Positions 1 to 64,000 of a DNA stretch of 64,000 nucleotides are shown here, one piece after another. Position 1 is the first letter of the stretch, and every line of letters starts with the position of its first letter. Source of the DNA: a virus (Duplodnaviria > Caudoviricetes); IMG/VR virus record IMGVR_UViG_3300021978_000001, positions 320,001 to 384,000 of that record; one strand, given 5' to 3'. The notes beneath the pieces are model-generated. The model was given only the letters and a program-made list of their open reading frames with translations. It made no database searches and was not told where the DNA came from. The translations under genes were made by a program, and so were the position numbers.

Positions 1-1
1 C

Positions 2-826
2 CTGTTCAAAGATTATGGCGCGGACGCGGACTTCGCGAAACTGCATCGGTTGATTCAGGAAGCTGCGCACGAGCAACGCCAGAATGAAAGGCTTACTCAG
101 GAGGAAGAGAGAGCTTCGGCCCTCGCAGCACGTGATGCGCTCGCGCGGGAGGTCGCAGAGCGCCCTCTTGTCGTGCGTCCGCCTGATGTGGGTGCTTTGG
201 GTGTCGAGGCTTCGGACGAGATGGTGGATGCTGCTTCGAGCGAGGGAACCTGGGAAGATCTTGGGAACCTGGAGCAAGGTATCCCGAGGGATGCAGATCT
301 GGCGCGTCAGCCTGCCCCTGAACCGTTGACTCTGGATAACGTAGGCATGTTCCTCGATACAGACGTGGACGCCTTGCGCACAGATGAGGGCATGCACATC
401 CCCACCTGGGATGAGGATGACACGGATGAAGAGAGTGATGCGCTCGAAGAGGGCTCTGAAGTAGTGCCTGCTTCCAGTGATTCCACGAGTCGCTCCGTCT
501 CACCCCTGATTCAAATCCGAAACATGAACACTGTCGATGACATCCATCGCGACACCCCCGCCTGGGAAGCGGGGTACACCATGGGCCTTCGAGACATGCT
601 TGTCAGGTCCGAAAATTCCTACAGTAATGCTCTCTTCAAGAAACACTACTTCTTTATGTATGCGTTGATCATTTGGATCATGATGATGGCCGGGGATCTT
701 TGTGATGAGCGCCCGACGTCCACAGAGATCGCCAATGAAAGTGTGCACCATCACGTGCATCATGCCGCACAGGAAGCCTTGATAGAGAGTCTGCGCTCGG
801 GAGGTTCGCATGCCGTTGATCCATGA
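2..826 (+). CDS. 5'-truncated acidic/coiled-coil protein with C-terminal hydrophobic segment
   Basis: Frame is open from position 2 (LFKDYGADADF...), so it starts upstream of the window; D/E-rich middle; hydrophobic YFFMYALIIWIMMMAG near the C-terminus. Confidence 0.7.
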   Translation: MFKDYGADADFAKLHRLIQEAAHEQRQNERLTQEEERASALAARDALAREVAERPLVVRPPDVGALGVEASDEMVDAASSEGTWEDLGNLEQGIPRDADLARQPAPEPLTLDNVGMFLDTDVDALRTDEGMHIPTWDEDDTDEESDALEEGSEVVPASSDSTSRSVSPLIQIRNMNTVDDIHRDTPAWEAGYTMGLRDMLVRSENSYSNALFKKHYFFMYALIIWIMMMAGDLCDERPTSTEIANESVHHHVHHAAQEALIESLRSGGSHAVDP

Positions 827-1193
827 ATGGGTGAACCCCGAGGAAGCGGAAGAGGAAGCGGTACAGCCCTCGGAGCCGGTTACCCTGGTGGACTTCGATT
901 CGCTTCGGAAAGAAGGTTACCAAGAGGGTTTCGCCGCAGGAGAAGAACGCGCCGCGCAAGAACTCGGTTCAGCTTTTACACACGCGATGTGGATGTGGTT
1001 TCTCGTGGGTTGTGGTGTAGGCTTGATTTTTGGCGCAGGTTGTTTGATGTCTGTGATCGAGGATAAGACGTTGACCATGGGTCCGATCCAGGCTCCGCCC
1101 GTCGTGGCGGCAGAGGAAGCAAGCGGTCTTATTCATGGTGCAGTAGAAGAAGCCTTGAGCCGTACCCCGCACCGCTTGCCCCGAGAGGAATGA
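810..1193 (+). CDS. Small membrane protein; variant N-terminal tag (MPLIHEW)
   Basis: GGAGG RBS upstream; TM-like MWMWFLVGCGVGLIFGAGCLMSVI; GYQEGFAAGEE repeat-like segment. Confidence 0.75.
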   Translation: MPLIHEWVNPEEAEEEAVQPSEPVTLVDFDSLRKEGYQEGFAAGEERAAQELGSAFTHAMWMWFLVGCGVGLIFGAGCLMSVIEDKTLTMGPIQAPPVVAAEEASGLIHGAVEEALSRTPHRLPREE

Positions 1194-1194
1194 C

Positions 1195-2022
1195 GTGCTG
1201 ATCAATGACATGCACAGAGGGTTGCCCGAAGAGGCGCGAGAAGAAAAACCCGAAGAGGCGCGCGAGGCAGGCTGGAGCTTTACCGAGCGGCAATCTCCAG
1301 GCAGCTTCGCGGCGAGACAGGCTGCATTGAGTCGCATGGGGCGTGTGGCGGATTCCCTCGATCAATCACGCGCCCGGCTCGAACGCTCCCGCGAGCGTCT
1401 CTCTCATCCTCTTCATCCGCTCTTCCTGCTAGAGAGTCCCGCGCCGCGCTTGGCAGAACCCCTGGAGACCGTCGAAAGGTTCCCGCCAGGTCCACCCATG
1501 CGTCGCTTGTCTGACGACTTGCCCGATGATCTCCCTGTGATCCCCTCGGGCGTTTCTTCGACATCGACGTTGGAGAACACCAATGTCGATCTCGCTCGTA
1601 TGCTTCAGACCATTGGGGTGTCTTCGGATGACTTCGCGCAGGCATTGTGGAATCAGGAGAGCGTTGTGCTAGGCCGCGTAAACGCGAACGATGATGGTGA
1701 GGATGATACCAGGGGCGAGGGTAGCAGCGAAGATGACATCTTTGCTCCTGTAGAGTCCTTGCGTGACCCACATGCTCTCGATGACATCTTCGATCCCCCA
1801 AGCGCAGAAGAACAGCAACGTCAGCTCGCGCTGACCAATGCACGCATTCAAGAGGAACTGCGAGAGGCGCGCGAGGCACTACGAGTCGCAGCTCAGATGG
1901 TCGAGCACAACGAGCAAGAGGCCCTGGGGTATCAACGTGCACTGTGGGTCCTCGGACTCTTTTGGCTCTTCGTGTTCGGGCTCTCGGTGTGTAGCTTATG
2001 CCTCTCGATCGCCGCGCTTTGA
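1195..2022 (+). CDS. Acidic/disordered protein with coiled coil and C-terminal TM anchor; group B tag (MLINDM)
   Basis: GTG start 1 nt after the previous stop; C-terminal LWVLGLFWLFVFGLSVCSLCLSIAAL. Confidence 0.75.
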   Translation: MLINDMHRGLPEEAREEKPEEAREAGWSFTERQSPGSFAARQAALSRMGRVADSLDQSRARLERSRERLSHPLHPLFLLESPAPRLAEPLETVERFPPGPPMRRLSDDLPDDLPVIPSGVSSTSTLENTNVDLARMLQTIGVSSDDFAQALWNQESVVLGRVNANDDGEDDTRGEGSSEDDIFAPVESLRDPHALDDIFDPPSAEEQQRQLALTNARIQEELREAREALRVAAQMVEHNEQEALGYQRALWVLGLFWLFVFGLSVCSLCLSIAAL

Positions 2023-2052
2023 TTCAACCGCGTTAGCCCAAAGGAGGCACGC

Positions 2053-2556
2053 ATGTACGCGAATGATGGCACGTTACCTTTCGACCCCTGTGAAGCCTGC
2101 AATGGCAAGGGAAAGTATATCGGCTTTAGCGTGATCGAGAACCCATGCAAGAGCTGTAGAGGTTTGGGGATCTCCGCCAACTCCGAGCGACCGGGCTTGT
2201 ATACCTGTAACCTTCTACGGCTCATCGAGCTGTACTGGGGACAGAATGATCCTCGTTGCACGGTGAAGGTGGTTCACAAGCGGGATTCCCCTTCTGCCAA
2301 CCGTCAATGGCGCCATATAAAGAACCTCGCAATAAACCATGGCGTCAGCGAAAGAGCGCCCTGGTGGTTTCAAGCCACCCATGCCAATGGTACCACGGTT
2401 CGGACGGAAGATTTCCCTCTGGAGCCAGTGGCGCTTCCCTATGAGGAAAACCTCTTACGCATGTGCGAGGGTAGCGCGCAGACGCGCGCGGCATTGAACA
2501 AACGCATCGAGCGCGTACTCGCGCGCAAAGCTCCCGTCGAGTCTCTCTTCACTTGA
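2053..2556 (+). CDS. Hypothetical protein with DnaJ-type zinc finger
   Basis: AAGGAGG RBS; two CxxCxGxG motifs (CEACNGKG, CKSCRGLG). Confidence 0.75.
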   Translation: MYANDGTLPFDPCEACNGKGKYIGFSVIENPCKSCRGLGISANSERPGLYTCNLLRLIELYWGQNDPRCTVKVVHKRDSPSANRQWRHIKNLAINHGVSERAPWWFQATHANGTTVRTEDFPLEPVALPYEENLLRMCEGSAQTRAALNKRIERVLARKAPVESLFT

Positions 2557-2557
2557 C

Positions 2558-2669
2558 ATTTTTAGGCAGAAAATCCGACATTTTCTGTGCAGGCTGGATT
2601 GGGCTTTTTTGCCTGATCACGTGACGCTGTGCGGTTAAGCGCGCGGTTCTGGGAAGTCATGGCAAGGCT
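2558..2669. repeat. Bipartite 112-nt non-coding repeat, copy A
   Basis: Gapless match to 16324-16435: 46/56 identical, then a 20-nt unrelated core, then 33/36 identical. Confidence 0.85.
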
Positions 2670-2679
2670 TCCCTTTTTT
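2651..2679 (+). terminator. Intrinsic terminator
   Basis: gggaagtc/ggcttccc 8-bp stem (one G-U) followed by T6. Confidence 0.6.
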
Positions 2680-2690
2680 GTGGGAAAGTT

Positions 2691-2719
2691 TTTACGCCCC
2701 CTGGACCTTGTGGTATCAG
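2691..2719 (+). promoter_or_regulatory. Conserved promoter class
   Basis: TTTACG-N17-TATCAG, preceded by TGTGG. Confidence 0.75.
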
Positions 2720-2735
2720 TAGGTGTACGGACAAG

Positions 2736-3077
2736 ATGACAACACAACGGCACGAGACGATAGAGAGGGATGAGATGGTTTCCAACAAAGATCCGCGAGG
2801 CTTGTTCAAAAAGTACGCCAACGAGATCATCGAGCTTTCCAAAGAGAAGGATTTTCCGGTGCCTATCGACCTTCGCCTGTCGAAGCAAGACATCCTCGCT
2901 CGAATCGAGGGGATGGCACCCTGGGATTGCGTGGATTTTGTGATCGCTCATGTGAATGAGATTCACGCATGCGCTCCAGTGACCGAGGAAGATCGTTACT
3001 GCGAGCCCGAGCCAGACGACATCGACGCGGAAGCCTACTACGCGATGCATCGCGGCGGCGATTACTGGAACTTCTGA
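2736..3077 (+). CDS. Hypothetical protein
   Basis: ORF directly downstream of promoter; acidic C-terminus. Confidence 0.7.
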   Translation: MTTQRHETIERDEMVSNKDPRGLFKKYANEIIELSKEKDFPVPIDLRLSKQDILARIEGMAPWDCVDFVIAHVNEIHACAPVTEEDRYCEPEPDDIDAEAYYAMHRGGDYWNF

Positions 3078-3101
3078 CCTGACCCCCAAGAGGAGACTGA
3101 C

Positions 3102-3566
3102 ATGTTGCAACATCAATACGAGCAAGAGAAGCGCGCCATCGAGAACGGATACTGCTGCAACAAGGGTTGCACGGGTCGTTGGATTCTCTCGGACTTCGAT
3201 ACCTGGCACTCCTGCAATCACGGAAACCCTGGCCCCCACCCTCATGAGCTGGAAGCGCGCTTCGAGGCAGAAGAGTACGATAAGAACGTCGCACCCTGGC
3301 GCGAGCGCTTCAAGAAGGCAGGTACCCAGCTCATGAGGCTCGGGTTCACCTCGAAGCAGGTGGGAGAGTTCGCTCGCTCCCTGGATTCAGAGCAGCAGAC
3401 GAGGTTGCTCGAAAACTACCGCCAGACCTACCCCGAGATCTTTGCCGAACCGCTGCCCGTGTACATGACCTGGACGCCCATCATCCAGACTCTCTACATC
3501 GAAGAGATGGCGCGTGATGAAACGCTTCGCCTCTCCTGGACCCTGGATGATTTCTGGGCTCACTGA
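3102..3566 (+). CDS. Hypothetical protein, possible Cys/His metal site
   Basis: GAGGAG RBS; CCNKGC...WHSCNH. Confidence 0.75.
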   Translation: MLQHQYEQEKRAIENGYCCNKGCTGRWILSDFDTWHSCNHGNPGPHPHELEARFEAEEYDKNVAPWRERFKKAGTQLMRLGFTSKQVGEFARSLDSEQQTRLLENYRQTYPEIFAEPLPVYMTWTPIIQTLYIEEMARDETLRLSWTLDDFWAH

Positions 3567-3588
3567 GGCGCACACGAAGTCAGCCTTT

Positions 3589-3618
3589 GAAACCCCTCGC
3601 CCAAAAGCGAGGGGTTTC
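3589..3618. terminator. Bidirectional terminator between convergent genes
   Basis: Perfect 12-bp stem gaaacccctcgc/gcgaggggtttc with 6-nt loop. Confidence 0.75.
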
Positions 3619-3630
3619 TCGCGTCTGGGG

Positions 3631-3981
3631 TCACACGAACCCGAGGTGCGCGAAGACAGAGACCTTCTCGGTCTCCCCCGTCTCAGGGTTCACGCGCTCC
3701 TGCGACTGGCGCAGGCTGAACGCGTAGACGGGTGTCACGCCTATGGAGAGCAACGCCTCGTGCAAGGGATGCATCAGGAAGGGGGCACCACCGAGCATGG
3801 CGCTCTCGTGGCCCACAGCGAGCTGTGCGAGCGCTTCGGCGCGCTCACGAACCTCATCAGAGGTAGGAAGCTCGGTGAAGGACAGCAACGCCTGGACTGC
3901 TGACTTGTCGGAAGGCTCCACGACACCGGCGTCACGCTGCGCGGCGCTGGTGGGGTGTTGGGTGAGATTCAAGGTCGTCAT
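3631..3981 (-). CDS. Small protein resembling the Csx20/Csx15-type CRISPR accessory ring nucleases
   Basis: CAGGAG RBS; N-terminal LNLTQHP..A.Q..AGVV, central F.ELP...EV..RA, AMLGG..F, C-terminal R.S.E...G..EK.SVF.H.GF. The ORF is solid; the family call is by-eye pattern similarity. Confidence 0.5.
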   Translation of the reverse strand: MTTLNLTQHPTSAAQRDAGVVEPSDKSAVQALLSFTELPTSDEVRERAEALAQLAVGHESAMLGGAPFLMHPLHEALLSIGVTPVYAFSLRQSQERVNPETGETEKVSVFAHLGFV

Positions 3982-4071
3982 ATTCTACTCCTGTACACAT
4001 CGACGCTGGCCAATCCAACGTCGTTCATATGGCAGGAGAGATGTGCGTTGCGCGGCGCTGACACTTCACAC

Positions 4072-4108
4072 AAAAAAGCCCTCGATGTTTCACACACCGA
4101 GGGCTTTT
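4072..4108 (-). terminator. Intrinsic terminator of 4131-4832
   Basis: 11-bp stem aaaagccctcg/cgagggctttt with a U-run on the minus strand. Confidence 0.7.
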
Positions 4109-4130
4109 AGGGGGGGAGGGGTAGAGAGGC

Positions 4131-4832
4131 TTAGAAGCCTGCGTGCGCCTCGATGAGAGGCAAGAGGGCGCTGCGGAACTCGGGGCGTGCGAACGCGAGA
4201 CGGATCAATGCCTCACCGAGCTTGAGGTTGCGCTTCTTGGCGTAGTTCTTCGCGATGTCGGAGATCGAAGGCTTCTTGCTCGGGTTGGCGGGAGGATGCT
4301 TGACGTACATCTTGAGCGCCTTGTCGAACTCCTTGCTCATCAGGGCGTTGACCTCATCCTTGTCGATCAGCTCGTCGCGTGTCTTGTCCTTCTTGACCTC
4401 GCGCCAGAACGTCATCTTGTCCTTGTCCGAGGGCTTCTTGTATTTCTTCTGGAGCTGTTGCAGTTCCTTCCCGGAATCATCCTTGTCCGAAGAGCTGTCA
4501 CCACCATCACCCTTCCACTTGTCGAAGAGCTTCTGGAAGAATCCCTTGCCCTCATCCGTGCTCGGGAGCGACTTGATCTTGACCTCATCCGAGCGACCCT
4601 TCGGGTTGGGGTTCTTGACCTTCTGATCACCCACTTCTTCGAGGAACTTCTTGACATCCTTGCCACCCTTGTCCGCGCGCTTGAGCCAGGTGTAAGGCTC
4701 GACGTAAGCGCGGCGGTGTTGAAGCTGCGCGTGCGCTTGACGGATGTCGTCTTCGATCAGGGGCATCAAGTGGGGTCGCAGCTCGCGATGGGTAAAGGCG
4801 AGCTTGATGGTTTCATCACGGAGCGTGCTCAT
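4131..4832 (-). CDS. Lys/Asp-rich protein with two LIRLAF..PE.R..L.PLIE-type motifs
   Basis: AAGGAAGAG RBS before ATG at 4832; motif at both ends (TIKLAFTHRELRPHLMPLIE; LIRLAFARPEFRSALLPLIE). Confidence 0.85.
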   Translation of the reverse strand: MSTLRDETIKLAFTHRELRPHLMPLIEDDIRQAHAQLQHRRAYVEPYTWLKRADKGGKDVKKFLEEVGDQKVKNPNPKGRSDEVKIKSLPSTDEGKGFFQKLFDKWKGDGGDSSSDKDDSGKELQQLQKKYKKPSDKDKMTFWREVKKDKTRDELIDKDEVNALMSKEFDKALKMYVKHPPANPSKKPSISDIAKNYAKKRNLKLGEALIRLAFARPEFRSALLPLIEAHAGF

Positions 4833-4912
4833 GGTTTCTCTTCCTTGGGTGAGTAGGTGGACACACATACACCATCTGTGAGCTACAAACACATTATGCA
4901 ACGCGAGACCTC

Positions 4913-4941
4913 TTTACGAGAACGCTTCAATGTGGTAAAAC
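4913..4941 (+). promoter_or_regulatory. Conserved promoter class
   Basis: TTTACG-N17-TAAAAC with TGTGG. Confidence 0.75.
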
Positions 4942-4979
4942 CCGCTTGAGTACCATTACAGAAACTCGAAGAGGTTAAC

Positions 4980-5417
4980 ATGACATACATCAACGCCGAA
5001 GAACTGCTCGACACGCTCAAGGGTACAACACAAATGAGCAAGAGCGCCTGGGACTCCCTCGAAACCACGATCCCTACCGTCAAGGTGGACATCGTGGGAG
5101 GACGCTTCGATGTCACCGCGCGCGAATGCCATATCTCCACGTCTCACCCGGAGTCGAAGCAACGCGAGAAGTTTGGTTTGAGTTGCCAGGGGTATCTGAT
5201 CCAGGTGTCCTCGGGGAACGTGATCATCTTCGTGCCGAAAGAGCACATCACCAGCGTGGACTCTGGTGAAGGCCATGCCGCGAGCGTGCTGCAAAGGCAC
5301 TACCGCAACACATGCGCGACCAACATCTACAACCAGTGGGACCGCAGCCGGAAAGCCTGGGAGAAACACAAAAGCATGCTTGCAGAACTCAAGCGCGACG
5401 ACCAGAAATCCTCCTGA
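4980..5417 (+). CDS. Hypothetical protein
   Basis: GAGG RBS; directly downstream of promoter. Confidence 0.8.
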   Translation: MTYINAEELLDTLKGTTQMSKSAWDSLETTIPTVKVDIVGGRFDVTARECHISTSHPESKQREKFGLSCQGYLIQVSSGNVIIFVPKEHITSVDSGEGHAASVLQRHYRNTCATNIYNQWDRSRKAWEKHKSMLAELKRDDQKSS

Positions 5418-5422
5418 TAGGT

Positions 5423-5451
5423 TTTACGCCCTGACCCCTTTGTGGTATATG
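5423..5451 (+). promoter_or_regulatory. Conserved promoter class
   Basis: TTTACG-N17-TATATG with TGTGG. Confidence 0.8.
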
Positions 5452-5533
5452 AAGGTGTACGACATCACGACCACAACCTCACTATCGAATTGACCGAGGC
5501 AGGCATTGCCCTGGCGCGCGAGGAAGGCGAAGC

Positions 5534-5875
5534 ATGAAGTTCAACTTGAAAAGAGCGTGTAGCGAGTGTCCGTTTCGCAAAGAGAACGGTTACCTCGAAC
5601 GTGGGCGCGCGCGTGAGATCGCGCATGCGTTGCAAAACGATGGCAGCTTTACCTGTCACAAGACCCTCGACTACACGAGCGGCAAGCCAGGAGAGACCCA
5701 GAAGAGCGCGTTCTGCGCGGGCGCCCTGAGCGTCATGGAGAACGAAGGTTCGACGTTCGCGAACGTGCTCATCCGCCTCGCCGCGATGGGCATGGGGTAC
5801 GACCCTGACGCCTTGCTCGATCGAGAGGAGTGCTTCGAGAGCATGGAAGCCTTCATCCTCGGGCATGGGAGTTGA
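5534..5875 (+). CDS. Cys-rich small protein of a type common in phages, probably metal-binding
   Basis: CSECPF...FTCHKT...FCAGA pattern. Confidence 0.75.
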   Translation: MKFNLKRACSECPFRKENGYLERGRAREIAHALQNDGSFTCHKTLDYTSGKPGETQKSAFCAGALSVMENEGSTFANVLIRLAAMGMGYDPDALLDREECFESMEAFILGHGS

Positions 5876-5877
5876 GT

Positions 5878-6864
5878 ATGCAAGACAACGAACGCTTTGG
5901 TGAGGTGCGGAGTGCGTTCGCGCAGCGACCTCGGGATGAGGAAGAGGCATTGAGGCAGTGGGAGCTATATTGCGAGCATTGTCTCGGTGATCACGAGCCC
6001 ACGCATATAAGCCAGTACATCATGGATTGTCTCTTTCACTCGGAGAAGACCTCTCTTTTCCACCGAGAGACGCCCCTGTCTGGGTGGGCTCACGAGTTGG
6101 GTATCCGTCTCGGGTATGCGGAAGGACGTTTTGACGCGTGCGTACCCATCCCAGGCCGTCTACCCCGACAGAAACACGCGCATGCTGTTTGCCTCGCTGA
6201 ACGCTTTTTGCAGGCGGTCGCGGTGGCTGCCTGTCATCTTACCTGGCGCCAAAAGTCGAGGGTGCGCGCTTATCCCCCTTACTTCTTTTATCGCGTCCTC
6301 TTGCCTGGGTGGGAGTTTGGTTTCGGTCGCGAGATGCTGGAGGTGTTGCCCGTTCAACCCCCGCGTCGCAGCTACAGGGGTGTGGATTGGCCAAGGGGCA
6401 TGCCCGTCTTGCAGACCGATCAATACTATAGCCAGTTTCTCTCGCGCGCCTTTCTTGCGTCACAGCGCGCGCAACTGAACCTCAACCTGGACCCCCTCGG
6501 TGAACTCTTCCAACGTTTGTGCGCGGATCTAGGGATGTTGCTGTATCTCGTGGGGATCAACCCCACCCGCATCGAGAAGCTGTATGGTGATCTGATTTAC
6601 CTCGCACAAGAAGTGGCCTTTCGCTATGCGGACCCAGGTAGCATCTTCAAAACTTTCTACTACCCACATGAGGAGGTCGAGCAGACGCAGGAGCTAAACG
6701 CTCCCGCCCATAACCGGGAACCTCAACACAGAATCCTCCCCGAGTATGAACCCAACCTTCGCATGTGGGAGTACGCGGTCAATCCTTTCGAGATGCAGAA
6801 GATCTTCGACGAGACGCTCGAAGACTTTGGCAGCTCAGAGCTTTGGGGAAGGATGCTGATTTAA
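5878..6864 (+). CDS. Hypothetical protein, FG[ED]VRS family
   Basis: MQDNERFGEVRSAFAQRP...RQWE; start re-chosen at 5878. Confidence 0.75.
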   Translation: MQDNERFGEVRSAFAQRPRDEEEALRQWELYCEHCLGDHEPTHISQYIMDCLFHSEKTSLFHRETPLSGWAHELGIRLGYAEGRFDACVPIPGRLPRQKHAHAVCLAERFLQAVAVAACHLTWRQKSRVRAYPPYFFYRVLLPGWEFGFGREMLEVLPVQPPRRSYRGVDWPRGMPVLQTDQYYSQFLSRAFLASQRAQLNLNLDPLGELFQRLCADLGMLLYLVGINPTRIEKLYGDLIYLAQEVAFRYADPGSIFKTFYYPHEEVEQTQELNAPAHNREPQHRILPEYEPNLRMWEYAVNPFEMQKIFDETLEDFGSSELWGRMLI

Positions 6865-7760
6865 AGGTACAGCTCGGGGTGCCACCTTGGATTGAGAGGT
6901 TCTTCATGTTGGGTCATGGGACGTGGGGTGTTGAGCCCGAGGTCGTATAGACGACGTGCCAGCTCATCCTGGGAGATGCTTTTCTCATCGCCGTCCTCAT
7001 ACACGAAGAGAACGTCGGGAGGATAGAAGCCGGAGATGATCACCTTTTCGCCGTCAAACCTCGTGGGCTCGTGTGAGAGCCACGCGCCATCATGAGAAAA
7101 CCTGTCATCGTGATAATTCCAGGTACCCTTCCAGGGGAGATCGAGCCCCATGCTGTGCAAGATGGAGAGGAAACCACGCTTGCGCTTGTCGCGTGGGTTG
7201 TGGGACTGTTCATCGAACCGTGCATGCGAGCATGTGTAGGACGGGAACACGCTTGTCCAGCCCATGTGTAGGGTCCAGGCGCCCTGGACAGTCTTGATCT
7301 GGGCATGCATCCTCTCGCCTGTGGGAGCACTCAGGGTTCGGCCATGGCGGATGAAGTCGGAGATCCATGCCGCGCCCTTGATGTGCTCTCTAAGGAACGT
7401 GACAGGCATTCTATGTCCTATGCCCGTGATGGCCCGGCGATAAAGGCAGTGGCAGATGTAATCATGCACCGGCCCTTCCATGGGAAACTCCGCAGAGACA
7501 GGCACGTTCAAGATGTGATAGCGTGTGTGGTCGTCTAACACCTCGTTATACCAGATGTCCTTGCTCAAGATCTGCCTCGCAGACGTCACCCACCCGAGCA
7601 AGTGCCAGGCTTGGTGTTTTGTAATCGTCCGCATGATCTCCTGTTGCGCGACCTGAGCCTGGTCGGGAGACATTTCTCCCGTGAGGAGCCATAGCCTGCG
7701 CACGTTATCCCCATACCAGAAGCGCGCCATCATGCTGCGCCATTCGCCTGTCCCAAACAT
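6861..7760 (-). CDS. Hypothetical protein, weak FGEVRS-like start
   Basis: Strong AAAGGAGG RBS and its own minus-strand promoter; starts MFGTGEWRSMM. Confidence 0.8.
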   Translation of the reverse strand: MFGTGEWRSMMARFWYGDNVRRLWLLTGEMSPDQAQVAQQEIMRTITKHQAWHLLGWVTSARQILSKDIWYNEVLDDHTRYHILNVPVSAEFPMEGPVHDYICHCLYRRAITGIGHRMPVTFLREHIKGAAWISDFIRHGRTLSAPTGERMHAQIKTVQGAWTLHMGWTSVFPSYTCSHARFDEQSHNPRDKRKRGFLSILHSMGLDLPWKGTWNYHDDRFSHDGAWLSHEPTRFDGEKVIISGFYPPDVLFVYEDGDEKSISQDELARRLYDLGLNTPRPMTQHEEPLNPRWHPELYL

Positions 7761-7785
7761 CACTTCCTCCTTTTGTGCTTCACCT

Positions 7786-7815
7786 CTCGTACCACATCTA
7801 CAGGGTATCCGTCAA
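7786..7815 (-). promoter_or_regulatory. Conserved promoter class
   Basis: Minus strand TTGACG-N18-TACGAG with TGTGG. Confidence 0.7.
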
Positions 7816-7882
7816 GTCTTCTCGAACGCTTTACGGAGTTTTCACGTAAAGAGAAAGGAAGGCCATGTTGTGAGGTAAGGCA

Positions 7883-8923
7883 ATGATTCAAAACTTGAAC
7901 TTCGGAGATGTCCGCTCGTTGATGGCGGGGCCTCCACGAAATCCAGATCACGCAGAGCAACAATGGGAAGTGCTGCTTTATTTGATGCGCCATCCCGAGC
8001 GAGAAACCAACGGAGACATCGCCAACATGCGTATGTATGTTGAGGGACGCGCGTCGAGGATCAGCTCTGAGTGTCGAACCCTGGAAGACTGGGCAACGCT
8101 TCTGGTGAACCAGGGATTGTCTCTTGGAGCTGCGCTGTATCAGAGCTGGCGCTACACACCGCGCGAGCGTTACCTGACCTTCGAGATGGCCGATCACAAT
8201 CCGGCGCGCATCGAAAACTACCTGGAGCCTCCCCGGGATTTCAAGCTGCTCGCCACGCTCGATAGGCGCACGGTCGATCAGCAAGCCATCGGCGCGGCCT
8301 TGCGGAGCGCGATCTTCGATCAGCTCTACCTGTATGCGCGTGAGCAGAAGTGGGAGGAGCGCCACCGCCGCCTCTCCAAATACCCTGGGAGCGACGAAGA
8401 ACGCGCGAGCCAGCGAAAGGTCATCGAGGCGCAGGCGCTAAGGATGCACCAGCTCGTCTGGATCATGACTCGGATCACGTATCGCACCGAGGTCAACAGG
8501 CAGACCCACATCGAACACCTCACCTATCCGTTTCATGCGTCTGATGTGCTCGGGTCGCAGACTGCTGCTCGATCGGACTATCTGCGGGTCGTCAAGAACC
8601 AGATCGAGAAGTCCTGGTATCAGCACAATACCTTGGTGAATCAAGATGCGTCCCGGTACCTCTATGACACGACCCTGGACGCTGGCGAGGACGTACCGAA
8701 CTACGGGCACCTCTCGGGGCAAATGCTCCTGGCTTGCGTGCTGGCAGATATATGGCCTGTGATCCGGGATGATTGGATGGTAAGCATGGCGAAGGGACTG
8801 CCTCCTATCGAGGCATTGGATGCGCATTACGTGCAGCATGAAGCGCTGATCACGCAAGCCCTTGAGCGCTTCTACAACAACAAGCCAGGCGAGGAAGACC
8901 TCGACCTGGACATCGAATGGTAA
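7883..8923 (+). CDS. Hypothetical protein, FG[ED]VRS family
   Basis: MIQNLNFGDVRSLMAGPP...QQWE. Confidence 0.8.
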   Translation: MIQNLNFGDVRSLMAGPPRNPDHAEQQWEVLLYLMRHPERETNGDIANMRMYVEGRASRISSECRTLEDWATLLVNQGLSLGAALYQSWRYTPRERYLTFEMADHNPARIENYLEPPRDFKLLATLDRRTVDQQAIGAALRSAIFDQLYLYAREQKWEERHRRLSKYPGSDEERASQRKVIEAQALRMHQLVWIMTRITYRTEVNRQTHIEHLTYPFHASDVLGSQTAARSDYLRVVKNQIEKSWYQHNTLVNQDASRYLYDTTLDAGEDVPNYGHLSGQMLLACVLADIWPVIRDDWMVSMAKGLPPIEALDAHYVQHEALITQALERFYNNKPGEEDLDLDIEW

Positions 8924-8933
8924 AGGTGATCGT

Positions 8934-10091
8934 ATGACAGATCCAACAAACAATCCTGTGCAACCGCCCGCCAACGAACAAGAGACTCGCGAGAAGTGGG
9001 TGGCTCTGATGACACGCCTCACGCAAGATCACGTGAGGCCCTATTCGGAAGGCATGTACTCCCAACTCGAACCCGAGAGCTGGGTCAAGGCTGCGCTCAG
9101 TCACGGTATGTCTCCGGGCTTCGCGTTTATGGTGGCATGGGTCAAGTTTAAACCCGTGATCACGAGCGACATCCTCGACCCTCTCTTCGCGTGTGAAGGA
9201 CCTCTCGACGGACGCGTGATACGCGAGATGCTCGTGCGCGAGATGCACCAGGCATTGCATCGCAGGATGTACGTTGTCGAGGACATGCAGGAAGCGCTCG
9301 CAATCGCGAATCTCACATGCAAGCTCGCAGGTGTCGATGTCCCTGCGGACCCGGAGGTGAACTTCGCACCGTATTTCGAGGAGGAATACAAGACATGGCC
9401 GCGCGAAGTCTTCAAGGAGATCAGTGCGTTTGTCCAGCGAAGCATCCCCGCACCTGTCGAGGAACCTGCCTACGGGCAAATGGGCGCCCTGTTTCTCCAG
9501 GCGAACGGGAGCCGGGTGAGCTTTCAGAATGCAATTTCGTCGATGCCTGAAGGTGTGCAGGGTCCTCTCCTCGAAGCCTGGGATCATTGGGTCGCACACC
9601 AGGCGGCGCGGAAAGAGATGGAGCGCCAGCCTCGCTACGCTGAAGAACCCCCTGTGTTCGAGCCGGAGAACAAGGCGCTCGTGATGGAACAAAACATCAC
9701 GCACGACTGGTGCCTTGCCAAGGTCGAGCACGCCCTCGTCGAAGGGTTCGAGTCAGCGCGCATCGAACATTCCTCTACCGATTGGATCGACACGCTACCT
9801 TCGAGCGCAGAACAGGAGTGGGACGTGGCTGCGCTTCTGGGAGAAGCCTTTATGATGCCAGCGGTCAGCTTCTTGTGGGAAACATTTACAGCAGCTTTCA
9901 TGCAAAACATCCTGGCGCGTGTGTCGTTCGAGGAAGCGATCCCGGCGCTGGACTTCGACGGCGCGCTCCAGTGTCTCTATAATCAACTGGCTGTCTTGAA
10001 CGCCTCAGAACTGGAGCCCCAGTCTAAGGTGGGGACCTACGGGGAGTACATCACGACGCTCACCGAGCTTTGGGAAGGGACACAGGTATGA
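8934..10091 (+). CDS. Hypothetical helical acidic protein
   Basis: Long ORF; AAGGTG RBS before ATG at 8934. Confidence 0.8.
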   Translation: MTDPTNNPVQPPANEQETREKWVALMTRLTQDHVRPYSEGMYSQLEPESWVKAALSHGMSPGFAFMVAWVKFKPVITSDILDPLFACEGPLDGRVIREMLVREMHQALHRRMYVVEDMQEALAIANLTCKLAGVDVPADPEVNFAPYFEEEYKTWPREVFKEISAFVQRSIPAPVEEPAYGQMGALFLQANGSRVSFQNAISSMPEGVQGPLLEAWDHWVAHQAARKEMERQPRYAEEPPVFEPENKALVMEQNITHDWCLAKVEHALVEGFESARIEHSSTDWIDTLPSSAEQEWDVAALLGEAFMMPAVSFLWETFTAAFMQNILARVSFEEAIPALDFDGALQCLYNQLAVLNASELEPQSKVGTYGEYITTLTELWEGTQV

Positions 10092-10645
10092 TCGAAGAGC
10101 ATCGCGAACTCCTGGAGCGCCTGATCACGCATGTGTCAGAGCACCCTGTCGGGGAGCACAAGATCCCGATCACGGGGACGCTCCCTGTGACCCGGAGCGC
10201 TTTCGTGCCTCTATCCGAAACAGATAGGTATGACACGGACAGGGCAGCGCGCGCGTCCCTGGCGCATTTGCTCTACGCGTATGTCGCGACCTTGCCTCAA
10301 GACCTCGATGAGCAACGCCACCGGGCAATCTATACGCTCGCGGCCTTGTTGCATCCGATCACAGGGACAGGTGCGCTCGACTCCTTGCCTCCCCGACGCA
10401 TTCAGCTCGACGCTAACATCGAGGCGCTCGATGCTCTCCCGCATGCGAAGACCTCGGTCGCGTGGCGAAACACAGCCGAGATCGTCGAGAGCATGCGCAG
10501 GCATTACAGCGAGGAGGATTTCGACCCACGCTACGTGTACGCCCTGGCGCACGCGTTCGACGCCGCCTACCAAAAGCCCTCGCGTGATCTCCTGGAGCTG
10601 GCACAATATCGCTATATGCAACGTTGTGACCCAGGACGTACTTGA
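10088..10645 (+). CDS. Hypothetical protein
   Basis: ATGA overlap with the previous stop. Confidence 0.75.
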   Translation: MIEEHRELLERLITHVSEHPVGEHKIPITGTLPVTRSAFVPLSETDRYDTDRAARASLAHLLYAYVATLPQDLDEQRHRAIYTLAALLHPITGTGALDSLPPRRIQLDANIEALDALPHAKTSVAWRNTAEIVESMRRHYSEEDFDPRYVYALAHAFDAAYQKPSRDLLELAQYRYMQRCDPGRT

Positions 10646-10671
10646 CACGCTGTCCTACCTTGTGGTAACAC
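10642..10671 (+). promoter_or_regulatory. Conserved promoter class
   Basis: TTGACA-N18-TAACAC with TGTGG; the -35 overlaps the TGA of 10088-10645. Confidence 0.75.
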
Positions 10672-10711
10672 AACCTCTGTTGAACTGAACCATGACAGAG
10701 GTGTGTTACCA
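10663..10711 (+). promoter_or_regulatory. Inverted repeat spanning the -10 box to the RBS/start codon
   Basis: tggtaacac(a)acctctgt / acagaggt gtgttacca: 17 bp with a 1-nt bulge and 14-nt loop. Confidence 0.7.
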
Positions 10712-10896
10712 TGTCCGAACTTCCATCTACATTCTTTGGGAATGACATCGAAACCGATGGCGTCTTCGTGATACTTCGCCGTCTGGTTCTTCCGGTGTCG
10801 GAAACTACCAAGGAAGAGCGTGACGCAGGTAAAATCGAGATCGTCGAGCATTACGTCGGTGCGGTTCGTAAGGCGTTTCAGACCGCTGGCTTGTGA
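10711..10896 (+). CDS. Small hypothetical protein
   Basis: GAGGT RBS; downstream of promoter. Confidence 0.65.
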   Translation: MSELPSTFFGNDIETDGVFVILRRLVLPVSETTKEERDAGKIEIVEHYVGAVRKAFQTAGL

Positions 10897-10911
10897 CGAA
10901 GGGGCTGACTC

Positions 10912-11229
10912 ATGGGACGTTTGCATCCCGATGTCGAGGTCGATGGGGTTTATGTCACCCTCACGAACCTGACACGTATGGGCATGGGGCCTGTGACCCT
11001 GTGCATTCCAGGTGGAAAGCCTCCAATCCTCAACATTGATTATTGGGATGGCCCCTGCATGCTCCTGTATCCTTTCCCCGATACACGAACGGTCTACGTG
11101 TACGGGCTGCCCGAAATCGACGAAGAGGGCAACCCCTATAGCAAAGAAGAACTAGACGCGGCGTGCGAGAAATACGCTTACGCTGTGCGTATCGCAATTC
11201 AAGAAGCCGGGCTTTGGCGGCGCGGCTAA
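10912..11229 (+). CDS. Hypothetical protein
   Basis: AAGGGG RBS; tiles with neighbours. Confidence 0.7.
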   Translation: MGRLHPDVEVDGVYVTLTNLTRMGMGPVTLCIPGGKPPILNIDYWDGPCMLLYPFPDTRTVYVYGLPEIDEEGNPYSKEELDAACEKYAYAVRIAIQEAGLWRRG

Positions 11230-11258
11230 ACAAAACCCTGGATACAAGAGAGAACCTT

Positions 11259-11873
11259 ATGCATCTGGCACATATCAAGAAAGCACTCGAAGAGGGCACC
11301 ACGGTCGGCATCCTCCACTGCATTCGCTTCAGCAACCTCGAACGCCCCGAGCATGACCTCCCCACGGACCCCCTCGTCTTGACCTGGCCCTGTCCCGCCA
11401 AGATCAAGGAGATCAACCCGTGCCTCAAGCTCGAACCCACGCACCACGATGGAATCTATCAGTATTACAACATCGTCGAGACCGAGGAACCTCAATCGGG
11501 ATGGCATCTTGTCGAGATGCCATGTTGGGTAGACCTCGACGGTCAGCTCGTGACGTCCGAGGTGATCGCTCCCTCGAAAGATATTCGAGAATGGACCTTC
11601 GAGTATGCTTCAAAATGGGAGCGCAAGCATGACATGTTGCTCGACCGCCTCACGAATCATGCGAAGCGCGCGAACGCCAAGGTGCTCGAAGCTGAACTCG
11701 AAGCCTACGAGGAGGAAAACGCGGACGCGATCGAGGCGATGGGCGAGCATTTCTTCGAGGGAGCGGATACCGTGATCGACAAGGGTACGCTCGCGCACCT
11801 GTTGTCTCTGGTCCACGCGGACGCGACGCGGTTTGCACGATTGACCCTGGGTGAGGTATTGTGGAAACCCTGA
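11259..11873 (+). CDS. Hypothetical protein
   Basis: ATG at 11259 after AAGAGAG. Confidence 0.75.
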   Translation: MHLAHIKKALEEGTTVGILHCIRFSNLERPEHDLPTDPLVLTWPCPAKIKEINPCLKLEPTHHDGIYQYYNIVETEEPQSGWHLVEMPCWVDLDGQLVTSEVIAPSKDIREWTFEYASKWERKHDMLLDRLTNHAKRANAKVLEAELEAYEEENADAIEAMGEHFFEGADTVIDKGTLAHLLSLVHADATRFARLTLGEVLWKP

Positions 11874-11913
11874 ACGGTACAGACATCACGAAGACGAAGA
11901 AAGGAAGACGACC

Positions 11914-12972
11914 ATGACTCGACTGATTTCCACTGCCAATGTCCGCAACGCTGTCCTCGATCTCCTGTACAGCGAGCGTTCGACACGTATCCCGAAGTTC
12001 ACGTTCCGCTCGCAGCAGACCTTGCCTCCAGGTAAGCGCTCGAACAACGACCCGAAGTACGTGATCCTCGTGTTCGAGGAGCCGTCCACGCGGACGCACA
12101 AGAGCTTCGAGGTCGCGGCGCGCGCCGAAGGGTGTGAAGTCCTTTCGGTCGGAGGCGGCAGCTCTCTCCTCAAGGGTGAGAGCATGATCGACACCATCGA
12201 GAACCTCATCTCCATTGTGGGCTCCTCGAACGTGGTGGCGGTCGTGACGCGCACCAGGCTCAGGGAGGACCGAACAGAACTCTTGACAAGGTTGGGGATG
12301 TTCTACCCGCAAATTTTTTTCATCAACGCAGGCGATTCAGATGGCCATCACCCGACCCAGGCGCTCGGGGATGCGCTCGCGCTCGCGCGTGCATGGGATG
12401 AGCAGGGAACCCGGACCCGTGAGGAGATCTTTGCGGGTAAGGTCGTGACCCTCATCGGGGATGTGGAAGCCTCCAGGGTCGCGCGCAGCGTTTACGAGCT
12501 GTTCACGCGCCTCGGAATCACGGTCGCCTTCGGTCAAGTCGCCAAGCAAGACATCCGGGGCACCTTCCCAGGTGCCAGGATCTTTGAAACCCGTGATGAA
12601 GCCCTGGAGCAGAGTGACGCGATCATGTGTTTGCGCTACCAGGCCAACCGGATGCGTCCGGGCACGTCCGAGCTGACCGAGGAACTCATGTTTCCTCAGT
12701 GGCGTATCCACGCGCGCGACCTCGAAGACTCTCCCGACCTCTTGCTCATGCACCCTGGCCCCGTGATGTGGGCGGATCGACCCTCACAAGACCTGATGAT
12801 TATGGAACAGGGGCAGGGTTATCGCGACGGTTGGCTTTCTCATGACTTGCGTGATCATGACCAGTGCATCGTACTCGATCAAGCGCGCGCCTGTGCTGAT
12901 GTCCGGCGTATGCTGCTTGCCATGTGCCACCCCAACCACGCATACAACACGCTCATTCAGGCTTGGGGCTGA
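11914..12972 (+). CDS. pyrB: Aspartate carbamoyltransferase catalytic subunit (divergent)
   Basis: FEEPSTRTHKSFE, SSLLKGESMIDT, INAGD...HPTQAL, GD...SRVARS, RYQ, HPGP: ATCase-type rather than OTCase-type motifs. Confidence 0.9.
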   Translation: MTRLISTANVRNAVLDLLYSERSTRIPKFTFRSQQTLPPGKRSNNDPKYVILVFEEPSTRTHKSFEVAARAEGCEVLSVGGGSSLLKGESMIDTIENLISIVGSSNVVAVVTRTRLREDRTELLTRLGMFYPQIFFINAGDSDGHHPTQALGDALALARAWDEQGTRTREEIFAGKVVTLIGDVEASRVARSVYELFTRLGITVAFGQVAKQDIRGTFPGARIFETRDEALEQSDAIMCLRYQANRMRPGTSELTEELMFPQWRIHARDLEDSPDLLLMHPGPVMWADRPSQDLMIMEQGQGYRDGWLSHDLRDHDQCIVLDQARACADVRRMLLAMCHPNHAYNTLIQAWG

Positions 12973-12981
12973 AAGATTCTC

Positions 12982-13010
12982 TTTACGCCGGGCTTCTGGT
13001 AGGGTATACA
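12982..13010 (+). promoter_or_regulatory. Conserved promoter class (TAGGG variant)
   Basis: TTTACG-N17-TATACA. Confidence 0.7.
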
Positions 13011-13047
13011 CAGAAGTGTACCACGAATGCGACCAGGAGAAGAGGGA

Positions 13048-13581
13048 ATGGGAAGTATGTACGATCAGAGTGAACGGTTTTGCTTGAGCGGCGAGGGCGA
13101 GGAACATCACCACGCCTTCGCCGCGTTGCGGAGCGCCCTGCACCATACAAAAGAAGTCCCGGCTTACACGGTCGAGAACACACCCGCGTGGCTTCGAGGG
13201 CGCTTGACCAAGACAAAGCGCATGCGAGAGCTGGAAGAGTGGCTTCACTGCTATAAGATCGAAGACCCCGAGACCCTGAGCTACATCTTCGCACAGGTGA
13301 GCGCCGAAGAGTTGCTCTCGGTCGTGACCTGGACAGATGAAAGTGATGGCTTGATGACAGGTCGTGCGTATGAGAACGCGCTCAAGTATAGCCTCGATGG
13401 TGTGTTCACGTTACGGCTCGGGGCTACTGTGCTCGCGTCCTTTCCTGCGGTTGAATGGCATCGTATGCTCACGCAAGCGCGCTCGGAAACCTCGGCTCTT
13501 CCTCCCTACCTCGATGGGTACCCCTTGCGAGAGGTCGCGATGATGGTGCTCGAACGCGAGACACGAGAGAAGGTCGCATGA
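13048..13581 (+). CDS. Hypothetical protein, weak FGEVRS-like motif
   Basis: HAFAALRSALH; purine-rich RBS. Confidence 0.7.
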   Translation: MGSMYDQSERFCLSGEGEEHHHAFAALRSALHHTKEVPAYTVENTPAWLRGRLTKTKRMRELEEWLHCYKIEDPETLSYIFAQVSAEELLSVVTWTDESDGLMTGRAYENALKYSLDGVFTLRLGATVLASFPAVEWHRMLTQARSETSALPPYLDGYPLREVAMMVLERETREKVA

Positions 13582-14474
13582 CAGAAGGTCAAAGCAACAG
13601 CGTGGACTTCGGGGAGGTTCGGAGCGCGGTACATACGCCGTATGACCCTGATGACGAAGGTCTCGACCCCTTGTTCGAGGCCCTGACCCTTCCTCGTACC
13701 TCGTGCACGTGGAACACCTTTCCCCATTGGGACTACATCTACCGTTCGGTCTCGTGGGACCGCCTGTGTCAAGCCTTGCGCTGGACGTATCAGACGCGCG
13801 AGGAGGCTCAGGTCACGCGCGAGGAGGCTCAGGTCACGCGCGAGGAGGCTCAGGTCACGCACTCGGACAGCTTCGGGACATGGTTCAAGTGGGTCGAGTA
13901 CGTTTTGATGGTCGAACCCATGAAGTATCGACACACAGACCCGGACGGGTTCCTCGCGTTGCGCCTCGGTTCCTTCGTGCTGGAGGTGACCTCACCGCTC
14001 GGGCTCCACCATAGGTGGATCGACCACATGTTCTCGCGCGCTGAATGGGAGTTCTCGTTGCGCCTGTTCACCAAAGGTGGGGCAGACTCGAAAGAGTTTG
14101 CCGGACTCGTGGGTGAGATCAAGCGCGCGTACTTCAAGGCTTACCGCTCCAAGCTGCATGGAGATCGCTACTTCCACGTGAACGTGCATCGCATGCGAAA
14201 TCGCCTGGAGATGTTGCGAGACTTTACCCAGGAGCGCTTCGACAAGAACGCTTATGGCCGCGCGACCTTTCTGTTCGAGGCGTGCATGGAAGCGCTCGAT
14301 TGTCTTGACGGTGACCCCAGACCCCACCTCAAGCGCCCGAACATCCGCAATAACCTCGAAGCCTTTACCCACATCTACACCATGGCCCACAAGGGAGTCC
14401 GCGAGCTTCGCCTCAAGCAAGAGATCGAGATGAAAGGGTATGCGTTGCAGGGAGACACCTTGCGCAAGACTTGA
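13578..14474 (+). CDS. Hypothetical protein, FG[ED]VRS family, with a TREEAQV x3 repeat
   Basis: ATGA overlap; VDFGEVRSAVH. Confidence 0.8.
   Translation: MTEGQSNSVDFGEVRSAVHTPYDPDDEGLDPLFEALTLPRTSCTWNTFPHWDYIYRSVSWDRLCQALRWTYQTREEAQVTREEAQVTREEAQVTHSDSFGTWFKWVEYVLMVEPMKYRHTDPDGFLALRLGSFVLEVTSPLGLHHRWIDHMFSRAEWEFSLRLFTKGGADSKEFAGLVGEIKRAYFKAYRSKLHGDRYFHVNVHRMRNRLEMLRDFTQERFDKNAYGRATFLFEACMEALDCLDGDPRPHLKRPNIRNNLEAFTHIYTMAHKGVRELRLKQEIEMKGYALQGDTLRKT
13794..13860 (+). repeat. 21-nt tandem repeat x3 (in frame)
   Basis: acgcgcgaggaggctcaggtc x3 plus acgc. Confidence 0.95.
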
Positions 14475-14509
14475 GTTTCTCGCTTGAGTTTCTCGCTTGA
14501 GTTTCTCGC
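14471..14509 (+). repeat. 13-nt tandem repeat x3 at a stop codon/promoter junction
   Basis: ttgagtttctcgc x3, immediately followed by the TTGACG -35 box. Confidence 0.95.
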
Positions 14510-14539
14510 TTGACGCAAGGCTTGGCTTTGTGGTACCAA
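14510..14539 (+). promoter_or_regulatory. Conserved promoter class
   Basis: TTGACG-N18-TACCAA with TGTGG. Confidence 0.7.
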
Positions 14540-14590
14540 GGCTCAGACGCACACGAACGATCGAGATAACACGTACTCAAGGAGAGTGAG

Positions 14591-15145
14591 ATGAGCGTAG
14601 TGACGGACGTGGATACCCTGAGCACCTGGAGCTTTACCAAGCTCGCGACCCTGTTCCATAGGCAACGGCGAAACTTCGACATGAATCGAGAGCGGTACCT
14701 CGAACTGGACCCGGATGCTACCTGGGAGAAGGCTGGTGGGGAGGTCGAAGAGTTATCTGAGAATGCCCGGGGCTTCCAGCAACACGAGATCCTCTTGTTT
14801 CAAGGGAACACCTGGTACGCGTGGCTCGAACGCCACAGGGGTGAGATCGCCGCGCCTTCCGAAGATACCCTCGAAGAAAGCAGGCGCGGGAATGGGGGGC
14901 CGTTGATCGCGATGTTCCTCGCGAAGTTCATGCAAGTGCTGTTGGATGAACACGGGCCAGAGGCCGATCTGGAGGATCAGGAGGATGTGGAGGCTTTGTA
15001 TGTCTGGATCGGTCTGCACATGATCCCTGTACCTCCCGAGTACGCAGGCGGTGATTGGGCGCTGATCTCGGGCGAGCAGATCTTTCGGTTCAACTTCGGT
15101 GGTCTCGTTTCGAGACCTTCGGATGACAGCGAAGGCGAGGCATGA
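14591..15145 (+). CDS. Hypothetical acidic protein
   Basis: AAGGAG RBS. Confidence 0.8.
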   Translation: MSVVTDVDTLSTWSFTKLATLFHRQRRNFDMNRERYLELDPDATWEKAGGEVEELSENARGFQQHEILLFQGNTWYAWLERHRGEIAAPSEDTLEESRRGNGGPLIAMFLAKFMQVLLDEHGPEADLEDQEDVEALYVWIGLHMIPVPPEYAGGDWALISGEQIFRFNFGGLVSRPSDDSEGEA

Positions 15146-15702
15146 GCTTCGAGCATTTCACGACAGGGTTGAACTCGATCTCCTGGGGAGATCTGCGCGC
15201 CATGGTCCACAGCGAAGCCCGGGGATCAGAAGATGCCTTGCTCAAGCTCCCTGGCTTTAGCTTGAGCAAGGAGCAGTTCCACTACGTGTTCGCCAACGTC
15301 ACCATCGAAAGGCTCACGGGGTTCTTGAAGTGGCAGTATCAGGACGGTACCTCCTTGTGTGATCTGCCTTTCGATGGGCAACTGTATACGGACGTGAGCC
15401 TCGTGTGGGGGAACAACCGCGTACTGCGCTTTGACAATGTGGTCCCGGTCTATCTCATGTGCCATGACGCGACGCGGCAACCCCACAAGAGGTTCCAGGG
15501 CCTCCAGGACATGCGTGAGACGCTCGCCAGGTCCGAGGAGGACCCCCAGGGTGCCACTCGGCTGGTGACGTTTATCTCCTATGTCCACCTGGCCTCTCTT
15601 ATCCTCCCCGGGGTCGATCAGCTTCGCCAAGCAACGCGCGAAGTCTTGCGCCTGTGGGCTGCGGATAACGAGGTCTCTTTCCGTGTGTGTGATCATGAGT
15701 GA
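15142..15702 (+). CDS. Hypothetical protein, FGEVRS-like variant
   Basis: ATGA overlap; SWGDLRAMVH. Confidence 0.75.
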   Translation: MSFEHFTTGLNSISWGDLRAMVHSEARGSEDALLKLPGFSLSKEQFHYVFANVTIERLTGFLKWQYQDGTSLCDLPFDGQLYTDVSLVWGNNRVLRFDNVVPVYLMCHDATRQPHKRFQGLQDMRETLARSEEDPQGATRLVTFISYVHLASLILPGVDQLRQATREVLRLWAADNEVSFRVCDHE

Positions 15703-16312
15703 TGTGTTGGATCGTAGCACTGTGTTGGATCGTATCTCGTACTGGCACCCCCTGGACGTGGACTTCGAGGCTTACGTCCAGGAGAACATGATGTGGGTCT
15801 CTACCGAGGATGACAAGGGGCAGTGTGTCTGGCTCGACCGCTTCGAGTACCCGACCCTCACGCATCGTTCCCTTGACGAGTATGCGGAGCGCGTCGATCA
15901 AAGCATGTGGGAGTTGTGGGTACAGCTTACCGAGCCTGACCTCTTCAATCATGAGTGCGTGAGGTTTATCCTCGATATTGGTCCAAGGGATGCGGTGGGA
16001 TACGAGAAGACCCTGTACCTGGCGCCACGTGCTGCCCCTTTGGGAGATCCCACGCTCATCAAGCGCCTGGACTTTACACGCTGGAAGCGCGTGATCTGGC
16101 AATACTGGGACGTGGTGATGGAAGGTCGTGATTGGGACAAGCGCATCTTGAAGGCGTGGTACTCGCTCTGCTTCACGAGTCCCAAGGTCGTGTCCGTTGA
16201 CCTGGCTTACATCCTGGAGTACCCCGAGGAGCAGGAGGGGTATTGTGATGCCCAGGCGCAGTCGTGGGGTGACCTGAGTTGGGCACGCGCGCCATACCAA
16301 CGGCGCGCCTGA
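15695..16312 (+). CDS. Hypothetical protein
   Basis: Overlapping ATG at 15695; duplicated VLDRS/VLDRI near the start. Confidence 0.75.
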   Translation: MSDVLDRSTVLDRISYWHPLDVDFEAYVQENMMWVSTEDDKGQCVWLDRFEYPTLTHRSLDEYAERVDQSMWELWVQLTEPDLFNHECVRFILDIGPRDAVGYEKTLYLAPRAAPLGDPTLIKRLDFTRWKRVIWQYWDVVMEGRDWDKRILKAWYSLCFTSPKVVSVDLAYILEYPEEQEGYCDAQAQSWGDLSWARAPYQRRA

Positions 16313-16323
16313 TTACGCCCCCT

Positions 16324-16435
16324 ATTTTTAGGCAAAAAATGCGACATTTTCCGTGTAGACTAGATTCGCGATTTTTGCCCCAGGCGGACGGGCCGGGGAG
16401 TTAAGCGAGCGGTTCTGGGAAGTTACGGCAAGGCT
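16324..16435. repeat. Bipartite 112-nt non-coding repeat, copy B
   Basis: Homologous to 2558-2669; also lies just after a stop codon. Confidence 0.85.
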
Positions 16436-16705
16436 CAAAATCGCTCTTTTGTTCTCGGGGCCAGACGCAGCGCTGACTGAGATCTGTGCCCACACACTCG
16501 ATCGTTTCCTGTGAGAGAACGGCTGGGGTGCGCTGAAGGTAGGGTGAAGGGGATAAAGAGGCGAGCACGCTCGACGGTGGAATGCGGTCGAGCGTAACGT
16601 CGGACCCGGGGTTTTATCCGAACATCTCCCAGGCGACTCACGCGTGGTGGGAGTCTAAAGGTGTTTCCCTATCAGAAACAATACACCTCTTTTTCCTGCT
16701 TTTGT

Positions 16706-16734
16706 TTGACGTGACCAGATGCCTGTGGTAGGAG
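16706..16734 (+). promoter_or_regulatory. Conserved promoter class
   Basis: TTGACG-N17-TAGGAG with TGTGG. Confidence 0.7.
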
Positions 16735-16745
16735 ATGAAACCTGA

Positions 16746-16780
16746 AAGCGTGAGGCACAAGCGTGAGGCACAAGCGTGAG
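16746..16780 (+). repeat. 13-nt tandem repeat x2.7
   Basis: aagcgtgaggcac x2 plus aagcgtgag. Confidence 0.9.
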
Positions 16781-16843
16781 CTACCCACAACGATACCCAG
16801 AGACACCACACCTACAGACACCACACAAGAGGCGAGACTCGAC

Positions 16844-17641
16844 ATGGGATTGATCAACGACTTCATCCGCCCTGGCGCGGAACACGAAACCATCACACAC
16901 CACTGGCCTTCGATGAACGAGGATGAGAAGAAGGCGTACATGACGTGGCGCCTCGGGATGGTCACGGTCCGTTGTAGCGCATTCATCATGGGGATCATCG
17001 TGCTCACGGCGCCCTACTGCAACGAAACCCAGACCCGGGAAAACATCACCAAGGCGCAGATCGAACAGCCCACGCCTTACGAAGCGTACACGCTGGCCTG
17101 GACACAAGCCAGCAAGACTTGCCTGGTGCAATGCCTCGATCGTGTCCCCGAGTCGCAACGTCAAACCTGCGTCCCGGACTGCGCGCAGCTCGTCAAAGGC
17201 TTCCCGCCTTACCTCTCCGGTCAGCAGCGCTCCGGTCAGCAGGGGACAAGCGAGCGTGCGCGTCGAGAGGATAGCCTGAGAGACAATCAGGGAGACAGCG
17301 CCTCAAGCACATCGAGCACGGAGACATCGAGCACGGAGACACCAGACACAGAGATCAAGCCCGAGAGTGCCCGCGCCGCCTCACCCCTCTCTCTTGGGTG
17401 GGTAGGTGACCTCTTGCAGCGAGGCTCTACCCTGGAACGCAAGAGCCCAGCAGTGAGTCCAGCAGTGAGTCCAGCAGTGAGTCCAGCAGTGAGTCCAGCA
17501 GTGAGTCCAGAAGCCCTGCGATACGAACTCAGGTATGACCCGCTCTTCCCGTACCGAGCGATTCGAGACACCTTCCCTGAGCACCCTACTGGAGATCTTC
17601 CCGAACCCCACGGCCCTCTCGCACCGTACACGGCACCCTGA
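16844..17641 (+). CDS. Membrane-anchored protein with CxxxC/CxxxC domain and Ser/Pro-rich tail; group B tag (MGLINDF)
   Basis: TM-like SAFIMGIIVLTAPYC; CLVQC and CVPDC; PAVS x5. Start 16844 preferred over 16763. Confidence 0.7.
   Translation: MGLINDFIRPGAEHETITHHWPSMNEDEKKAYMTWRLGMVTVRCSAFIMGIIVLTAPYCNETQTRENITKAQIEQPTPYEAYTLAWTQASKTCLVQCLDRVPESQRQTCVPDCAQLVKGFPPYLSGQQRSGQQGTSERARREDSLRDNQGDSASSTSSTETSSTETPDTEIKPESARAASPLSLGWVGDLLQRGSTLERKSPAVSPAVSPAVSPAVSPAVSPEALRYELRYDPLFPYRAIRDTFPEHPTGDLPEPHGPLAPYTAP
17447..17510 (+). repeat. 12-nt tandem repeat x5 (PAVS)
   Basis: ccagcagtgagt x5 plus ccag. Confidence 0.95.
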
Positions 17642-18283
17642 GCCTCTCCAGGGTGAAAGGCAGCCTACCCCTCATAGGCATGCAAGAACGTGGACCAGGG
17701 GCGCTCTGGTGAGCTGTCAGGGCACAGGACGCGCCAGGGCGCATACCCCCTGAAAGACATGAAAAACTTTTTCGTGAGAATTTTCTTCGGTTTTTGGACT
17801 CGACTCGGGCGTGGGCTTGGGATATGCCCTTTTCTGGAAACCCGCATAGAATCAGGACTTGAGTAAGGTCGGGCTCCTGGTGGAGAGAAGGAAAGGGTAA
17901 CGATAACGACCACACCAGACCCACCTCGCTCCGCTCGGTCTCGGTAGGGTTTACCCTCATCCCGACCCTCTATGTTGACCCCCTGTCCCACGATTCCCGT
18001 GATCTCATGCGGGTTTCCGGCTTTCTTGCCTTTCTATCCCTGGCGTGATCACGTCTCCCCACACGTGAGCAAACAGGTATCGTCTCCCTCTTATCTCTGC
18101 CGTTGTATCTCCTCTCTCCCTCCCTTCATGGGTGCTCGTATGTACCCCTGTCTGTCCTGTATGTCACTCCCTGTGTCGAGAGACACCACATGCCCAACCC
18201 ATGGAAATCCACTGTAAAGAATACCGAAAAAACCCCCGAAAAACCCCGAGTAATTATGCACGCTTTCCGACAGAAGACATGAC
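17642..18283. other. Largest apparently non-coding interval
   Basis: No ORF with an RBS or family resemblance; AT-rich patch 17756-17796; C/T-rich top strand about 17900-18200. Confidence 0.55.
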
Positions 18284-18313
18284 TTTACAGCCAGGGACGT
18301 TCTGTGGTACACG
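18284..18313 (+). promoter_or_regulatory. Conserved promoter class
   Basis: TTTACA-N18-TACACG with TGTGG. Confidence 0.7.
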
Positions 18314-18368
18314 TGATGTAGCTTGTATGGGGCATGGCTTGTATGGGACGCCTGTAGGAGGTACGAGT

Positions 18369-19136
18369 ATGAAGATCCATGCGGATACGAAGATCCATGC
18401 GGACTTTGAAGAGGCATGCATGCACGTGGTCAAGCGTATGCGTGGCAGTGAAGAAGAGAGGTACTCTCAAGGGGGCACGCGTCGAGGCCAGGAGATGGCC
18501 GCAGGGGATTGGCGTCTTCGACCCTGGACGCCATTAGCAGGAACGAAAGGACTCCTGATGAACACGCTTGTCCTGTCCCATGCGACAACGAATCATTCTG
18601 GTATTCAATCCCATGGTATCTCTCAATACCGCGTGATGGGAACGCCTATCAGTCTGGTGAATGGTCGAGACGCGTACTGGGTCGATTGGTACATCGACGT
18701 GAACCTGACTCTTCACCCCTCGAATCTTCCGGGCTATCTCGACACGCGACATGTGAGCGAGTTCCTGGGGGTCGAATACTTCGAGGACAGATGGAACGGG
18801 TGGGCCTATGCGTTGGATGCACCGATGGCGTGGTATGCGGAGGTCTCGGACAAGCGTGCATTGTTCATCTGGGGAGGATACGACGGTCAAGGGTATGACG
18901 AGGGTGTCAAGCGTTACATCGAGGAGATGTTCTCAGGAGTGGTATTGGAAGGACCGAGGACACGGGTACCTTTGAGCGACTCTGTAGACCTCGTGTTGTA
19001 CGCGCACCCTGACATTTTACCGTCGTTGCATGTTCGACCGTCGTTGACGAGTGCAGGGGATACCGAGCGTATCCTGAGTGCCTTGCGACGTGGGAGAGAG
19101 TTGCAAGAGCTTTTGGTGAGAATCACCGCATCGTGA
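18369..19136 (+). CDS. Family A paralogue (subfamily A1)
   Basis: GGAGG RBS; FIWGGYDGQGY; LYAHPDILPSL; ALRRGRELQELL. Confidence 0.8.
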   Translation: MKIHADTKIHADFEEACMHVVKRMRGSEEERYSQGGTRRGQEMAAGDWRLRPWTPLAGTKGLLMNTLVLSHATTNHSGIQSHGISQYRVMGTPISLVNGRDAYWVDWYIDVNLTLHPSNLPGYLDTRHVSEFLGVEYFEDRWNGWAYALDAPMAWYAEVSDKRALFIWGGYDGQGYDEGVKRYIEEMFSGVVLEGPRTRVPLSDSVDLVLYAHPDILPSLHVRPSLTSAGDTERILSALRRGRELQELLVRITAS

Positions 19137-19149
19137 GAATCACCGCATC
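19116..19149 (+). repeat. 17-nt tandem duplication across a stop codon
   Basis: gtgagaatcaccgcatc x2. Confidence 0.9.
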
Positions 19150-19170
19150 TATCAAGACAGGGAGAAAGGC

Positions 19171-19923
19171 ATGAGCAAGATATACAGGAACCGAAGAGAG
19201 ATGATCGAGGGGCACCTCGAAGGCTTCCCTGTGGAGGGAGGTAGAAGAGGATGGGAGAGCCCGGATGGGGTCAAGTACCTTGGCTGCGCGTGTGAGCTAT
19301 CGTTCTGGTCGGGTAAGCTCGACGAGGGGGTCTTTCAAGCCTCGGGTGAGGTCGCATTGTTTGGTCATGAGGTCAAGGCGCGTCGTCCTCTCTTGAACAG
19401 TGAGGTCAAAGGAGAGGAGGCAAGGGTCTTCTGGGTCGATGGCCGTTACCAGCCTCGACAGAGGGGCGCTCCTGAGCGTCGAACGAAGTATGGTCGTGAG
19501 GTCCGTGATCAGGGCATTGTGGGAAACTTCGAGGAGATGCGTGAGGTATCGAACGTGTTCGATCCCCATATCGTCATGGAGAGCTTGTGGAACGAGCCTG
19601 TGATGTGGCGAGAGGAGACGCGTCAGGGGGAATGTGTCTTCGTGTATCAGGGCTCGAACTACCCGCAATGGAGCGAGGAGGTCCTGGAACTCGCGCGCGA
19701 GCATGGAGCGGTCGATAACCGTGGGAAGACGCTCGAAATCACCTTGAGCGAGACGTATCCCGGGATCAAGCTCAGGGTGTACAACCACCCCGACATCTTG
19801 CCAGGTCTCCAGCTCCAGGCGTGGAGTAGGAGTGATGCATGCACGCTTGAGATCGAGAAGGTCCTGTGGCGAGGAAAAGCGCTTCAAGAGGCTTTTGCTC
19901 AGATGTTGAGCGAGGAGACATGA
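19171..19923 (+). CDS. Family A paralogue (A1)
   Basis: VYNHPDILPGL; VLWRGKALQEAF. Confidence 0.8.
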   Translation: MSKIYRNRREMIEGHLEGFPVEGGRRGWESPDGVKYLGCACELSFWSGKLDEGVFQASGEVALFGHEVKARRPLLNSEVKGEEARVFWVDGRYQPRQRGAPERRTKYGREVRDQGIVGNFEEMREVSNVFDPHIVMESLWNEPVMWREETRQGECVFVYQGSNYPQWSEEVLELAREHGAVDNRGKTLEITLSETYPGIKLRVYNHPDILPGLQLQAWSRSDACTLEIEKVLWRGKALQEAFAQMLSEET

Positions 19924-19964
19924 TTTACGAGACGTTCGAGGATCGGGTAGAAGGAAAGGTATGA
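19920..19964 (+). pseudogene. 14-codon relic or mini-ORF copying a family A N-terminus (MIYETFEDRVEGKV)
   Basis: ATGA overlaps at both ends; resembles the start of the next gene (MRIYESFE). Confidence 0.45.
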
Positions 19965-20581
19965 GGATTTACGAGAGCTTTGAAGCCGCGACCGTGGAGT
20001 TAAGCTGGACGTGTGAGATGGACGCATGGGTCGCGACGCCGTTCGGGGATTACTTCCGTGGAATCAGGACACAGGTCACGTGGGGGTATGTCCAGGATGG
20101 CATCCTCGGGGTCCGTCATTTCGACGTGTTGGGTATCCCTGTGCGTCTGGTGACAGGACAGCTCGGGTACTGGACACGTTGGACCCTGGATGCTCTCCCG
20201 GTCACGTTGGAGACGGCGCGCTTGTTGCGAGCGCCGTTTGGGTGGAAGGTCGATGGCATGGGTGGCGAACGTGATGTCGTGATCATGTGGGGAGGCTTCG
20301 ATGGTGAGTATCATCCCGAGGTCCTCGCGCACATGCGTGATCTCGAAGCGCAGATAGACAGGTTCGGGATGCGCGGCGCGGAGATCGGACCACAGGGCGC
20401 CACGGTTCTTTTCGGGCACAACGTTCGCTTGCATGTCTACCCTTCCTCGCGAGTCTTGCCGATGTTGCGCGTCAAGTGGGAGATGGGAACCGTTCAGGAG
20501 AGCGAGGGAGCCTTACGAGCCTTACGACGCGGGAAAGAGTTGCAAGAGCTTTATACGAGGATGATGACGTCATCATCATGA
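19961..20581 (+). CDS. Family A paralogue (A1)
   Basis: IMWGGFDG; VLPMLRV; ALRRGKELQELYTRM. Confidence 0.8.
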   Translation: MRIYESFEAATVELSWTCEMDAWVATPFGDYFRGIRTQVTWGYVQDGILGVRHFDVLGIPVRLVTGQLGYWTRWTLDALPVTLETARLLRAPFGWKVDGMGGERDVVIMWGGFDGEYHPEVLAHMRDLEAQIDRFGMRGAEIGPQGATVLFGHNVRLHVYPSSRVLPMLRVKWEMGTVQESEGALRALRRGKELQELYTRMMTSSS

Positions 20582-20601
20582 TGACGTCGAGGAGAAGAGG
20601 G

Positions 20602-21237
20602 ATGCACGTTTTCATGAGCTACATGCAGATGATCGAATGGTACCAGCGGGGGTCTTTTGAGAATCCCGTGCGCACGGCCATGTGGAACCCGATCAAGTGG
20701 TATCGTAAGGGCCACCTCTTGACCGGGAGCCTGGAGGTCGAATGCCGTGAACACGGCGTCTACGTCCTGAATATCGTCTGCGAGCGGGTCGAGCTACGTG
20801 ATGGTCGTGATGCTTGGTGGGGCGTCTGGAGCATGTATGGGTACCCGTTCATGCCCGCCATGGAAGCGAGCGTGGGAGAAGAGACCTGGTGGCAAGCCTT
20901 CAAGCCGATCTTGACGCCCTCGTGCCTCTGGGAAGAGGACAGGCGCGACGAGAAGAAGCGCATCTTGTGGCCAGGGTATGGCGGCCAGGGGTATGGTGTG
21001 GAGATCGAGAGGCACGTCGAGGAAGTCTTGGGGCACAAGCTCGAAGGGTTATACACGCCTATCCAGCTCCACGCAGGCGTGATCTTGCAGCTCTACGCGC
21101 ACCCTGACGTCCTCCCCGCTGTTCATGTCGATCGCCGTGCGTTCTCTGCACACGAGACCGAGAAGATGATCGCCGCCTTGCGACGTGCCAAGGAGCTTCA
21201 GGAGCTTTATACAAGGATGATGAGCCGCGCTGAGTAA
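20602..21237 (+). CDS. Family A paralogue (A1)
   Basis: ILWPGYGGQGY; LYAHPDVLP; ALRRAKELQELYTRM. Confidence 0.8.
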   Translation: MHVFMSYMQMIEWYQRGSFENPVRTAMWNPIKWYRKGHLLTGSLEVECREHGVYVLNIVCERVELRDGRDAWWGVWSMYGYPFMPAMEASVGEETWWQAFKPILTPSCLWEEDRRDEKKRILWPGYGGQGYGVEIERHVEEVLGHKLEGLYTPIQLHAGVILQLYAHPDVLPAVHVDRRAFSAHETEKMIAALRRAKELQELYTRMMSRAE

Positions 21238-21244
21238 AAGAGTT

Positions 21245-21273
21245 TTTACGGTGGCGTGCCCTTGTGGTATCGG
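21245..21273 (+). promoter_or_regulatory. Conserved promoter class with overlapping hairpin (21267-21298)
   Basis: TTTACG-N17-TATCGG with TGTGG; gtatcg(g)tacgtgt/acacttacgatac imperfect inverted repeat. Confidence 0.75.
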
Positions 21274-21309
21274 TACGTGTAGATGACACTTACGATACAG
21301 GAGGACACG

Positions 21310-21891
21310 ATGGACATCTTGGAGCTGGCAGACAAAGCGACGAACTACGACGTCACGATGGAGATCGAGTATATCGGTGAAGGCATGCGCCTCATCTACA
21401 CGACTCGTGATGGTGCGGTCGTGACGTATGAGGTCATAACGCATGAGGAGCGAAACCTGCTTGGCCTGCGCCGCGTCAATTTGCGTTGTAAGGATGACGA
21501 CGATGGGACCCTTTTTTGCGTCGGGATGGATCTGGACATCGTGGAGACGGTGACCTACAAGGGGCGCGCGTGGCAATACATCGGCGTCCTGGACAGTCTC
21601 CCGGATTACAGGGAGGAAGACCCCTTCGACATCGCGTGGTTGGATACCGTCGAGCGTGTCCAACAGCACGCGGATCAGTGGGGGCATCCCTGGGAGATTG
21701 GCCGCTACAACATCATGAGCATCCTCATCCCTGGGGGGTCGATCCGGTTGAATGTGTGGCGACGCACGGGGGTCTTTTACGAGGCGGACGAGAAGTGTTC
21801 GTTTCGCGAGGTCGAGGAGATCGAAGCGCACATCACCGCGCTTCGTAAAGGCAAGGCCGCTTACGAGCTATACAAGCGAACGTGCTTTTGA
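21310..21891 (+). CDS. Family A paralogue
   Basis: GGAGG RBS; EIEAHITALRKGKAAYELYKRT. Confidence 0.75.
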   Translation: MDILELADKATNYDVTMEIEYIGEGMRLIYTTRDGAVVTYEVITHEERNLLGLRRVNLRCKDDDDGTLFCVGMDLDIVETVTYKGRAWQYIGVLDSLPDYREEDPFDIAWLDTVERVQQHADQWGHPWEIGRYNIMSILIPGGSIRLNVWRRTGVFYEADEKCSFREVEEIEAHITALRKGKAAYELYKRTCF

Positions 21892-21964
21892 TACGCTTCT
21901 CTCCTGTGACCTTCAACTCGAACAGGTCTTACGACAAAAGGTCTTACGACAGGAGATAAGCATC

Positions 21965-22612
21965 ATGGGCCGTACCATCAGCACCAAGCACGAGATCAGG
22001 AAACGCCAGATCACAGAGGACGTTCACATCGAGGATCACACGGAGGTCCGGGAGGTTCTCGAAGACCGCGTGCTCAAGACCAAGCGGAAGCCACTCAAGC
22101 GTGAAGCGGTCCACAAGGATGGCATGCGTTGTGAGATCCGTGAGGAGTACGACAAAGCCACGTCGCAGTCACGCTGGAAGGTCAGCGAACCTTGTGATCC
22201 GTTCTTCTTGACGGATTGGGATCACCAACCCCCCGGTGACTGGCGCGGTACAGGCGAGTTCAAGCCCGCGTATAACGCCATTTCTGCTGCGTTCGCCAGG
22301 AAGATCGAAGAGAGGGGGTGGGAAGCCCATGCGAGCGTGGCGGGCGTGACGTGTGAGCGCGTCTTCGAGGAAGCGGAAGAGGGGACGCGCGTGAAGTTCA
22401 CGATCGAGCCTTTCGTGAAGGCTCATGGTGGTGTGGGGTGTGAGGTGTGGTGGGCGGACTTGTATCTCTACTACGATGAGATCTACTCCGAGGAGTACAC
22501 GCTCGACATGATCCAGGAGAAGCGTCGTATCCTCGGTGAGATCGAGGAGATGTATACGTTTCTCCTCGATCACCTTGAGGAATACAAGGCGGCTTTACTT
22601 GACGCGTCATGA
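21965..22612 (+). CDS. Hypothetical protein (marginal family A resemblance)
   Basis: AGGAG RBS; C-terminal RRILGEIEEMYTFL. Confidence 0.75.
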   Translation: MGRTISTKHEIRKRQITEDVHIEDHTEVREVLEDRVLKTKRKPLKREAVHKDGMRCEIREEYDKATSQSRWKVSEPCDPFFLTDWDHQPPGDWRGTGEFKPAYNAISAAFARKIEERGWEAHASVAGVTCERVFEEAEEGTRVKFTIEPFVKAHGGVGCEVWWADLYLYYDEIYSEEYTLDMIQEKRRILGEIEEMYTFLLDHLEEYKAALLDAS

Positions 22613-22618
22613 CACGTT

Positions 22619-23461
22619 GTGCTATCCCTCGGGAGGGCCACGTTAACCTCTACGAGAAGACCGTTCTTGACTCACGAGACACCACAATCATTGGAGCACG
22701 CGCTTCAAGCACTTGTCGAGGCTTACACGACCTTTGGCGTGGCATCGTATACCCTCGGGCATGAGACACCTCTGGATGTGTGCGTTTCGACGGAATCTCT
22801 CAAGAGGAGCCCGGACAACAAGGGTTGGAGGTTGGTGGTCGAGCATGTGTTCTGCCCCGAGTTCCCTCAAGGCGTGGAGCCCGAGACCTGGATCAGTCTG
22901 GCCCTGGCGCGTGATCGCGGTGATGTCTTCCCTCATGTCAAGCATTTTATCGATGATTACAACGCGAACCTCACCCCGTTGGAGCGTGAAGAGGCGCTGG
23001 CCTTGATCGTGACCGCGAACACCTTGTTGGGTGGTCGTGTCGTGACTCATGAGGAGAAGAGGTATCGTATCCTGTCGCTGGATATGCCCACGCTCGTTTG
23101 GGGCGCGCAAGAGCGCATGCGCCTGGAAGGTTTCCTGTCACATCTCGTGCGCCCTTACCGTGCGTGGCAACACGACCACTGTGACCTCTGGTGGTATCCT
23201 CTCAACGGCTCCAGAACGCATGAAGGGGGCTTACGCGTAAGCCTCGTGGGGTCCGCCCTTGTACGCGAGCTGCATACCGTGGCGCGCGCCCTGGAGATCC
23301 TCACGCATAAGTACGCGTGGTTGCCGTGGCGTGCGATGCCAGGGGAACGGTCCCTACAGAGCATCCCGACCTGGACCCCGGGACCCGAGCAGTTGCGCGC
23401 GTACCTTATCAAACAGCGCGAACGTGCCTGGGAGGCACGTCGTATCCGTCCCTGGAGATAA
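22619..23461 (+). CDS. Hypothetical protein, paralogue of 24134-24919 (start uncertain)
   Basis: Shares R(Y/F)RI...GF...WQHD...RAW with 24134-24919. Confidence 0.7.
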   Translation: MLSLGRATLTSTRRPFLTHETPQSLEHALQALVEAYTTFGVASYTLGHETPLDVCVSTESLKRSPDNKGWRLVVEHVFCPEFPQGVEPETWISLALARDRGDVFPHVKHFIDDYNANLTPLEREEALALIVTANTLLGGRVVTHEEKRYRILSLDMPTLVWGAQERMRLEGFLSHLVRPYRAWQHDHCDLWWYPLNGSRTHEGGLRVSLVGSALVRELHTVARALEILTHKYAWLPWRAMPGERSLQSIPTWTPGPEQLRAYLIKQRERAWEARRIRPWR

Positions 23462-23464
23462 CAC

Positions 23465-24061
23465 ATGAAGGTCTACTCCCCCGAGGGTTACGCGGTCTCC
23501 CAACTCCCTGACCGACTGGAGCACTACTTCCAGGGCGTCCTCGATGTCCAGACACGAGCGTACTACATCCTCGAACCCGATTACATCTATCGACGTGCCC
23601 GTTGGGTCGAATACATCTCTGGTCGTGGCGTCAGCGCGCCAGTGCAGCGAGACACAGACGTGTTTCGTTTCCTGGAAAACATGCGCGTGTCGTATGGAAG
23701 CTCGGGAGAGGAGATCGAGGTCAGGGGGTTTGGCCCGCCCTTTGACAGGCGAATCGACCACATCATGCGTGATCAGCTCGGCTTGACCTCTGACCCCGTG
23801 GCAGAGGACTTTTGGCCAAAGTCCAGGAGCTATAAAGGGGAGATCGAGGGGGTGTCCTTCGAGATCATCAATGTGATTTGGGAAGACGTCCCCTTGCAGC
23901 TCAAGCTCCCCGAGTTCAAGACTTGCCACCCCGAAGAGGTCGAGGCACAGCTCGGGGTGTATCGCCGTATCCAGGCGCTCTTTCACACGGCCACGAGGCT
24001 CGCAAAGAAACCCGTGCTCAAGCGGTCCGAGGTTATCGATGTCCTCGGTGTGAGGCTTTAA
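23465..24061 (+). CDS. Family A paralogue
   Basis: VRGF; EEVEAQLGVYRRIQALF. Confidence 0.75.
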   Translation: MKVYSPEGYAVSQLPDRLEHYFQGVLDVQTRAYYILEPDYIYRRARWVEYISGRGVSAPVQRDTDVFRFLENMRVSYGSSGEEIEVRGFGPPFDRRIDHIMRDQLGLTSDPVAEDFWPKSRSYKGEIEGVSFEIINVIWEDVPLQLKLPEFKTCHPEEVEAQLGVYRRIQALFHTATRLAKKPVLKRSEVIDVLGVRL

Positions 24062-24063
24062 TC

Positions 24064-24092
24064 TTTACGGTGTGAATCTCTTGTGGTACATA
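24064..24092 (+). promoter_or_regulatory. Conserved promoter class
   Basis: TTTACG-N17-TACATA with TGTGG. Confidence 0.75.
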
Positions 24093-24133
24093 CCAGGTGT
24101 TGATGAAGGAACACACCACGAGGAGACCACACC

Positions 24134-24919
24134 ATGAAGATCCCTACCGAACCGATCGCGCTCACAGAACTGCTCGACCTCTTGAAGAGCGGTCTCACCG
24201 AAGAGAACGCACGCTACACCATTTGGGAGAAAGATGACGGGACGTTGCGCTTCGATTTTCAAATGGGGCTTCCTCTTGAAGGCGGTCGTTGGAGCATCCA
24301 GCCCAAGCAATACTGGGATGTGGTGGAAGGGGAGACCTGGATCTCGCTGCGCCTCATGGGTTCTGTCAGCGATGCGCATTACATCTACAACCATCAACGT
24401 AGCTTCAAGGTGCACTCCTTAAAGTACAGTGAGCGTGCCATGATGAGGAAGTTCACGCATGCGATTCATGCGGTCCTGTGCGAGCGTCCCATCAAGCACA
24501 CGGTCAATGGTGAAGAGCGCATCTTCCGCATCATCCCATTCGACACCGAGCGCGTGACGTCCCAGGCGCATGATGCGCTGCATGACCTCGGGTTCGAGCA
24601 GGTGGAGTACCACCCGCATGGCCCTCGTTGGCAGCATGACCTCGGGGAGATCTGCTTGCGTCCGCTCGGTGCAGGCGTGCAGATCGAGGTGAAGCCTGGG
24701 GTCAATGTCGTGGAAGCGACCATGTTGCTCTCCCGAGCGCGTGAGGTCTTGACCACCGAGACGTATGCCATAAGCGCGGGGCCAGAGGCAACACGCATGT
24801 CTTGTGCATGGTGTGTGGATAGCCTCGATGTCTGGAGAAAGAAGGTCGAGCAGGAGGCAGACTCGCGCGCCTGGAAAGCGAGCCTTCGTAATGACCGTCA
24901 AAAGAGGGTGAGCTTGTGA
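24134..24919 (+). CDS. Hypothetical protein, paralogue of 22619-23461
   Basis: GAGGAG RBS; HDLGF...RWQHD...SRAWK. Confidence 0.8.
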   Translation: MKIPTEPIALTELLDLLKSGLTEENARYTIWEKDDGTLRFDFQMGLPLEGGRWSIQPKQYWDVVEGETWISLRLMGSVSDAHYIYNHQRSFKVHSLKYSERAMMRKFTHAIHAVLCERPIKHTVNGEERIFRIIPFDTERVTSQAHDALHDLGFEQVEYHPHGPRWQHDLGEICLRPLGAGVQIEVKPGVNVVEATMLLSRAREVLTTETYAISAGPEATRMSCAWCVDSLDVWRKKVEQEADSRAWKASLRNDRQKRVSL

Positions 24920-25527
24920 TTCAGGGTATCGACGAACTGTGCAACAGGATCGCGGCGGGTCACACGGGGATCGAGGTCGCACGTCTCGCCAAAGGCGTGC
25001 GTATCGGGAATCAGATCTTCAACCTCCAACCCGATCCGTATAGTCTCTGTGTTCGCCTGAGCATGTCTTATGGCGTACCGACCACGCCTCTGGCGGTCGA
25101 ACAACTTTGCCAGGGCGCGGGGCATTACTTGCTCGGGTTTATGGAGGAACGCCTCGCTCATGAGGTTCAGCCCGGGGATGTGCGTACTTTTATCGGGCTC
25201 GGGCCACAGGTACCGGACCCTGAAGGCCACGCGTTCCTCACAGAGCTTGGGTTCAAGAAGACGGGTTTTACAGGATGGGCGACCGAGTACACGCTCGGTG
25301 AGAAGTATGCGTGGGCCACGCTCGTGCTCCCCTGGCACAAGGGCGCCTCCATTCTCATCAAAATGGACGAGGTGACGTTCGCGTCTTCTCCGGCAATGCG
25401 ATCCTACCTCGAAAGCATGCGTCGCGTCTGCGAGCTGTGTGAGCTGTGTGAGCGCACCTTGGGGCGCCCTGTCGGTGTGGGTGGGCGTGCAATGGCGTCA
25501 GGTTTGCACACTGGAGAGGAAGAATGA
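24916..25527 (+). CDS. Family A paralogue
   Basis: FLTELGF; AMRSYLESMRRVCELCELCERTL. Confidence 0.75.
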   Translation: MIQGIDELCNRIAAGHTGIEVARLAKGVRIGNQIFNLQPDPYSLCVRLSMSYGVPTTPLAVEQLCQGAGHYLLGFMEERLAHEVQPGDVRTFIGLGPQVPDPEGHAFLTELGFKKTGFTGWATEYTLGEKYAWATLVLPWHKGASILIKMDEVTFASSPAMRSYLESMRRVCELCELCERTLGRPVGVGGRAMASGLHTGEEE

Positions 25528-25712
25528 CGGACAATGAGGAACTCATCGGGACCTTCGAGAGCTGTGAAGCGTTCGAGGACCACCTCGCGCGCGTCCTCGG
25601 GATGGCGCCGATGGAACACGGGTCGTTTTACGTGCGCGGCAACCACCATGACTCGAACGGATTATTTCTTGACGCTATTTACAGCTTGTGGTACATCATG
25701 GTAGACGAGTGA
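25524..25712 (+). CDS. Short ORF, possibly a truncated family A N-terminus
   Basis: TFESCEAFEDHL start motif; contains a promoter in its 3' end. Confidence 0.5.
   Translation: MTDNEELIGTFESCEAFEDHLARVLGMAPMEHGSFYVRGNHHDSNGLFLDAIYSLWYIMVDE
25669..25697 (+). promoter_or_regulatory. Conserved promoter class (intragenic)
   Basis: TTGACG-N17-TACATC with TGTGG. Confidence 0.7.
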
Positions 25713-25736
25713 TTGAACTCCAAAGAGGCATGACAG

Positions 25737-26456
25737 ATGCGTGAAGAGACCACAAAGAAGATCCTGGACCAAACGTGCGAGGCGCTGCGTGCAGCGGGAT
25801 ACGACGTGAGCATGGGGCAAGATGCATGGGGCTACATCAATGGCTTGCGTGTCATTATTGGCGAGAGGCTCAGATTCTTCTACTTGGAGCGCAAGTATGC
25901 AGGCGACATGTGCATTGCGCGGTGGAACGGTGGGGCTATCAGTTATACCAGCCCCGGGCATTGTGGCGAGGCGCTTCGTGAGTATCTCTCGGATGACCAG
26001 AGCATCCTCGACCACTTCCCCTGGATCGAGACGTATGAAGATCTCCCGGTCAAGACCGAGCAGGGGGTCGAGCTGGTCAAGGATGGTGTCGAGGTCTTCG
26101 TGCATGTCGATGATGATCCCTGGCATGAGGAGGCGCTCGGGACCCTTCTGCGTCTCTTCCCACAGGTGACCTTGGCCCCACGAGGCCAAGGAGGGGGTGA
26201 TGCCATTACAATGTGGTACCAGAAGATCCATGTCGCCCCGACTGAACGGACTCTGCCCTGTACGATTCTTCTCCCGAGGTTCCGCGCGCTTGATTGGAGA
26301 TTGGAAGTTGGCCAGCATCGGAGCTTTGTTTCACCGGATGAGATGGAAGCGCACGCCCTGAAGTTTCGGGGCTTGAAAGAGCTGTATGCGACGATGCAGC
26401 GCGCGACCACGGGCCTCGACCTTCCGCGCGTTCCTGATACCTTGAGAGCGTCATGA
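25737..26456 (+). CDS. Family A paralogue
   Basis: LRAAGYDV (compare 40879); DEMEAHALKFRGLKELY. Confidence 0.75.
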   Translation: MREETTKKILDQTCEALRAAGYDVSMGQDAWGYINGLRVIIGERLRFFYLERKYAGDMCIARWNGGAISYTSPGHCGEALREYLSDDQSILDHFPWIETYEDLPVKTEQGVELVKDGVEVFVHVDDDPWHEEALGTLLRLFPQVTLAPRGQGGGDAITMWYQKIHVAPTERTLPCTILLPRFRALDWRLEVGQHRSFVSPDEMEAHALKFRGLKELYATMQRATTGLDLPRVPDTLRAS

Positions 26457-26536
26457 CCTAACATCGGGCGCTACAGGCGCTTGAAAGACCACTACATCAC
26501 CATGCAACGTTCGGTACGCTAACCTGGAGCTTTACC

Positions 26537-27085
26537 ATGCTCGTGAATCAATTCCCCTGGCAACTGATCTCTGCGACGTACCGTGCCGTGGAGCGAGAAG
26601 AGACCGGAGACAATACTTACGGCGTTCGCGCGTCCTGGGTATATCATCCGTGTGGATCAGAAGACGAGCACATCTTCGCGGTCATGCTGTTGCTCGACGA
26701 CGATGCGTTCGAGGTGCTAAAGGTCGTCCTGGAGTACAAGGCACCGGGCGGGGACTTTCTTCGATGCTTCGAGGACGCGCGGAGTCATCGAGACGCACTT
26801 TCGGTAAGTGTCTCGTATAGGCTATACAAAGAGGTCGGGCGTACTCATTTCGACCTCACCCAAGCGAAAGATGACGTTGTTGCGAACCTCTTCTATTCGG
26901 AAGCCGTGAAGTATCACTCGCATTGGCAACCGCCGTCAGGGGATGAGATCCCTTCGACGCTCTTCGAGTTGTTCGGTACCTTCGTCGAACAGGAAGATCG
27001 AAGAATATCCGAAGAACGAGCCGCGTGGTGGGCGGAGTATCGCAAGAACATTATATACAATGGCCGTCGCTTGGGAGAGGATTGA
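26537..27085 (+). CDS. Group B tagged protein (MLVNQF); paralogue of 27103-27603
   Basis: F.WQ...GV.A.W...P.G shared with the next gene. Confidence 0.8.
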   Translation: MLVNQFPWQLISATYRAVEREETGDNTYGVRASWVYHPCGSEDEHIFAVMLLLDDDAFEVLKVVLEYKAPGGDFLRCFEDARSHRDALSVSVSYRLYKEVGRTHFDLTQAKDDVVANLFYSEAVKYHSHWQPPSGDEIPSTLFELFGTFVEQEDRRISEERAAWWAEYRKNIIYNGRRLGED

Positions 27086-27102
27086 GACATAAGGAGAAGA
27101 CC

Positions 27103-27603
27103 ATGCTCGAAAACATGTTCAAGTGGCAAGCAGGTGAGGTCAGTGTATCCCCTGCGTTGAAAGACGATGGAAACAACAACTTCGAGGGGGTCCATGCTCG
27201 TTGGAAGTTTCGACCTTTCGGGGAAGACACCGAGTATCAATTCGGGTTCACCTTGCTTTCGGGTGATGTGTTCTCGGACAAGCATGCCGCGCTCTTCCTC
27301 CTCTATCTCGAACCGGGCGAGGAGAACTACCGTCAGTGCTACCATGAGGTCAAGCCCATGGGAGAGCTTCCCTGGCTCAAGGAAGCACACGCGTTCCTTG
27401 TGACGTGTGACGCAGGTAAGAGCGAGAGCGCATCCCTGGAGCGCATCAAGGAGTTCCCCTCGCTCATGTCTCACGTCTACCGTCTCGCGTTCGCAAACCT
27501 TCCTTACTGGCGCTCGAAGCCTGGCAACGGCATCGACCGTGAAGCCTTCAAGGTATTCCAGGAGCACATCGAGACGTGTTACCGAAAGCATATCGAAGCG
27601 TGA
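27103..27603 (+). CDS. Group B tagged protein (MLENMF)
   Basis: AAGGAG RBS before ATG at 27103. Confidence 0.8.
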   Translation: MLENMFKWQAGEVSVSPALKDDGNNNFEGVHARWKFRPFGEDTEYQFGFTLLSGDVFSDKHAALFLLYLEPGEENYRQCYHEVKPMGELPWLKEAHAFLVTCDAGKSESASLERIKEFPSLMSHVYRLAFANLPYWRSKPGNGIDREAFKVFQEHIETCYRKHIEA

Positions 27604-27625
27604 TCAGGCACGCCCGCGTTTCCTC

Positions 27626-27654
27626 TTTACATATCTTCCCTCCTGTGGTAGCTT
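27626..27654 (+). promoter_or_regulatory. Conserved promoter class
   Basis: TTTACA-N17-TAGCTT with TGTGG. Confidence 0.75.
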
Positions 27655-27689
27655 TCTTCTCGTGACAGATTTTCCCGAGGTGTGGAGAG

Positions 27690-28214
27690 ATGTTAATCAA
27701 TATGTTTCGAGTGCTCCTGGCGCGCGATCAGGCGAAGTTGCCCTGGCGCTTCAATCACTTCCAGGTACGCACGGGGGGCGAGAAGCTCTCTTTCTATTGG
27801 ATGTTCGAGGTCGTCGGGCTTCGAGATGCACACGCGGACCCGGGGAGCAACCCTGCATCCTGTGCGCATGTGCTCTTTGATGTGACCTTCGAGGTGTGCC
27901 CCGAGCAAGCAGCGCAGAAAGGCATCTTCCATATCGGATTCAAGCCTCTGGACGCGCCAGAACCCCTGCTCCTGTGTAGCAAGCAAGAGAGCTTGATGAC
28001 CTTGCTCGCGCCCGAGCACCCGTTCATGGTACTTGTCCAGGCGATTTCGACATCCACACAAGAGAACCACCCGGACCTCGAATCCATGGCACAGACGGTC
28101 ATGGCTCCCTATGCTTCTCTGTGGGTGCAACACAACCCACAGAGCGAGATTTGCCGGTTGTTCGCCCAATACCTTCTCGACGCATACCCTGATGAATCGC
28201 TTGAAGACGAGTAG
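27690..28214 (+). CDS. Group B tagged protein (MLINMF); weak paralogue of 28218-28814
   Basis: W.F..F.V...W.F...FD pattern. Confidence 0.8.
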   Translation: MLINMFRVLLARDQAKLPWRFNHFQVRTGGEKLSFYWMFEVVGLRDAHADPGSNPASCAHVLFDVTFEVCPEQAAQKGIFHIGFKPLDAPEPLLLCSKQESLMTLLAPEHPFMVLVQAISTSTQENHPDLESMAQTVMAPYASLWVQHNPQSEICRLFAQYLLDAYPDESLEDE

Positions 28215-28217
28215 ACC

Positions 28218-28814
28218 ATGTTGATCAATCACTTCAGCCTCCCCACGCTCTCCCTCGGTTATATCGAGGGGTGGCACCTGTATGACTTCTATGTCGAGCG
28301 TGTGGAATCTCCCCCGACCGTGCACCTGGTTTGGCAGTTCGCGTATCGTAATGGTGAAGACAAGGCGAGGCGTGATGAAAACGGCACGGGGCCAGAGTGC
28401 TACGCGCATTTCGACATGATCTACTACACGGGAGAGGTGGGTCTCTCTTCTCGCGGGGTTGACTTGACCTGGGTGTACTCAGGGCCGGAGGTCGAGAAGC
28501 CTGTAATCGCCAAGGACCCACACAGAGAGCGTCGGAAGATCCTCGATCCCTGGGAGATGGGGGACATTTACAAGGGCGTGGGTGCGTATGAAAGAGGCAT
28601 CCAAGAAGGGTTACCGTCTCATGAGATTCGCGCGCTCCTCGATGATCTCGAAGAGTCTGCGCGTGTTATTGCACGTCGCTACCTTGACGTCTGGCGCTCG
28701 GTGGAGCCCTTCCCGACCGTATTGTTCATGATGTACTTGAAGGGAAGCAAGGTGTACGATGCGCTCATGCAGGTTCGCTTTCCCCGAGAAGAGCATTTAC
28801 GAGAGGAACCTTGA
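28218..28814 (+). CDS. Group B tagged protein (MLINHF)
   Basis: Tiles with neighbours; N-terminal tag. Confidence 0.8.
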   Translation: MLINHFSLPTLSLGYIEGWHLYDFYVERVESPPTVHLVWQFAYRNGEDKARRDENGTGPECYAHFDMIYYTGEVGLSSRGVDLTWVYSGPEVEKPVIAKDPHRERRKILDPWEMGDIYKGVGAYERGIQEGLPSHEIRALLDDLEESARVIARRYLDVWRSVEPFPTVLFMMYLKGSKVYDALMQVRFPREEHLREEP

Positions 28815-29575
28815 TGAGTGTGTTTGTCGAGACGGAAGAGGATCTGGAGATCGCGCTCCTCGGGGAACCCTACAAGCCTCTCCACAGCGGGGAAGAGGAA
28901 TGGCGCCTCTGGTATGACGAAATGGGGGAGGTTGTCAAGACTTATCGCGTGCAGTGGGAGTCTCCTGCATCTGATTGGTGGTGGATTGACGTGCACCAGA
29001 CTGGGCTCTACCTCATGCACCCCGAGCATGGCGAGGTGCATGTGTTGGACCTGCGCTTGCGTCACAGGAGTGGAGCTGTGTGGAGATCGCTCGAAGCATT
29101 CGAGCGATGGTATGAGACGGACCGTGAGTTACTCGTCCGCTCGGACTTGATCGCGTTCCTGCGGCCTTTGATTTCGATGGATCTCACATACAAGGATGGG
29201 ATGGGAGACCTCTTCCACTTCCCTGGGTGGGCGCGTCACACGTTGGCGCCTGATGCGAAGGCAGTGATCAAACGCGCGGGGTTTCAGAACACCCTCACGA
29301 GTACACGGGAAGCCGTCTTCCAGTTCAAGTGCACGAGCGGTGGGGTATCGCATGCGTCGGACTCCTTGCTCGTCATCCCGCTGTTCCCCTGTTATGTGCG
29401 TGAGAGACAAGCCTCGTGGCGTTGTGTGGGCGTGGATAACGCCAGGGTAAGCCTGACCACCGAGCGCAAGTTTATTGACGCCTGGGAGCTTCTGGAGCGT
29501 ACAGTGTTCAAGACCGAGTACCTTGTGACCGAGCATCACTTTGACTGGGGTGATCGGGTCGAGGGAGTAGGATGA
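28811..29575 (+). CDS. Family A paralogue (A2)
   Basis: LFHFPGW; ERKFIDAWELLERTVFKTEYL. Confidence 0.8.
   Translation: MMSVFVETEEDLEIALLGEPYKPLHSGEEEWRLWYDEMGEVVKTYRVQWESPASDWWWIDVHQTGLYLMHPEHGEVHVLDLRLRHRSGAVWRSLEAFERWYETDRELLVRSDLIAFLRPLISMDLTYKDGMGDLFHFPGWARHTLAPDAKAVIKRAGFQNTLTSTREAVFQFKCTSGGVSHASDSLLVIPLFPCYVRERQASWRCVGVDNARVSLTTERKFIDAWELLERTVFKTEYLVTEHHFDWGDRVEGVG
29477..29523 (+). repeat. 47-nt block 46/47 identical to 33373-33419
   Basis: gacgcctgggagcttctggagcgtac(a/c)gtgttcaagaccgagtacct. Confidence 0.9.
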
Positions 29576-30264
29576 TGAGTGAATTGATCGTATGTGAGAA
29601 TGACCAGGAGCTTTACGATGCCTGGCTGGGAGCCATCGGTGAAGGCGGGGAGTGTCGGGTTGTGCGGCATAATCCTTCCGTTTATCCGACGTTCCTCACG
29701 TTCTTGCAGGGAGAGACTACTGAATGGGTGGCTCGGTTGTCTATGGGTGTGCACAAACGTCGGCATGCTCTGGGGAACCCAAAACACATGATGATGACTC
29801 TCTGTGCTCGGGACTGCGGTAGCAGTTCTCGAAACAAGTGGGCTTTCCAATACAGGTACAGGGATCACGAGGACCTGCCCGGTATTCTGGAGAAGATCGA
29901 GGGATGGGACCAAATGGACCTGCTGTTCAGGTTGGATGGGGAGCTGTTTCACTTCCCAGGATGGCGTCCCCTGGAGTTGGCGGAGGAAGCGAAGCGTGTC
30001 CTGGAAAGACACGGCGTGCTCACGGGCAACCCACACTCGCCCAACATGTACTCGACCATGGATTGGACCTTGGACGATGCACACTGCAACTCGACCCTGG
30101 TGATACCCCTTCATGCGTGTTACCCGAGGTACCGTAGGATCAACGGAGAGATGGCATCGGTCGAAGAGTCGCGTGCTGCGCTGGCGTCCGAGCGTCGTTT
30201 CCTGGATACCTGGGAGCTTCTGGAGCGCACGGTCTTTAACAAGCCCTACCTGATACCAAAATAG
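29572..30264 (+). CDS. Family A paralogue (A2)
   Basis: LFHFPGW; ERRFLDTWELLERTVF. Confidence 0.8.
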   Translation: MMSELIVCENDQELYDAWLGAIGEGGECRVVRHNPSVYPTFLTFLQGETTEWVARLSMGVHKRRHALGNPKHMMMTLCARDCGSSSRNKWAFQYRYRDHEDLPGILEKIEGWDQMDLLFRLDGELFHFPGWRPLELAEEAKRVLERHGVLTGNPHSPNMYSTMDWTLDDAHCNSTLVIPLHACYPRYRRINGEMASVEESRAALASERRFLDTWELLERTVFNKPYLIPK

Positions 30265-30306
30265 GCATGACCTTCCTCGCCTTGGGGTGCTCTATCCAAT
30301 TACATC

Positions 30307-30335
30307 TTTACACGTCTTCCTTGTTGTGGTAGCTC
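30307..30335 (+). promoter_or_regulatory. Conserved promoter class
   Basis: TTTACA-N17-TAGCTC with TGTGG. Confidence 0.75.
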
Positions 30336-30359
30336 TAGTCTCAAGCAACGGAGGATGTG

Positions 30360-31076
30360 ATGCTGTACGACAACTTTAACGCGTTCGTAGCCGCGCTCGG
30401 GGAACACTTGCGTACCGAGGTGCGCGTATCGACGTCGGGCAACTATACGTCGATGACCCTACAAGAGCTGACCTTTCCTGAGTTTTACTTGCGGATGGTC
30501 TTGCATAGCAGGGTACCGCCCGGGTCTCCCCTGAACCATCACGTGACGTATGGGCGAGACTGTGAGCCTGTCGTCGCTTTGGTGGGTGCTCTGGATGGTC
30601 CTGTGTACGAGCATGTCGAGAGCTGTCTTACGCGCTTGAAGCAAGATGGGTACACAGATCGCGCGCTCGAACTCGTTAAAAAGCTCCAGGAATTTGCGGG
30701 CGATTGGACGCACCGCGAAAGGTTGTCTACTCGTGTGTTTCCGGGTTACCGTCAGTTTCGTATGACCGACCATGCGCGAAGACTGATGTGCGAGGCGGGC
30801 TTTGTCGAATGCACATACAGTGGGGGAGGATACGTCAACACCCCCGACCCCACGTCCACGTCCTGGACTCTGTGGCGCTTTCAGGAAACCTCGAATGTAC
30901 TCAATGTCTGGCATTACGCGGGCTTCGAGGAGTCTCAAGTCAGCTCGGAAGCTGCCCCGAGGTATTTCGATCGTGCCTACTTGCAGAAGCAACGACGCTT
31001 CATGGATGCCTGGGAGCTTGTGAGACGCTCGGTGTTTTCCGGGGATTATCTTGAGGAGGTCCTTGATGGACTATGA
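30360..31076 (+). CDS. Family A paralogue (A2)
   Basis: GGAGG RBS; VFPGY; QRRFMDAWELVRRSVF. Confidence 0.8.
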   Translation: MLYDNFNAFVAALGEHLRTEVRVSTSGNYTSMTLQELTFPEFYLRMVLHSRVPPGSPLNHHVTYGRDCEPVVALVGALDGPVYEHVESCLTRLKQDGYTDRALELVKKLQEFAGDWTHRERLSTRVFPGYRQFRMTDHARRLMCEAGFVECTYSGGGYVNTPDPTSTSWTLWRFQETSNVLNVWHYAGFEESQVSSEAAPRYFDRAYLQKQRRFMDAWELVRRSVFSGDYLEEVLDGL

Positions 31077-31401
31077 GACCATCGAAGCCCACGTGAAATT
31101 CATCGTGCATTCCTCGACAGAGGCTTCTTCTCCGAGCCAGCAAGAGAGGTACATTCAGAGTGTGCTCATGCGTCTCTTGTACAACATGCTGGGGTACGCC
31201 AGGGCGCTTGCAGCGTTGTCTCATGCGGAGAATGCGGAACCAGAGACCCTTGCTTTGGCGGAAGACCTCAAGGCTGTCCTCGTGCGTTATGGGGTGCCGA
31301 AAGATGAGACGCAGCTCATGTACCTCCAGGGTGATCTCATCGAGTTGATTCATGAACACGAGCAGAGGAACACGCCGTGCATCCCCACGATTATACCTTG
31401 A
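31066..31401 (+). CDS. Hypothetical helical protein
   Basis: GAGGAGG RBS. Confidence 0.7.
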   Translation: MDYETIEAHVKFIVHSSTEASSPSQQERYIQSVLMRLLYNMLGYARALAALSHAENAEPETLALAEDLKAVLVRYGVPKDETQLMYLQGDLIELIHEHEQRNTPCIPTIIP

Positions 31402-32132
31402 TCCTTCGTAGGACGTTTTTTCGGGTCGCAGGTCCGCTAGAGTTCGGACACGGGAAATTCGTGCGCTCGGCACGATACCAACGCCCTTTTCCGTGTCTCG
31501 ACCTGACGTCTGAGACCTATGTGTCGCCTCATGGGATTCTCATGGGCGCGGGCTCGGGTACGTGGGGGTGGAGCTACAGGATACACCTGTACTTGAACAC
31601 GCGTCTCAAGATCGCGCGATGGCATGTGCATGGGCAGGGTGGCTTGCACGTTCCGTTCGCGGCTTGGGTGGGCAGGGTAAGCGAGCCCTTGTTGGCTCTG
31701 TTCCCTAATGATACCTGGGATACTTCACCGCTCTACCTCTCGTATGGGCACCCCGAGCACACGTATCGCGTGGTGGGTGAGACCCTCCCTGCGCATCGTC
31801 AGGAGCGGTTGGAGTACATCCATCGCGTCCTGGTGGAATATCTCGGTTTTTCTTTTTACGACAAGCATAACTTGTGGTATCGTCGTTATGTACGTGATGG
31901 GTTCATGTTGCATGTCCCGGAGACGGTGGAAGCCGCGCTCAAGGTGACACACGCGTTCCCCCTGTACAATACAGACGATTTCGAGAGGGCGATCGACGCG
32001 CAAAGGCGCTTCAAGGAGACCCTTGGGACAGTACAGCGTATGCTCGATGTTCCGCTCGAATACAACGAAGACCCCTACGCGAACGAAACCCCTTCCGAGC
32101 CCTCTGCGGTCGATTTTAGTGAGTTTTGGTGA
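31377..32132 (+). CDS. Family A paralogue
   Basis: VEYLGF; AIDAQRRFKETLGTVQRML. Confidence 0.7.
   Translation: MHPHDYTLILRRTFFRVAGPLEFGHGKFVRSARYQRPFPCLDLTSETYVSPHGILMGAGSGTWGWSYRIHLYLNTRLKIARWHVHGQGGLHVPFAAWVGRVSEPLLALFPNDTWDTSPLYLSYGHPEHTYRVVGETLPAHRQERLEYIHRVLVEYLGFSFYDKHNLWYRRYVRDGFMLHVPETVEAALKVTHAFPLYNTDDFERAIDAQRRFKETLGTVQRMLDVPLEYNEDPYANETPSEPSAVDFSEFW
31855..31883 (+). promoter_or_regulatory. Conserved promoter class (inside coding sequence)
   Basis: TTTACG-N17-TATCGT with TGTGG. Confidence 0.6.
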
Positions 32133-32788
32133 TGAGCACACCCCCGGACAGAGATGCTTTCCTGGATACCATGGCCGCGCGCGTTTGCGAGCAAGGGCAT
32201 GAGATGCGTGTCACGAGCGCCAGCAAGAATGGACGGCGCTTTCTCGACCTCAGAGGACGGGGAAACGTGTTGATTTGCCCGATGTATGAGGAGACCTTGA
32301 AGTTGGTACGTTGGGTAGCAGGTGTCAAGGCTTCTTACACTCTCTCAGAACTGACGCCGCGTGTTCACGCTTCTTTACGAGAAGGCTTGCATTACTTGCA
32401 TGCGTGCTCCCGAGAGGAGGTGACGCATCATCTGGGTCAGGAGTACACTTGCGTGGGCTTCGGTGACCTCGATGTCGAGGACGCGAACAGGCTCGCACGA
32501 CGTCATGAATGTTTGTTGAGGGAGTTGAATTGCACCTTCGATGAGGATGCCAGCGTTTCTGACGTGTGGTACAAGCATTTCCGCTTACCAAGTGGCTTCG
32601 GTTTCCGCATGGCACGTTACAAGAGGAACCCGCTCTTTCTCGATGTCCCCGCCTTCTGCTGCAACTATTCGGGAGACGTGGAGATGTATTTGTGTGCTGT
32701 GCGACGCGCGCGAGATGAGTTCGTGACGGTCTCGCGTCACCTCGGAACCCCTGTGCTCTACGCTTCTACGCGTGAGGGAGGTCAATGA
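32132..32788 (+). CDS. Family A paralogue
   Basis: TCVGF; VEMYLCAVRRARDEF. Confidence 0.7.
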   Translation: MSTPPDRDAFLDTMAARVCEQGHEMRVTSASKNGRRFLDLRGRGNVLICPMYEETLKLVRWVAGVKASYTLSELTPRVHASLREGLHYLHACSREEVTHHLGQEYTCVGFGDLDVEDANRLARRHECLLRELNCTFDEDASVSDVWYKHFRLPSGFGFRMARYKRNPLFLDVPAFCCNYSGDVEMYLCAVRRARDEFVTVSRHLGTPVLYASTREGGQ

Positions 32789-33441
32789 TGCGTAAGGAGT
32801 TCGAGAGTCTTTCGGCGCTCCATGGAGCCATACAAGAGGTGTTCGAGCCTTCGATAACGTGGAACCATCGAGGGTACAACCTCACCTCGCTTCCTCTTAC
32901 GATTGAAATATCTCAGGAGGGGAGGGAGGACCACATGGTGGTCAATCTTCAGGGCAGGAGAGGACCTATTCTGGTTCATGAAACCCGAGGCGAGGTTCGT
33001 TATCTCTATGCGCAGTATCTCACGGTCGGGGAAGGCGTGAATGAGCCCTCACTTCGCCATGCTGATACGTTCGAGCGTCTCCTGGGAGATGGTGTGTTCC
33101 TTCAGGATGCGACCTCTGGCCGGACGATCGAGTATTACTGGAACCGCAAGCGCTATAACTTGACCCCCGAGGCGGTGCGTGACTTGAAAGAGGCAGGCTT
33201 TCGACGGGTCAGTTGGGAACCCGATTTTACGAGCTGGTCTTTTCCGGGGGGTACCCTGATGTACATCCCCACGATGCCGGGCTTCTTGCCCTACGTCCAC
33301 AAGCTGCCTGATATGGCCACACATGACCTGGACGCAGCTCGGGTAGGGCTCACCTCTTACCGTCGCTTCCTGGACGCCTGGGAGCTTCTGGAGCGTACCG
33401 TGTTCAAGACCGAGTACCTGACGCCACGTGATGAATCGTGA
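32785..33441 (+). CDS. Family A paralogue (A2)
   Basis: LKEAGF; YRRFLDAWELLERTVFKTEYL. Confidence 0.8.
   Translation: MMRKEFESLSALHGAIQEVFEPSITWNHRGYNLTSLPLTIEISQEGREDHMVVNLQGRRGPILVHETRGEVRYLYAQYLTVGEGVNEPSLRHADTFERLLGDGVFLQDATSGRTIEYYWNRKRYNLTPEAVRDLKEAGFRRVSWEPDFTSWSFPGGTLMYIPTMPGFLPYVHKLPDMATHDLDAARVGLTSYRRFLDAWELLERTVFKTEYLTPRDES
33373..33419 (+). repeat. 47-nt block 46/47 identical to 29477-29523
   Basis: Direct comparison; a single synonymous difference. Confidence 0.9.
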
Positions 33442-33474
33442 TACACCACCCACAAACCAAGAGAAGAGGAAGTG

Positions 33475-33960
33475 ATGGCAAAGATCGAAGAGGGAATGTG
33501 GCTTACCTGGCGCGTGGGGCGGCAGTGCTTCATCGGCGGCGCCCTGAAAGACGCGGGATTTGATCATTGGTGGGTCAACAAGCATGAAGGGGATAACCTT
33601 GTCCGGGAGATCAAGCCGGTGGAGGAGCTTGTGCCCTTGTGCCGCACGGACAAACAAAAGGGCGCCTACCTCGTGACGCTTCGCTTGCTCGAAACGTACC
33701 TCGACCCTAGCGCGGGGCGGCAGACGTTGGCGTATCGCATTCCTCCTGCTACACTTTTTTTTGCAGGCAGCATGGCTCCCACGGACTGGACGTCTTTGCA
33801 TCTCGTATACAGCCCTTCGATGGTGCGTCTTCGGAGCGTCGGAGACATGACCATCGAGATCCTCGGGCCGCACGGGACCGCCTATACGTTCCTCTCCGAT
33901 GCCGCGATCGAGTTGTGGGACCTGAAGACACCTGAAGACATCAAGAAGATGCACAAATAG
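33475..33960 (+). CDS. Hypothetical protein
   Basis: GAGGA RBS. Confidence 0.75.
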   Translation: MAKIEEGMWLTWRVGRQCFIGGALKDAGFDHWWVNKHEGDNLVREIKPVEELVPLCRTDKQKGAYLVTLRLLETYLDPSAGRQTLAYRIPPATLFFAGSMAPTDWTSLHLVYSPSMVRLRSVGDMTIEILGPHGTAYTFLSDAAIELWDLKTPEDIKKMHK

Positions 33961-33968
33961 AGGTAGAG

Positions 33969-34739
33969 ATGACTGTGAACGTTTTACCTTCCATGGCAGA
34001 GATGTTTCGCCAACTGGACCATGCGTTGCCCGAGGGGATGGAAGTGCGTCTTCCTTGCGAACTGGATGCGCTCGACGAGTTTTGGGAAGGCGAGTTGAAC
34101 TTCTGGATCGAAGGTATCTCGACCTGGGATGTGAGCTTCTACCCTCCTTGGGACTACGCGGACGCGTTTCATATGACAACACCACGCCACCACGCCCTGG
34201 GAGAGGTCGAGGTGCTTCGTTTCTCGATCCGTGTCAGAGGCTACTGGCAACATAGCGTCACGAAGGCTCTCGAAGCGGCGCGTGGTGAGCGCATCTATGG
34301 AGATGAAACTACCCTGTCTTCCATTGAGCAAGAGGAGCTTGAGAACCTGCTCGCGGCGCTTGCCGCGATGGAGTTCTACTTTTATCCCGTATCCGGCGTA
34401 TCCGAGATTTATCACTTCCCTGGTTTCCGTGAATACACCTGGACCGAGGAAGCTCGTGCTCTTTTTGCGGGCGCAGGCTTTGAAGAGCAGAATTATCATC
34501 GACGCTGGTTCTCTCATTGGAAGCACATGGCCTCGGGGTCTGAGCTTGGTGTGTTCCGCCTCCTGGGGTATCACACGGGTCTCGTGACATCGAGCTACGC
34601 GCGCGCTGCTACACCAGAAGAGGCTCGACGCGCGCTCGACGCGGAGCGCAAGTTCGTGGATGCCTGGGAGCTTGTCGAGCGCGCCATCATCACGCGTGAC
34701 GATCTCCTCGTGCCTGATCTTATCGCGGGGAGAGACTGA
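33969..34739 (+). CDS. Family A paralogue (A2)
   Basis: IYHFPGF; ERKFVDAWELVERAI. Confidence 0.8.
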   Translation: MTVNVLPSMAEMFRQLDHALPEGMEVRLPCELDALDEFWEGELNFWIEGISTWDVSFYPPWDYADAFHMTTPRHHALGEVEVLRFSIRVRGYWQHSVTKALEAARGERIYGDETTLSSIEQEELENLLAALAAMEFYFYPVSGVSEIYHFPGFREYTWTEEARALFAGAGFEEQNYHRRWFSHWKHMASGSELGVFRLLGYHTGLVTSSYARAATPEEARRALDAERKFVDAWELVERAIITRDDLLVPDLIAGRD

Positions 34740-35266
34740 TGCTCTACAACGCCTTCAAGCCCTCTCGCGTGATCTGGCAAGGCCCTCACGAGGACATTGA
34801 CCGCGTGGCTTGGTTCCTGATGCGCTACGAAACGCGTGGGACATATGGGTTCTGGGGGCGCGAGGACATCAAGCTCGGTGCCCTGGTGGAGCGTAGGTTG
34901 GTTATGGGTACCGAGGATGTGTATGGGGACAAGGTAGTACGGAGTTTTCTCTTGTGCGTGACCTTTACCATTCTGGCGTTCGATACGGATAGCCGTTATG
35001 CCACGCGTATGGGAGGCCCCTGGACGCAGCCGATGCCCGAGGGCTACGATTGGGATGCGCGGGGATTCGGATACCTGTTTCACCACTGGTGGACGAAGCG
35101 TTTTGGAACGGATGTCTTGTCTTATCCTTGCCTCACGCCAACACTCGACTTCATGCCTGCCCCGGGTGCCGAGTTGTTGAGTTATGAGGGGTGGCGAGGG
35201 CGCAAGCCTGTGACGGATGAGTGGAACTACGCCAAAGAGGTCGCAGATGCTTTACAACATGTTTAA
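34739..35266 (+). CDS. Group B tagged protein (MLYNAF); paralogue of 35247-35807
   Basis: Shared WQG, LRYE, GAL, GFG, PCL, SY.GW.G. Confidence 0.8.
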   Translation: MLYNAFKPSRVIWQGPHEDIDRVAWFLMRYETRGTYGFWGREDIKLGALVERRLVMGTEDVYGDKVVRSFLLCVTFTILAFDTDSRYATRMGGPWTQPMPEGYDWDARGFGYLFHHWWTKRFGTDVLSYPCLTPTLDFMPAPGAELLSYEGWRGRKPVTDEWNYAKEVADALQHV

Positions 35267-35807
35267 ACCGCCCCTCTTCTCCTGGCAGGGAGGTCACCCC
35301 GAGCTGGAGAAGTGCTCCTGGGTGCTGCTTCGTTACGAGCCTTCATACCTCCCGCGTGAGCTGGAGGTCTTGGCCTCGGGTGCGCTCATTTCTCGGTTTT
35401 TCAACCGTAACCGAGGCGGCGAGGAGATCTTGAACATCTCGGTGTGTATGTTGGTGTATCATGTGGATAAACACCGCTGCACGCCGGTCGGGCCTACTTA
35501 TTACTTTAAGCCTCGCGGGCATTGTGCTACAAACTACGCAGACTTGAACATCGACGAGGATTCCTGGAGCAAGGAAGGCTTCGGGCGCCTCATGCAGTTC
35601 GTGTGGACCAAGAACGAGAGTACCTTTTACGACGCGAGGAGGTTCCCTTGCCTCGGTCAAACCCCTGAGATCGAGATGACCCCCGGGAACCTCACGAGCT
35701 ATGACGGGTGGGTAGGCTATGCCCCTTGTCAAGATACCTGGCCTGATTATCGGGACCACGACATATCAGAGGAAGACCTCGCGAAGTTGGTGGAGTTATT
35801 GAAATGA
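35247..35807 (+). CDS. Group B tagged protein (MLYNMF)
   Basis: ATG at 35247 after GAGG; paralogue of the previous gene. Confidence 0.8.
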   Translation: MLYNMFKPPLFSWQGGHPELEKCSWVLLRYEPSYLPRELEVLASGALISRFFNRNRGGEEILNISVCMLVYHVDKHRCTPVGPTYYFKPRGHCATNYADLNIDEDSWSKEGFGRLMQFVWTKNESTFYDARRFPCLGQTPEIEMTPGNLTSYDGWVGYAPCQDTWPDYRDHDISEEDLAKLVELLK

Positions 35808-36397
35808 TCCCCTGGGATGAGTACATCAAGACCTTCCTGCCTTTCGAGGAAGTAAACGCGAAGGTCGAGGGCATCCTCGACGAGCTTGGTATCGAGCGCA
35901 GTTTTGGCAACGTGCTCACGGACTACGAGCTGCGTAGCCCGGATCTTCCGCTCAAGTTCTCGCTCGACGAGTCTACCTGGCATCATGAGGAACTCTTCAC
36001 TTGTGGTGTCATGGATTCGCCTCGTCATTGTCATGAGTTTCGGGAGCAATTTCGAGAGCGCATCAAGGACCTACGCTTTTTCGTGTTCTTTGGCGATTAC
36101 GTGCGGTACTACCACCTTATCTGGGAGGAAGACCTCGCGCGCCCTGACCAGGAGACGCGACGGCAGATCGAAGAGGTCATGGGCTTCAAGTCAACAGACT
36201 ATGGGGAATGTCACAGGACGTATTCTCTTGACGGTTGTTACTTCACGTTCTACTATGTGCCCGACCGCCCTCCAACCTGGACCACAACAGGTGTAGATGC
36301 GCTCGAAAGCATCGATGCCATGCGCGCCTGGGTCGCGAAACAACGTGGGATGATGGAAAAGTGGGAGTACCTGAGACGCACGCTGGGGTGGCCTTAG
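35804..36397 (+). CDS. Family A paralogue
   Basis: EEVMGF; AMRAWVAKQRGMMEKWEYLRRTL. Confidence 0.8.
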   Translation: MIPWDEYIKTFLPFEEVNAKVEGILDELGIERSFGNVLTDYELRSPDLPLKFSLDESTWHHEELFTCGVMDSPRHCHEFREQFRERIKDLRFFVFFGDYVRYYHLIWEEDLARPDQETRRQIEEVMGFKSTDYGECHRTYSLDGCYFTFYYVPDRPPTWTTTGVDALESIDAMRAWVAKQRGMMEKWEYLRRTLGWP

Positions 36398-36435
36398 CGC
36401 GCACAACAGACGACGTAGAGAGAGTAGAGGAAGTC

Positions 36436-37131
36436 TTGAGCACCACACCCAAATCCTACCCGAGCCACAAGGAGTTCTTCGAGGAGCTTCTGGCTCCTTT
36501 TGAATCCGAGGTTCACTATAACGTAGGCCGCCCCGAAAGTGGCCTTGAGCTACGTGGAAAAGCTCAGACGCTTTATTGGAATCTGGGATTTCTCACAACG
36601 CATGCGCATGATAAGGCGCGTCAAACCCCACAAGGGAAGAGTTTGACGTCCCTGGATATGTCGCGCGATTGGGGATGGAAAACTATCGCCCACGAAGACC
36701 TCGCGCTCGAAAAGGAGCTTGAGCGCGCCCTCTGGAATGTCGAAGCCTACTTCGATTTTGACCACTACTTCGATGAGGATGTCGCGCACTGGCATGTTCG
36801 CGGGACTGGGGGGTGGCAAGTCGCGCCCGAGGTACGATCCAGGCTCCTGGAGTGTGGCTATACGGTACACAAGGAAGACGCGTGGAAGTTGCACTTGCGT
36901 GATCCGCATGGCGCGCTCATTCTGTACAAGCATCCCGACTACACGCCTGTGTGGCAAAGCGGCGCGACCGAATGTGATGACCCCGAGCGAGGTCGCGTGT
37001 GGCTTTCGGAGCAACGTGCCTCCCTTGAGCGTTGGGAGTTCGCGAGGCGCGCGTTGCTGACCGGGGAGCATTTTATCAAGTATGACTTCGATGGGAACGT
37101 CATCGAACATAGCAAGAAGGCAGTTGGATGA
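36436..37131 (+). CDS. Family A paralogue (TTG start inferred)
   Basis: YPSHKEF start motif; RVWLSEQRASLERWEFARRAL. Confidence 0.75.
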   Translation: MSTTPKSYPSHKEFFEELLAPFESEVHYNVGRPESGLELRGKAQTLYWNLGFLTTHAHDKARQTPQGKSLTSLDMSRDWGWKTIAHEDLALEKELERALWNVEAYFDFDHYFDEDVAHWHVRGTGGWQVAPEVRSRLLECGYTVHKEDAWKLHLRDPHGALILYKHPDYTPVWQSGATECDDPERGRVWLSEQRASLERWEFARRALLTGEHFIKYDFDGNVIEHSKKAVG

Positions 37132-37898
37132 CGGTCAAGGTTCTCTTCAGTGATAAAGACCCGGGTGCGGGCGAGGAACATGACTTCTTTGTGGGGCAGA
37201 GTGTCCTTGAGATCTATGCACACCTGCGCCGTGTGTTCTCACATCGTTACGCGTGCACCCTGGCAGACTACCACGAGGATTGCCCCGAAGCGGACCTCGC
37301 GCTCACGCATGGTGTCGCCTTCCCTTACGACGATGCGTTCTTGACCTTTGAGGCGGAGGGACGCATCGACGACATCATGTTCACCACGCTCAAGCTGTAC
37401 ATGCCTCATGCAGGGCAACAAGGAGGCCCGCTTGAGTTCACGCACAGGGTCGAGTGGGAGGCGTACAACAAGGGGTACAACACCACCAACCCCAGAGCTT
37501 ACCAGGCAAAAGTGCAGATGGTCAAAGACGTCTTCGAGACGCTCGAACATCACACCACACATTGGGAGACGGAGGGGGTGACCCATCGTTGGGGAGGCTT
37601 CGATGCTCCTCGGGTGTCCAAAAAAGCGCACCGCAAGCTCGAAGAGATCGGATACACTCGGGTGTACGAGGGCATCAATGTCACGCGTTACGCGTGTCAC
37701 GGGACGCACCTGGAAGTCTACCACACGCACGCCATCCCCCCACGTTGGGGTAACGTCAAGGTCGCTCCTGATGATGTCGAGAGCGCGCGAGCCTGGTTGA
37801 CGGATGCGCGTCGTGCGGTCGATATGTGGGAGGCCGCGTGTCGTACCGTGTTTACAGAGCCCTACCTTCAGCGACGCAAGTCCACAAAGAGGAAGTGA
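37128..37898 (+). CDS. Family A paralogue
   Basis: HRWGGF; ARAWLTDARRAVDMWEAACRTVF. Confidence 0.8.
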   Translation: MTVKVLFSDKDPGAGEEHDFFVGQSVLEIYAHLRRVFSHRYACTLADYHEDCPEADLALTHGVAFPYDDAFLTFEAEGRIDDIMFTTLKLYMPHAGQQGGPLEFTHRVEWEAYNKGYNTTNPRAYQAKVQMVKDVFETLEHHTTHWETEGVTHRWGGFDAPRVSKKAHRKLEEIGYTRVYEGINVTRYACHGTHLEVYHTHAIPPRWGNVKVAPDDVESARAWLTDARRAVDMWEAACRTVFTEPYLQRRKSTKRK

Positions 37899-37899
37899 T

Positions 37900-38577
37900 A
37901 TGTTGCAACGTGATCGTACATTCGAGGAACTCCAGGTGTGGGGGGTGCTCGAAGAGGACGCGAAGTCTTCTGGGTTGACATGCGCTTGCGAGGTGTACCA
38001 TGAGCTGCATGGTTGGGAGTTTGTGATCAGGCAACCCCTTTATAAGGTGACCCTCACCGCGTCGTTCCTTTCGGCGCACCGTTCAAAGATCCCCAAGCCA
38101 CCTCTCGTGCGATTTACCTTGTGGCTTTGTTTTGGGGAGGACAATACCGTCATCGAGGAAGCTCAATGGGATATGGATGTCTCCCGCTTCAAGCGTGACA
38201 CACCCCTCAAGCACGTCTTGTTGGCGGGGCTGGAGTTGTATCAGCGTCATGATCGCGCGCGCAAGGAGGATGCTGCTGAGTGCCTCGAACAGGTCATGAG
38301 CTGGGCTGTGCTACTTCACCAGTTGTACGGGAACGTGCAGTATAGCGAGGACCTGCGGATGTCTGATCTGGTGATGCAAGCACATTACTATCACGAACTG
38401 CGTCTCAGTGAGCTGGGGATCGTGCTACTTGGAGGGGTTACAGAAGCACCCACGGACGTGCGCGAGCTGACGTGGTATGGGGAGGTGTTGCCGACTCGAC
38501 TCGGGCGAGGCACCACGACCGTCTTTACCATGATGAGCCTTCCGTCCAACCCCTTTTACGTTGGCGTGCTTTCGTGA
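37900..38577 (+). CDS. Hypothetical protein
   Basis: GAGGA RBS before ATG at 37900. Confidence 0.75.
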   Translation: MLQRDRTFEELQVWGVLEEDAKSSGLTCACEVYHELHGWEFVIRQPLYKVTLTASFLSAHRSKIPKPPLVRFTLWLCFGEDNTVIEEAQWDMDVSRFKRDTPLKHVLLAGLELYQRHDRARKEDAAECLEQVMSWAVLLHQLYGNVQYSEDLRMSDLVMQAHYYHELRLSELGIVLLGGVTEAPTDVRELTWYGEVLPTRLGRGTTTVFTMMSLPSNPFYVGVLS

Positions 38578-38592
38578 TCCACAGGTGATAAG

Positions 38593-39276
38593 ATGCCCTT
38601 GCATAGACATGAGAGCTTGATCATCCTGCCGCCTCTGGAGCGCGCATTGGATGCTGCTGCGGACAGGCTTGTCCACCCATATCAGCACGTGATGCACGAG
38701 GTAGTGGGGGATGCCTTCGAGTTATACTTCGAGCGTCCTGATTTTTTCCTGTCCTTTCGCGCACGCTTCAAGCCTCAAATCGCGCCCGAAGGTTACTTGA
38801 ACTACGCGGGTGACCCTCAGTTTCGCTTCGAGTTCATCTTGAAGGTCAAGGAGTGGGGTGATTATGCGGGGCCGCTCCCTGACGAGTACAGCAACCTGTT
38901 CGACGTGATCGACCCTACATTGTGCTTTACTTCACGTGGTGAGATCGAGATCCCCGTGGAGCCCCGGACCACCATGTACGATTTCATCCTGCACGTGACC
39001 AGCACGCTTTGTGTCCGCATCGCGCAAATGGACTATAACCTGGATCATGTCTCGCCCTTGATGCGGATGTCCTGGTTCCTGGTGGCGCTGCGTGCGCTCA
39101 AGCACAGCGACGCTCGGCTGGGTCGAAATGTCTTCGATGATTGGATCGTCGCGTCGCATCGAAAGCACAACGCGTATGTCAAGCACCAACACGAGCAGTA
39201 TTCCCCTGGGCTCCCCCTGCGGATCGAGTATCGGAAGTGGTGTCACGAGGTCATGACCACCTATCTCTTGCCTTGA
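38593..39276 (+). CDS. Hypothetical protein
   Basis: AGGTG RBS; tiles with neighbours. Confidence 0.75.
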   Translation: MPLHRHESLIILPPLERALDAAADRLVHPYQHVMHEVVGDAFELYFERPDFFLSFRARFKPQIAPEGYLNYAGDPQFRFEFILKVKEWGDYAGPLPDEYSNLFDVIDPTLCFTSRGEIEIPVEPRTTMYDFILHVTSTLCVRIAQMDYNLDHVSPLMRMSWFLVALRALKHSDARLGRNVFDDWIVASHRKHNAYVKHQHEQYSPGLPLRIEYRKWCHEVMTTYLLP

Positions 39277-39286
39277 AGGGGTACTT

Positions 39287-39742
39287 ATGTTGATTCCATG
39301 CTTTGACTTCGAGTTGGAACGCTGGAGCTTTGAAGGCCCGGCAGTTTCCATGCGTGATCTGGAAGCGCATGACGAGCATATTATTCACATGGCCGTGGAG
39401 TTTCCCTCGAAATGGCGCATGTTTCTCAAGAGTGGCATTTATCGGAATGTGCGGCCTGCTCAACCTGATTATCGCTCGACAGCGGTCTATTTCTATTCAC
39501 CGGACCAAGAGGACCTCGTGATTGACCCTCGCAACCCGCCGCCTCCAGGGTACGCAGGGGCGAGGCGACTGGGAGTGCGCGCGCTTGATTGCCCGAAAGA
39601 CCAGTTGGTGCTTCGGGAGATGTATTCGTTGCGGCAGGTGCCGCATCACCATATGAAGGACTTGTTGATTCCAGACGCGCAGAAGCGCCTGTACGCGCGG
39701 AGCCTGGAATACATCATCTACATGTTGGAGCGTGGTCGGTGA
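39287..39742 (+). CDS. Hypothetical protein; variant group B tag (MLIPCF)
   Basis: AAGGGG RBS. Confidence 0.75.
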   Translation: MLIPCFDFELERWSFEGPAVSMRDLEAHDEHIIHMAVEFPSKWRMFLKSGIYRNVRPAQPDYRSTAVYFYSPDQEDLVIDPRNPPPPGYAGARRLGVRALDCPKDQLVLREMYSLRQVPHHHMKDLLIPDAQKRLYARSLEYIIYMLERGR

Positions 39743-40275
39743 TCAGGAACGCTTTTCGGCTCACATTAGACATCGACAACAGGCAGGTGCCTCGCATCGC
39801 CATGGTTCGTGGATACCCCGTCGAGCTTACCCATCGGCGTCGCCTGGGGCTCGTGATCGAACCGATCGAGTGGCTCGGACCCGAGGGTTACCTGTGGAAA
39901 GGGCGCCTTGCCTGGTTCGAGCTGAATACAGACTTCTGGGCATTTGGTAAGACCTACCACCTCAAGGGGCACGAGCCGCCTTACGTGCGCATGTTCCTGA
40001 TGGCGAACCGTCGTGATGTCGCGATAAGTTCGCTGCCATGCGACTTCCAAAAGGAGATGCTCCGCGTTGCCGAGTTTGGTGTCGCGTTGCGTCATGTCGA
40101 GATGGCAGACCCCTGGCTCACCAAGCTCAAAGAGCATTATGGCGGCGCCTACCCTCGCAACACAGAGCGTTGGACACCGCAGCCCTATGTCTATCCCTTC
40201 ATGGAGCCTCCACGACCTGCTCGTTCGTTCGCTGATATTCTTGCAGGGATTCAAAGGACTTACCAAAATGCGTGA
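39739..40275 (+). CDS. Hypothetical protein; variant group B tag (VIRNAF)
   Basis: GTGA overlap start. Confidence 0.7.
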   Translation: MIRNAFRLTLDIDNRQVPRIAMVRGYPVELTHRRRLGLVIEPIEWLGPEGYLWKGRLAWFELNTDFWAFGKTYHLKGHEPPYVRMFLMANRRDVAISSLPCDFQKEMLRVAEFGVALRHVEMADPWLTKLKEHYGGAYPRNTERWTPQPYVYPFMEPPRPARSFADILAGIQRTYQNA

Positions 40276-40882
40276 TCTGACAATTTATCCTGACATCGAC
40301 GCCATGTGGAACTCGCTGATCCCCGAGGCTCCGCGTTATATGGACCCCTACGTGAGCGATCATCGGTTGCATCTTCCCATCCTCGCGGGAGAGGATGTGC
40401 TGTACCTTGGCAACAAGGAGCCGCTCATTCGTCAAACCCGTGAGGGAGAGTGGCTCGCGCTCGCCAACATTCAGGTAGGCATCGGGGGTATCATGCAATA
40501 TGCCAGCCTGGATGAGATCGGGGACTTACCGGATGTGGGGACCGCGTTTACCTCACCTCGGGCATGGTACGGGGATGTGTATCACGAGGGTAAGCGGACA
40601 CGCTTTCTGCATTATTGGCATGGTTTCCGCGCGCCCATGCTCACCGAGGCGCAAGACGCCTTTCGGGAGAGCCTTGACTTGACGCTTTCTGCGGAATACT
40701 ATTGGTTCTCTACGCTGCGAATCAACCCAGCATGTGTAATCGAGGTGTACCATATCGAAGAGGTGCTGCCGATGCTCCGGGTCTTGTCTGGTTTCAAGCA
40801 AGATAATGAGGAGGCGCGGCAACACCTGGCGTGGGTCAGGGAAGGTGTGGAGCTGTTGGAGTTATTGAGGAGGTCCTGGTGA
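40268..40882 (+). CDS. Family A paralogue
   Basis: HYWHGF; VLPMLRV (same as 19961); ARQHLAWVREGVELLELLRRSW. Confidence 0.8.
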   Translation: MRDLTIYPDIDAMWNSLIPEAPRYMDPYVSDHRLHLPILAGEDVLYLGNKEPLIRQTREGEWLALANIQVGIGGIMQYASLDEIGDLPDVGTAFTSPRAWYGDVYHEGKRTRFLHYWHGFRAPMLTEAQDAFRESLDLTLSAEYYWFSTLRINPACVIEVYHIEEVLPMLRVLSGFKQDNEEARQHLAWVREGVELLELLRRSW

Positions 40883-41703
40883 GAGGTCAGTACACGCATT
40901 ACGCGAGCGAAGATGATGCGAAGACCGAGCTGTGCGAGCGCATAAGGCGCGCGGGTTACGACGTGCATCACGATGGCAACTTGATTGTCTTTCGTCTCAA
41001 TGAGCGAGATACGGCGCGCATTCTGTTTCGGGTCAACTCCGAGTTCTTTGAATGGGGCGAATGCCCTGTCGCTTGGCGTGTCCACGATCGGCATCTCGAC
41101 CAGGTACAGCAAGCCTCCCTGGAGCTTTACATCCGCAGGGGGGCAGCAGGTAGTGCAGGCTCCCATGTGGAGACTTATGACGAGCTGTGGTGTGGCTTCC
41201 CGGAAGAGGAGGAAAAAGACAACTACAAGCTGCGCGATACCTCTCGGCTGGAACGCTTGTTGGACGTGCTCAGGGACTTCAAGGCGAGCTATTGGTATCG
41301 AGAGGATACCTACGTCTTCTTGCATGGGATGGGCTTCGGGAGCTTCCCTGTGGCGCTCGATGCTCGTCTTCAGGATCTCGGTGGAAAGCGCTTCAAGCAC
41401 TACTGGACCAAGTATGCGTGCAACTACCTCTTCGATCAGGGCGCGCATCATCCGTTCGTGCTCACGATTCCGGTCGAGACCTCTCTTCGCCCGAACCTCA
41501 TGTTCACCGACAAGTACGACGACCCCGTGCATCTGGAGTTCACGACGCCGCGTCAGCTCGAAGAGTTCGCGCGCGCCTCTCGGTTGACCGCCGAACTTTT
41601 CAACACCATCTTGCGCGCGGTCCAGGATGTACGCGAGCACGACATCTTTCCCTCTCCTCTCCCGCTTGACGCGCCCTCGCCTTCTGTTGTTAATGTTGCT
41701 TGA
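40879..41703 (+). CDS. Family A paralogue
   Basis: GAGGAGG RBS; IRRAGYDV; LEEFARASRLTAELFNTILR. Confidence 0.75.
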   Translation: MRGQYTHYASEDDAKTELCERIRRAGYDVHHDGNLIVFRLNERDTARILFRVNSEFFEWGECPVAWRVHDRHLDQVQQASLELYIRRGAAGSAGSHVETYDELWCGFPEEEEKDNYKLRDTSRLERLLDVLRDFKASYWYREDTYVFLHGMGFGSFPVALDARLQDLGGKRFKHYWTKYACNYLFDQGAHHPFVLTIPVETSLRPNLMFTDKYDDPVHLEFTTPRQLEEFARASRLTAELFNTILRAVQDVREHDIFPSPLPLDAPSPSVVNVA

Positions 41704-41728
41704 CGCTTGCCTTGCTTTAAGGTATAAA
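41700..41728 (+). promoter_or_regulatory. Conserved promoter class (TAAGG variant) with overlapping hairpin 41716-41780
   Basis: TTGACG-N17-TATAAA; aaggtat/atacctt and gtctcg/cgagac arms. Confidence 0.75.
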
Positions 41729-41797
41729 GAGGTCTCGAACCTTGAATCTCGAAAATGGAAATGCGAGACGATACCTTGAAACATGGGAGAGCATGAG

Positions 41798-42172
41798 ATG
41801 AATGAACAACAGACGAAAGCCGCGAGGCTCCTGGCTGGGCTGGTGTGTGACTTCTATGAGGGTACGCGCAAGCTCGTCGAACTCGACATGCACGAGTATG
41901 GCTTGCAAGCCTACATCAACGTGCAATACTACCAGAGCTGGCTGCTGCCCTACCGCAAGTCGAGCTTGCGACCAGAGTACCTTTACAAGCAAGGCGCGTT
42001 CGGGGCTTATGTGGGCTTTATGCCCGCGAGCAAGGAGGAGGTCGCGCAGTTCACGGACATGCTTCGCGAGGTCGCGACCGAGCGGGGATGTCAAGCAGCG
42101 CTCGACATGCTCGATGCTTCACCGAGCGTTAAAGCAGGCGATAACTCCGGTGATACCTCGGGTGGCGCGTGA
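41798..42172 (+). CDS. Hypothetical protein
   Basis: GGAGA RBS; alternative start 41783. Confidence 0.7.
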   Translation: MNEQQTKAARLLAGLVCDFYEGTRKLVELDMHEYGLQAYINVQYYQSWLLPYRKSSLRPEYLYKQGAFGAYVGFMPASKEEVAQFTDMLREVATERGCQAALDMLDASPSVKAGDNSGDTSGGA

Positions 42173-42843
42173 TGATAGACAAGAGACACTTCGAGAGCTT
42201 CGACCACCTCACAACGCATATCCAGCGTAACGTCGATGTGCGTCTGTATGGGGATGCGTATGATGAGGGGTGGGCGCTCGGGCAAGAGCGTAACGCATCT
42301 TGTGGTAACCTCGAACTCATCTCGGTGCATCTCGAATACTACCCCGAGGACTGCCAGTACCTCAACGGGTTGTATTACTTCTTCGACTCGATTCAGGACT
42401 TGGAGCGCGAGGTGGAGAAGGATTGGTTCTGCATGAGCCGGTACATGACCCTAGAAGACGTGGAGCGAGGCTTGGAAGTCATGAACGCCTTTCGCGATGT
42501 CGAGTACACTGTGGACCTCGGGAAGGAGCGCACGGGGCTCTGGAAGGGTTTTCAGGCGCCTCCTGGAATCAGTGAAGGGACACGCGCCCGCGCAAAAGAG
42601 TTGGGGGTCCGGCGATTCAACAAGCGGACGTACTGGTCACAAGATTTTATCCTCGAAGGTGGTGAACCTTTCGAGAAGCATGTGACTTTCTACTTCCACC
42701 CGGACGTGCCTGTACGTTATGCGCTCCCAATGCGGACCCTCAAAGGGGTCGAGGCAGGGCGTGAGACGCTCGCGAGGATGAGGACGTTTCTCGACCGCCT
42801 CGAATTGATCGAGCGCTTGATCGGCACCGAGGCATACAAGTGA
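42172..42843 (+). CDS. Family A paralogue
   Basis: FESFDHL start motif; LWKGF; FYFHPDVP; RMRTFLDRLELIERL. Confidence 0.8.
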   Translation: MIDKRHFESFDHLTTHIQRNVDVRLYGDAYDEGWALGQERNASCGNLELISVHLEYYPEDCQYLNGLYYFFDSIQDLEREVEKDWFCMSRYMTLEDVERGLEVMNAFRDVEYTVDLGKERTGLWKGFQAPPGISEGTRARAKELGVRRFNKRTYWSQDFILEGGEPFEKHVTFYFHPDVPVRYALPMRTLKGVEAGRETLARMRTFLDRLELIERLIGTEAYK

Positions 42844-43361
42844 CATTGATCAACGCTTTTCGACCTGCAACCTTCAAGGCGTACAGCGAGTACCACTGTG
42901 GCGGCGTGATCTCTTCGTTCGCTTATCGAGGGGGGTATCTCGGGCTTGCGGCTGATCTTTACTACGATGATCCTGTCGAGGGGGTGCATGGTTATGGCCT
43001 CACGTTGACGTGTTACAGCAAGGGACCTCCCCGGGTCCCCGCGCCACGCGATGAATGCCCCAATCAGGGGCCTCCCGAGACATGGGTCTTATACGAGTAC
43101 AAGAATCCTTTGAGCCATCTCCAGGGCTCTTTGGATCTTCATGAGCTGGACCCTGAATGGGTGCGCGGAGAGAAGCTCTTGTGGGCGTTCGGACACCTTT
43201 ACATGAAGGTGGTGGAGCAGGGTGATCTGCCCTACTGGCCGATCTTGTGGAAGCCTGAATATACCGAGAGTTTGCCGCCTTGTGTTCGTTGGTTCGAGCC
43301 TCATGACTATCACTCCTATCCCCACCTCTTGTGCAAGGATACACACCATGAGCCTAGATGA
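42840..43361 (+). CDS. Group B tagged protein (MTLINAF)
   Basis: GTGA overlap start. Confidence 0.75.
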   Translation: MTLINAFRPATFKAYSEYHCGGVISSFAYRGGYLGLAADLYYDDPVEGVHGYGLTLTCYSKGPPRVPAPRDECPNQGPPETWVLYEYKNPLSHLQGSLDLHELDPEWVRGEKLLWAFGHLYMKVVEQGDLPYWPILWKPEYTESLPPCVRWFEPHDYHSYPHLLCKDTHHEPR

Positions 43362-44151
43362 TTATCCCGAATACGCGACCCTGGAGGATGCCTTCGCGGA
43401 TATGACGCGTTGCATACGCGCAGAAGATGAAGGGTTCGCGGTGTCTTACCAGGAGGCGTCACCTTATTTGCGAGAGCCTCACCTCTTGATCCAGGGGGCA
43501 GGAAGCCTCACGCCAGAGTGGTTGCTCTCCTTCGCGACGCCTTCCTCTCGAATGCTCAAGGCAGAGGGCGCTTTTTACAGCGAGTACAAGGGGGTGATCT
43601 ACGAGCCGATAACCTTGCGCTTGCATACGATTTCGATGCACAGCAGTGGGGATGGGTGCATTCTGGAGAAGGCATACCCCACGATAAACCCGCCTGTGTT
43701 CGCAGATGATAACCTTCTCGTGGAGAACCCCCCGTATGCGCTACTCCCTATTGTGCGCGCCTTGCTTTCCTGGCGTGGCCGCATCGCGCAAGGCTGGCGC
43801 ACGCTTCTCATACATGGGTTTCAGTGGCCAGGGATCGACCCTGAATTGCATCGCCGCCTGCTAGAAGAGCACGGATTTGACAATCCGAACAGCAGTTGGC
43901 AAAGGTGGAATGGAGCCTCGCTTCGGTACTCCTTTTCACAGATGGAAACGGTGTATGCGGACGAGGAACCGCAACGCATGGTGCTTTTCTACCTTTCGGT
44001 ATTTCCCGCCCGTTTCCTCCCGCCAGCGCTCGCGTTTCATACCGAGCTTCCTCTCTCCTATTCACTGGACAGGGCGGACCACGCGCTCGCCAGGATGAGG
44101 CGCGCACGCGACTTATACGCGCTTTTATTACGGACGCATTGGTCGGATTAA
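43348..44151 (+). CDS. Family A paralogue
   Basis: YATLEDAF; FQWPGI; ALARMRRARDLYALLLRT. Confidence 0.8.
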   Translation: MSLDDYPEYATLEDAFADMTRCIRAEDEGFAVSYQEASPYLREPHLLIQGAGSLTPEWLLSFATPSSRMLKAEGAFYSEYKGVIYEPITLRLHTISMHSSGDGCILEKAYPTINPPVFADDNLLVENPPYALLPIVRALLSWRGRIAQGWRTLLIHGFQWPGIDPELHRRLLEEHGFDNPNSSWQRWNGASLRYSFSQMETVYADEEPQRMVLFYLSVFPARFLPPALAFHTELPLSYSLDRADHALARMRRARDLYALLLRTHWSD

Positions 44152-44153
44152 TC

Positions 44154-44182
44154 TTTACAAGACGCGCGCGTTGTGGTATCTC
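44154..44182 (+). promoter_or_regulatory. Conserved promoter class with hairpin 44180-44214 covering the RBS
   Basis: TTTACA-N17-TATCTC with TGTGG; ctccaggg/ccctggag 8-bp inverted repeat whose right arm overlaps GGAGG. Confidence 0.75.
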
Positions 44183-44219
44183 CAGGGAGACGGCATTCAC
44201 TCGAACCCCTGGAGGACTC

Positions 44220-45041
44220 ATGCCAGAAGTCAAACACTACGAGGACCCCGAAGGCTTTGTCCTGATGATGGGGGAGCTGCAACACGAGATCGAACGTCTC
44301 CTGGCTGCCCGCGACTTTCTGTCCAACTACAAGGTGTACCTGTTCAAGTCACCGCACAAGGTGCACCAGATCCGTGTCCAGACCAGGGAGTACCTCTACT
44401 CTTTCGAGTTTCGCCTCTCCGAGAGCGCCGTGGTTCACGTCGAGCAAGGAGAGGTGGACTTGATGGATCTGTGCGTCAGCGTGCAGGGTGGGAAGCTCCT
44501 CTCGATCGACGTCCTGAAACACGAGCGCGATATTGCGGTGTGGGAAGCGGCCTGGAAGCAGCGCATGAAAGCGGACTTGCCTTCTGAAGTGGTGACGCTG
44601 CTTCAAACGGTCATGCAAGGACTCAAGACGTATCGCGTGGCATGGTTTGGTGAGCGCTTGCTCGGCCCCTCTTCCTACCAAATGTGGAATGGCTATGACT
44701 ACCACGAGGTCACGCCTGCGTTGCACGAAGAGATCGCGGCGCTCGGGTGGAAGGCAGGCGCGTTGTTGAGCACCTGGAACAGCCGTGTTCTCGATGCGCC
44801 GTCTTCGACGTGGGCCACGACGTGGTGGGGGCGCGGTCAGGAGATGTTCCGCATCTACCATGACCTGTCTTTGCGTCCTGCATGCAGCTACGACTTCGAC
44901 CATCTTCGCTCCGAATACGCCACGGTAGATGCGCTCGACCAAGCTGTGCAACGGATCTTGCGTGAAGCGGTGTATCCTGCGCGTGCGCTCGAAGACCTGT
45001 TGACGCAGCACCGCGTGGCGAGCCAGGAGCGCGAAGCATGA
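44220..45041 (+). CDS. Family A paralogue
   Basis: GGAGG RBS; MWNGY; IAALGW; FRIYHD...P. Confidence 0.75.
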   Translation: MPEVKHYEDPEGFVLMMGELQHEIERLLAARDFLSNYKVYLFKSPHKVHQIRVQTREYLYSFEFRLSESAVVHVEQGEVDLMDLCVSVQGGKLLSIDVLKHERDIAVWEAAWKQRMKADLPSEVVTLLQTVMQGLKTYRVAWFGERLLGPSSYQMWNGYDYHEVTPALHEEIAALGWKAGALLSTWNSRVLDAPSSTWATTWWGRGQEMFRIYHDLSLRPACSYDFDHLRSEYATVDALDQAVQRILREAVYPARALEDLLTQHRVASQEREA

Positions 45042-45700
45042 CGTTGGATGTGCATGGCTTTCGTGAACACCTTGTCCAGCTCGTGGGGGGTGAATGGGTA
45101 GGGGAGTACCTGCTCGTGGTAGAGTCACGCGATCTATTCATGCACCTTCAGGTGAGCGTCTTCGGCGGTCGCGAAATCGGTGAGAGGCTGCATCACCCTG
45201 AGATCAAGGTGTACGTGTACAATCGCTTGCGGCTCAACGACAAGGGGGAGCCTTCACTGCGATGTTGGACCCACGATGCCATGCTCACGTCGGAGGATTA
45301 CAAGAGAGACCGCGAGGATTACACCGGGGGGCAACTTCGACAGATACAGACATGGCTCGATGCCTTGCCACAAACGCCTGTGAGCTACGAGGACAAGCGC
45401 GGGACACATTTGTGGGCGTGGGCTCACCTTCCTGTCCCGGACCACACAGCGATGCTCTTACGCAGCATAGGCGCCGAACCTCTTTCTCGCGAAGATTACA
45501 CATGGCGGCATCGTCCGTTTTCGAGCCCCTGGCAGCTCGGAGAGGCTGTGTATGAGATCTTTCATGTCGCAGGTATCCCGCCCCGCTTGCCGCTGCAAGC
45601 CTGTGAACTGGGAAGTAACGAGGACGCGCGCGCGTACCTTGCCCGCGTTCGGCGCCAGGTCGATCAATACGAACTGATTCTACGAACCTTGAGGAGATGA
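45038..45700 (+). CDS. Family A paralogue
   Basis: ARAYLARVRRQVDQYELILRTL. Confidence 0.8.
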   Translation: MTLDVHGFREHLVQLVGGEWVGEYLLVVESRDLFMHLQVSVFGGREIGERLHHPEIKVYVYNRLRLNDKGEPSLRCWTHDAMLTSEDYKRDREDYTGGQLRQIQTWLDALPQTPVSYEDKRGTHLWAWAHLPVPDHTAMLLRSIGAEPLSREDYTWRHRPFSSPWQLGEAVYEIFHVAGIPPRLPLQACELGSNEDARAYLARVRRQVDQYELILRTLRR

Positions 45701-45701
45701 T

Positions 45702-46409
45702 ATGCAGATGTTCCCCGATCAAAAGACGTTCTGGGAGGTCTACCTCCAACATCTCGAAGCAACCTTGCCTGAGTGGACCTTCGCCTTGAAAGTCGAGGAG
45801 GAATCTGAGACGGCGGTTTCGGAGAACCACGAGGCGTATTACATCCTGGCAAAGTCCCCGAGGTTTACCTATGACCTCCTCGTGCGCTGTGACTTTTACC
45901 ACGCCCCGAAGACCTCTACCGAGTCTCTCATGAACATGCTGGTTTTGCCCATAGGCCAGGGCGGGTGGCCGCTCACGAAGTGGTTTGCTCCGCCTGATGA
46001 CTCTGAATTGGGTATAGACATCCGGGAGGACGTGCGCGAGTTGAACGATGCCATGTCTTCCTGGAAAGCAGCGTATCAGGAGAGTGATGGTTCTGTGACG
46101 CGGTATGTGGGGTGGGCGCTTGAGTTTGACCTCGATCGCATCCACCAGATGTGTGAGACGTTCGAGGGGCAGATTATCTCAGATGCTCCGGGAGAGCGCA
46201 CGGTGGTGTGTGCTTTCGAGCACTTCGAGCTGGAGGTCTGGCCCGACAATACGTTCTTGCCCGAGTTCGTGTTCCGAGACTTGCGACCGTGCATGGGCAC
46301 AGACGCCGCGCGTGCGGGCATCCAACTTCACCGTAAAGCGGTAGACCTGTACGAGCTGATCCTTCGCACGTACTGGCCTGCCTCACCTTCCCTGGAGGAC
46401 CCCTCATGA
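45702..46409 (+). CDS. Family A paralogue
   Basis: HRKAVDLYELILRTYW. Confidence 0.8.
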   Translation: MQMFPDQKTFWEVYLQHLEATLPEWTFALKVEEESETAVSENHEAYYILAKSPRFTYDLLVRCDFYHAPKTSTESLMNMLVLPIGQGGWPLTKWFAPPDDSELGIDIREDVRELNDAMSSWKAAYQESDGSVTRYVGWALEFDLDRIHQMCETFEGQIISDAPGERTVVCAFEHFELEVWPDNTFLPEFVFRDLRPCMGTDAARAGIQLHRKAVDLYELILRTYWPASPSLEDPS

Positions 46410-47179
46410 TTTATAACGACTCTGCTTCTTTCCTGGAATCCTTTCTCGAACGCTCGGCAGATCTCGCGGCGTTGCATGGCTTGAATGGCAGGAGGGCGGG
46501 ACCTAGCTCACGGCGCCAGGGAGCTGTCATGTGGAATCGTGAGGGCACGTGCTACGAGTTCAGGCTGTTGCTCAAAGCGACCAGCGCGACGGAAGGTGTA
46601 GCGTTGCTCGCAGGGTTCTTTGTGTTGCAGAACGACGACGGGGACCCGTTGGGTGCAATCCTCAATTTCACGCACAAGCAACAGATCGAAGAACGTTCCC
46701 TTACCGTGAAAGTGGTGCAAAACGATAGTCTTAATCCCGAGCTGTTTTATCAACAGCTCGGGTACCCTGACGAGTCCTTCTTTCTTCCGGCACTCCTCAA
46801 CCTTTTCGAGTCCATCGAGCCTTGCGCCTTTCGCCATGAAGGGCGTGTGTATCACTGGGAGGGGTTCGCGCCCGATTGGAGTGCTCTGAATCAACATGAA
46901 CCTTTGCTGGTCGAGATGGGCGGGGTGCGCCTCGACGAGGATGCCCTGGATCTCGGGCTCTTTCAGGAGAGCTTGTTTCGGGTGTACCACTTCGAGTATG
47001 AGGACCATGCGTTCTACTTCGCGCCGTGCGTGCGAAAGGAGATCGCGCCGATCTTTTTGAACATCGAGACCTTCCCGAGCATGCTCAGTCCTCGTGACCT
47101 CTTGCGTCGCTACCGTAAAGCGGTGGACACCTACGAGCTGCTTTCGCGCACGATCAACACCCAGGGATCTGCTTCATGA
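46406..47179 (+). CDS. Family A paralogue; close to 47176-47931
   Basis: VYHWEGF..DWSALNQHEPLL.EMGG.RLDED; YRKAVDTYELLSRTI. Confidence 0.8.
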   Translation: MIYNDSASFLESFLERSADLAALHGLNGRRAGPSSRRQGAVMWNREGTCYEFRLLLKATSATEGVALLAGFFVLQNDDGDPLGAILNFTHKQQIEERSLTVKVVQNDSLNPELFYQQLGYPDESFFLPALLNLFESIEPCAFRHEGRVYHWEGFAPDWSALNQHEPLLVEMGGVRLDEDALDLGLFQESLFRVYHFEYEDHAFYFAPCVRKEIAPIFLNIETFPSMLSPRDLLRRYRKAVDTYELLSRTINTQGSAS

Positions 47180-47931
47180 TTTATGAAACCAAAGCAGACA
47201 TGCTTCGAGCCCTGCAAGAGCGTCTCGAAGATGCCTTGCCTCCTGGGCTCGATGTGCGCGGTTGGGAAGCCTCCATAAGCGTGACGGGTACCTGGAGCGC
47301 GTACAGGTTTTACCTGCGCGAATATCCCTTGAGCGCGACACAGGGACTCGCGCTCCTCTCAGGTACACTGGAGCATAATGAGCCCGGGGGTGGTTACATG
47401 GCAGACCACGCGCGGATAAGCCCTATTACTCACGAACAACAGTTGCTTGAGCGTCGTGTACAGGTGGACCCTGGGGGTCGTTACGGGTACAGTGGTGATC
47501 TCTACCATGAGCTGGGGTACGGGAGTGAGCGTGACCCCTCCCGCGCCGTGCCATTGATCATGCAAGCGTGGCGTGATCCTGTGGCTTACCGCGAAGGAGA
47601 GCGCGTGTTCTATTGGGCTGGCACCAATCCCTCCTGGGATGCTCTCGATCAGCATGAGCCTTTCCTGCGCGAGATGGGGGGCGAGCGCCTCGACGAGGAT
47701 GTGTGTGATCTGGGGGCTTTCTTCGAGTATGCGTTCAGGGTGTACCGCTTCACCACGCAAGCCTACGACTTCTGTTTCGTGTTGTGCGTGCTCCCTGTCG
47801 TGCGCCCCATGTTTCGTCTCGTCGAGGAAGGGCTCTGGCTTGAGCCTCGTGAGCAGCTCCAACGCTCGCGTCGCGCTGTGGAGCTTTACGAAACACTCAC
47901 CCGGACGATTTACCCAGGAGAGATGCCATGA
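47176..47931 (+). CDS. Family A paralogue
   Basis: WDALDQHEPFLREMGGERLDED; SRRAVELYETLTRTI. Confidence 0.8.
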   Translation: MIYETKADMLRALQERLEDALPPGLDVRGWEASISVTGTWSAYRFYLREYPLSATQGLALLSGTLEHNEPGGGYMADHARISPITHEQQLLERRVQVDPGGRYGYSGDLYHELGYGSERDPSRAVPLIMQAWRDPVAYREGERVFYWAGTNPSWDALDQHEPFLREMGGERLDEDVCDLGAFFEYAFRVYRFTTQAYDFCFVLCVLPVVRPMFRLVEEGLWLEPREQLQRSRRAVELYETLTRTIYPGEMP

Positions 47932-48728
47932 CCCGTCAACCGAGGACCCCTGAAGAACGTCGCCTCGGAGAGGATCGTCTCTGGTTCTCGAACCATGGCG
48001 AGCTTCGCGTGTGGTTGGAAGAGGAGCTATGGTCCCTTGTCGAGGCGGAGATCTTACCCCTGGAAAAGGCACCGCAACGCACCGAGCATGATGTGACGTG
48101 GGGCGCGCGCCAGGAGTTTTTCCTGACCATGGGAGGAGGAGGCTTTCGATTCTATGAACATGCGTATCAAGCTCATTTCTACATGGAGTGGTGGGAAGAA
48201 CACTGTCCTCGCAGCGCAAGCCTTTACAGAAAACGTGACGCGACAAACCTCCTCGAAGAGCTTGGTCAGGCGCGTCAACAAGAGGATGGTGGGCGTGATC
48301 AGGTGACGCTCACGGACTGGTTCATGCTCGAAGATCCTGATTACTTGACGCACCTTCACGCCGTGTTCGACCACTTCGCCTACAAGCCTGTGGGCATCCG
48401 GGGAGGCACGGGGAAGCAGCTCGTCATTTGCAATGGCTTCGACCCCTTCGACATGAGCGCACACTTCACAGATCTTGAAGACAAACTCGGGTGGAGGGTC
48501 GTGCCCTCTTCGGATGATGACCTTTCCATCGTGCACTTCGAGCATGGCAAGGTGTTGATCCCTCATGATGCCCGGCTCACGCCTCTCATGCACTTCAATA
48601 CCACGGAACACTGCTACGACCCGCAAGAGATCCAAAAGGTACTTGACGGGCAGCGTAAAATGCTGCAACAATTCAGGCTGTACTTGAGGATGTATCGCGA
48701 CAGGCAGAACGTCAGAAAGAGTGTGTGA
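47928..48728 (+). CDS. Family A paralogue; close to 48728-49450
   Basis: ICNGF.P.D...F..LE..LGW; QRKMLQQFRLYLRM. Confidence 0.8.
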   Translation: MTRQPRTPEERRLGEDRLWFSNHGELRVWLEEELWSLVEAEILPLEKAPQRTEHDVTWGARQEFFLTMGGGGFRFYEHAYQAHFYMEWWEEHCPRSASLYRKRDATNLLEELGQARQQEDGGRDQVTLTDWFMLEDPDYLTHLHAVFDHFAYKPVGIRGGTGKQLVICNGFDPFDMSAHFTDLEDKLGWRVVPSSDDDLSIVHFEHGKVLIPHDARLTPLMHFNTTEHCYDPQEIQKVLDGQRKMLQQFRLYLRMYRDRQNVRKSV

Positions 48729-49450
48729 TGGAACGTCAATGGTTTGACACCAGGGAAGATCTGGTCGAGTGGATGGTCGCGCAACTGCGCGCGTTGGAAG
48801 ACCAGGGCGCCTTTTTGGACGTGCGCGTCGAGTATGAGGCGAAGCGCTCTTATGCCATAAAGTTGAATCGGTACTGGGATTTGTACATCACCTCACCATG
48901 GTTCGCGGGAGATTCACACATTCAGGGTATTTCGGTGTTCCTGGAGTGGAGCCATGCGGACCATTACGAAAGTCTGGGCACGCTCGAAGAGATCGAACGA
49001 CGCCTCGCGAATGACGTGTCCGCCTCCCTGCGCTACGAAGATGTTGCGGTGATCGCGCGTCACTTCAAGGATGTGCGATGTGGCGTGCGTGAGTATGAGC
49101 ACGAAGGGTTAAAGCATGTCGCGATCTGGAACGGCTTCTCGCCTTCGGATCGCGCACAGGATTTCGCGCTGCTCGAAGAGCTTTGGGGGTGGAAGTGCCG
49201 CCCCAGTGGGTATTGGTACAAGCGCGCCGATGTAGAGGGGTTAAGCCTGGATGTCCCTCGTGATGCCTTGCTTCCCTTGCGACTTACTTTGAGCGGTGGT
49301 CTTTCTTTCACGGACCCTGACGCGTTCGAGGCGCATCTCGGGAAACAGAGACGCGTTCTGGCGCAGTGGCGCACCTACAGGCGTATGGTGAATAGAAGGC
49401 AGGACACAGAAGCAGGAGAAGCAGATGTTGGAAGCAGTGTGGAACTTTGA
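48728..49450 (+). CDS. Family A paralogue
   Basis: IWNGFSPSD; QRRVLAQWRTYRRM. Confidence 0.8.
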   Translation: MERQWFDTREDLVEWMVAQLRALEDQGAFLDVRVEYEAKRSYAIKLNRYWDLYITSPWFAGDSHIQGISVFLEWSHADHYESLGTLEEIERRLANDVSASLRYEDVAVIARHFKDVRCGVREYEHEGLKHVAIWNGFSPSDRAQDFALLEELWGWKCRPSGYWYKRADVEGLSLDVPRDALLPLRLTLSGGLSFTDPDAFEAHLGKQRRVLAQWRTYRRMVNRRQDTEAGEADVGSSVEL

Positions 49451-49805
49451 ATTTACCTGGACAGACGGGATGCAGGTCGGGCTCGTGGACTTCCGACGGT
49501 CTCGCAAGCGACGAGTGCTCACCCTCTGGAACGAAGCTCGAACACAGAAGGTCGAGTCTGTCCTGGAGATCGAGACCAACGAAAGAGGTGAGTTCTCCTG
49601 GAAACTCAAGGAGATCAGTTGGACCAAGGATACTTGGGGGTGGGGACGCACGTTGCCTCGTGTACAGACCTACGAGCAGGCGCCCGACCTCTACCGGATG
49701 ATCGTGAGCGCGCTCGACCACTTCGATGACGTCGAGATCTGCTCGCAGATTCGCTTCGGGGATAGCTTACCAGCTCCGAAGCTCCAACCCACCGTGTTCA
49801 AGTAA
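49425..49805 (+). CDS. Hypothetical beta-rich protein
   Basis: AGGAG RBS. Confidence 0.65.
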   Translation: MLEAVWNFEFTWTDGMQVGLVDFRRSRKRRVLTLWNEARTQKVESVLEIETNERGEFSWKLKEISWTKDTWGWGRTLPRVQTYEQAPDLYRMIVSALDHFDDVEICSQIRFGDSLPAPKLQPTVFK

Positions 49806-49809
49806 GCCC

Positions 49810-50379
49810 ATGTTGATCAACAGCTTCATGCAAGACATCGGATACGCGCGCGTGATCTTCGATAACGTCGAGTGGTATTATGCGCGACACCACGGCAAGC
49901 TCGGGTTCACGCGCCATTATCCCGCGTGCAAAGAGCGCTTTCTACCTGGCATACAGGAACTCTTGCCCTCTCCTGCTCGGATGCATCACTACATGCCAGG
50001 GGAAAACGTCGAGGGGCTTAGTGTCTATGCAAGTTGGTATCCGAATGATGGTGCTCACGTTGCCCGGTCCAGCGCGGTGAAGGTGTCCGATATGCGCGCG
50101 TACCTCACGCGTATCGAATGTCAGGTAGGCTTTGGTAGTGCGCATGTGCACCCCTGTTTCCAGTGGACGACGATCAAGTTTGATGTCCCTGGTGATCTCG
50201 AAGGGTTGGGTGAGAGGCAAGAAGTCCTGTACCAACAGGCGCTCGTGTGGTATGCTTTGGGGGTCCAGGGCGGGCTCTTGTTGCAGGATTTGGATGAGGA
50301 GCAACGCGAGATCGCCATCGAAATGTGCCGGTATGTGTACCACAACCATGGCTTCGATCAGGGTGCCCCTTCATGTTAA
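49810..50379 (+). CDS. Group B tagged protein (MLINSF)
   Basis: ATG 4 nt after the previous stop. Confidence 0.75.
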   Translation: MLINSFMQDIGYARVIFDNVEWYYARHHGKLGFTRHYPACKERFLPGIQELLPSPARMHHYMPGENVEGLSVYASWYPNDGAHVARSSAVKVSDMRAYLTRIECQVGFGSAHVHPCFQWTTIKFDVPGDLEGLGERQEVLYQQALVWYALGVQGGLLLQDLDEEQREIAIEMCRYVYHNHGFDQGAPSC

Positions 50380-50759
50380 TCAATGGCTTCATCACGCCGC
50401 TTCTGGTGCAGAACGTCAACAACTACCTGTGGTACATCGAGGATATACGGTTGCCTGTGTGTCTGGCTGTACAGGTAGCTGGTGATGCCCTCTTTGTGCC
50501 GCATGAGGATAGCGCGCTGCCGGGCTCACGTGTCATGCATCGCACCCTGTCATGCGTTTACCCGGAGGAGGGTGCGCGCGTCGCGTGGGTGTCCGAGATC
50601 TACACCCAGGACTATACACTCTATGCGCCTTTTGCGATTCGCGAGAGCCTGGTTCAGGGGATCGAGAAGGTAGAGGCAGAAGAGACGCGAGTGTGGTTGA
50701 GAGAGACCTTGCATTGGACGCAGCGCTGTGGCTTGTCAGGAGGTTCGACATGTTATTGA
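50373..50759 (+). CDS. Group B tagged protein (MLINGF)
   Basis: Overlapping start. Confidence 0.7.
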   Translation: MLINGFITPLLVQNVNNYLWYIEDIRLPVCLAVQVAGDALFVPHEDSALPGSRVMHRTLSCVYPEEGARVAWVSEIYTQDYTLYAPFAIRESLVQGIEKVEAEETRVWLRETLHWTQRCGLSGGSTCY

Positions 50760-51523
50760 ATGTCTTTTACAAGACCCTGTACAACACCGCCTGGGATGGG
50801 ATGCTCGACGGCTGGCGTGTGCTCTTGATCGAAATCGAAGACTACTTCCTGTCTTTCATGCAGCGTCCCTGTGTCGAGGGTGAGATGGGCTACAGGGACC
50901 TCACGGTGATGCGTAGCCTCGGGGTATCCATCTTCACCAAGAGCACAGGAAGCCTCGTGCACTTGAGTCTACGGGGGCGCTTTATCGAACCTTGCCCGGG
51001 CTTTATGGAGGTACGCCTTCCTACGATGTATCGTGAGCGCGCCAAGGGCGCGTGGCCCAGCTTTATCGAAGAAAGAGAAGCCTCTATCCTCGACATCTTC
51101 TTTACCCCTGATGATCCTTACGCCTTCACCGTGCGTATCGTGGACCCCCCGAGCATCTTCCCTATCCCTGCCGGGATACCAGACGCCACCAAGCCGTGGA
51201 AGACCACGACGCGTGGTCATTACAAGGGAAGAATAGGAGGTCAAAACATCGAGCTGGTGTGGGTCGAGAGCGATCGACATTGGGAGCTTCGCTCCGTCAA
51301 ATATTCCGGGGCGTTCCAGGCGCAAGCCATGGCCTGGGAGGGGCTGCGAGAACCGACAACCCGGGCCATGTATCTCACCCTCTGTATGGCTTATGTCTCT
51401 CTTCCCAATCAATCCCAGGGGATGAAGGAGACGCGACGCGATGCTCTGGCGATGTTCAAGAGAGACTTCGAGGATTTCCAGACTGCGTTCAAGTTACTTG
51501 ACAAGCGCGAAGGGAGAACGTGA
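50750..51523 (+). CDS. Group B tagged protein (MLLNVF)
   Basis: AGGAGG RBS. Confidence 0.8.
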   Translation: MLLNVFYKTLYNTAWDGMLDGWRVLLIEIEDYFLSFMQRPCVEGEMGYRDLTVMRSLGVSIFTKSTGSLVHLSLRGRFIEPCPGFMEVRLPTMYRERAKGAWPSFIEEREASILDIFFTPDDPYAFTVRIVDPPSIFPIPAGIPDATKPWKTTTRGHYKGRIGGQNIELVWVESDRHWELRSVKYSGAFQAQAMAWEGLREPTTRAMYLTLCMAYVSLPNQSQGMKETRRDALAMFKRDFEDFQTAFKLLDKREGRT

Positions 51524-51524
51524 C

Positions 51525-52367
51525 ATGTTGTATAATGCATTTACCACCATGGGGGAGGTTCAGGTGCTCCGGCTTCATGCGGGAGGCTTCGCGTACAGGG
51601 GACGTTTTTACGAGGTCCAGGCTACGCGTACACCAGAGGACCCCATGCTCCTGCGCGTTCGCGTGAGCAAGGTGCTCTCTCCAGGGAATGCTAAGAGGTT
51701 GGATGCCCGCGAGAAGACACAGCGCTTGCTTCAACTCAAGCGCGCGCAGGACACCACGCGATTGGCACGAAGAGTCCACCACGCACGCGAAAAGGCGCTG
51801 CAAGGCACCCTGGATGCCAGGACCGTGCGTGGTAACACAGAGCGGCATATGTTCACCTTCTACCTTCGTTTACCTGGTTGGCTCGCGCAAACTGAATCGG
51901 AGTACCAACGGTGCTATGAGGTCGTCTGGAAGTGGATGATCCGTGGTATGCTCCGGCATCTCCCGAAGCACAAGGCGTACCTCGAAGGGTTGCTGCATGC
52001 GCAGCTCGCGTTCAAAGGCTCGTGGCGTCAACCCTGGGTAAACGCGAGAGCGTTTGCACCAAACCTTGCGGGTTCTACACGGGATCATCTGATCCTGACC
52101 ATCCCCGGCTCTGAACTTCCTGATGTCGTCCCCATGCGTCAACCCATGGGCGCTCTGTTCGCATCTTCGGTGGATATTCGCGGTGCACAAGTACCAGATG
52201 ACCTTTCGCAAGAGGAACTCGCGGTGATGCGTAGTTCGCTGGCTGAGTTTGGTCCTTCCATCCTGAACTCTTTCGTGAGCGTTTACCGCCAGGGGCAGCT
52301 AGTCGAGCACGTCTGGAGACTTGAGGGTGACGAGCAGGTTCAAGAACACGATCCAGAGGAGGAGTGA
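51525..52367 (+). CDS. Group B tagged protein (MLYNAF)
   Basis: GGGAG RBS. Confidence 0.8.
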   Translation: MLYNAFTTMGEVQVLRLHAGGFAYRGRFYEVQATRTPEDPMLLRVRVSKVLSPGNAKRLDAREKTQRLLQLKRAQDTTRLARRVHHAREKALQGTLDARTVRGNTERHMFTFYLRLPGWLAQTESEYQRCYEVVWKWMIRGMLRHLPKHKAYLEGLLHAQLAFKGSWRQPWVNARAFAPNLAGSTRDHLILTIPGSELPDVVPMRQPMGALFASSVDIRGAQVPDDLSQEELAVMRSSLAEFGPSILNSFVSVYRQGQLVEHVWRLEGDEQVQEHDPEEE

Positions 52368-52368
52368 G

Positions 52369-52866
52369 ATGCTCATTAATCTCATGACACCTCTGGGCAT
52401 TCGAGAAGCCCCGGTGCACGTACACCAGGATAGGCGTGACTACAGGTTTGTGGTCGAGCGGGGTGCGCCTGAAACTCCGCAGCTTTTCCTGGTCACATTC
52501 TCTGTCGAGTATGTTCGGGGAGCGATTGGAGCGTCCTGGTTGGGTTTCGCGAACATTCGCTTGCTCGCACCTCACGTGGATAGAGCACTGGCGCAAAAGT
52601 GGTTGGAGCGAGTCGAGGTGTTACTTGAGATAGGGGAGAGCATCGACATCGGGGGTAGACCCCTGCACTCACGTCATCACTGGAAACAAGCCCTGTTGCG
52701 TCACCTTCGCGATCAGTTCCTCGGTGAGGTCGATTACATGCCACCAGAGAGGGCCTCTCTGGCGCGCATGGTCGAAGTGCTCTTGTGGCATTACAAGACC
52801 ATGGGAGAATTGCCGCTCCCCTTGCCTCCCTCCAAAAAACCCTCCAGTCCATGGTGTCGCTCATGA
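52369..52866 (+). CDS. Group B tagged protein (MLINLM)
   Basis: GAGGAG RBS. Confidence 0.75.
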   Translation: MLINLMTPLGIREAPVHVHQDRRDYRFVVERGAPETPQLFLVTFSVEYVRGAIGASWLGFANIRLLAPHVDRALAQKWLERVEVLLEIGESIDIGGRPLHSRHHWKQALLRHLRDQFLGEVDYMPPERASLARMVEVLLWHYKTMGELPLPLPPSKKPSSPWCRS

Positions 52867-53504
52867 TTACACGCAGTCACAGCTTCAAGCAGATGATGTT
52901 CCTGGAGGGGCTACTTACCGAACTACGAACGGGGAAGCTCGTGTTTGAATCGAGCGATGGTGCGGTGTCTCTGATCTATACAAGATCTATTCGACCAAAC
53001 TATCATCTCCAGGTCGTGCTCGACCTCCAGCTCCTCACGCCGGTCTCGATCGTCTATCGTGAGATCCCTGAAGAGACGTGGTGTTCGACGTTTGCGGTGA
53101 GGTTTCAGTATCACCCAGAAGATAGCCCTCATACCGAGAGCTTTGTCTTCAAGCGTCTGGAGCATGAAGCACCATCGGCGTACATGAACCTGGCAGTGTA
53201 CGCGGAAAAGGTCTTGCGTGAGCATGCAAGAGCGCTCGAACGCGAGGAGAGTGACGCGCAGCATGACTTCGGAGAGTGGACGCCCTTCTACCTCGCTTGT
53301 GCGATGGCTGAACGCGTGCCCTCAACGCCTCTCAAGGTGCAGGAGATGGCTTATGCCGCATGGCGACAGCATAACAGTCTCGTGGACTCCTTCCGAACCT
53401 TGATGAACCTGGAGGTCGCGACGAAGCATTGTTACTGGGGACATTGGGGGTTGGGGACTCTGTACTTTGTAGAAGAGGAGGAGAGTGATGCCCCTGTTGA
53501 ATGA
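52863..53504 (+). CDS. Hypothetical protein
   Basis: ATGA overlap. Confidence 0.7.
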   Translation: MITRSHSFKQMMFLEGLLTELRTGKLVFESSDGAVSLIYTRSIRPNYHLQVVLDLQLLTPVSIVYREIPEETWCSTFAVRFQYHPEDSPHTESFVFKRLEHEAPSAYMNLAVYAEKVLREHARALEREESDAQHDFGEWTPFYLACAMAERVPSTPLKVQEMAYAAWRQHNSLVDSFRTLMNLEVATKHCYWGHWGLGTLYFVEEEESDAPVE

Positions 53505-54126
53505 CTTCATGAAACCACGTCTCGACGCGGAGCGGGATGAACATCTCAAGGCGCTTACAAGTGTGTGTTCGGCCCGCGTCAAGAAGCTCGAAAAATACCT
53601 CCTCGCGACGTATCCTGTCGCAGAACGTGTAGACGCTTCGCGCGCCGGACGCTTCATGCTCACGCGCTACACCCCCTTCGAGTGGTGGGCGTGCTTTCTG
53701 GCGGCTCACCACTTACCCTCAATGATGCCCATGCCCCTGGCCGCGCAGCCGATGAATGTGACCATGCCGTACCAGATCATGTCCACAGGGGAGGACCCCT
53801 ACTCCTATCACTGGGTGACCGTGCCGACGCGTCTGGTGTGGCTACTGCGACCCGGGTGGTATTACGTCATCGAGTTGGACATGAGAGGACACAGGCGCGC
53901 GCAGATCTGCAAGGATGCTTTCGATTGGTGGGATGAGGATTGGCGTGACCCGCATCCTTCGGACTGGAAGACGCGAAGGTATGCGCGCGTACCTCAGACG
54001 TTCGTGCGCCCAGGGGAGATCTCTTCCGAGAGTACCCTGGCACTCTTGAGGGCTTATCAAAAGGGGCATCATACCTTGATGAAACGCTTGCTCGGAGACA
54101 CGGTGGAGGTGTTGCTAGGGGTGTGA
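53488..54126 (+). CDS. Group B tagged protein (MPLLNDF)
   Basis: GGAGGAG RBS. Confidence 0.8.
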   Translation: MPLLNDFMKPRLDAERDEHLKALTSVCSARVKKLEKYLLATYPVAERVDASRAGRFMLTRYTPFEWWACFLAAHHLPSMMPMPLAAQPMNVTMPYQIMSTGEDPYSYHWVTVPTRLVWLLRPGWYYVIELDMRGHRRAQICKDAFDWWDEDWRDPHPSDWKTRRYARVPQTFVRPGEISSESTLALLRAYQKGHHTLMKRLLGDTVEVLLGV

Positions 54127-54138
54127 TCCTGTGTTACC

Positions 54139-54864
54139 ATGGATTTGGTAGATGTGTACCATTTTCCCAGGTATGTCATGTTGATCAATTATTGCAAACG
54201 CATCGAACAGGCGACCACCGAGGAGCGCGCGATCCTGGATCGCAGAGACGCGCGCTTCGGGATGGCCCGAGCTGAGATCACAAACGCGCCCATACTCCCG
54301 GCGCTGTTGCCCCCCGAACGAGTACCGCACGAGCGAAGAGATCGGGCGGTTTACTTCTATTGGTGGTTTGTGCCCGAGGACTTCCCGGAAGAGGAATCCC
54401 TCTGGGAGCCTTCAGGATATGCGGAAGCGAACTTCCTGGGCACGGTGGGGCGTCGGGTCGAGTGCCTGGAATATCATGGGACTGTGAGTTGGAAAGCACA
54501 TCTTTTGCACATGCTGCATACGTTGTGCCCGAAGCTCGCTTACGCTCCTTCTCCTCTTGCCATCGACCTGAATATACCCCATGTGTTCGATGCACGCACC
54601 GAGATCATGTTGACCTGGCAAGCAGACGCGAGTAGCACGCATGTGATCTTGACGCGTGAGGGAGGCTCCTGTCAGTGGGAGGTGACTTACATCGACCCAG
54701 ATCACAGACTGGAGACCTTGTTCACGTCGCGGTTGCACCCCTGGAACCTCCAGATCACAGATCAGCCTCGATTCCAGTACAGCACACACTTTAACCGGGC
54801 ACGTCTCGCTTATATGGCCTTCTATGACCGAGGCCCGCGTTCTCTGCAACTTCCCGGAGCTTGA
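54139..54864 (+). CDS. Hypothetical protein; alternative start 54178 gives a group B tag (MLINYC)
   Basis: ORF tiles; start ambiguous. Confidence 0.7.
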   Translation: MDLVDVYHFPRYVMLINYCKRIEQATTEERAILDRRDARFGMARAEITNAPILPALLPPERVPHERRDRAVYFYWWFVPEDFPEEESLWEPSGYAEANFLGTVGRRVECLEYHGTVSWKAHLLHMLHTLCPKLAYAPSPLAIDLNIPHVFDARTEIMLTWQADASSTHVILTREGGSCQWEVTYIDPDHRLETLFTSRLHPWNLQITDQPRFQYSTHFNRARLAYMAFYDRGPRSLQLPGA

Positions 54865-54865
54865 G

Positions 54866-55300
54866 ATGCTTTACAACGCCTTGTGCGCGTGGCGGGACAT
54901 GACCCCACAAGAACGTGAGCAGCTCTCCGCGCATGTTGGAGAGGACACGAAGAACCGTTGGGGGTTGTTTCCCTTGTGCGTGGCTCACTACTGTGACTAC
55001 AGCAGGGATTATAGCACCGTGATGGTGTATGCCTGGGCAGTTTGGGTTGGCCCGACCTTCAACGCGGCGGAGTGCTTGCTGTGTGTCCAGTCGCTTCATA
55101 TCCCCATGAGTCGAGGATATGAAGGGGTGAGATGTTCGCCTTCCTGGTACAAGGAGAAAGCACAAGAGCCTGAACGCATGATCGACACTCTTCGCCGCGA
55201 GTGGAGGGTAAAGCTCAACTATCCAGCGGCTTCGATGTCCAGTGCTTTACGCTTGTGGTCTATTGACTACGATCGTCTAAGAGGCTTCCGAGAGACTTGA
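54866..55300 (+). CDS. Group B tagged protein (MLYNAL)
   Basis: GGAG RBS; ATG 1 nt after the previous stop. Confidence 0.75.
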   Translation: MLYNALCAWRDMTPQEREQLSAHVGEDTKNRWGLFPLCVAHYCDYSRDYSTVMVYAWAVWVGPTFNAAECLLCVQSLHIPMSRGYEGVRCSPSWYKEKAQEPERMIDTLRREWRVKLNYPAASMSSALRLWSIDYDRLRGFRET

Positions 55301-55356
55301 CGTGCCTTGGTTGATTGGGGTAGTCTTTGGTTCGCCCTGAAACGGAGTAGCGCGTG

Positions 55357-55671
55357 ATGTTGTTGAATCCTTTGTGCCATGATAAGTTGCATTTGCCCCT
55401 CGAACGATGGTGTACAGAAGGCTGTGTCTTCACCTGTGAACACGAATGGAAGTTGTACTACAAGCACAAGAAGCCACACCACTTGATGCGCGAGTCCTGG
55501 GTACGTTGGTATATCTATCGAGCAGACGGCACGCTTGTTACAAAGGGGCGTCTGCTGGTGCAACCTGCGCATCGTGTGCAGAGCGGGTATGACATGCAAG
55601 GCACCTATTACAGTGCCTCAGAAGAATCAAGCATTTCGAGCCATCCCAGCGTTCGTGGAGGTGGGGCATGA
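55357..55671 (+). CDS. Group B tagged protein (MLLNPL)
   Basis: GGAG RBS. Confidence 0.7.
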   Translation: MLLNPLCHDKLHLPLERWCTEGCVFTCEHEWKLYYKHKKPHHLMRESWVRWYIYRADGTLVTKGRLLVQPAHRVQSGYDMQGTYYSASEESSISSHPSVRGGGA

Positions 55672-56294
55672 GCGTATCTAATGCCTTGTGCAAGTGGGGG
55701 AATCTCGTGGCCTTTTTGGAGGGAATCGAGGCGCAGCTCTCCCCGTGGTGGCGCTTCGATTACAACAGCGCCGAAAAGCAGGATAACATCACGACCGCGA
55801 CGATCGTCCACACGATCCTACCCTTGAAAGCGCGCTTCAAGTACACGACCAGCCTTTACACCCCATTGCGTAGCAAGAGGGCCTACCTCAATGACACGTA
55901 TATGGCTTCTCTGGGGGTTCTCAAGGCGGTCGGGGAGGTCATGGCGCAGGCGCATTGGTCTGTGATGTATCTCTGGCCTGATGCCGATCTGAGGATGCGT
56001 TCGCTCGCGCACAGTTACGCTGCCAAGTCCTTCCAGGCTTGGCATCCTGATGGTGAGAACCCCGAGAACCGCCACGAGGTCTTTGATATGCTGGGTCAGC
56101 GTCTCATCACGATCCTCGCGCAAATGCAGAAAGACAACGCGGTTTACCCCATCACGCTTCACACATGGGAAGTACCCCCCGAGGGGTTCCCTGATTTCCT
56201 GAAGTCCGGTGCATCTTTACAGGAACGCCTGGACTGGCACCCCTATCACACGCTCCAGTTGCAACCCGTGCCCTGGGGCTTCTCTTACCAGTAG
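55668..56294 (+). CDS. Hypothetical protein; variant tag (MSVSNAL)
   Basis: GGAGG RBS, ATGA overlap. Confidence 0.75.
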   Translation: MSVSNALCKWGNLVAFLEGIEAQLSPWWRFDYNSAEKQDNITTATIVHTILPLKARFKYTTSLYTPLRSKRAYLNDTYMASLGVLKAVGEVMAQAHWSVMYLWPDADLRMRSLAHSYAAKSFQAWHPDGENPENRHEVFDMLGQRLITILAQMQKDNAVYPITLHTWEVPPEGFPDFLKSGASLQERLDWHPYHTLQLQPVPWGFSYQ

Positions 56295-56302
56295 AGTCGC
56301 GC

Positions 56303-56602
56303 ATGCAAGACCTCGATCTTATCACGGATACCCCGATCACACCTGGCAACCGATACGTGTACCTGCGTAACCTGCTCTCGCTCGGGGTGCGCCACCCAAC
56401 CCGAGCATGGACTTATCTGTCGCTCAAGCGTCGGAGTGGTTTCACATCCCCCGAGAGCTTCTGGCGCCTCTTGTGCACCAAGATGGGCAGCAATGACGTC
56501 TTGCTTGACGCGATGGAAGCTGTAGATTACAGGGACCCGGAGGCGGTGATGGCACAGATCACAGATGTCCACGCAGCCTCGACCACGCCCTGGCTTACTT
56601 GA
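56303..56602 (+). CDS. Small hypothetical protein
   Basis: Fills the gap before thyA. Confidence 0.6.
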   Translation: MQDLDLITDTPITPGNRYVYLRNLLSLGVRHPTRAWTYLSLKRRSGFTSPESFWRLLCTKMGSNDVLLDAMEAVDYRDPEAVMAQITDVHAASTTPWLT

Positions 56603-56630
56603 ATTGGCTTACTTGAATTGGCTTACTTGA
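56591..56630 (+). repeat. 14-nt tandem repeat x2.9 across a stop codon
   Basis: tggcttacttgaat x2 plus tggcttacttga. Confidence 0.9.
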
Positions 56631-56655
56631 CCACGTTTACTTGAAGGATACCCCC

Positions 56656-57618
56656 ATGCAAGCCTACCTCGACCTCGTACAACATGTCCTCGATCACGGA
56701 GAGCGTAAGATCAACCGCACAGGTGTGGATACACTCTCTTGTTTTAGTCAGCACTACACCGTGGACATCTCCGAGAGCTTCCCGCTCTTGACCACCAAGG
56801 ATATGTCTGGAGGGGTGTGGAACTCCCTGATCTATGAACTGCTCTGGTACCTGAGCGGTGAGCACCACATCCGCGAGTTCGAGAAGCACTCCAAGATCTG
56901 GTCTTCCTGGGCAGATGAGAACCGAAACCTCCAGACCGCTTACGGGCGCTTCTGGCGCCGCTTCCCTTTGCCTGAGTTGTCGGACCGCTTGCCTGGAGAG
57001 GCGTGGCCTGATTACAACGCCATGCAGAAGTATGTCCGCGAGGAAGAGCGCGCCGATTTGCGCTTCACGCTGAATTTCGATCAGATCGCGTACATCTGTG
57101 ACCTGCTCTTGAATCAACCCGAGTCCAGGCGCATGATCTTGAGCGCGTGGCATCCGGCAAACGCAGCGGTCTCTCTCTTGCCGCCCTGTCATGCGTTCGT
57201 GGTGTTCAATGTCACAGGGCTCGACGAAGAGACGGGCAAGGGCAAGCTCAACTGCCACCTCACGCAGCGGTCAGGGGACATCGGGCTCGGTATCCCGTTC
57301 AACATCGCGAGCTACTCTGCTTTGACCTACATCCTCGCTCGTGCGACCGGGCATGCGCCTGGCAGTTTCTCACACACCATCGTCGATGCACACATCTACT
57401 GTGGTGAGAACGAGGATGACCCCTTCTCTCACGTCAAGCCCTTGCGCGAGCAGCTTACACGCGAACCGCGTGCTCTCCCGACGCTCCAGTTGCACGGAGC
57501 CCCCAAAGAGTTGACGCTTGAGGGTGCATTGGCATACATCGACGGATTAACCTTTGACAGCTTCAAACTGATGGGGTATGATCCTCATCCAAGGCTGCGT
57601 ATGAAGGTGGCCGTGTAA
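56656..57618 (+). CDS. thyA: Thymidylate synthase (ThyA type)
   Basis: RTGVDT, FPLLTTK, ELLWYLSG, RRMILSAW, LPPCH (catalytic Cys), QRSGDIGLGIPFNIASY, DAHIY. Confidence 0.97.
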   Translation: MQAYLDLVQHVLDHGERKINRTGVDTLSCFSQHYTVDISESFPLLTTKDMSGGVWNSLIYELLWYLSGEHHIREFEKHSKIWSSWADENRNLQTAYGRFWRRFPLPELSDRLPGEAWPDYNAMQKYVREEERADLRFTLNFDQIAYICDLLLNQPESRRMILSAWHPANAAVSLLPPCHAFVVFNVTGLDEETGKGKLNCHLTQRSGDIGLGIPFNIASYSALTYILARATGHAPGSFSHTIVDAHIYCGENEDDPFSHVKPLREQLTREPRALPTLQLHGAPKELTLEGALAYIDGLTFDSFKLMGYDPHPRLRMKVAV

Positions 57619-57643
57619 CACCACATTGAAGAAGAGTGTGTAA

Positions 57644-58150
57644 ATGGCAGATGAATCGCAGACCCCCGAAGAGACCCTCGAAGAGATCGCAGAGCGCGAA
57701 GGTGTCGTGCTCGGTGCCTGGGGCTATCGTTTGATGCGTCACATGGCGATGGATTACGGCGAGCTTGATGCTTTCTACGGGGTCGTCGAGGTGTACTACC
57801 GCAAGGACCGCTCGATTTACATGTGGGAGGAGCCTGCGGACACGCGCCACCTGCGCTTCCTGAAATCCCCTGAAGAACTCCAGAAGACCCTGGATCGCAT
57901 GCGCGCTGCATACCTCTTGCCCCCCTTGATGTTGGTCGATGACGAGACGGAAGGGAAGGAAGGTGAGAAGATTGCCGTGGAGGTCCCCCCCGAACTGCTC
58001 GCCAAGGACGCCACGCCCTGGTATGAGGCGCGCTACGCAGGTATGACTACCGAAGAGGTGGAGGCGGCCCTCGACGCGGAAGACGCGCGCATGGATGAGG
58101 AAGACGCGCGCCTCGATGCAGAGGACGCAGAAGGCTCGGAGGAAGAATGA
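57644..58150 (+). CDS. Acidic protein, paralogue of 58147-58527
   Basis: W.YR...Y...EVY(Y/F)....W.....PE.L....MR....PPLM. Confidence 0.8.
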   Translation: MADESQTPEETLEEIAEREGVVLGAWGYRLMRHMAMDYGELDAFYGVVEVYYRKDRSIYMWEEPADTRHLRFLKSPEELQKTLDRMRAAYLLPPLMLVDDETEGKEGEKIAVEVPPELLAKDATPWYEARYAGMTTEEVEAALDAEDARMDEEDARLDAEDAEGSEEE

Positions 58151-58527
58151 GAGAGAACCCCGAGGATAAAATCTGGATGGACTACCGCATTGTTCGGTAC
58201 ATCCATGAGATCCCCATCGAAGGGTACCCCGATCAGGTGTTCTACCAGCTCTGCGAGGTCTACTTTCGTAACGGCATCCCGGTTTCCTGGTTGAACGATA
58301 AGAACCCTGTGATCTTTGCGGAGACCCCCGAAATCCTCGTGCAATGTGTCGAGGATATGCGAGAGGGTGCCAAGCATCCCCCCTTGATGTGGGATGATGC
58401 ACAACGCAGGTTGATCGAGGTGCCCAAAGAGGTGATCGAAGCTGATCGCGCGGCTGATGTGGCGCGGACCGAGGAAGCCTGGACCCGTTGGAAAGAAGCG
58501 AACAGTGGTCAATCCGAAGAGGAATGA
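58147..58527 (+). CDS. Acidic protein, paralogue of 57644-58150
   Basis: ATGA overlap; same motif set. Confidence 0.8.
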   Translation: MRENPEDKIWMDYRIVRYIHEIPIEGYPDQVFYQLCEVYFRNGIPVSWLNDKNPVIFAETPEILVQCVEDMREGAKHPPLMWDDAQRRLIEVPKEVIEADRAADVARTEEAWTRWKEANSGQSEEE

Positions 58528-58567
58528 CACTCATACTCTGACACGCTCGAAGAAAAAAGGAAGTCTC

Positions 58568-59185
58568 ATGAACATGTACGGCACACATCACAAGCTCATC
58601 CACATCGTCGCGATGGACAGCGCGGGCGTGATCGGGGTCAATGGTAACATCCCCTTTCGCTTGAAGGGAGATCTCGCGCGCTTCAAGACGCTGACGCTCA
58701 ATACCCCTGTGATCATGGGACGCAAGACCTACGAGAGCCTCCCCACGCCGGGCCTCAAACACCGCATCAACATCATCCTCACGAGGCAAAGCGAGATCGA
58801 GATTCCTACGGGTGACGGCCAGGGAGGGAGCGCTCTCTTGCATGTTGGGCCAGGTCAGGTCGCGACGAACCATGATGAGACCACCGAGCGCTACTACGTG
58901 GCGACGATGGAAGACGCGCTCTCGCTCGTACCGAGGGCGCATGATGTCTACATCATCGGCGGCGGGGAGATTTACAACATGACCCTCGACGCGGTGCATG
59001 AGGTGCGCGCGACCTTCGCCATGAAGTCCGTCGAGACGAAGGACACCGATGAGGTCGTGCGCTATCCGATTCGTCGCCTCGATGATGGGTTCGTCAAGGG
59101 CTACGAGCATGCTGTATACGGGGATGACGGCAGCCCAACGCACGTCTACCAGGATTGGACGAGGTTTCGAGGAGACATGCGATGA
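58568..59185 (+). CDS. folA: Dihydrofolate reductase
   Basis: IVAM...GVIG..G.IPF.L.GDL.RFK.LT, VIMGRKTYESL, R.NIILTR, YIIGGGEIY. Confidence 0.95.
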   Translation: MNMYGTHHKLIHIVAMDSAGVIGVNGNIPFRLKGDLARFKTLTLNTPVIMGRKTYESLPTPGLKHRINIILTRQSEIEIPTGDGQGGSALLHVGPGQVATNHDETTERYYVATMEDALSLVPRAHDVYIIGGGEIYNMTLDAVHEVRATFAMKSVETKDTDEVVRYPIRRLDDGFVKGYEHAVYGDDGSPTHVYQDWTRFRGDMR

Positions 59186-60018
59186 GCTTTCGTGTCTTAT
59201 TTCGAGTAGACCGTGATAACGAGGACGAGTATCGCGCGGCGGTCAAGGTCCTCGGGGGCTCTTGCGTGACGATGTTCCGTACCTCGATCAACGAGGGGGA
59301 TGTTGTGATGGGGCGTTATAGCGTCTTGCCCTGGTTCAAGGATCTGGAAAACGAACTCCAGTACAATGGCGCGAGTCTTATTAACAGCTACACGGATCAC
59401 TGCTACATCGCAGAGATGCAATGGTACGAGGACATCCGACACCTCACACCCGCGACCCATACCAACATGGGGTGGGCAAACGTGCCGGACGCGCCGCACG
59501 GGTGGGTCGTCAAGGGGGCCACGAACTCGCGCAAGCAGAAGTGGTCTACGCACATGCGCGCGCCAACACGAGAGAAACTCAAGGATGTGATGGGCCTGCT
59601 CTACGATGACCCGCTGCTCGGTGAGCAAGGTCTGGTCATTCGCGAGTACGTTCCGCTTCGCACCTACGAGATCGGCGTGCGCGGGATGCCCATGACCAAT
59701 GAGTGGCGTTGCTTCTTTGACGGCACAGACCTCCTGGGAGCAGGCTACTACTGGTCGCAAGCTGAACACGCTGACCAGCGTGGTGCTATCCCCGAGGAAG
59801 CGCTCGCCGTGGCACAGGAAGCGGCCAACATCCTGGCAGAGCATGTTCGTTTCTTTGTGGTAGATGTGGGCGAGGTGGTCAAAGCGCCTTATGGTCAGCC
59901 TGGACATGAGGAGCACGATTACTGGACGGTGATCGAAGTGAACTCGGGCCAGATGGCCGGGTTGTCGATGATCGACCCACACGACTTCTACACACGAATC
60001 AAGGAGAACTTTACATGA
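59182..60018 (+). CDS. ATP-grasp fold protein (R2K/DUF4343-like)
   Basis: WVVKG, VIREYV, NEWRCFF...GYYW, FFVVDV, W.VIEVNSGQMAGLS; ATGA-coupled to folA. Confidence 0.7.
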   Translation: MSFRVLFRVDRDNEDEYRAAVKVLGGSCVTMFRTSINEGDVVMGRYSVLPWFKDLENELQYNGASLINSYTDHCYIAEMQWYEDIRHLTPATHTNMGWANVPDAPHGWVVKGATNSRKQKWSTHMRAPTREKLKDVMGLLYDDPLLGEQGLVIREYVPLRTYEIGVRGMPMTNEWRCFFDGTDLLGAGYYWSQAEHADQRGAIPEEALAVAQEAANILAEHVRFFVVDVGEVVKAPYGQPGHEEHDYWTVIEVNSGQMAGLSMIDPHDFYTRIKENFT

Positions 60019-60359
60019 GCGAAGATACTCGACATGACGCTGAAAAAGAGCCAGAACAAGAGGGCTCGGAGGATGGCTCGACCGAGACCCTGAGTTGGCC
60101 ACGCGCTAGAAAGGAGTTGGACCGCCTGATCGGGTGGGTCGTATATCTTCTGGGGTTGACTTTCGTGCTCATGATGCTCGGGTTCATGTTCGAGGGTTGC
60201 ACGATAACCACTTCGACACATGAGTACAGCGTGGGTATCCTTGGTAAGGGCGGTCCTCACATGACTGCCCGCCCCTTGAGTGAGACCTTGAGTGAGAAGA
60301 GCGAGAAGCAGGACGCAAAGCAAGAAGGCTCGAAGCAAGAAGCGAAAACAACCCCTTGA
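60015..60359 (+). CDS. Membrane protein
   Basis: TM LIGWVVYLLGLTFVLMMLGFMF. Confidence 0.7.
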   Translation: MSEDTRHDAEKEPEQEGSEDGSTETLSWPRARKELDRLIGWVVYLLGLTFVLMMLGFMFEGCTITTSTHEYSVGILGKGGPHMTARPLSETLSEKSEKQDAKQEGSKQEAKTTP

Positions 60360-60400
60360 ACGCAGCAGATCAAGGGTAACACAAGAGAAAGGAGAACATC

Positions 60401-60769
60401 ATGGGTGAACATCAAAGTGTATCGGTAAGTGGTGGGGGGTGCTTCGGTTGCCTGGGAACCATCGCCTTTTTTATGGTCGTGTGGGCCTTGATCTTCGGTG
60501 TAACGATCGGGGGTGTGCATCACTCACTCTCGTGCAGCAAGGACAAGGGCGTGGCGATCCGACAGGAGGTGGAGGAGAACGCGAAAGCGCCAACGCAATC
60601 CGACATGTCCCCCAATGCAACCGACTTCGAGTCAAGCGGACCTGGTGACATCGCGCCGGGGGATACGGTGATCTATGAGAAGGCCCCCGCGCGCTACGAG
60701 CATGTGCCCGAGACGAGCAGTGAGTCCATGACACCTGTCGCATCTCCAGGTGTCCTTGTGACGCCTTGA
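60401..60769 (+). CDS. Membrane protein
   Basis: AAGGAG RBS; GGGCFGCLGTIAFFMVVWALIFGV. Confidence 0.75.
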   Translation: MGEHQSVSVSGGGCFGCLGTIAFFMVVWALIFGVTIGGVHHSLSCSKDKGVAIRQEVEENAKAPTQSDMSPNATDFESSGPGDIAPGDTVIYEKAPARYEHVPETSSESMTPVASPGVLVTP

Positions 60770-60820
60770 GCCTTATGAGGTTCTCGGATCACATGACTAC
60801 ACGAGACGAAGGAACCACAC

Positions 60821-61552
60821 ATGAGCCTCGAAGACGAAATCCATGAGGTGCTTCGGCGCAGGAAGAGCCTCGCAGACTTTATCACCGCGAAGGTAGGGCA
60901 CCAGGAATGGGAAGCTCGGTTGTTGGGCATCTTCAATCGGCATGATCGCTATTCCACGTCTAGCAAAGCGACCAAGAGACGCGAGGAGTATGTGCGCACG
61001 CTCGCAGACGAGATCCGCCGCGTGACAGCGGACACGATCTCTTATGCGGAGGTGCGCTCAGTGTTGCAAGGGCACCCCCAGACGCGCACGGGCTTCAAGA
61101 CTGTGCTCTATCACTTGCGTGATCTGGACAAGAAGTACAAGCAGGGCTCGCATGATCCGCCTATCGAGGTCGTGTGGCATTGCATCACGCGGGAACTTTC
61201 GCGGTGGGAAGAGAAGGCGAGGTGGGTGGACATCGTGGTTCCTGACCCCCTGTTGAAGATAGGTCTCGGTGGTGTGCTGCGTACCAAGTACATGGCGGAG
61301 TGTTTCGAGGCGGGGAAGCTGCAACACTTCACACGGTTGGAGATCGAGCGTCCTGGCTTTCGACGCTTGCAACTCTACAAGAAGAGCATCCCGGAGCACC
61401 CCAACATCACTCGACTCGTGATCGAGGGGAAGCCTTCTCGATTAGACGCGGAGATGTACCTTCGGGATACCTTCCAGGAGATTTGCCCGAACGCAGAAGT
61501 GTCCTTCAAGAAGCCTTCCCTGTACAAGAGTTACACGAAGTGGAACCGCTAA
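60821..61552 (+). CDS. Hypothetical basic protein
   Basis: AAGGA RBS. Confidence 0.75.
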   Translation: MSLEDEIHEVLRRRKSLADFITAKVGHQEWEARLLGIFNRHDRYSTSSKATKRREEYVRTLADEIRRVTADTISYAEVRSVLQGHPQTRTGFKTVLYHLRDLDKKYKQGSHDPPIEVVWHCITRELSRWEEKARWVDIVVPDPLLKIGLGGVLRTKYMAECFEAGKLQHFTRLEIERPGFRRLQLYKKSIPEHPNITRLVIEGKPSRLDAEMYLRDTFQEICPNAEVSFKKPSLYKSYTKWNR

Positions 61553-61563
61553 GAGAGAGCCAC

Positions 61564-61800
61564 ATGACCTTGCCTGAACCTCTTACTCGTGACCATGTGA
61601 CGCTTTGCTTCGCGATAAGCGCGTGGAAGGTGTCAGATGCGACGTGCCGTGAGCGCTTGAGCGTGGAAGAGCAGGAGCATTTGAACACCCTGTACAGGCA
61701 TTGCTATGTACATGTCCGGGATGAGAACGTCGTGGTCTTGACGCACAAGGGAAAGGACCTCTTGTTGAAAGCCTCTGATATGATGTCTGCACATCGCTGA
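61564..61800 (+). CDS. Small hypothetical protein
   Basis: AGAGAG RBS before ATG at 61564. Confidence 0.6.
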   Translation: MTLPEPLTRDHVTLCFAISAWKVSDATCRERLSVEEQEHLNTLYRHCYVHVRDENVVVLTHKGKDLLLKASDMMSAHR

Positions 61801-61823
61801 TAACCAGAACAAGAGAGGAAGAG

Positions 61824-62279
61824 ATGGGAACACGCGCAGATTTTTACGTGGGCAAGGGGAAGGACGCCGAATGGCTCGGGTCCATTGCCTATGATGGGTA
61901 CCCGGACGGGAACACCGCTGAACATGATGTGAACATCGCGAGCACCGAAGAGGAGTACCGTGAGCGCGTTCTCGCGATGATCGAAGCGCTGGATCACGGC
62001 ACCAAGCCCGAGCAAGGCTGGCCATGGCCCTGGGAGGATAGTTCGACCTCGGATTATGCTTACACCTGGTGTAGCGAGAACGAACGCGTCGAGGTCACGG
62101 ATTCAGCTTTCCCCTGGTGGCCCGCGCAGGATCTCCATGATCACGGGGGCGGGGAGTATGAATACGGCAAAGCCTACAAGGAAGGGTTGGTGGTCTTTCC
62201 CGACATGACCGAGCGCAAGAACGTGACATTGGGACGGCGGTCAGGAATGCTGGTCTTCGGCTTCCAACCCCCGGAGTAG
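61824..62279 (+). CDS. Hypothetical protein of a type seen in phages
   Basis: MGTRADFYVG...EWLGS...DGYP; WPWPWEDS.TSDYAY. Confidence 0.8.
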   Translation: MGTRADFYVGKGKDAEWLGSIAYDGYPDGNTAEHDVNIASTEEEYRERVLAMIEALDHGTKPEQGWPWPWEDSSTSDYAYTWCSENERVEVTDSAFPWWPAQDLHDHGGGEYEYGKAYKEGLVVFPDMTERKNVTLGRRSGMLVFGFQPPE

Positions 62280-62522
62280 GCGCGGGTCGTGCTCGGTTTC
62301 CTGTTGCCAGGTCATACATGCGTCACGTAACGGTGCCCATGCAGGCAGCTTTTCCCGAACTACAAAAGAGGCGCGCAGGCATCCTATTTTGAGCCTCCAT
62401 TTTTCGGGCTGTTCGGATACGTCGAGCAAAATCTGATTCATGCGTGCCCAGTCTCGTGCTTGACCAGCGCGGTGAATCTGCCCGAACCAGTGCTCCATTT
62501 CCTCTCGGAACGAGTGCTCCAT
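62241..62522 (-). CDS. Small hypothetical protein
   Basis: AAGGAGG RBS; duplicated MEH.F start (24-nt period); overlaps the convergent 61824-62279 by 39 nt. Confidence 0.7.
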   Translation of the reverse strand: MEHSFREEMEHWFGQIHRAGQARDWARMNQILLDVSEQPEKWRLKIGCLRASFVVREKLPAWAPLRDACMTWQQETEHDPRLLRGLEAEDQHS

Positions 62523-62558
62523 TTCAACCTCCTTCGTTTACAGGTAGAACGCTCTCCA

Positions 62559-62599
62559 ATCAAAGAAGCCCCTGGGAATGACCCAGGGGCTTCTTTGAT
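62559..62599 (-). terminator. Terminator hairpin after 62628-63407
   Basis: Perfect 18-bp stem atcaaagaagcccctggg/cccaggggcttctttgat, 5-nt loop. Confidence 0.75.
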
Positions 62600-62627
62600 C
62601 CATCATATAGCAACACAACATATCACG

Positions 62628-63407
62628 TCAAGGGTTGGTCGGCACGTAGCAGATCCAGATGTCGTATGCATCTTCGAGGCGGTAGCAAGCGACGCCATCA
62701 CGCGCGAGGCCCTGTGCATCGAACGGAGGCATGGCGGTGATGATCGCGGGGCGTCCCCAACGCGTGTGCGTGGCATCGTAGCTTTTGATCACAGCACGGC
62801 TCAGGAGGGTGGTGTTGTTCCCGGACTTCAGGCGCTTCATGAAGTCACCATAGGTGGCATCGAAGTCCTGGAGGTAGCCCTTGGGGTTAGCTGGGAACCA
62901 GCTCTTTCCGCCCTTCTGCTTGCCTTCCTCGGGGAAGTCCCCCGCGAACTGATCACTCTGTTCTTTCCAGCGCTCAATCTTGTTGGGCTGCGCGACCATC
63001 AAGTCTTTCCAATCACGCACCAAGGGACGAGAGGCTTGCTTCTCGGTTCCTGCTTCAACGGCCCCCTCAGAAGCATCTTCAGAGACGAAGGCATACTTCT
63101 CGATCAGGGGCATGAGCACCGAACGGTGTTCAGGCTGCTCGAACGCGATGCGGATGAGTTGATCACGAATATCTTGTGCGGCTTTTCGGTATTTCATGTC
63201 GCTGTGGCTGTAGAAGCTGGGGTCATCGGTGGTCTTACCCTTGAGCGCTCCCTCATCGACAAGCTCATCGAAGGCTTCATACATCGCGAGGTCGTCGGGA
63301 TCACTCTTGTCCATGTACACGTCTTGCATGCTGAATTGCTTGCCACCAGGGGCAAACTTATCCATGATCAGGCTCTTGATGCGTTCGATGTCACGGCGCG
63401 TGGGCAT
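62628..63407 (-). CDS. Hypothetical protein with an LIRIAF..PE.R..LMPLIE motif
   Basis: IRDQLIRIAFEQPEHRSVLMPLIE; start 63407 after GAGAG (the frame is open to 63506). Confidence 0.8.
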   Translation of the reverse strand: MPTRRDIERIKSLIMDKFAPGGKQFSMQDVYMDKSDPDDLAMYEAFDELVDEGALKGKTTDDPSFYSHSDMKYRKAAQDIRDQLIRIAFEQPEHRSVLMPLIEKYAFVSEDASEGAVEAGTEKQASRPLVRDWKDLMVAQPNKIERWKEQSDQFAGDFPEEGKQKGGKSWFPANPKGYLQDFDATYGDFMKRLKSGNNTTLLSRAVIKSYDATHTRWGRPAIITAMPPFDAQGLARDGVACYRLEDAYDIWICYVPTNP

Positions 63408-63549
63408 GTTTGTCTCTCGAAGGGCGAGCAAGGAGGCTTGACGCCTTGCTTGTTCTGTGTTATCATCCAGAGTCTTGCATACAGCAGTCTCGGTGTGAAT
63501 CATCATGCTGTGATTACAAACACAATACCAACGTAAAGAGGACCCCTAC

Positions 63550-64000
63550 ATGGCGGACATGTCGGCTCAGATCCAGGACCTTTACCTCGAATACGCTGTC
63601 GCGGTCGTAACGGGACGCGCGCTTCCCGATGCTCGCGATGGCTTGAAACCCGTGCAACGTCGCATCCTTTATGCAATGGCCAGGGACCTCAAGCTCTCGC
63701 CAGGTGCCAAACATCGCAAGAGCGCGGCTATTGTGGGGCGCGTGCTCGGGGCGTATCACCCGCACGGCGATCAGTCAGTGTATGACGCCATGGTGCGCAT
63801 GGCACAGGACTTTTCGATGCGTTATCCGCTCGTGGACCCACAAGGTAACTTCGGGTCGATTGACGGGGATAACGCTGCATCGATGCGCTACACCGAAGCG
63901 CGCCTCGCGCCCATGGCAGAGCGTCTGCTCGGGGAACTAGGGCAAGACACCGTGGACCATGACGAGAACTACGATGCCACCACACAGGAGCCCGTGGTGC
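63550..64000 (+). CDS. gyrA: Type IIA topoisomerase A subunit (GyrA/ParC), 3'-truncated by the window edge; not in the ORF track
   Basis: Translated by hand: [28 protein letters not shown]...[52 protein letters not shown] (catalytic Tyr); AAAGAGGA RBS. Confidence 0.92.

Follow-up and report, generated by a model that had tools for sequence, protein, structure and literature searches.

The internal proteins IPI, IPII and IPIII and the Alt protein of bacteriophage T4 carry an N-terminal capsid-targeting sequence, which is followed by a prohead-protease site of the form Leu/Ile-x-Glu. Among bacterial AAA+ proteases, N-terminal degrons are known in lambda O for ClpXP and in SoxS, MarA and UmuD for Lon, and the bacterial sliding-clamp motifs take the form QL[SD]LF or QLxLxL. 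A hexapeptide at the start of numerous genes of an uncultivated phage, whose 437,490-bp genome has terminal repeats and includes, as bases 320001-384000, the 64,000-nucleotide window considered here, resembles each of these peptides in part. Like the T4 sequence, it occupies the extreme N-terminus, is common to unrelated small proteins and would act at the level of the peptide; the T4 set is a handful of proteins, however, whereas the bearers here number about 36, lie for the most part away from the head module and include some membrane proteins. Like the AAA+ protease degrons, it is a short, hydrophobic peptide at the N-terminus, does not depend on the fold that follows and is exposed in structural models, but such degrons are individual to each substrate, whereas here one fixed hexapeptide recurs on dozens of proteins. 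With the sliding-clamp motifs it shares a length of 5-6 residues, a hydrophobic character, a terminal location, many unrelated clients, Leu in the second position and a hydrophobic sixth residue, and the phage encodes a clamp loader; the clamp motif, in contrast, has Gln at position 1 and a hydrophobic residue at position 4 where the tag has Met and an invariant Asn, and its clients are DNA enzymes rather than orphan accessory proteins.

With the consensus M-L-[ILVY]-N-x-F, in which the next residue is often K, R, H or Y, about 36 gene starts bearing the hexapeptide were identified in the whole 437-kb genome, that is, roughly 6% of the proteome. Approximately 27 of these belong to a + strand block at 297-388 kb, and some 10 more are scattered on the - strand. 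The strict motif opens 21 automatically called N-termini, where its frequency inside proteins predicts 0.22 (Poisson P about 1e-34), an approximately 100-fold enrichment, and in the genome-wide comparison with shuffled N-termini that the original prediction proposed, 1000 shuffles of residues 1-10 yielded 3 matches at most. At the DNA level, the pattern ATG-YTN-NNN-AAY-NNN-TTY has 21 matches, compared with a single match for the reversed control. Spurious open reading frames are abundant in high-GC DNA and a few of the starts are ambiguous, but chance or miscalled start codons have a negligible probability of accounting for the motif in the face of this enrichment and of the reversed control. 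The same explanation is opposed by the GGAG-type ribosome-binding sites located 5-10 nt 5' of most of the 18 starts originally listed, by the independent gene calls on contigs of relatives, which choose the same start codons, and by the retention of the tag in orthologues.

All 18 listed open reading frames, which lie on the + strand of the window, translate with the motif as predicted, and the looser variants that had been added to them fit in two of four cases. At the left end of the window, a tagged gene for an acidic 279-aa protein (MPLINLF; 1..826, + strand, with its start at genome position 319987, 14 nt before the window) that has one membrane segment near the C-terminus is followed by a doubtful loose variant, MPLIHEW, which lacks Asn and has one membrane segment (810..1193, 127 aa), and by a GTG-initiated gene, MLINDM, for a protein with a C-terminal membrane anchor (1195..2022, 275 aa). 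The product of 16844..17641 (MGLINDF, 265 aa) has a membrane segment from about residue 36, followed by Cys-rich and PAVS-repeat regions. Two paralogues, MLVNQF (26537..27085, 182 aa) and MLENMF (27103..27603, 166 aa), precede MLINMF (27690..28214, 174 aa) and MLINHF (28218..28814, 198 aa), and a second paralogous pair is formed by MLYNAF (34739..35266, 175 aa), whose sister orthologue reads MLHNAF, and MLYNMF (35247..35807, 186 aa). The other doubtful variant, MLIPCF (39287..39742, 151 aa), has Pro in place of Asn, whereas its neighbor MIRNAF (39739..40275, 178 aa, GTG start) fits the motif; further downstream, MTLINAF (42840..43361, 173 aa), also with a GTG start, has orthologues that begin MTLINAF and MTLINGF. 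A run of ten tagged genes then occupies 49810-56294, with a single untagged interruption at about 52785-53504: MLINSF (49810..50379, 189 aa), MLINGF (50373..50759, 128 aa), MLLNVF (50750..51523, 257 aa), MLYNAF (51525..52367, 280 aa), whose homologues with 65-78% identity led to three sister contigs, MLINLM (52369..52866, 165 aa; orthologues MLTNLM), MPLLNDF (53488..54126, 212 aa), MLINYC (54178..54864, 228 aa), the start of which is confirmed by the gene calls of relatives, MLYNAL (54866..55300, 144 aa) and MLLNPL (55357..55671, 104 aa), both Cys-rich, and the second acceptable loose variant, MSVSNAL (55668..56294, 208 aa), with the orthologues MSVVNAL and MGVRNAL. All these genes are on the + strand. 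A second N-terminal leader, longer than the hexapeptide, different from it in sequence and predicted to have a helix-Pro-helix form, is also visible in the same genome, and no protein bears both.

The position of the tag is strictly constrained. Leu is residue 2 in 18-22 of the proteins and residue 3 in 3-6, whereas the count at every other offset is 0-1, the background level. In all ten variants that are offset by one, residue 2 is P, G, T, A or S, an outcome with a chance of about 0.5^10 under a criterion that was picked post hoc. Since these residues at position 2 permit removal of the initiator Met, Leu would always be second in the mature chain. Free use of codons had been cited as evidence that the constraint is on the peptide and not on the DNA, and both parts of this claim are borne out by the counts. 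The Leu position is encoded by TTG, CTC, CTT, CTG and TTA (with ATC, ATT and GTA in Ile/Val variants), Asn by AAC (19) and AAT (17), and Phe by TTC (17) and TTT (11). Moreover, across 13 sets of orthologues, the fixed tag positions have 14 synonymous variants and 3 amino-acid variants, all three of the latter at the third residue, compared with 28 and 30, respectively, in codons 7-15 (Fisher P = 0.014). These comparisons of codons indicate that selection acts on the tag peptide rather than on the DNA.

Four sister contigs retain the tag, and so does a syntenic 373-kb relative, even though the orthologous bodies share just 25-41% identity. The orthologue of genome gene 294110 in this relative is 25% identical overall and has the same MLINY start; positional orthologues without BLAST similarity still begin MLINHFK and MLLNYFK, or MALINAF and MPLINLF. 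In these comparisons, the tag is more strongly conserved than the bodies behind it. The tag is absent from two more distant complete phages and is limited to one poorly sampled clade, and recent spread via 5'-end recombination between neighboring genes could inflate its apparent portability.

The claim that the bodies are unrelated apart from a few adjacent pairs holds as far as sequence comparison reaches: when the tag is removed, BLASTP and phmmer confine similarity to three adjacent pairs (genome coordinates 346537/347103, 354739/355247 and 143271/142828), and at the level of structure it is backed by two models, out of some 36 bearers, that differ from each other. The tagged genome gene 305686 encodes a DUF6794 domain (PF20594; residues 8-86, 31.5 bits against the Pfam cut-off of 27.1). 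Among 149 homologues inspected for the tag, out of 295 found in an exhaustive search for this family, only the phage orthologue P0011 (MLLNALC) has a real tag; two others fit a loosened pattern, probably by chance, and the homologues otherwise open directly with the motif of the first helix. AlphaFold predicts seven helices for the gene 305686 product (pLDDT 93), with residues 1-10 as coil (pLDDT 74). For the product of gene 294110, the model, which is of moderate quality (one good model out of five, from a two-sequence alignment), is mostly beta with a C-terminal helix (pLDDT 68), and residues 1-18 fall below 50. Low pLDDT is common at chain ends and is weak evidence of flexibility. Four tag bearers have membrane segments, and their topologies would place the tag on the cytoplasmic side. 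The possibility that all the bodies share a single fold with the tag as an ordinary first beta-strand, which the original prediction had set against its own proposal, was rejected: both models leave the tag unstructured, one is all-alpha and the other mostly beta, one bearer belongs to DUF6794, sequence relatedness is confined to three pairs and membrane proteins account for four bearers. As modeled, the hexapeptide is a portable tag that is attached as an unstructured extension to different folds.

On balance, we consider it somewhat probable that the hexapeptide serves as a portable label on about 36 otherwise unrelated small proteins and is recognized at their free N-terminus. Under this proposal, a clade of huge phages would have grafted the hexapeptide onto the extreme N-terminus of small accessory proteins, a single common reader would hold both the free N-terminus and the side chains of Leu, Asn and Phe, it would act in the cytoplasm and the tagged proteins would thereby be handled as one group.

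The possibility that the peptide is not an address at all, but rather the conserved working part, such as a plug or binding peptide directed against one host target, of proteins that descend from one fast-evolving family or repeatedly copy neighboring 5' ends and whose bodies diversify in an arms race, appears distinctly less probable. The tandem clustering of the ten genes at 49810-56294, with their one untagged break, the detectable paralogy of the three adjacent pairs, the abundance of tandem paralogue arrays in the surrounding block and the restriction of the tag to one clade are all in line with such an origin; nevertheless, the DUF6794 bearer comes from a family that is widespread in cellular organisms and otherwise untagged, the two models and the membrane bearers are at odds with one family, and on the opposite strand bearers stand singly at some ten dispersed sites. 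Furthermore, copying of 5' ends accounts for the spread of the tag but not for Leu, Asn and Phe remaining fixed through synonymous change. A co-translational role, whereby the six opening residues, as a nascent peptide, would influence the ribosome or N-terminal processing enzymes (at the start of elongation, in drop-off or in deformylation) and so tune the yield of these proteins rather than their destination, is compatible with any type of body and with the strictly N-terminal location and fixed spacing from the start. Such a role seems very unlikely to us, given that effects of early codons are usually bound to the codon or the mRNA whereas here codons vary while three side chains are fixed; moreover, there is no apparent reason why the need for it would be limited to small orphan accessory proteins.

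A cytoplasmic reader is most likely, and loading into the capsid is less likely. Indeed, we regard as improbable a virion-loading tag of the T4 type that, as the prohead assembles, would attach cargo to its scaffold or core for packaging and injection. The logic of T4 is alike, in that a short common N-terminal peptide is present on unrelated small proteins, and to this extent the parallel drawn in the original prediction stands; the phage also encodes a prohead protease, a portal and a terminase, the weak bearer at genome position 85631 (MPLFNDF), which has a weak baseplate-family match, is surrounded by large genes resembling those for tails or baseplates, and membrane segments can occur in ejection proteins of other phages. 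The remainder of the parallel is weaker. Four of the bearers here have membrane segments. In an Asn-aligned position table, nothing is conserved past a basic or aromatic residue at +3 and no cleavage motif follows the tag, although the specificity of the protease may differ from that in T4; a reading of the M-L-I-N-A-F consensus against the T4 peptide reveals no likeness; approximately 27 of the 36 bearers share their + strand accessory block with nucleotide-metabolism genes (thymidylate synthase, DHFR and PyrB-type), away from the head genes; and the second, different N-terminal leader of the same genome is the better capsid candidate. A secretion route, another destination that had been suggested, is unlikely as well, given the inferred cytoplasmic location of the tag and the lack of a hydrophobic signal region. 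Sec and Tat signals contain a hydrophobic core at least about 10 residues long and a cleavage site, with twin Arg for Tat. A signal peptide of either kind was rejected: no hydrophobic window was found at any tagged N-terminus, and the motif has only six residues, including the polar Asn.

With respect to the identity of the reader of the proposed label, our best guess, of low probability by itself, is timed destruction, the tag being a shared degron for an AAA+ protease, with the LonA of the phage as the prime candidate and a host protease as the alternative; such a degron would clear accessory or takeover proteins, which growth of an infected cell cannot dilute. We give a similar probability to docking at a different hub. 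A protease was among the readers originally envisaged, and the phage indeed encodes a complete LonA, with the substrate-binding N domain and the AAA, lid and S16 protease domains, as well as GroEL and a 574-aa AAA ATPase; LonA and the tag are linked solely by their presence in the same genome, and LonA as the destination is a proposal only. A relative's 113-kb fragment (G002), which contains core genes only and the orthologue of a single weak bearer, also encodes Lon and shows no tag. Lon degrons are exposed hydrophobic or aromatic peptides that confer turnover by Lon and need not be N-terminal, so Lon alone leaves the strict N-terminal position unexplained, and the approximately 10 bearers on the - strand among late or structural genes are a poor fit to a timer of early proteins. 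Neither ClpS nor ClpP was found among the phage genes. ClpS reads N-degrons with Leu, Phe, Trp or Tyr at residue 1. A ClpS-read N-degron was rejected as an identity for the tag, in all variants of which the predicted mature chain has Leu second, so that its exposure would take the loss of a further residue.

The two separate N-terminal tags suggest two destinations. A more speculative extension, to which we assign a low probability, is a two-label N-terminal code in which the helix-Pro-helix leader would direct one set of proteins to the capsid and the hexapeptide, read along with the free amino end, would direct a second set of about 36 accessory proteins to a machine encoded by the phage, namely its LonA, another AAA+ protein or a chaperone, which would serve as an intrinsic timer or as a station for sorting. 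If such a code exists, the virus would encode a degron or sorting system of a type that has not been described in phages.

In huge phages, the majority of genes are orphans without a handle, and a six-residue label unites about 36 of them as a single functional set. The label also offers an experimental hook for peptide pull-downs and reporter fusions. Finally, should the reader be a protease or sorting machine encoded by the phage itself, it would follow that phages organize their own proteome by more than one terminal address, and a very short portable tag would become available for engineering.

The virus record G000 (437,490 bp; direct terminal repeats; 57% G+C), of which the window spans bases 320001-384000, encodes terminase, portal and prohead protease and, therefore, represents a huge tailed phage. 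The genome is mostly read on the minus strand, with a plus-strand block at approximately 295-400 kb that houses nucleotide-metabolism genes alongside small orphans and arrays of tandem paralogues. The N-terminal hexapeptide tag, M-L-[ILVY]-N-x-F, is a real and robust feature of this genome. All 18 tagged ORFs of the original prediction translate as claimed, most of them behind a GGAG-type ribosome-binding site; among the four looser variants proposed with them, two, both lacking the Asn, are doubtful (window 810 and 39287). In a whole-genome census, about 36 gene starts match M-(x)-[LIV]-x-N-x-[FLMYC], including four that had been overlooked or wrongly started by the gene caller, such as MIINAF at genome position 298837. 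Approximately 27 of the bearers lie in the plus-strand block and approximately 10 are dispersed on the minus strand. Among the automatically called proteins, 21 begin with the strict motif, whereas its internal frequency predicts 0.22 and shuffling of the first ten residues yields three at most. At the DNA level, the degenerate pattern has 21 occurrences and the reversed control one. Leu rises above background solely at residue 2 or 3.

With respect to gene organization, a run of untagged paralogues of 220-270 aa, with starts of the form MIY[ND/ET], MQ[MI]F or MERQWF, occupies window 43896-49450 on the plus strand and is immediately followed by the tagged run at 49810-56294; tandem arrays with and without the tag are therefore interleaved. 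Scanning window 38000-57500 for promoters and terminators yielded counts no higher than the shuffled expectation.

Codon usage bears out the proposal that the constraint acts on the peptide rather than on the DNA: within G000, five Leu codons are used at the Leu position, Asn is encoded by AAC 19 times and by AAT 17 times, and Phe by TTC 17 times and by TTT 11 times. Four sister contigs, recovered through homologues of two bearers, allow the same comparison among close relatives. In a comparison of 13 orthologue sets, variation at the fixed positions of the tag amounts to 14 extra synonymous codons and three amino-acid variants, each of the latter at residue three (Y to H or I to T); for codons 7-15 the corresponding counts are 28 and 30 (P = 0.014, Fisher's exact test). 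Mean pairwise identity is 0.92 over residues 1-7 compared with 0.81 over the remainder. For genome gene 191979 (genome genes are denoted by G000 coordinates), the homology search returned only one sister, 86% identical, in which MLVNAF is retained.

The original claim that the bodies behind the tag are mostly unrelated also stands. After removal of the first ten residues, BLASTP and phmmer connect just three adjacent pairs, and the same methods detected no untagged paralogues of bearers within G000. Pfam and PHROGs searches with 20 bearers returned DUF6794, one weak baseplate-family match and otherwise noise. The DUF6794 match, in genome gene 305686, starts at residue 8; an exhaustive HMMER search collected 295 homologues of this family, which is widespread in bacteria, and of the 149 N-termini read, a true tag is present in one, the phage orthologue. 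The other members begin with the first-helix motif, that is, at the exact point where the phage tag stops. The AlphaFold2 model of this bearer (m41c5b5fa5b56, 100-sequence alignment) is a seven-helix domain with a pLDDT of 93, in which residues 1-10 form a coil with a pLDDT of 74. The bundle carries the invariant residues R49, N50, D75 and D76, and a Foldseek search of the PDB with this model gave no match at E <= 0.001. Of five models of genome gene 294110, built from an alignment with its 26%-identical orthologue, one (pLDDT 68) shows a mostly beta domain with a C-terminal helix, and its residues 1-18 fall below 50. Thus, the two folds modelled, one of them only moderately well, differ from each other, and the tag is not an ordinary first strand of a single shared fold. 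For window gene 34739, the ESM Atlas offers a model with a pLDDT of 0.32, and the structural neighbours of this model are meaningless. Four bearers contain one membrane segment each, and the charge distribution together with the lack of a signal peptide would place their tags on the cytoplasmic side.

The DUF6794 bearer led to a more distant relative, a 373,477-bp ENA contig with a JGI twin, whose synteny with G000 is seen in the order Ro60-type gene, metallophosphatase, DUF6794, with orthologue identities of 25 to 72%. This relative encodes at least seven tagged proteins (MLINYFQ, MLINHFK, MLLNALC, MPLCNHF, MALINAF, MLLNVYG and MLINALA), and one more protein begins with MIISQF, a variant without Asn. 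MLINALA heads a 35-aa ORF (L024:4394-4501) directly upstream of an ORF of 140 codons that starts at TTG (L024:4544-4966); a frameshift or an error in the assembly may have divided what is a single tagged gene. Genome gene 294110 and its orthologue share 25% identity overall but are identical in their first five residues, and two positional orthologues keep the tag on bodies that have diverged beyond BLAST match. Retention of the tag where the bodies diverge makes it the most durable part of the bearers. The last 10-kb step along the contig contained no tags and a different paralogue family. The tag pattern has no match in two more distant complete phages, LR745208.1 (485 kb; terminase 39% identical) and Tunturiibacter phage Tunturi_5. 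Given its presence in the sisters and the 373-kb relative and its absence from these two phages, the tag belongs to one clade. Neither a megablast comparison of the window with the phage collection nor pattern-based IMG/VR searches started from two tagged proteins returned a match; terminase relatives in IMG/VR, which are core-gene fragments without orthologues of the tagged accessory genes, showed no convincing tags. The literature on jumbo and huge phages was searched for a comparable N-terminal motif, and nothing relevant came up.

As for how the tag is read, one detail points to recognition at the chain end. Ten variants carry the motif one residue further on, and in every one of them residue 2 is Pro, Gly, Thr, Ala or Ser. 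Methionine aminopeptidase cleaves off Met in front of these residues, so that the mature chain would again have Leu second. Half of the G000 proteins have such a residue 2, giving a chance of about 0.001 for ten of ten, in a test picked post hoc. Homologues of ClpS, ClpP, Hsp70 and tubulin were not found in the phage genome, which thus lacks both a phage N-recognin and the tubulin marker of a phage nucleus. The phage does encode a complete LonA of 806 aa (176390-178810, minus strand; L029:568-2988) with the LON substrate-binding N domain, AAA, lid and S16 protease domains, and full-length Lon is rare in phage records (18 of 50,697 match, many of these being short fragments). Lon is missing from both tag-free complete phages and present in G002, a 113-kb tag-free fragment of a relative, which holds core genes only; the sole bearer with an orthologue there is a weak one, and the N-terminus of that orthologue differs. 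Turnover of the bearers by Lon is the most concrete candidate mechanism, and we consider it possible, if on balance unlikely. Other proteins that might be considered as readers include a 574-aa protein (49844-51568, minus strand; L028:1069-2793) with one classic AAA domain at residues 303-431 behind 300 N-terminal residues that fit no known family (the nearest phage homologues of the protein are mycobacteriophage 'AAA-ATPase' genes, at 29% identity), and a GroEL homologue (197146-198780, minus strand; L042; Cpn60 profile, E = 1e-68). The N-terminal region of a 129-aa putative GroES (138751-139140, minus strand) resembles this co-chaperonin; upstream of it, at a distance of 667 nt and beyond two small genes, is a tagged gene, MAIENYF.

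The original comparison with the T4 capsid label fares worse. Packaging of the tagged proteins into the virion appears distinctly improbable: no cleavage-type motif follows the tag, the bearers lie chiefly beside early-type metabolic and accessory genes, and some are membrane proteins. Moreover, protein comparisons revealed in G000 a second, longer N-terminal tag. Proteins with non-matching bodies share this leader (of the type LKTQLIRLGNANPELR) at 70-80% identity; they lie at 217904, 221245 and 230636 on the minus strand of G000 and at L024:11279-11818 and L026:7914-9542 in the 373-kb relative, where it also occurs within the accessory block and not just among head genes. In the same relative, at least three paralogues (L043:2800-8046) start with MEFGSGEWR, and their first 55 or so residues match one G000 gene, 326861-327760 on the minus strand (window 6861-7760); here, too, a conserved N-terminal module heads diverging bodies.

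The nearest phenomena in kind are the T4 capsid-targeting sequence and N-terminal degrons, but on their defining tests the hexapeptide qualifies as neither. Carried by unrelated small proteins and limited to one clade of huge phages, it is portable, N-terminal and under selection.

Follow-up and report, generated by a model that had tools for sequence, protein, structure and literature searches.

The established viral ring nuclease acting on cyclic tetra-adenylate (cA4) is AcrIII-1/Crn2 (DUF1874, PF08960), a small dimeric and metal-independent enzyme. Another virus-encoded protein that degrades cA4, AcrIII-2, is reported to be a SAVED-domain ring nuclease (bioRxiv 10.1101/2025.07.01.662501). 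For CRISPR-linked Csx20 it has been shown in vitro that the protein is a cA4 ring nuclease and that it also degrades cA3 at high enzyme concentration, and csx20 homologues have been reported in four phage genomes of the Millard collection (Hoikkala et al., PMC12409355). In a further study, a csx20-aca14 operon has been described in a Pasteurella multocida prophage and in phage Pm86, with the RHH regulator Aca14 controlling acr operons, and the authors suggested that csx20 in acr operons is a cas gene that has been co-opted for counter-defence (bioRxiv 10.64898/2026.07.27.740549). Since phage csx20 homologues have already been published, a phage-borne Csx20 is not a new kind of gene, and an earlier sequence-only reading of the locus described below, which saw in it a possible second viral ring-nuclease family, is out of date in this respect, as phage Csx20 is covered by the two studies cited above and AcrIII-2 has also been described.

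In this study, we analysed a gene at positions 3631-3981 (minus strand) of a window of 64,000 nucleotides, which covers bases 320001-384000 of an IMG/VR virus record of 437,490 bp that has direct terminal repeats; this DNA is also present in hydrothermal-vent and marine metagenomes. The reading frame proposed before was confirmed; it encodes a product of 116 aa followed by a stop codon, and the motifs that had been quoted from it are all found in the protein (LNLTQHPTSAAQRDAGVV, FTELPTSDEVRERA, AMLGG and GVTPVYAFSLRQSQE...KVSVF). Based on the open reading frame, a match to NF040559, hhalign, AF2 modelling and synonymous variation, we annotate the product as a member of the Csx20/MJ1673 family (PF27247) and as a candidate viral ring nuclease. 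It has in common with the published phage csx20 homologues that the same family is found in a phage and that the same counter-defence role is proposed; however, here no RHH/Aca-like regulator was found adjacent to the gene, the neighbours being orphans, a leader hairpin covers the Shine-Dalgarno sequence, and the carrier is a 437-kb phage. With AcrIII-1/Crn2 it would share, by analogy, the proposed action, namely the degradation of cA4 and the blunting of type III CRISPR, although the two belong to unrelated families with different folds, and a search of the whole phage genome for DUF1874 (PF08960) at E<=1 was negative. AcrIII-2 would likewise resemble the phage protein as a virus-encoded cA4-degrading enzyme, but is built on a SAVED domain rather than on a single Csx20-type CARF-like domain.

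The gene is present in a single copy in the phage genome and is maintained by selection at the protein level. Contigs of a related marine strain are 90-95% alike to the window DNA. Within the gene at least 12 differences to this strain are listed, with at most about five more in that contig; 10 of the 12 listed differences are synonymous and the remaining two jointly produce the one substitution I80V. In the same comparison, 16 differences fall in the 3' spacer, which is 64 nt long. Purifying selection acts on the gene.

The assignment to the Csx20 family was examined at several levels. In an NCBIfam scan, CAS_Csx20 (NF040559) was the sole family match, with an E value of 8.7e-4 and 19.7 bits over the C-terminal 41 residues only (19.1 bits when the phage genome was scored). 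NF040559 is an equivalog model with a curated cut-off of 70 bits, which the protein does not reach, and taken alone this sequence match is weak. A word-indexed search returned 24 homologues with 39-63% identity, all of them annotated as PF27247 (named 'MJ1673'), and a precomputed PF27247 match exists for the 99%-identical protein P0002 and for every listed homologue. All 24 homologues match CAS_Csx20 at E<=1, the best of them at 1.2e-9, and the alignments of some relatives cover positions 2-121 of the 124 model positions. At the level of genome matches, Methanocaldococcus jannaschii was the one control genome above the Csx20 cut-off. A set of bona fide Csx20 proteins was drawn from sampled Bacillota genomes, 21 of 401 of which scored above the cut-off, and 17 of these proteins were aligned (alignment A2). 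When the family alignment of the phage protein (A1) was compared with A2 using hhalign, a probability of 96.4% and an E value of 1.3e-9 were obtained over 111 columns, and H9/H6, Q15/Q12, G65-A66/G74-A75, Y86/Y92, R91/R97, F110/F115, H112/H117 and F115/F120 were paired. Because hhalign pairs the invariant residues of the two alignments, the likeness to Csx20 that had been noted in the sequence-only reading is genuine homology, and this whole-domain relationship to bona fide members places the protein in PF27247. The motif set of that family consists of a His after strand 1, a Gln in helix 1, a Gly-Ala loop, Tyr-x-x-Ser/Thr-x-Arg and Phe-x-His-x-x-Phe; the phage protein has the corresponding residues H9, Q15, G65-A66, Y86, S89, R91, F110, H112 and F115, each of which is 86-99% conserved among 271 unique domains. 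The Csx20 half of the former designation 'Csx20/Csx15-like' is therefore well founded, on the sole NCBIfam match, the hhalign result and the PF27247 homologues, whereas no support emerged for a link to Csx15; with regard to Csx15 and Csx16, the NCBIfam scan at E<=10 returned Csx20 alone. Neither PHROGs nor a Pfam set lacking the PF27247 model gave a usable match for the protein, and the PDB, queried by sequence both with the protein alone and with its profile, yielded nothing real.

Structure prediction points in the same direction. The AF2 model of the 116-aa protein, made with A1, has a pLDDT of 94.7 and that of a bona fide Csx20 one of 88.3, and the order of elements is common to both: a strand, three helices, a strand, a helix and, at the C-terminus, a long beta-hairpin. 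The best ESM Atlas matches of the phage protein model are PF27247 clusters that are 81-82% viral (TM 0.81-0.83). The Csx20 model matches one of these viral clusters (TM 0.68, against 0.83 for the phage protein) in addition to CRISPR-annotated PF27247 clusters. The earlier reading had proposed profile and structure comparisons as well as the modelling of a dimer. Of the comparisons, hhalign against Csx20 was positive, as given above, but with Foldseek no PDB entry matched at E<=0.001; the best PDB matches found with VIA-align are generic Rossmann-like domains, and the PDB alone therefore does not identify the fold. No sequence similarity to Crn1 (Sso2081) or to the CARF domains of Csm6/Csx1 is detectable, and the structural scores against these proteins are no higher than for unrelated Rossmann-like domains. 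As to the dimer, a symmetric homodimer was predicted with a score of 0.78, whereas the best of three controls scored 0.00. In a benchmark, 20 of 30 proteins solved as one-chain pairs attained this score, as did 1 of 23 single-chain structures, counts which are approximate because the runs used our own alignment together with two riding AMP molecules. The dimer runs agreed in 100% of contacts, with a partner pLDDT of at least 89, and the predicted interface takes in residues 63-71, which form the invariant GGAPFLM segment, and residues 84-90. The models thus predict what is expected of a PF27247 member, a CARF-like alpha/beta fold with a five-stranded sheet that assembles as a homodimer. Tandem two-domain forms, which make up 17 of the top 150 representatives of the family, fit the dimer as the working unit. 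The tandem pseudo-dimers (P0135-P0149, P0153, P0162, P0172 and P0216) include some with C-terminal extensions of 430-670 aa, and P0172 contains DUF4116 repeats. N-terminal extensions of a heterogeneous kind occur in 31 of the 150 top representatives, one unknown domain being common to seven of them, and the N-terminal extensions of these fused forms are mostly without a Pfam family. In three Bacillota genomes (L066, L068 and L070), classical Csx20 itself forms the C-terminal domain of longer open frames (578-607 aa); these long frames fit ESM Atlas clusters of about 700 aa that combine PF27248 (MJ1674_2nd) with PF27247.

The phage protein and classical Csx20 are homologous over the whole domain and of similar size (about 120 aa), and they agree in the order of the motifs (H..Q, G-A, Y-x-x-(S/T)-x-R and F-x-H-x-x-F) and of the predicted elements. 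However, the phage protein has neither the 'GDF' insert nor the LP..L...WS.IPP segment of classical Csx20, its score is far from the 70-bit cut-off, its carrier is without type III genes, and its place is in a distinct clade that is long-branched and mostly viral. A quick maximum-likelihood tree unites the classical Csx20 sequences in a single clade with a support of 100, and a long branch parts them from a clade of 109 sequences that contains the 116-aa protein, viral contigs and loci from MAGs; inside this clade the phage protein sits on a long terminal branch and has no firm placement. By sequence comparison, the clade that contains it is the sister of classical Csx20, large and mostly of viral make-up. 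In an exhaustive search of 1.84 billion representatives, 1,657 clusters were found at E<=0.001 and 994 at E<=1e-10, so that at 50% identity the clade comprises no fewer than 1,657 clusters. The long contigs on which homologues were found are phage-like, with genes for DNA polymerase A, RecA, RusA, Thy1 and terminase, and are without cas genes. Two strict peptide patterns alone recovered 130 loci from IMG/VR. The tblastn matches in cultured phages were limited to p002 of Rhodothermus phage RM378 (39% identity) and to Pasteurella phage Pm86, and when 20 kb of the window were compared with cultured phages by megablast, no match was obtained. A literature search for type III-B systems in Rhodothermus marinus, the host of phage RM378, gave no result. 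Csx20 above the cut-off was not found in 301 sampled cyanobacterial genomes, a group that was poorly chosen for this purpose. When 122 loci were clustered by their neighbours, no neighbouring gene occurred in more than 10 of them, and the gene therefore moves as a solitary cassette; two clusters of larger size consisted of antisense frames of the Csx20-like gene itself. The clade is widespread in phages but lies below the Csx20 annotation cut-off, and for this reason its members are unnamed in genome records. What this study adds is the scale and the mostly viral make-up of this sister clade, which annotation cut-offs have missed, its members in type III-B operons and its tandem and fused forms, together with a conserved leader hairpin over the ribosome-binding site in this phage.

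Taken together, we consider it probable that the gene encodes a stand-alone homodimeric cA4 ring nuclease of the Csx20/MJ1673 family, with which the phage counters type III CRISPR in its host. Of the readings considered, that of a viral ring nuclease is supported best, and cA4 is its most likely substrate because CRISPR-linked Csx20 degrades this molecule in vitro; an anti-CRISPR role is plausible in view of the family and of the viral location. According to this model, for which we infer the ligand, the catalysis, the timing, the role in infection and a host that possesses a type III system, the stand-alone CARF-like (Rossmann-derived) protein would form a homodimer and bind cA4 across its two-fold axis, in a pocket built of the conserved NLTQH, GGAP(F/Y), YAFS.R.S.E and K..VF.H.GF motifs. 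The bound cA4 would then be cut to linear products without the need for a metal, as for CRISPR-linked Csx20. In this way the enzyme made by the phage would remove the second messenger of the type III CRISPR-Cas complex of the host and, as a consequence of this removal, CARF/SAVED effectors would stay off, the net effect being an enzymatic anti-CRISPR analogous to AcrIII-1. If active, the protein would thus act enzymatically as an anti-CRISPR and turn type III signalling off. For the gene at 3631-3981, our results amount mainly to a solid annotation and not to a new principle. At the scale of the clade, how commonly phages use Csx20-type enzymes and which signals these degrade bears on the annotation of anti-defence genes in viromes. 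A more far-reaching proposal, which may hold but which we regard as doubtful, is that the viral sister clade represents the most abundant virus-encoded ring-nuclease family, more abundant than AcrIII-1, with a specificity broadened to cA3 and cA4 and directed against both type III CRISPR and CBASS-type signalling, and occurring here in a giant phage that has a type I-E system of its own.

A related alternative is that the protein is a ring nuclease, or a broader phosphodiesterase, which acts mainly on another signal, such as the cA3 of CBASS or of type III systems with NucC-type effectors, and which counters CBASS-like defences instead of, or in addition to, type III CRISPR. The degradation of cA3 by Csx20 at high concentration would be consistent with this (PMC12409355), as would the great abundance of the clade in phages of many host phyla, with members also in Saccharibacteria MAGs, and the long branch to classical Csx20 leaves room for a change in specificity. 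In addition, Csx15 is reported to bridge CRISPR and CBASS signalling (10.64898/2026.10.26.761840). The genomic contexts of the relatives speak rather for type III CRISPR. Members of the clade with 38-48% identity to the 116-aa protein occur in type III contexts, and in three loci from Akkermansia MAGs (38-46% identity) the Csx20-like gene follows directly after a gene for a Csm6-family CARF protein. The order of the type III-B operon was annotated in full for one locus only, L030 (Akkermansia MAG, 6487-15768), beside which L044, L045 and L028 are listed; it reads Cas1, CARF, Csx20-like and Cas10/Cmr2-Cmr3-Cmr4-Cmr5-Cmr6-Cmr1, and its CARF protein matches cas_NE0113 (E 1e-43). The same CARF family (cas_NE0113) adjoins the Csx20-like gene in a Hyphomicrobiaceae MAG (48% identity). 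These operon-borne copies score 30 bits against the NCBIfam cut-off of 70, and so lie below it like the phage protein. As type III-B operons with adjacent Csm6-family CARF proteins are the only cellular contexts that were found for the clade, and as no CBASS neighbourhood appeared among the 122 loci, which were searched by recurrent neighbours only, we hold it to be unlikely that a signal other than cA4 is the main substrate. In the Akkermansia copies, a Tyr takes the place of His112, which is otherwise 94% conserved.

Phage sponges for cyclic nucleotides are an established class, and one might therefore envisage that the protein binds a cyclic oligoadenylate tightly and does not cleave it. 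The predicted fold and dimer would indeed provide a ligand pocket, and such a role has been considered for Csx15 (PMC12409355). This is nonetheless rather improbable in the light of the conserved residues, since those held in common with catalytically active Csx20, H9, S/T89, R91 and H112, are all kept. More broadly, N5, T7, H9, Q15, G65, S/T89, R91, K106 and H112 are 91-99% conserved in the 271 unique domains and are all present in the 116-aa protein, and judged from the alignments the viral copies seem to show no sign of losing the site that they share with active Csx20. Moreover, the copies from CRISPR operons are nested among viral sequences in the tree, and the two kinds of member interleave without a distinct motif set for either, which again argues for cleavage rather than for binding alone.

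A role outside immune signalling, for example in the metabolism of small molecules or nucleotides by a generic Rossmann-like domain, is very unlikely, as the sequence-profile homology is specific to Csx20 and extends to no other family, members of the clade lie within type III-B operons, and classical Csx20 was located 10-40 kb from Cas10/Csm1 in five of the five complete Bacillota genomes that were checked. That the protein might regulate a signalling defence or weapon system carried by the phage itself is close to refuted: the phage does carry CRISPR-Cas genes of its own, as seen from a type I-E Cas7 (PF09344, E 7.5e-51) at genome positions 18289-19527 (minus strand), but type I-E systems are not known to make cyclic oligoadenylate and this gene lies about 300 kb away, so that the Csx20-like gene is not an accessory of that system, and it serves no type III system of the phage either, as neither a Cas10/Csm1 nor a RAMP gene was found in the whole 437-kb genome. 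These searches also bear out the former statement that the window is free of cas genes and arrays, as no CRISPR-like array was found in the 64 kb and Cas7e lies outside them.

The ring-nuclease gene proposed here is set apart by its flanking signals. Both hairpins that had been noted beside it are real and strong folds. Downstream, a GC-rich hairpin with a 13-bp stem (3589-3618, assigned to neither strand; dG -27.3 kcal/mol, z -4.0) lies between the convergent genes 3102-3566 (plus strand) and 3631-3981 (minus strand) and is likely to be a two-way terminator. In the related strain, positions 3592 and 3615 of this hairpin have changed jointly from an A-U to a G-C pair, by which the stem is kept (-28.9 vs -27.3 kcal/mol). 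Upstream, the hairpin at 4072-4108 (minus strand) has a 15-bp stem (dG -24.7 kcal/mol, z -7.1) and, because this stem precedes a UUUUUUG run, is the intrinsic terminator of the upstream gene 4131-4901 (minus strand); it sets the Csx20-like gene apart as a unit of its own. The ribosome-binding site of this unit is good: inspection of the sequence shows the Shine-Dalgarno element AGGAG (3988-3992, minus strand) 6 nt ahead of the ATG. The 90-nt leader (3982-4071) folds with a dG of -37.6 kcal/mol (z -3.9), and in it a leader hairpin or DNA inverted repeat at 3984-4041 (minus strand) pairs the Shine-Dalgarno sequence with CUCUCCU. In the related strain, the core of this hairpin shows 1 change in about 55 nt, whereas 6 fall within the 31 nt upstream of it, and the element may be a translational gate or other control element, or an operator-type inverted repeat. 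A scan for consensus sigma-70 promoters found none near the gene, and the motif TTTACG-N12-TGTGGTA is absent upstream of it. In the window as a whole, TGTGGTA occurs at 23 sites against 3.8 expected, for example at 2709, 4931, 5441, 7790 (minus strand), 10661, 21263 and 24082, and most copies follow TTTACG or TTGACG at a distance of 12 nt and lie shortly before genes; from this excess and placement, it is likely that this is the main promoter type of the phage.

The ten genes nearest to the Csx20-like gene belong to no informative family, with the exception of a DnaJ-type zinc-finger fragment and one PHROG of unknown function. The product of the upstream gene 4131-4901 (minus strand; up to 256 aa), for which no family match was obtained, has a similar motif, LAF..RxE.R..L.PLIE, at both of its ends and a middle part that is rich in Lys, Asp and Glu. 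Further along, the gene at 5534-5872 (plus strand) encodes a Cys-rich protein of 113 aa, which matches phrog_5443 (E 3.5e-19) and, weakly, DUF6283.
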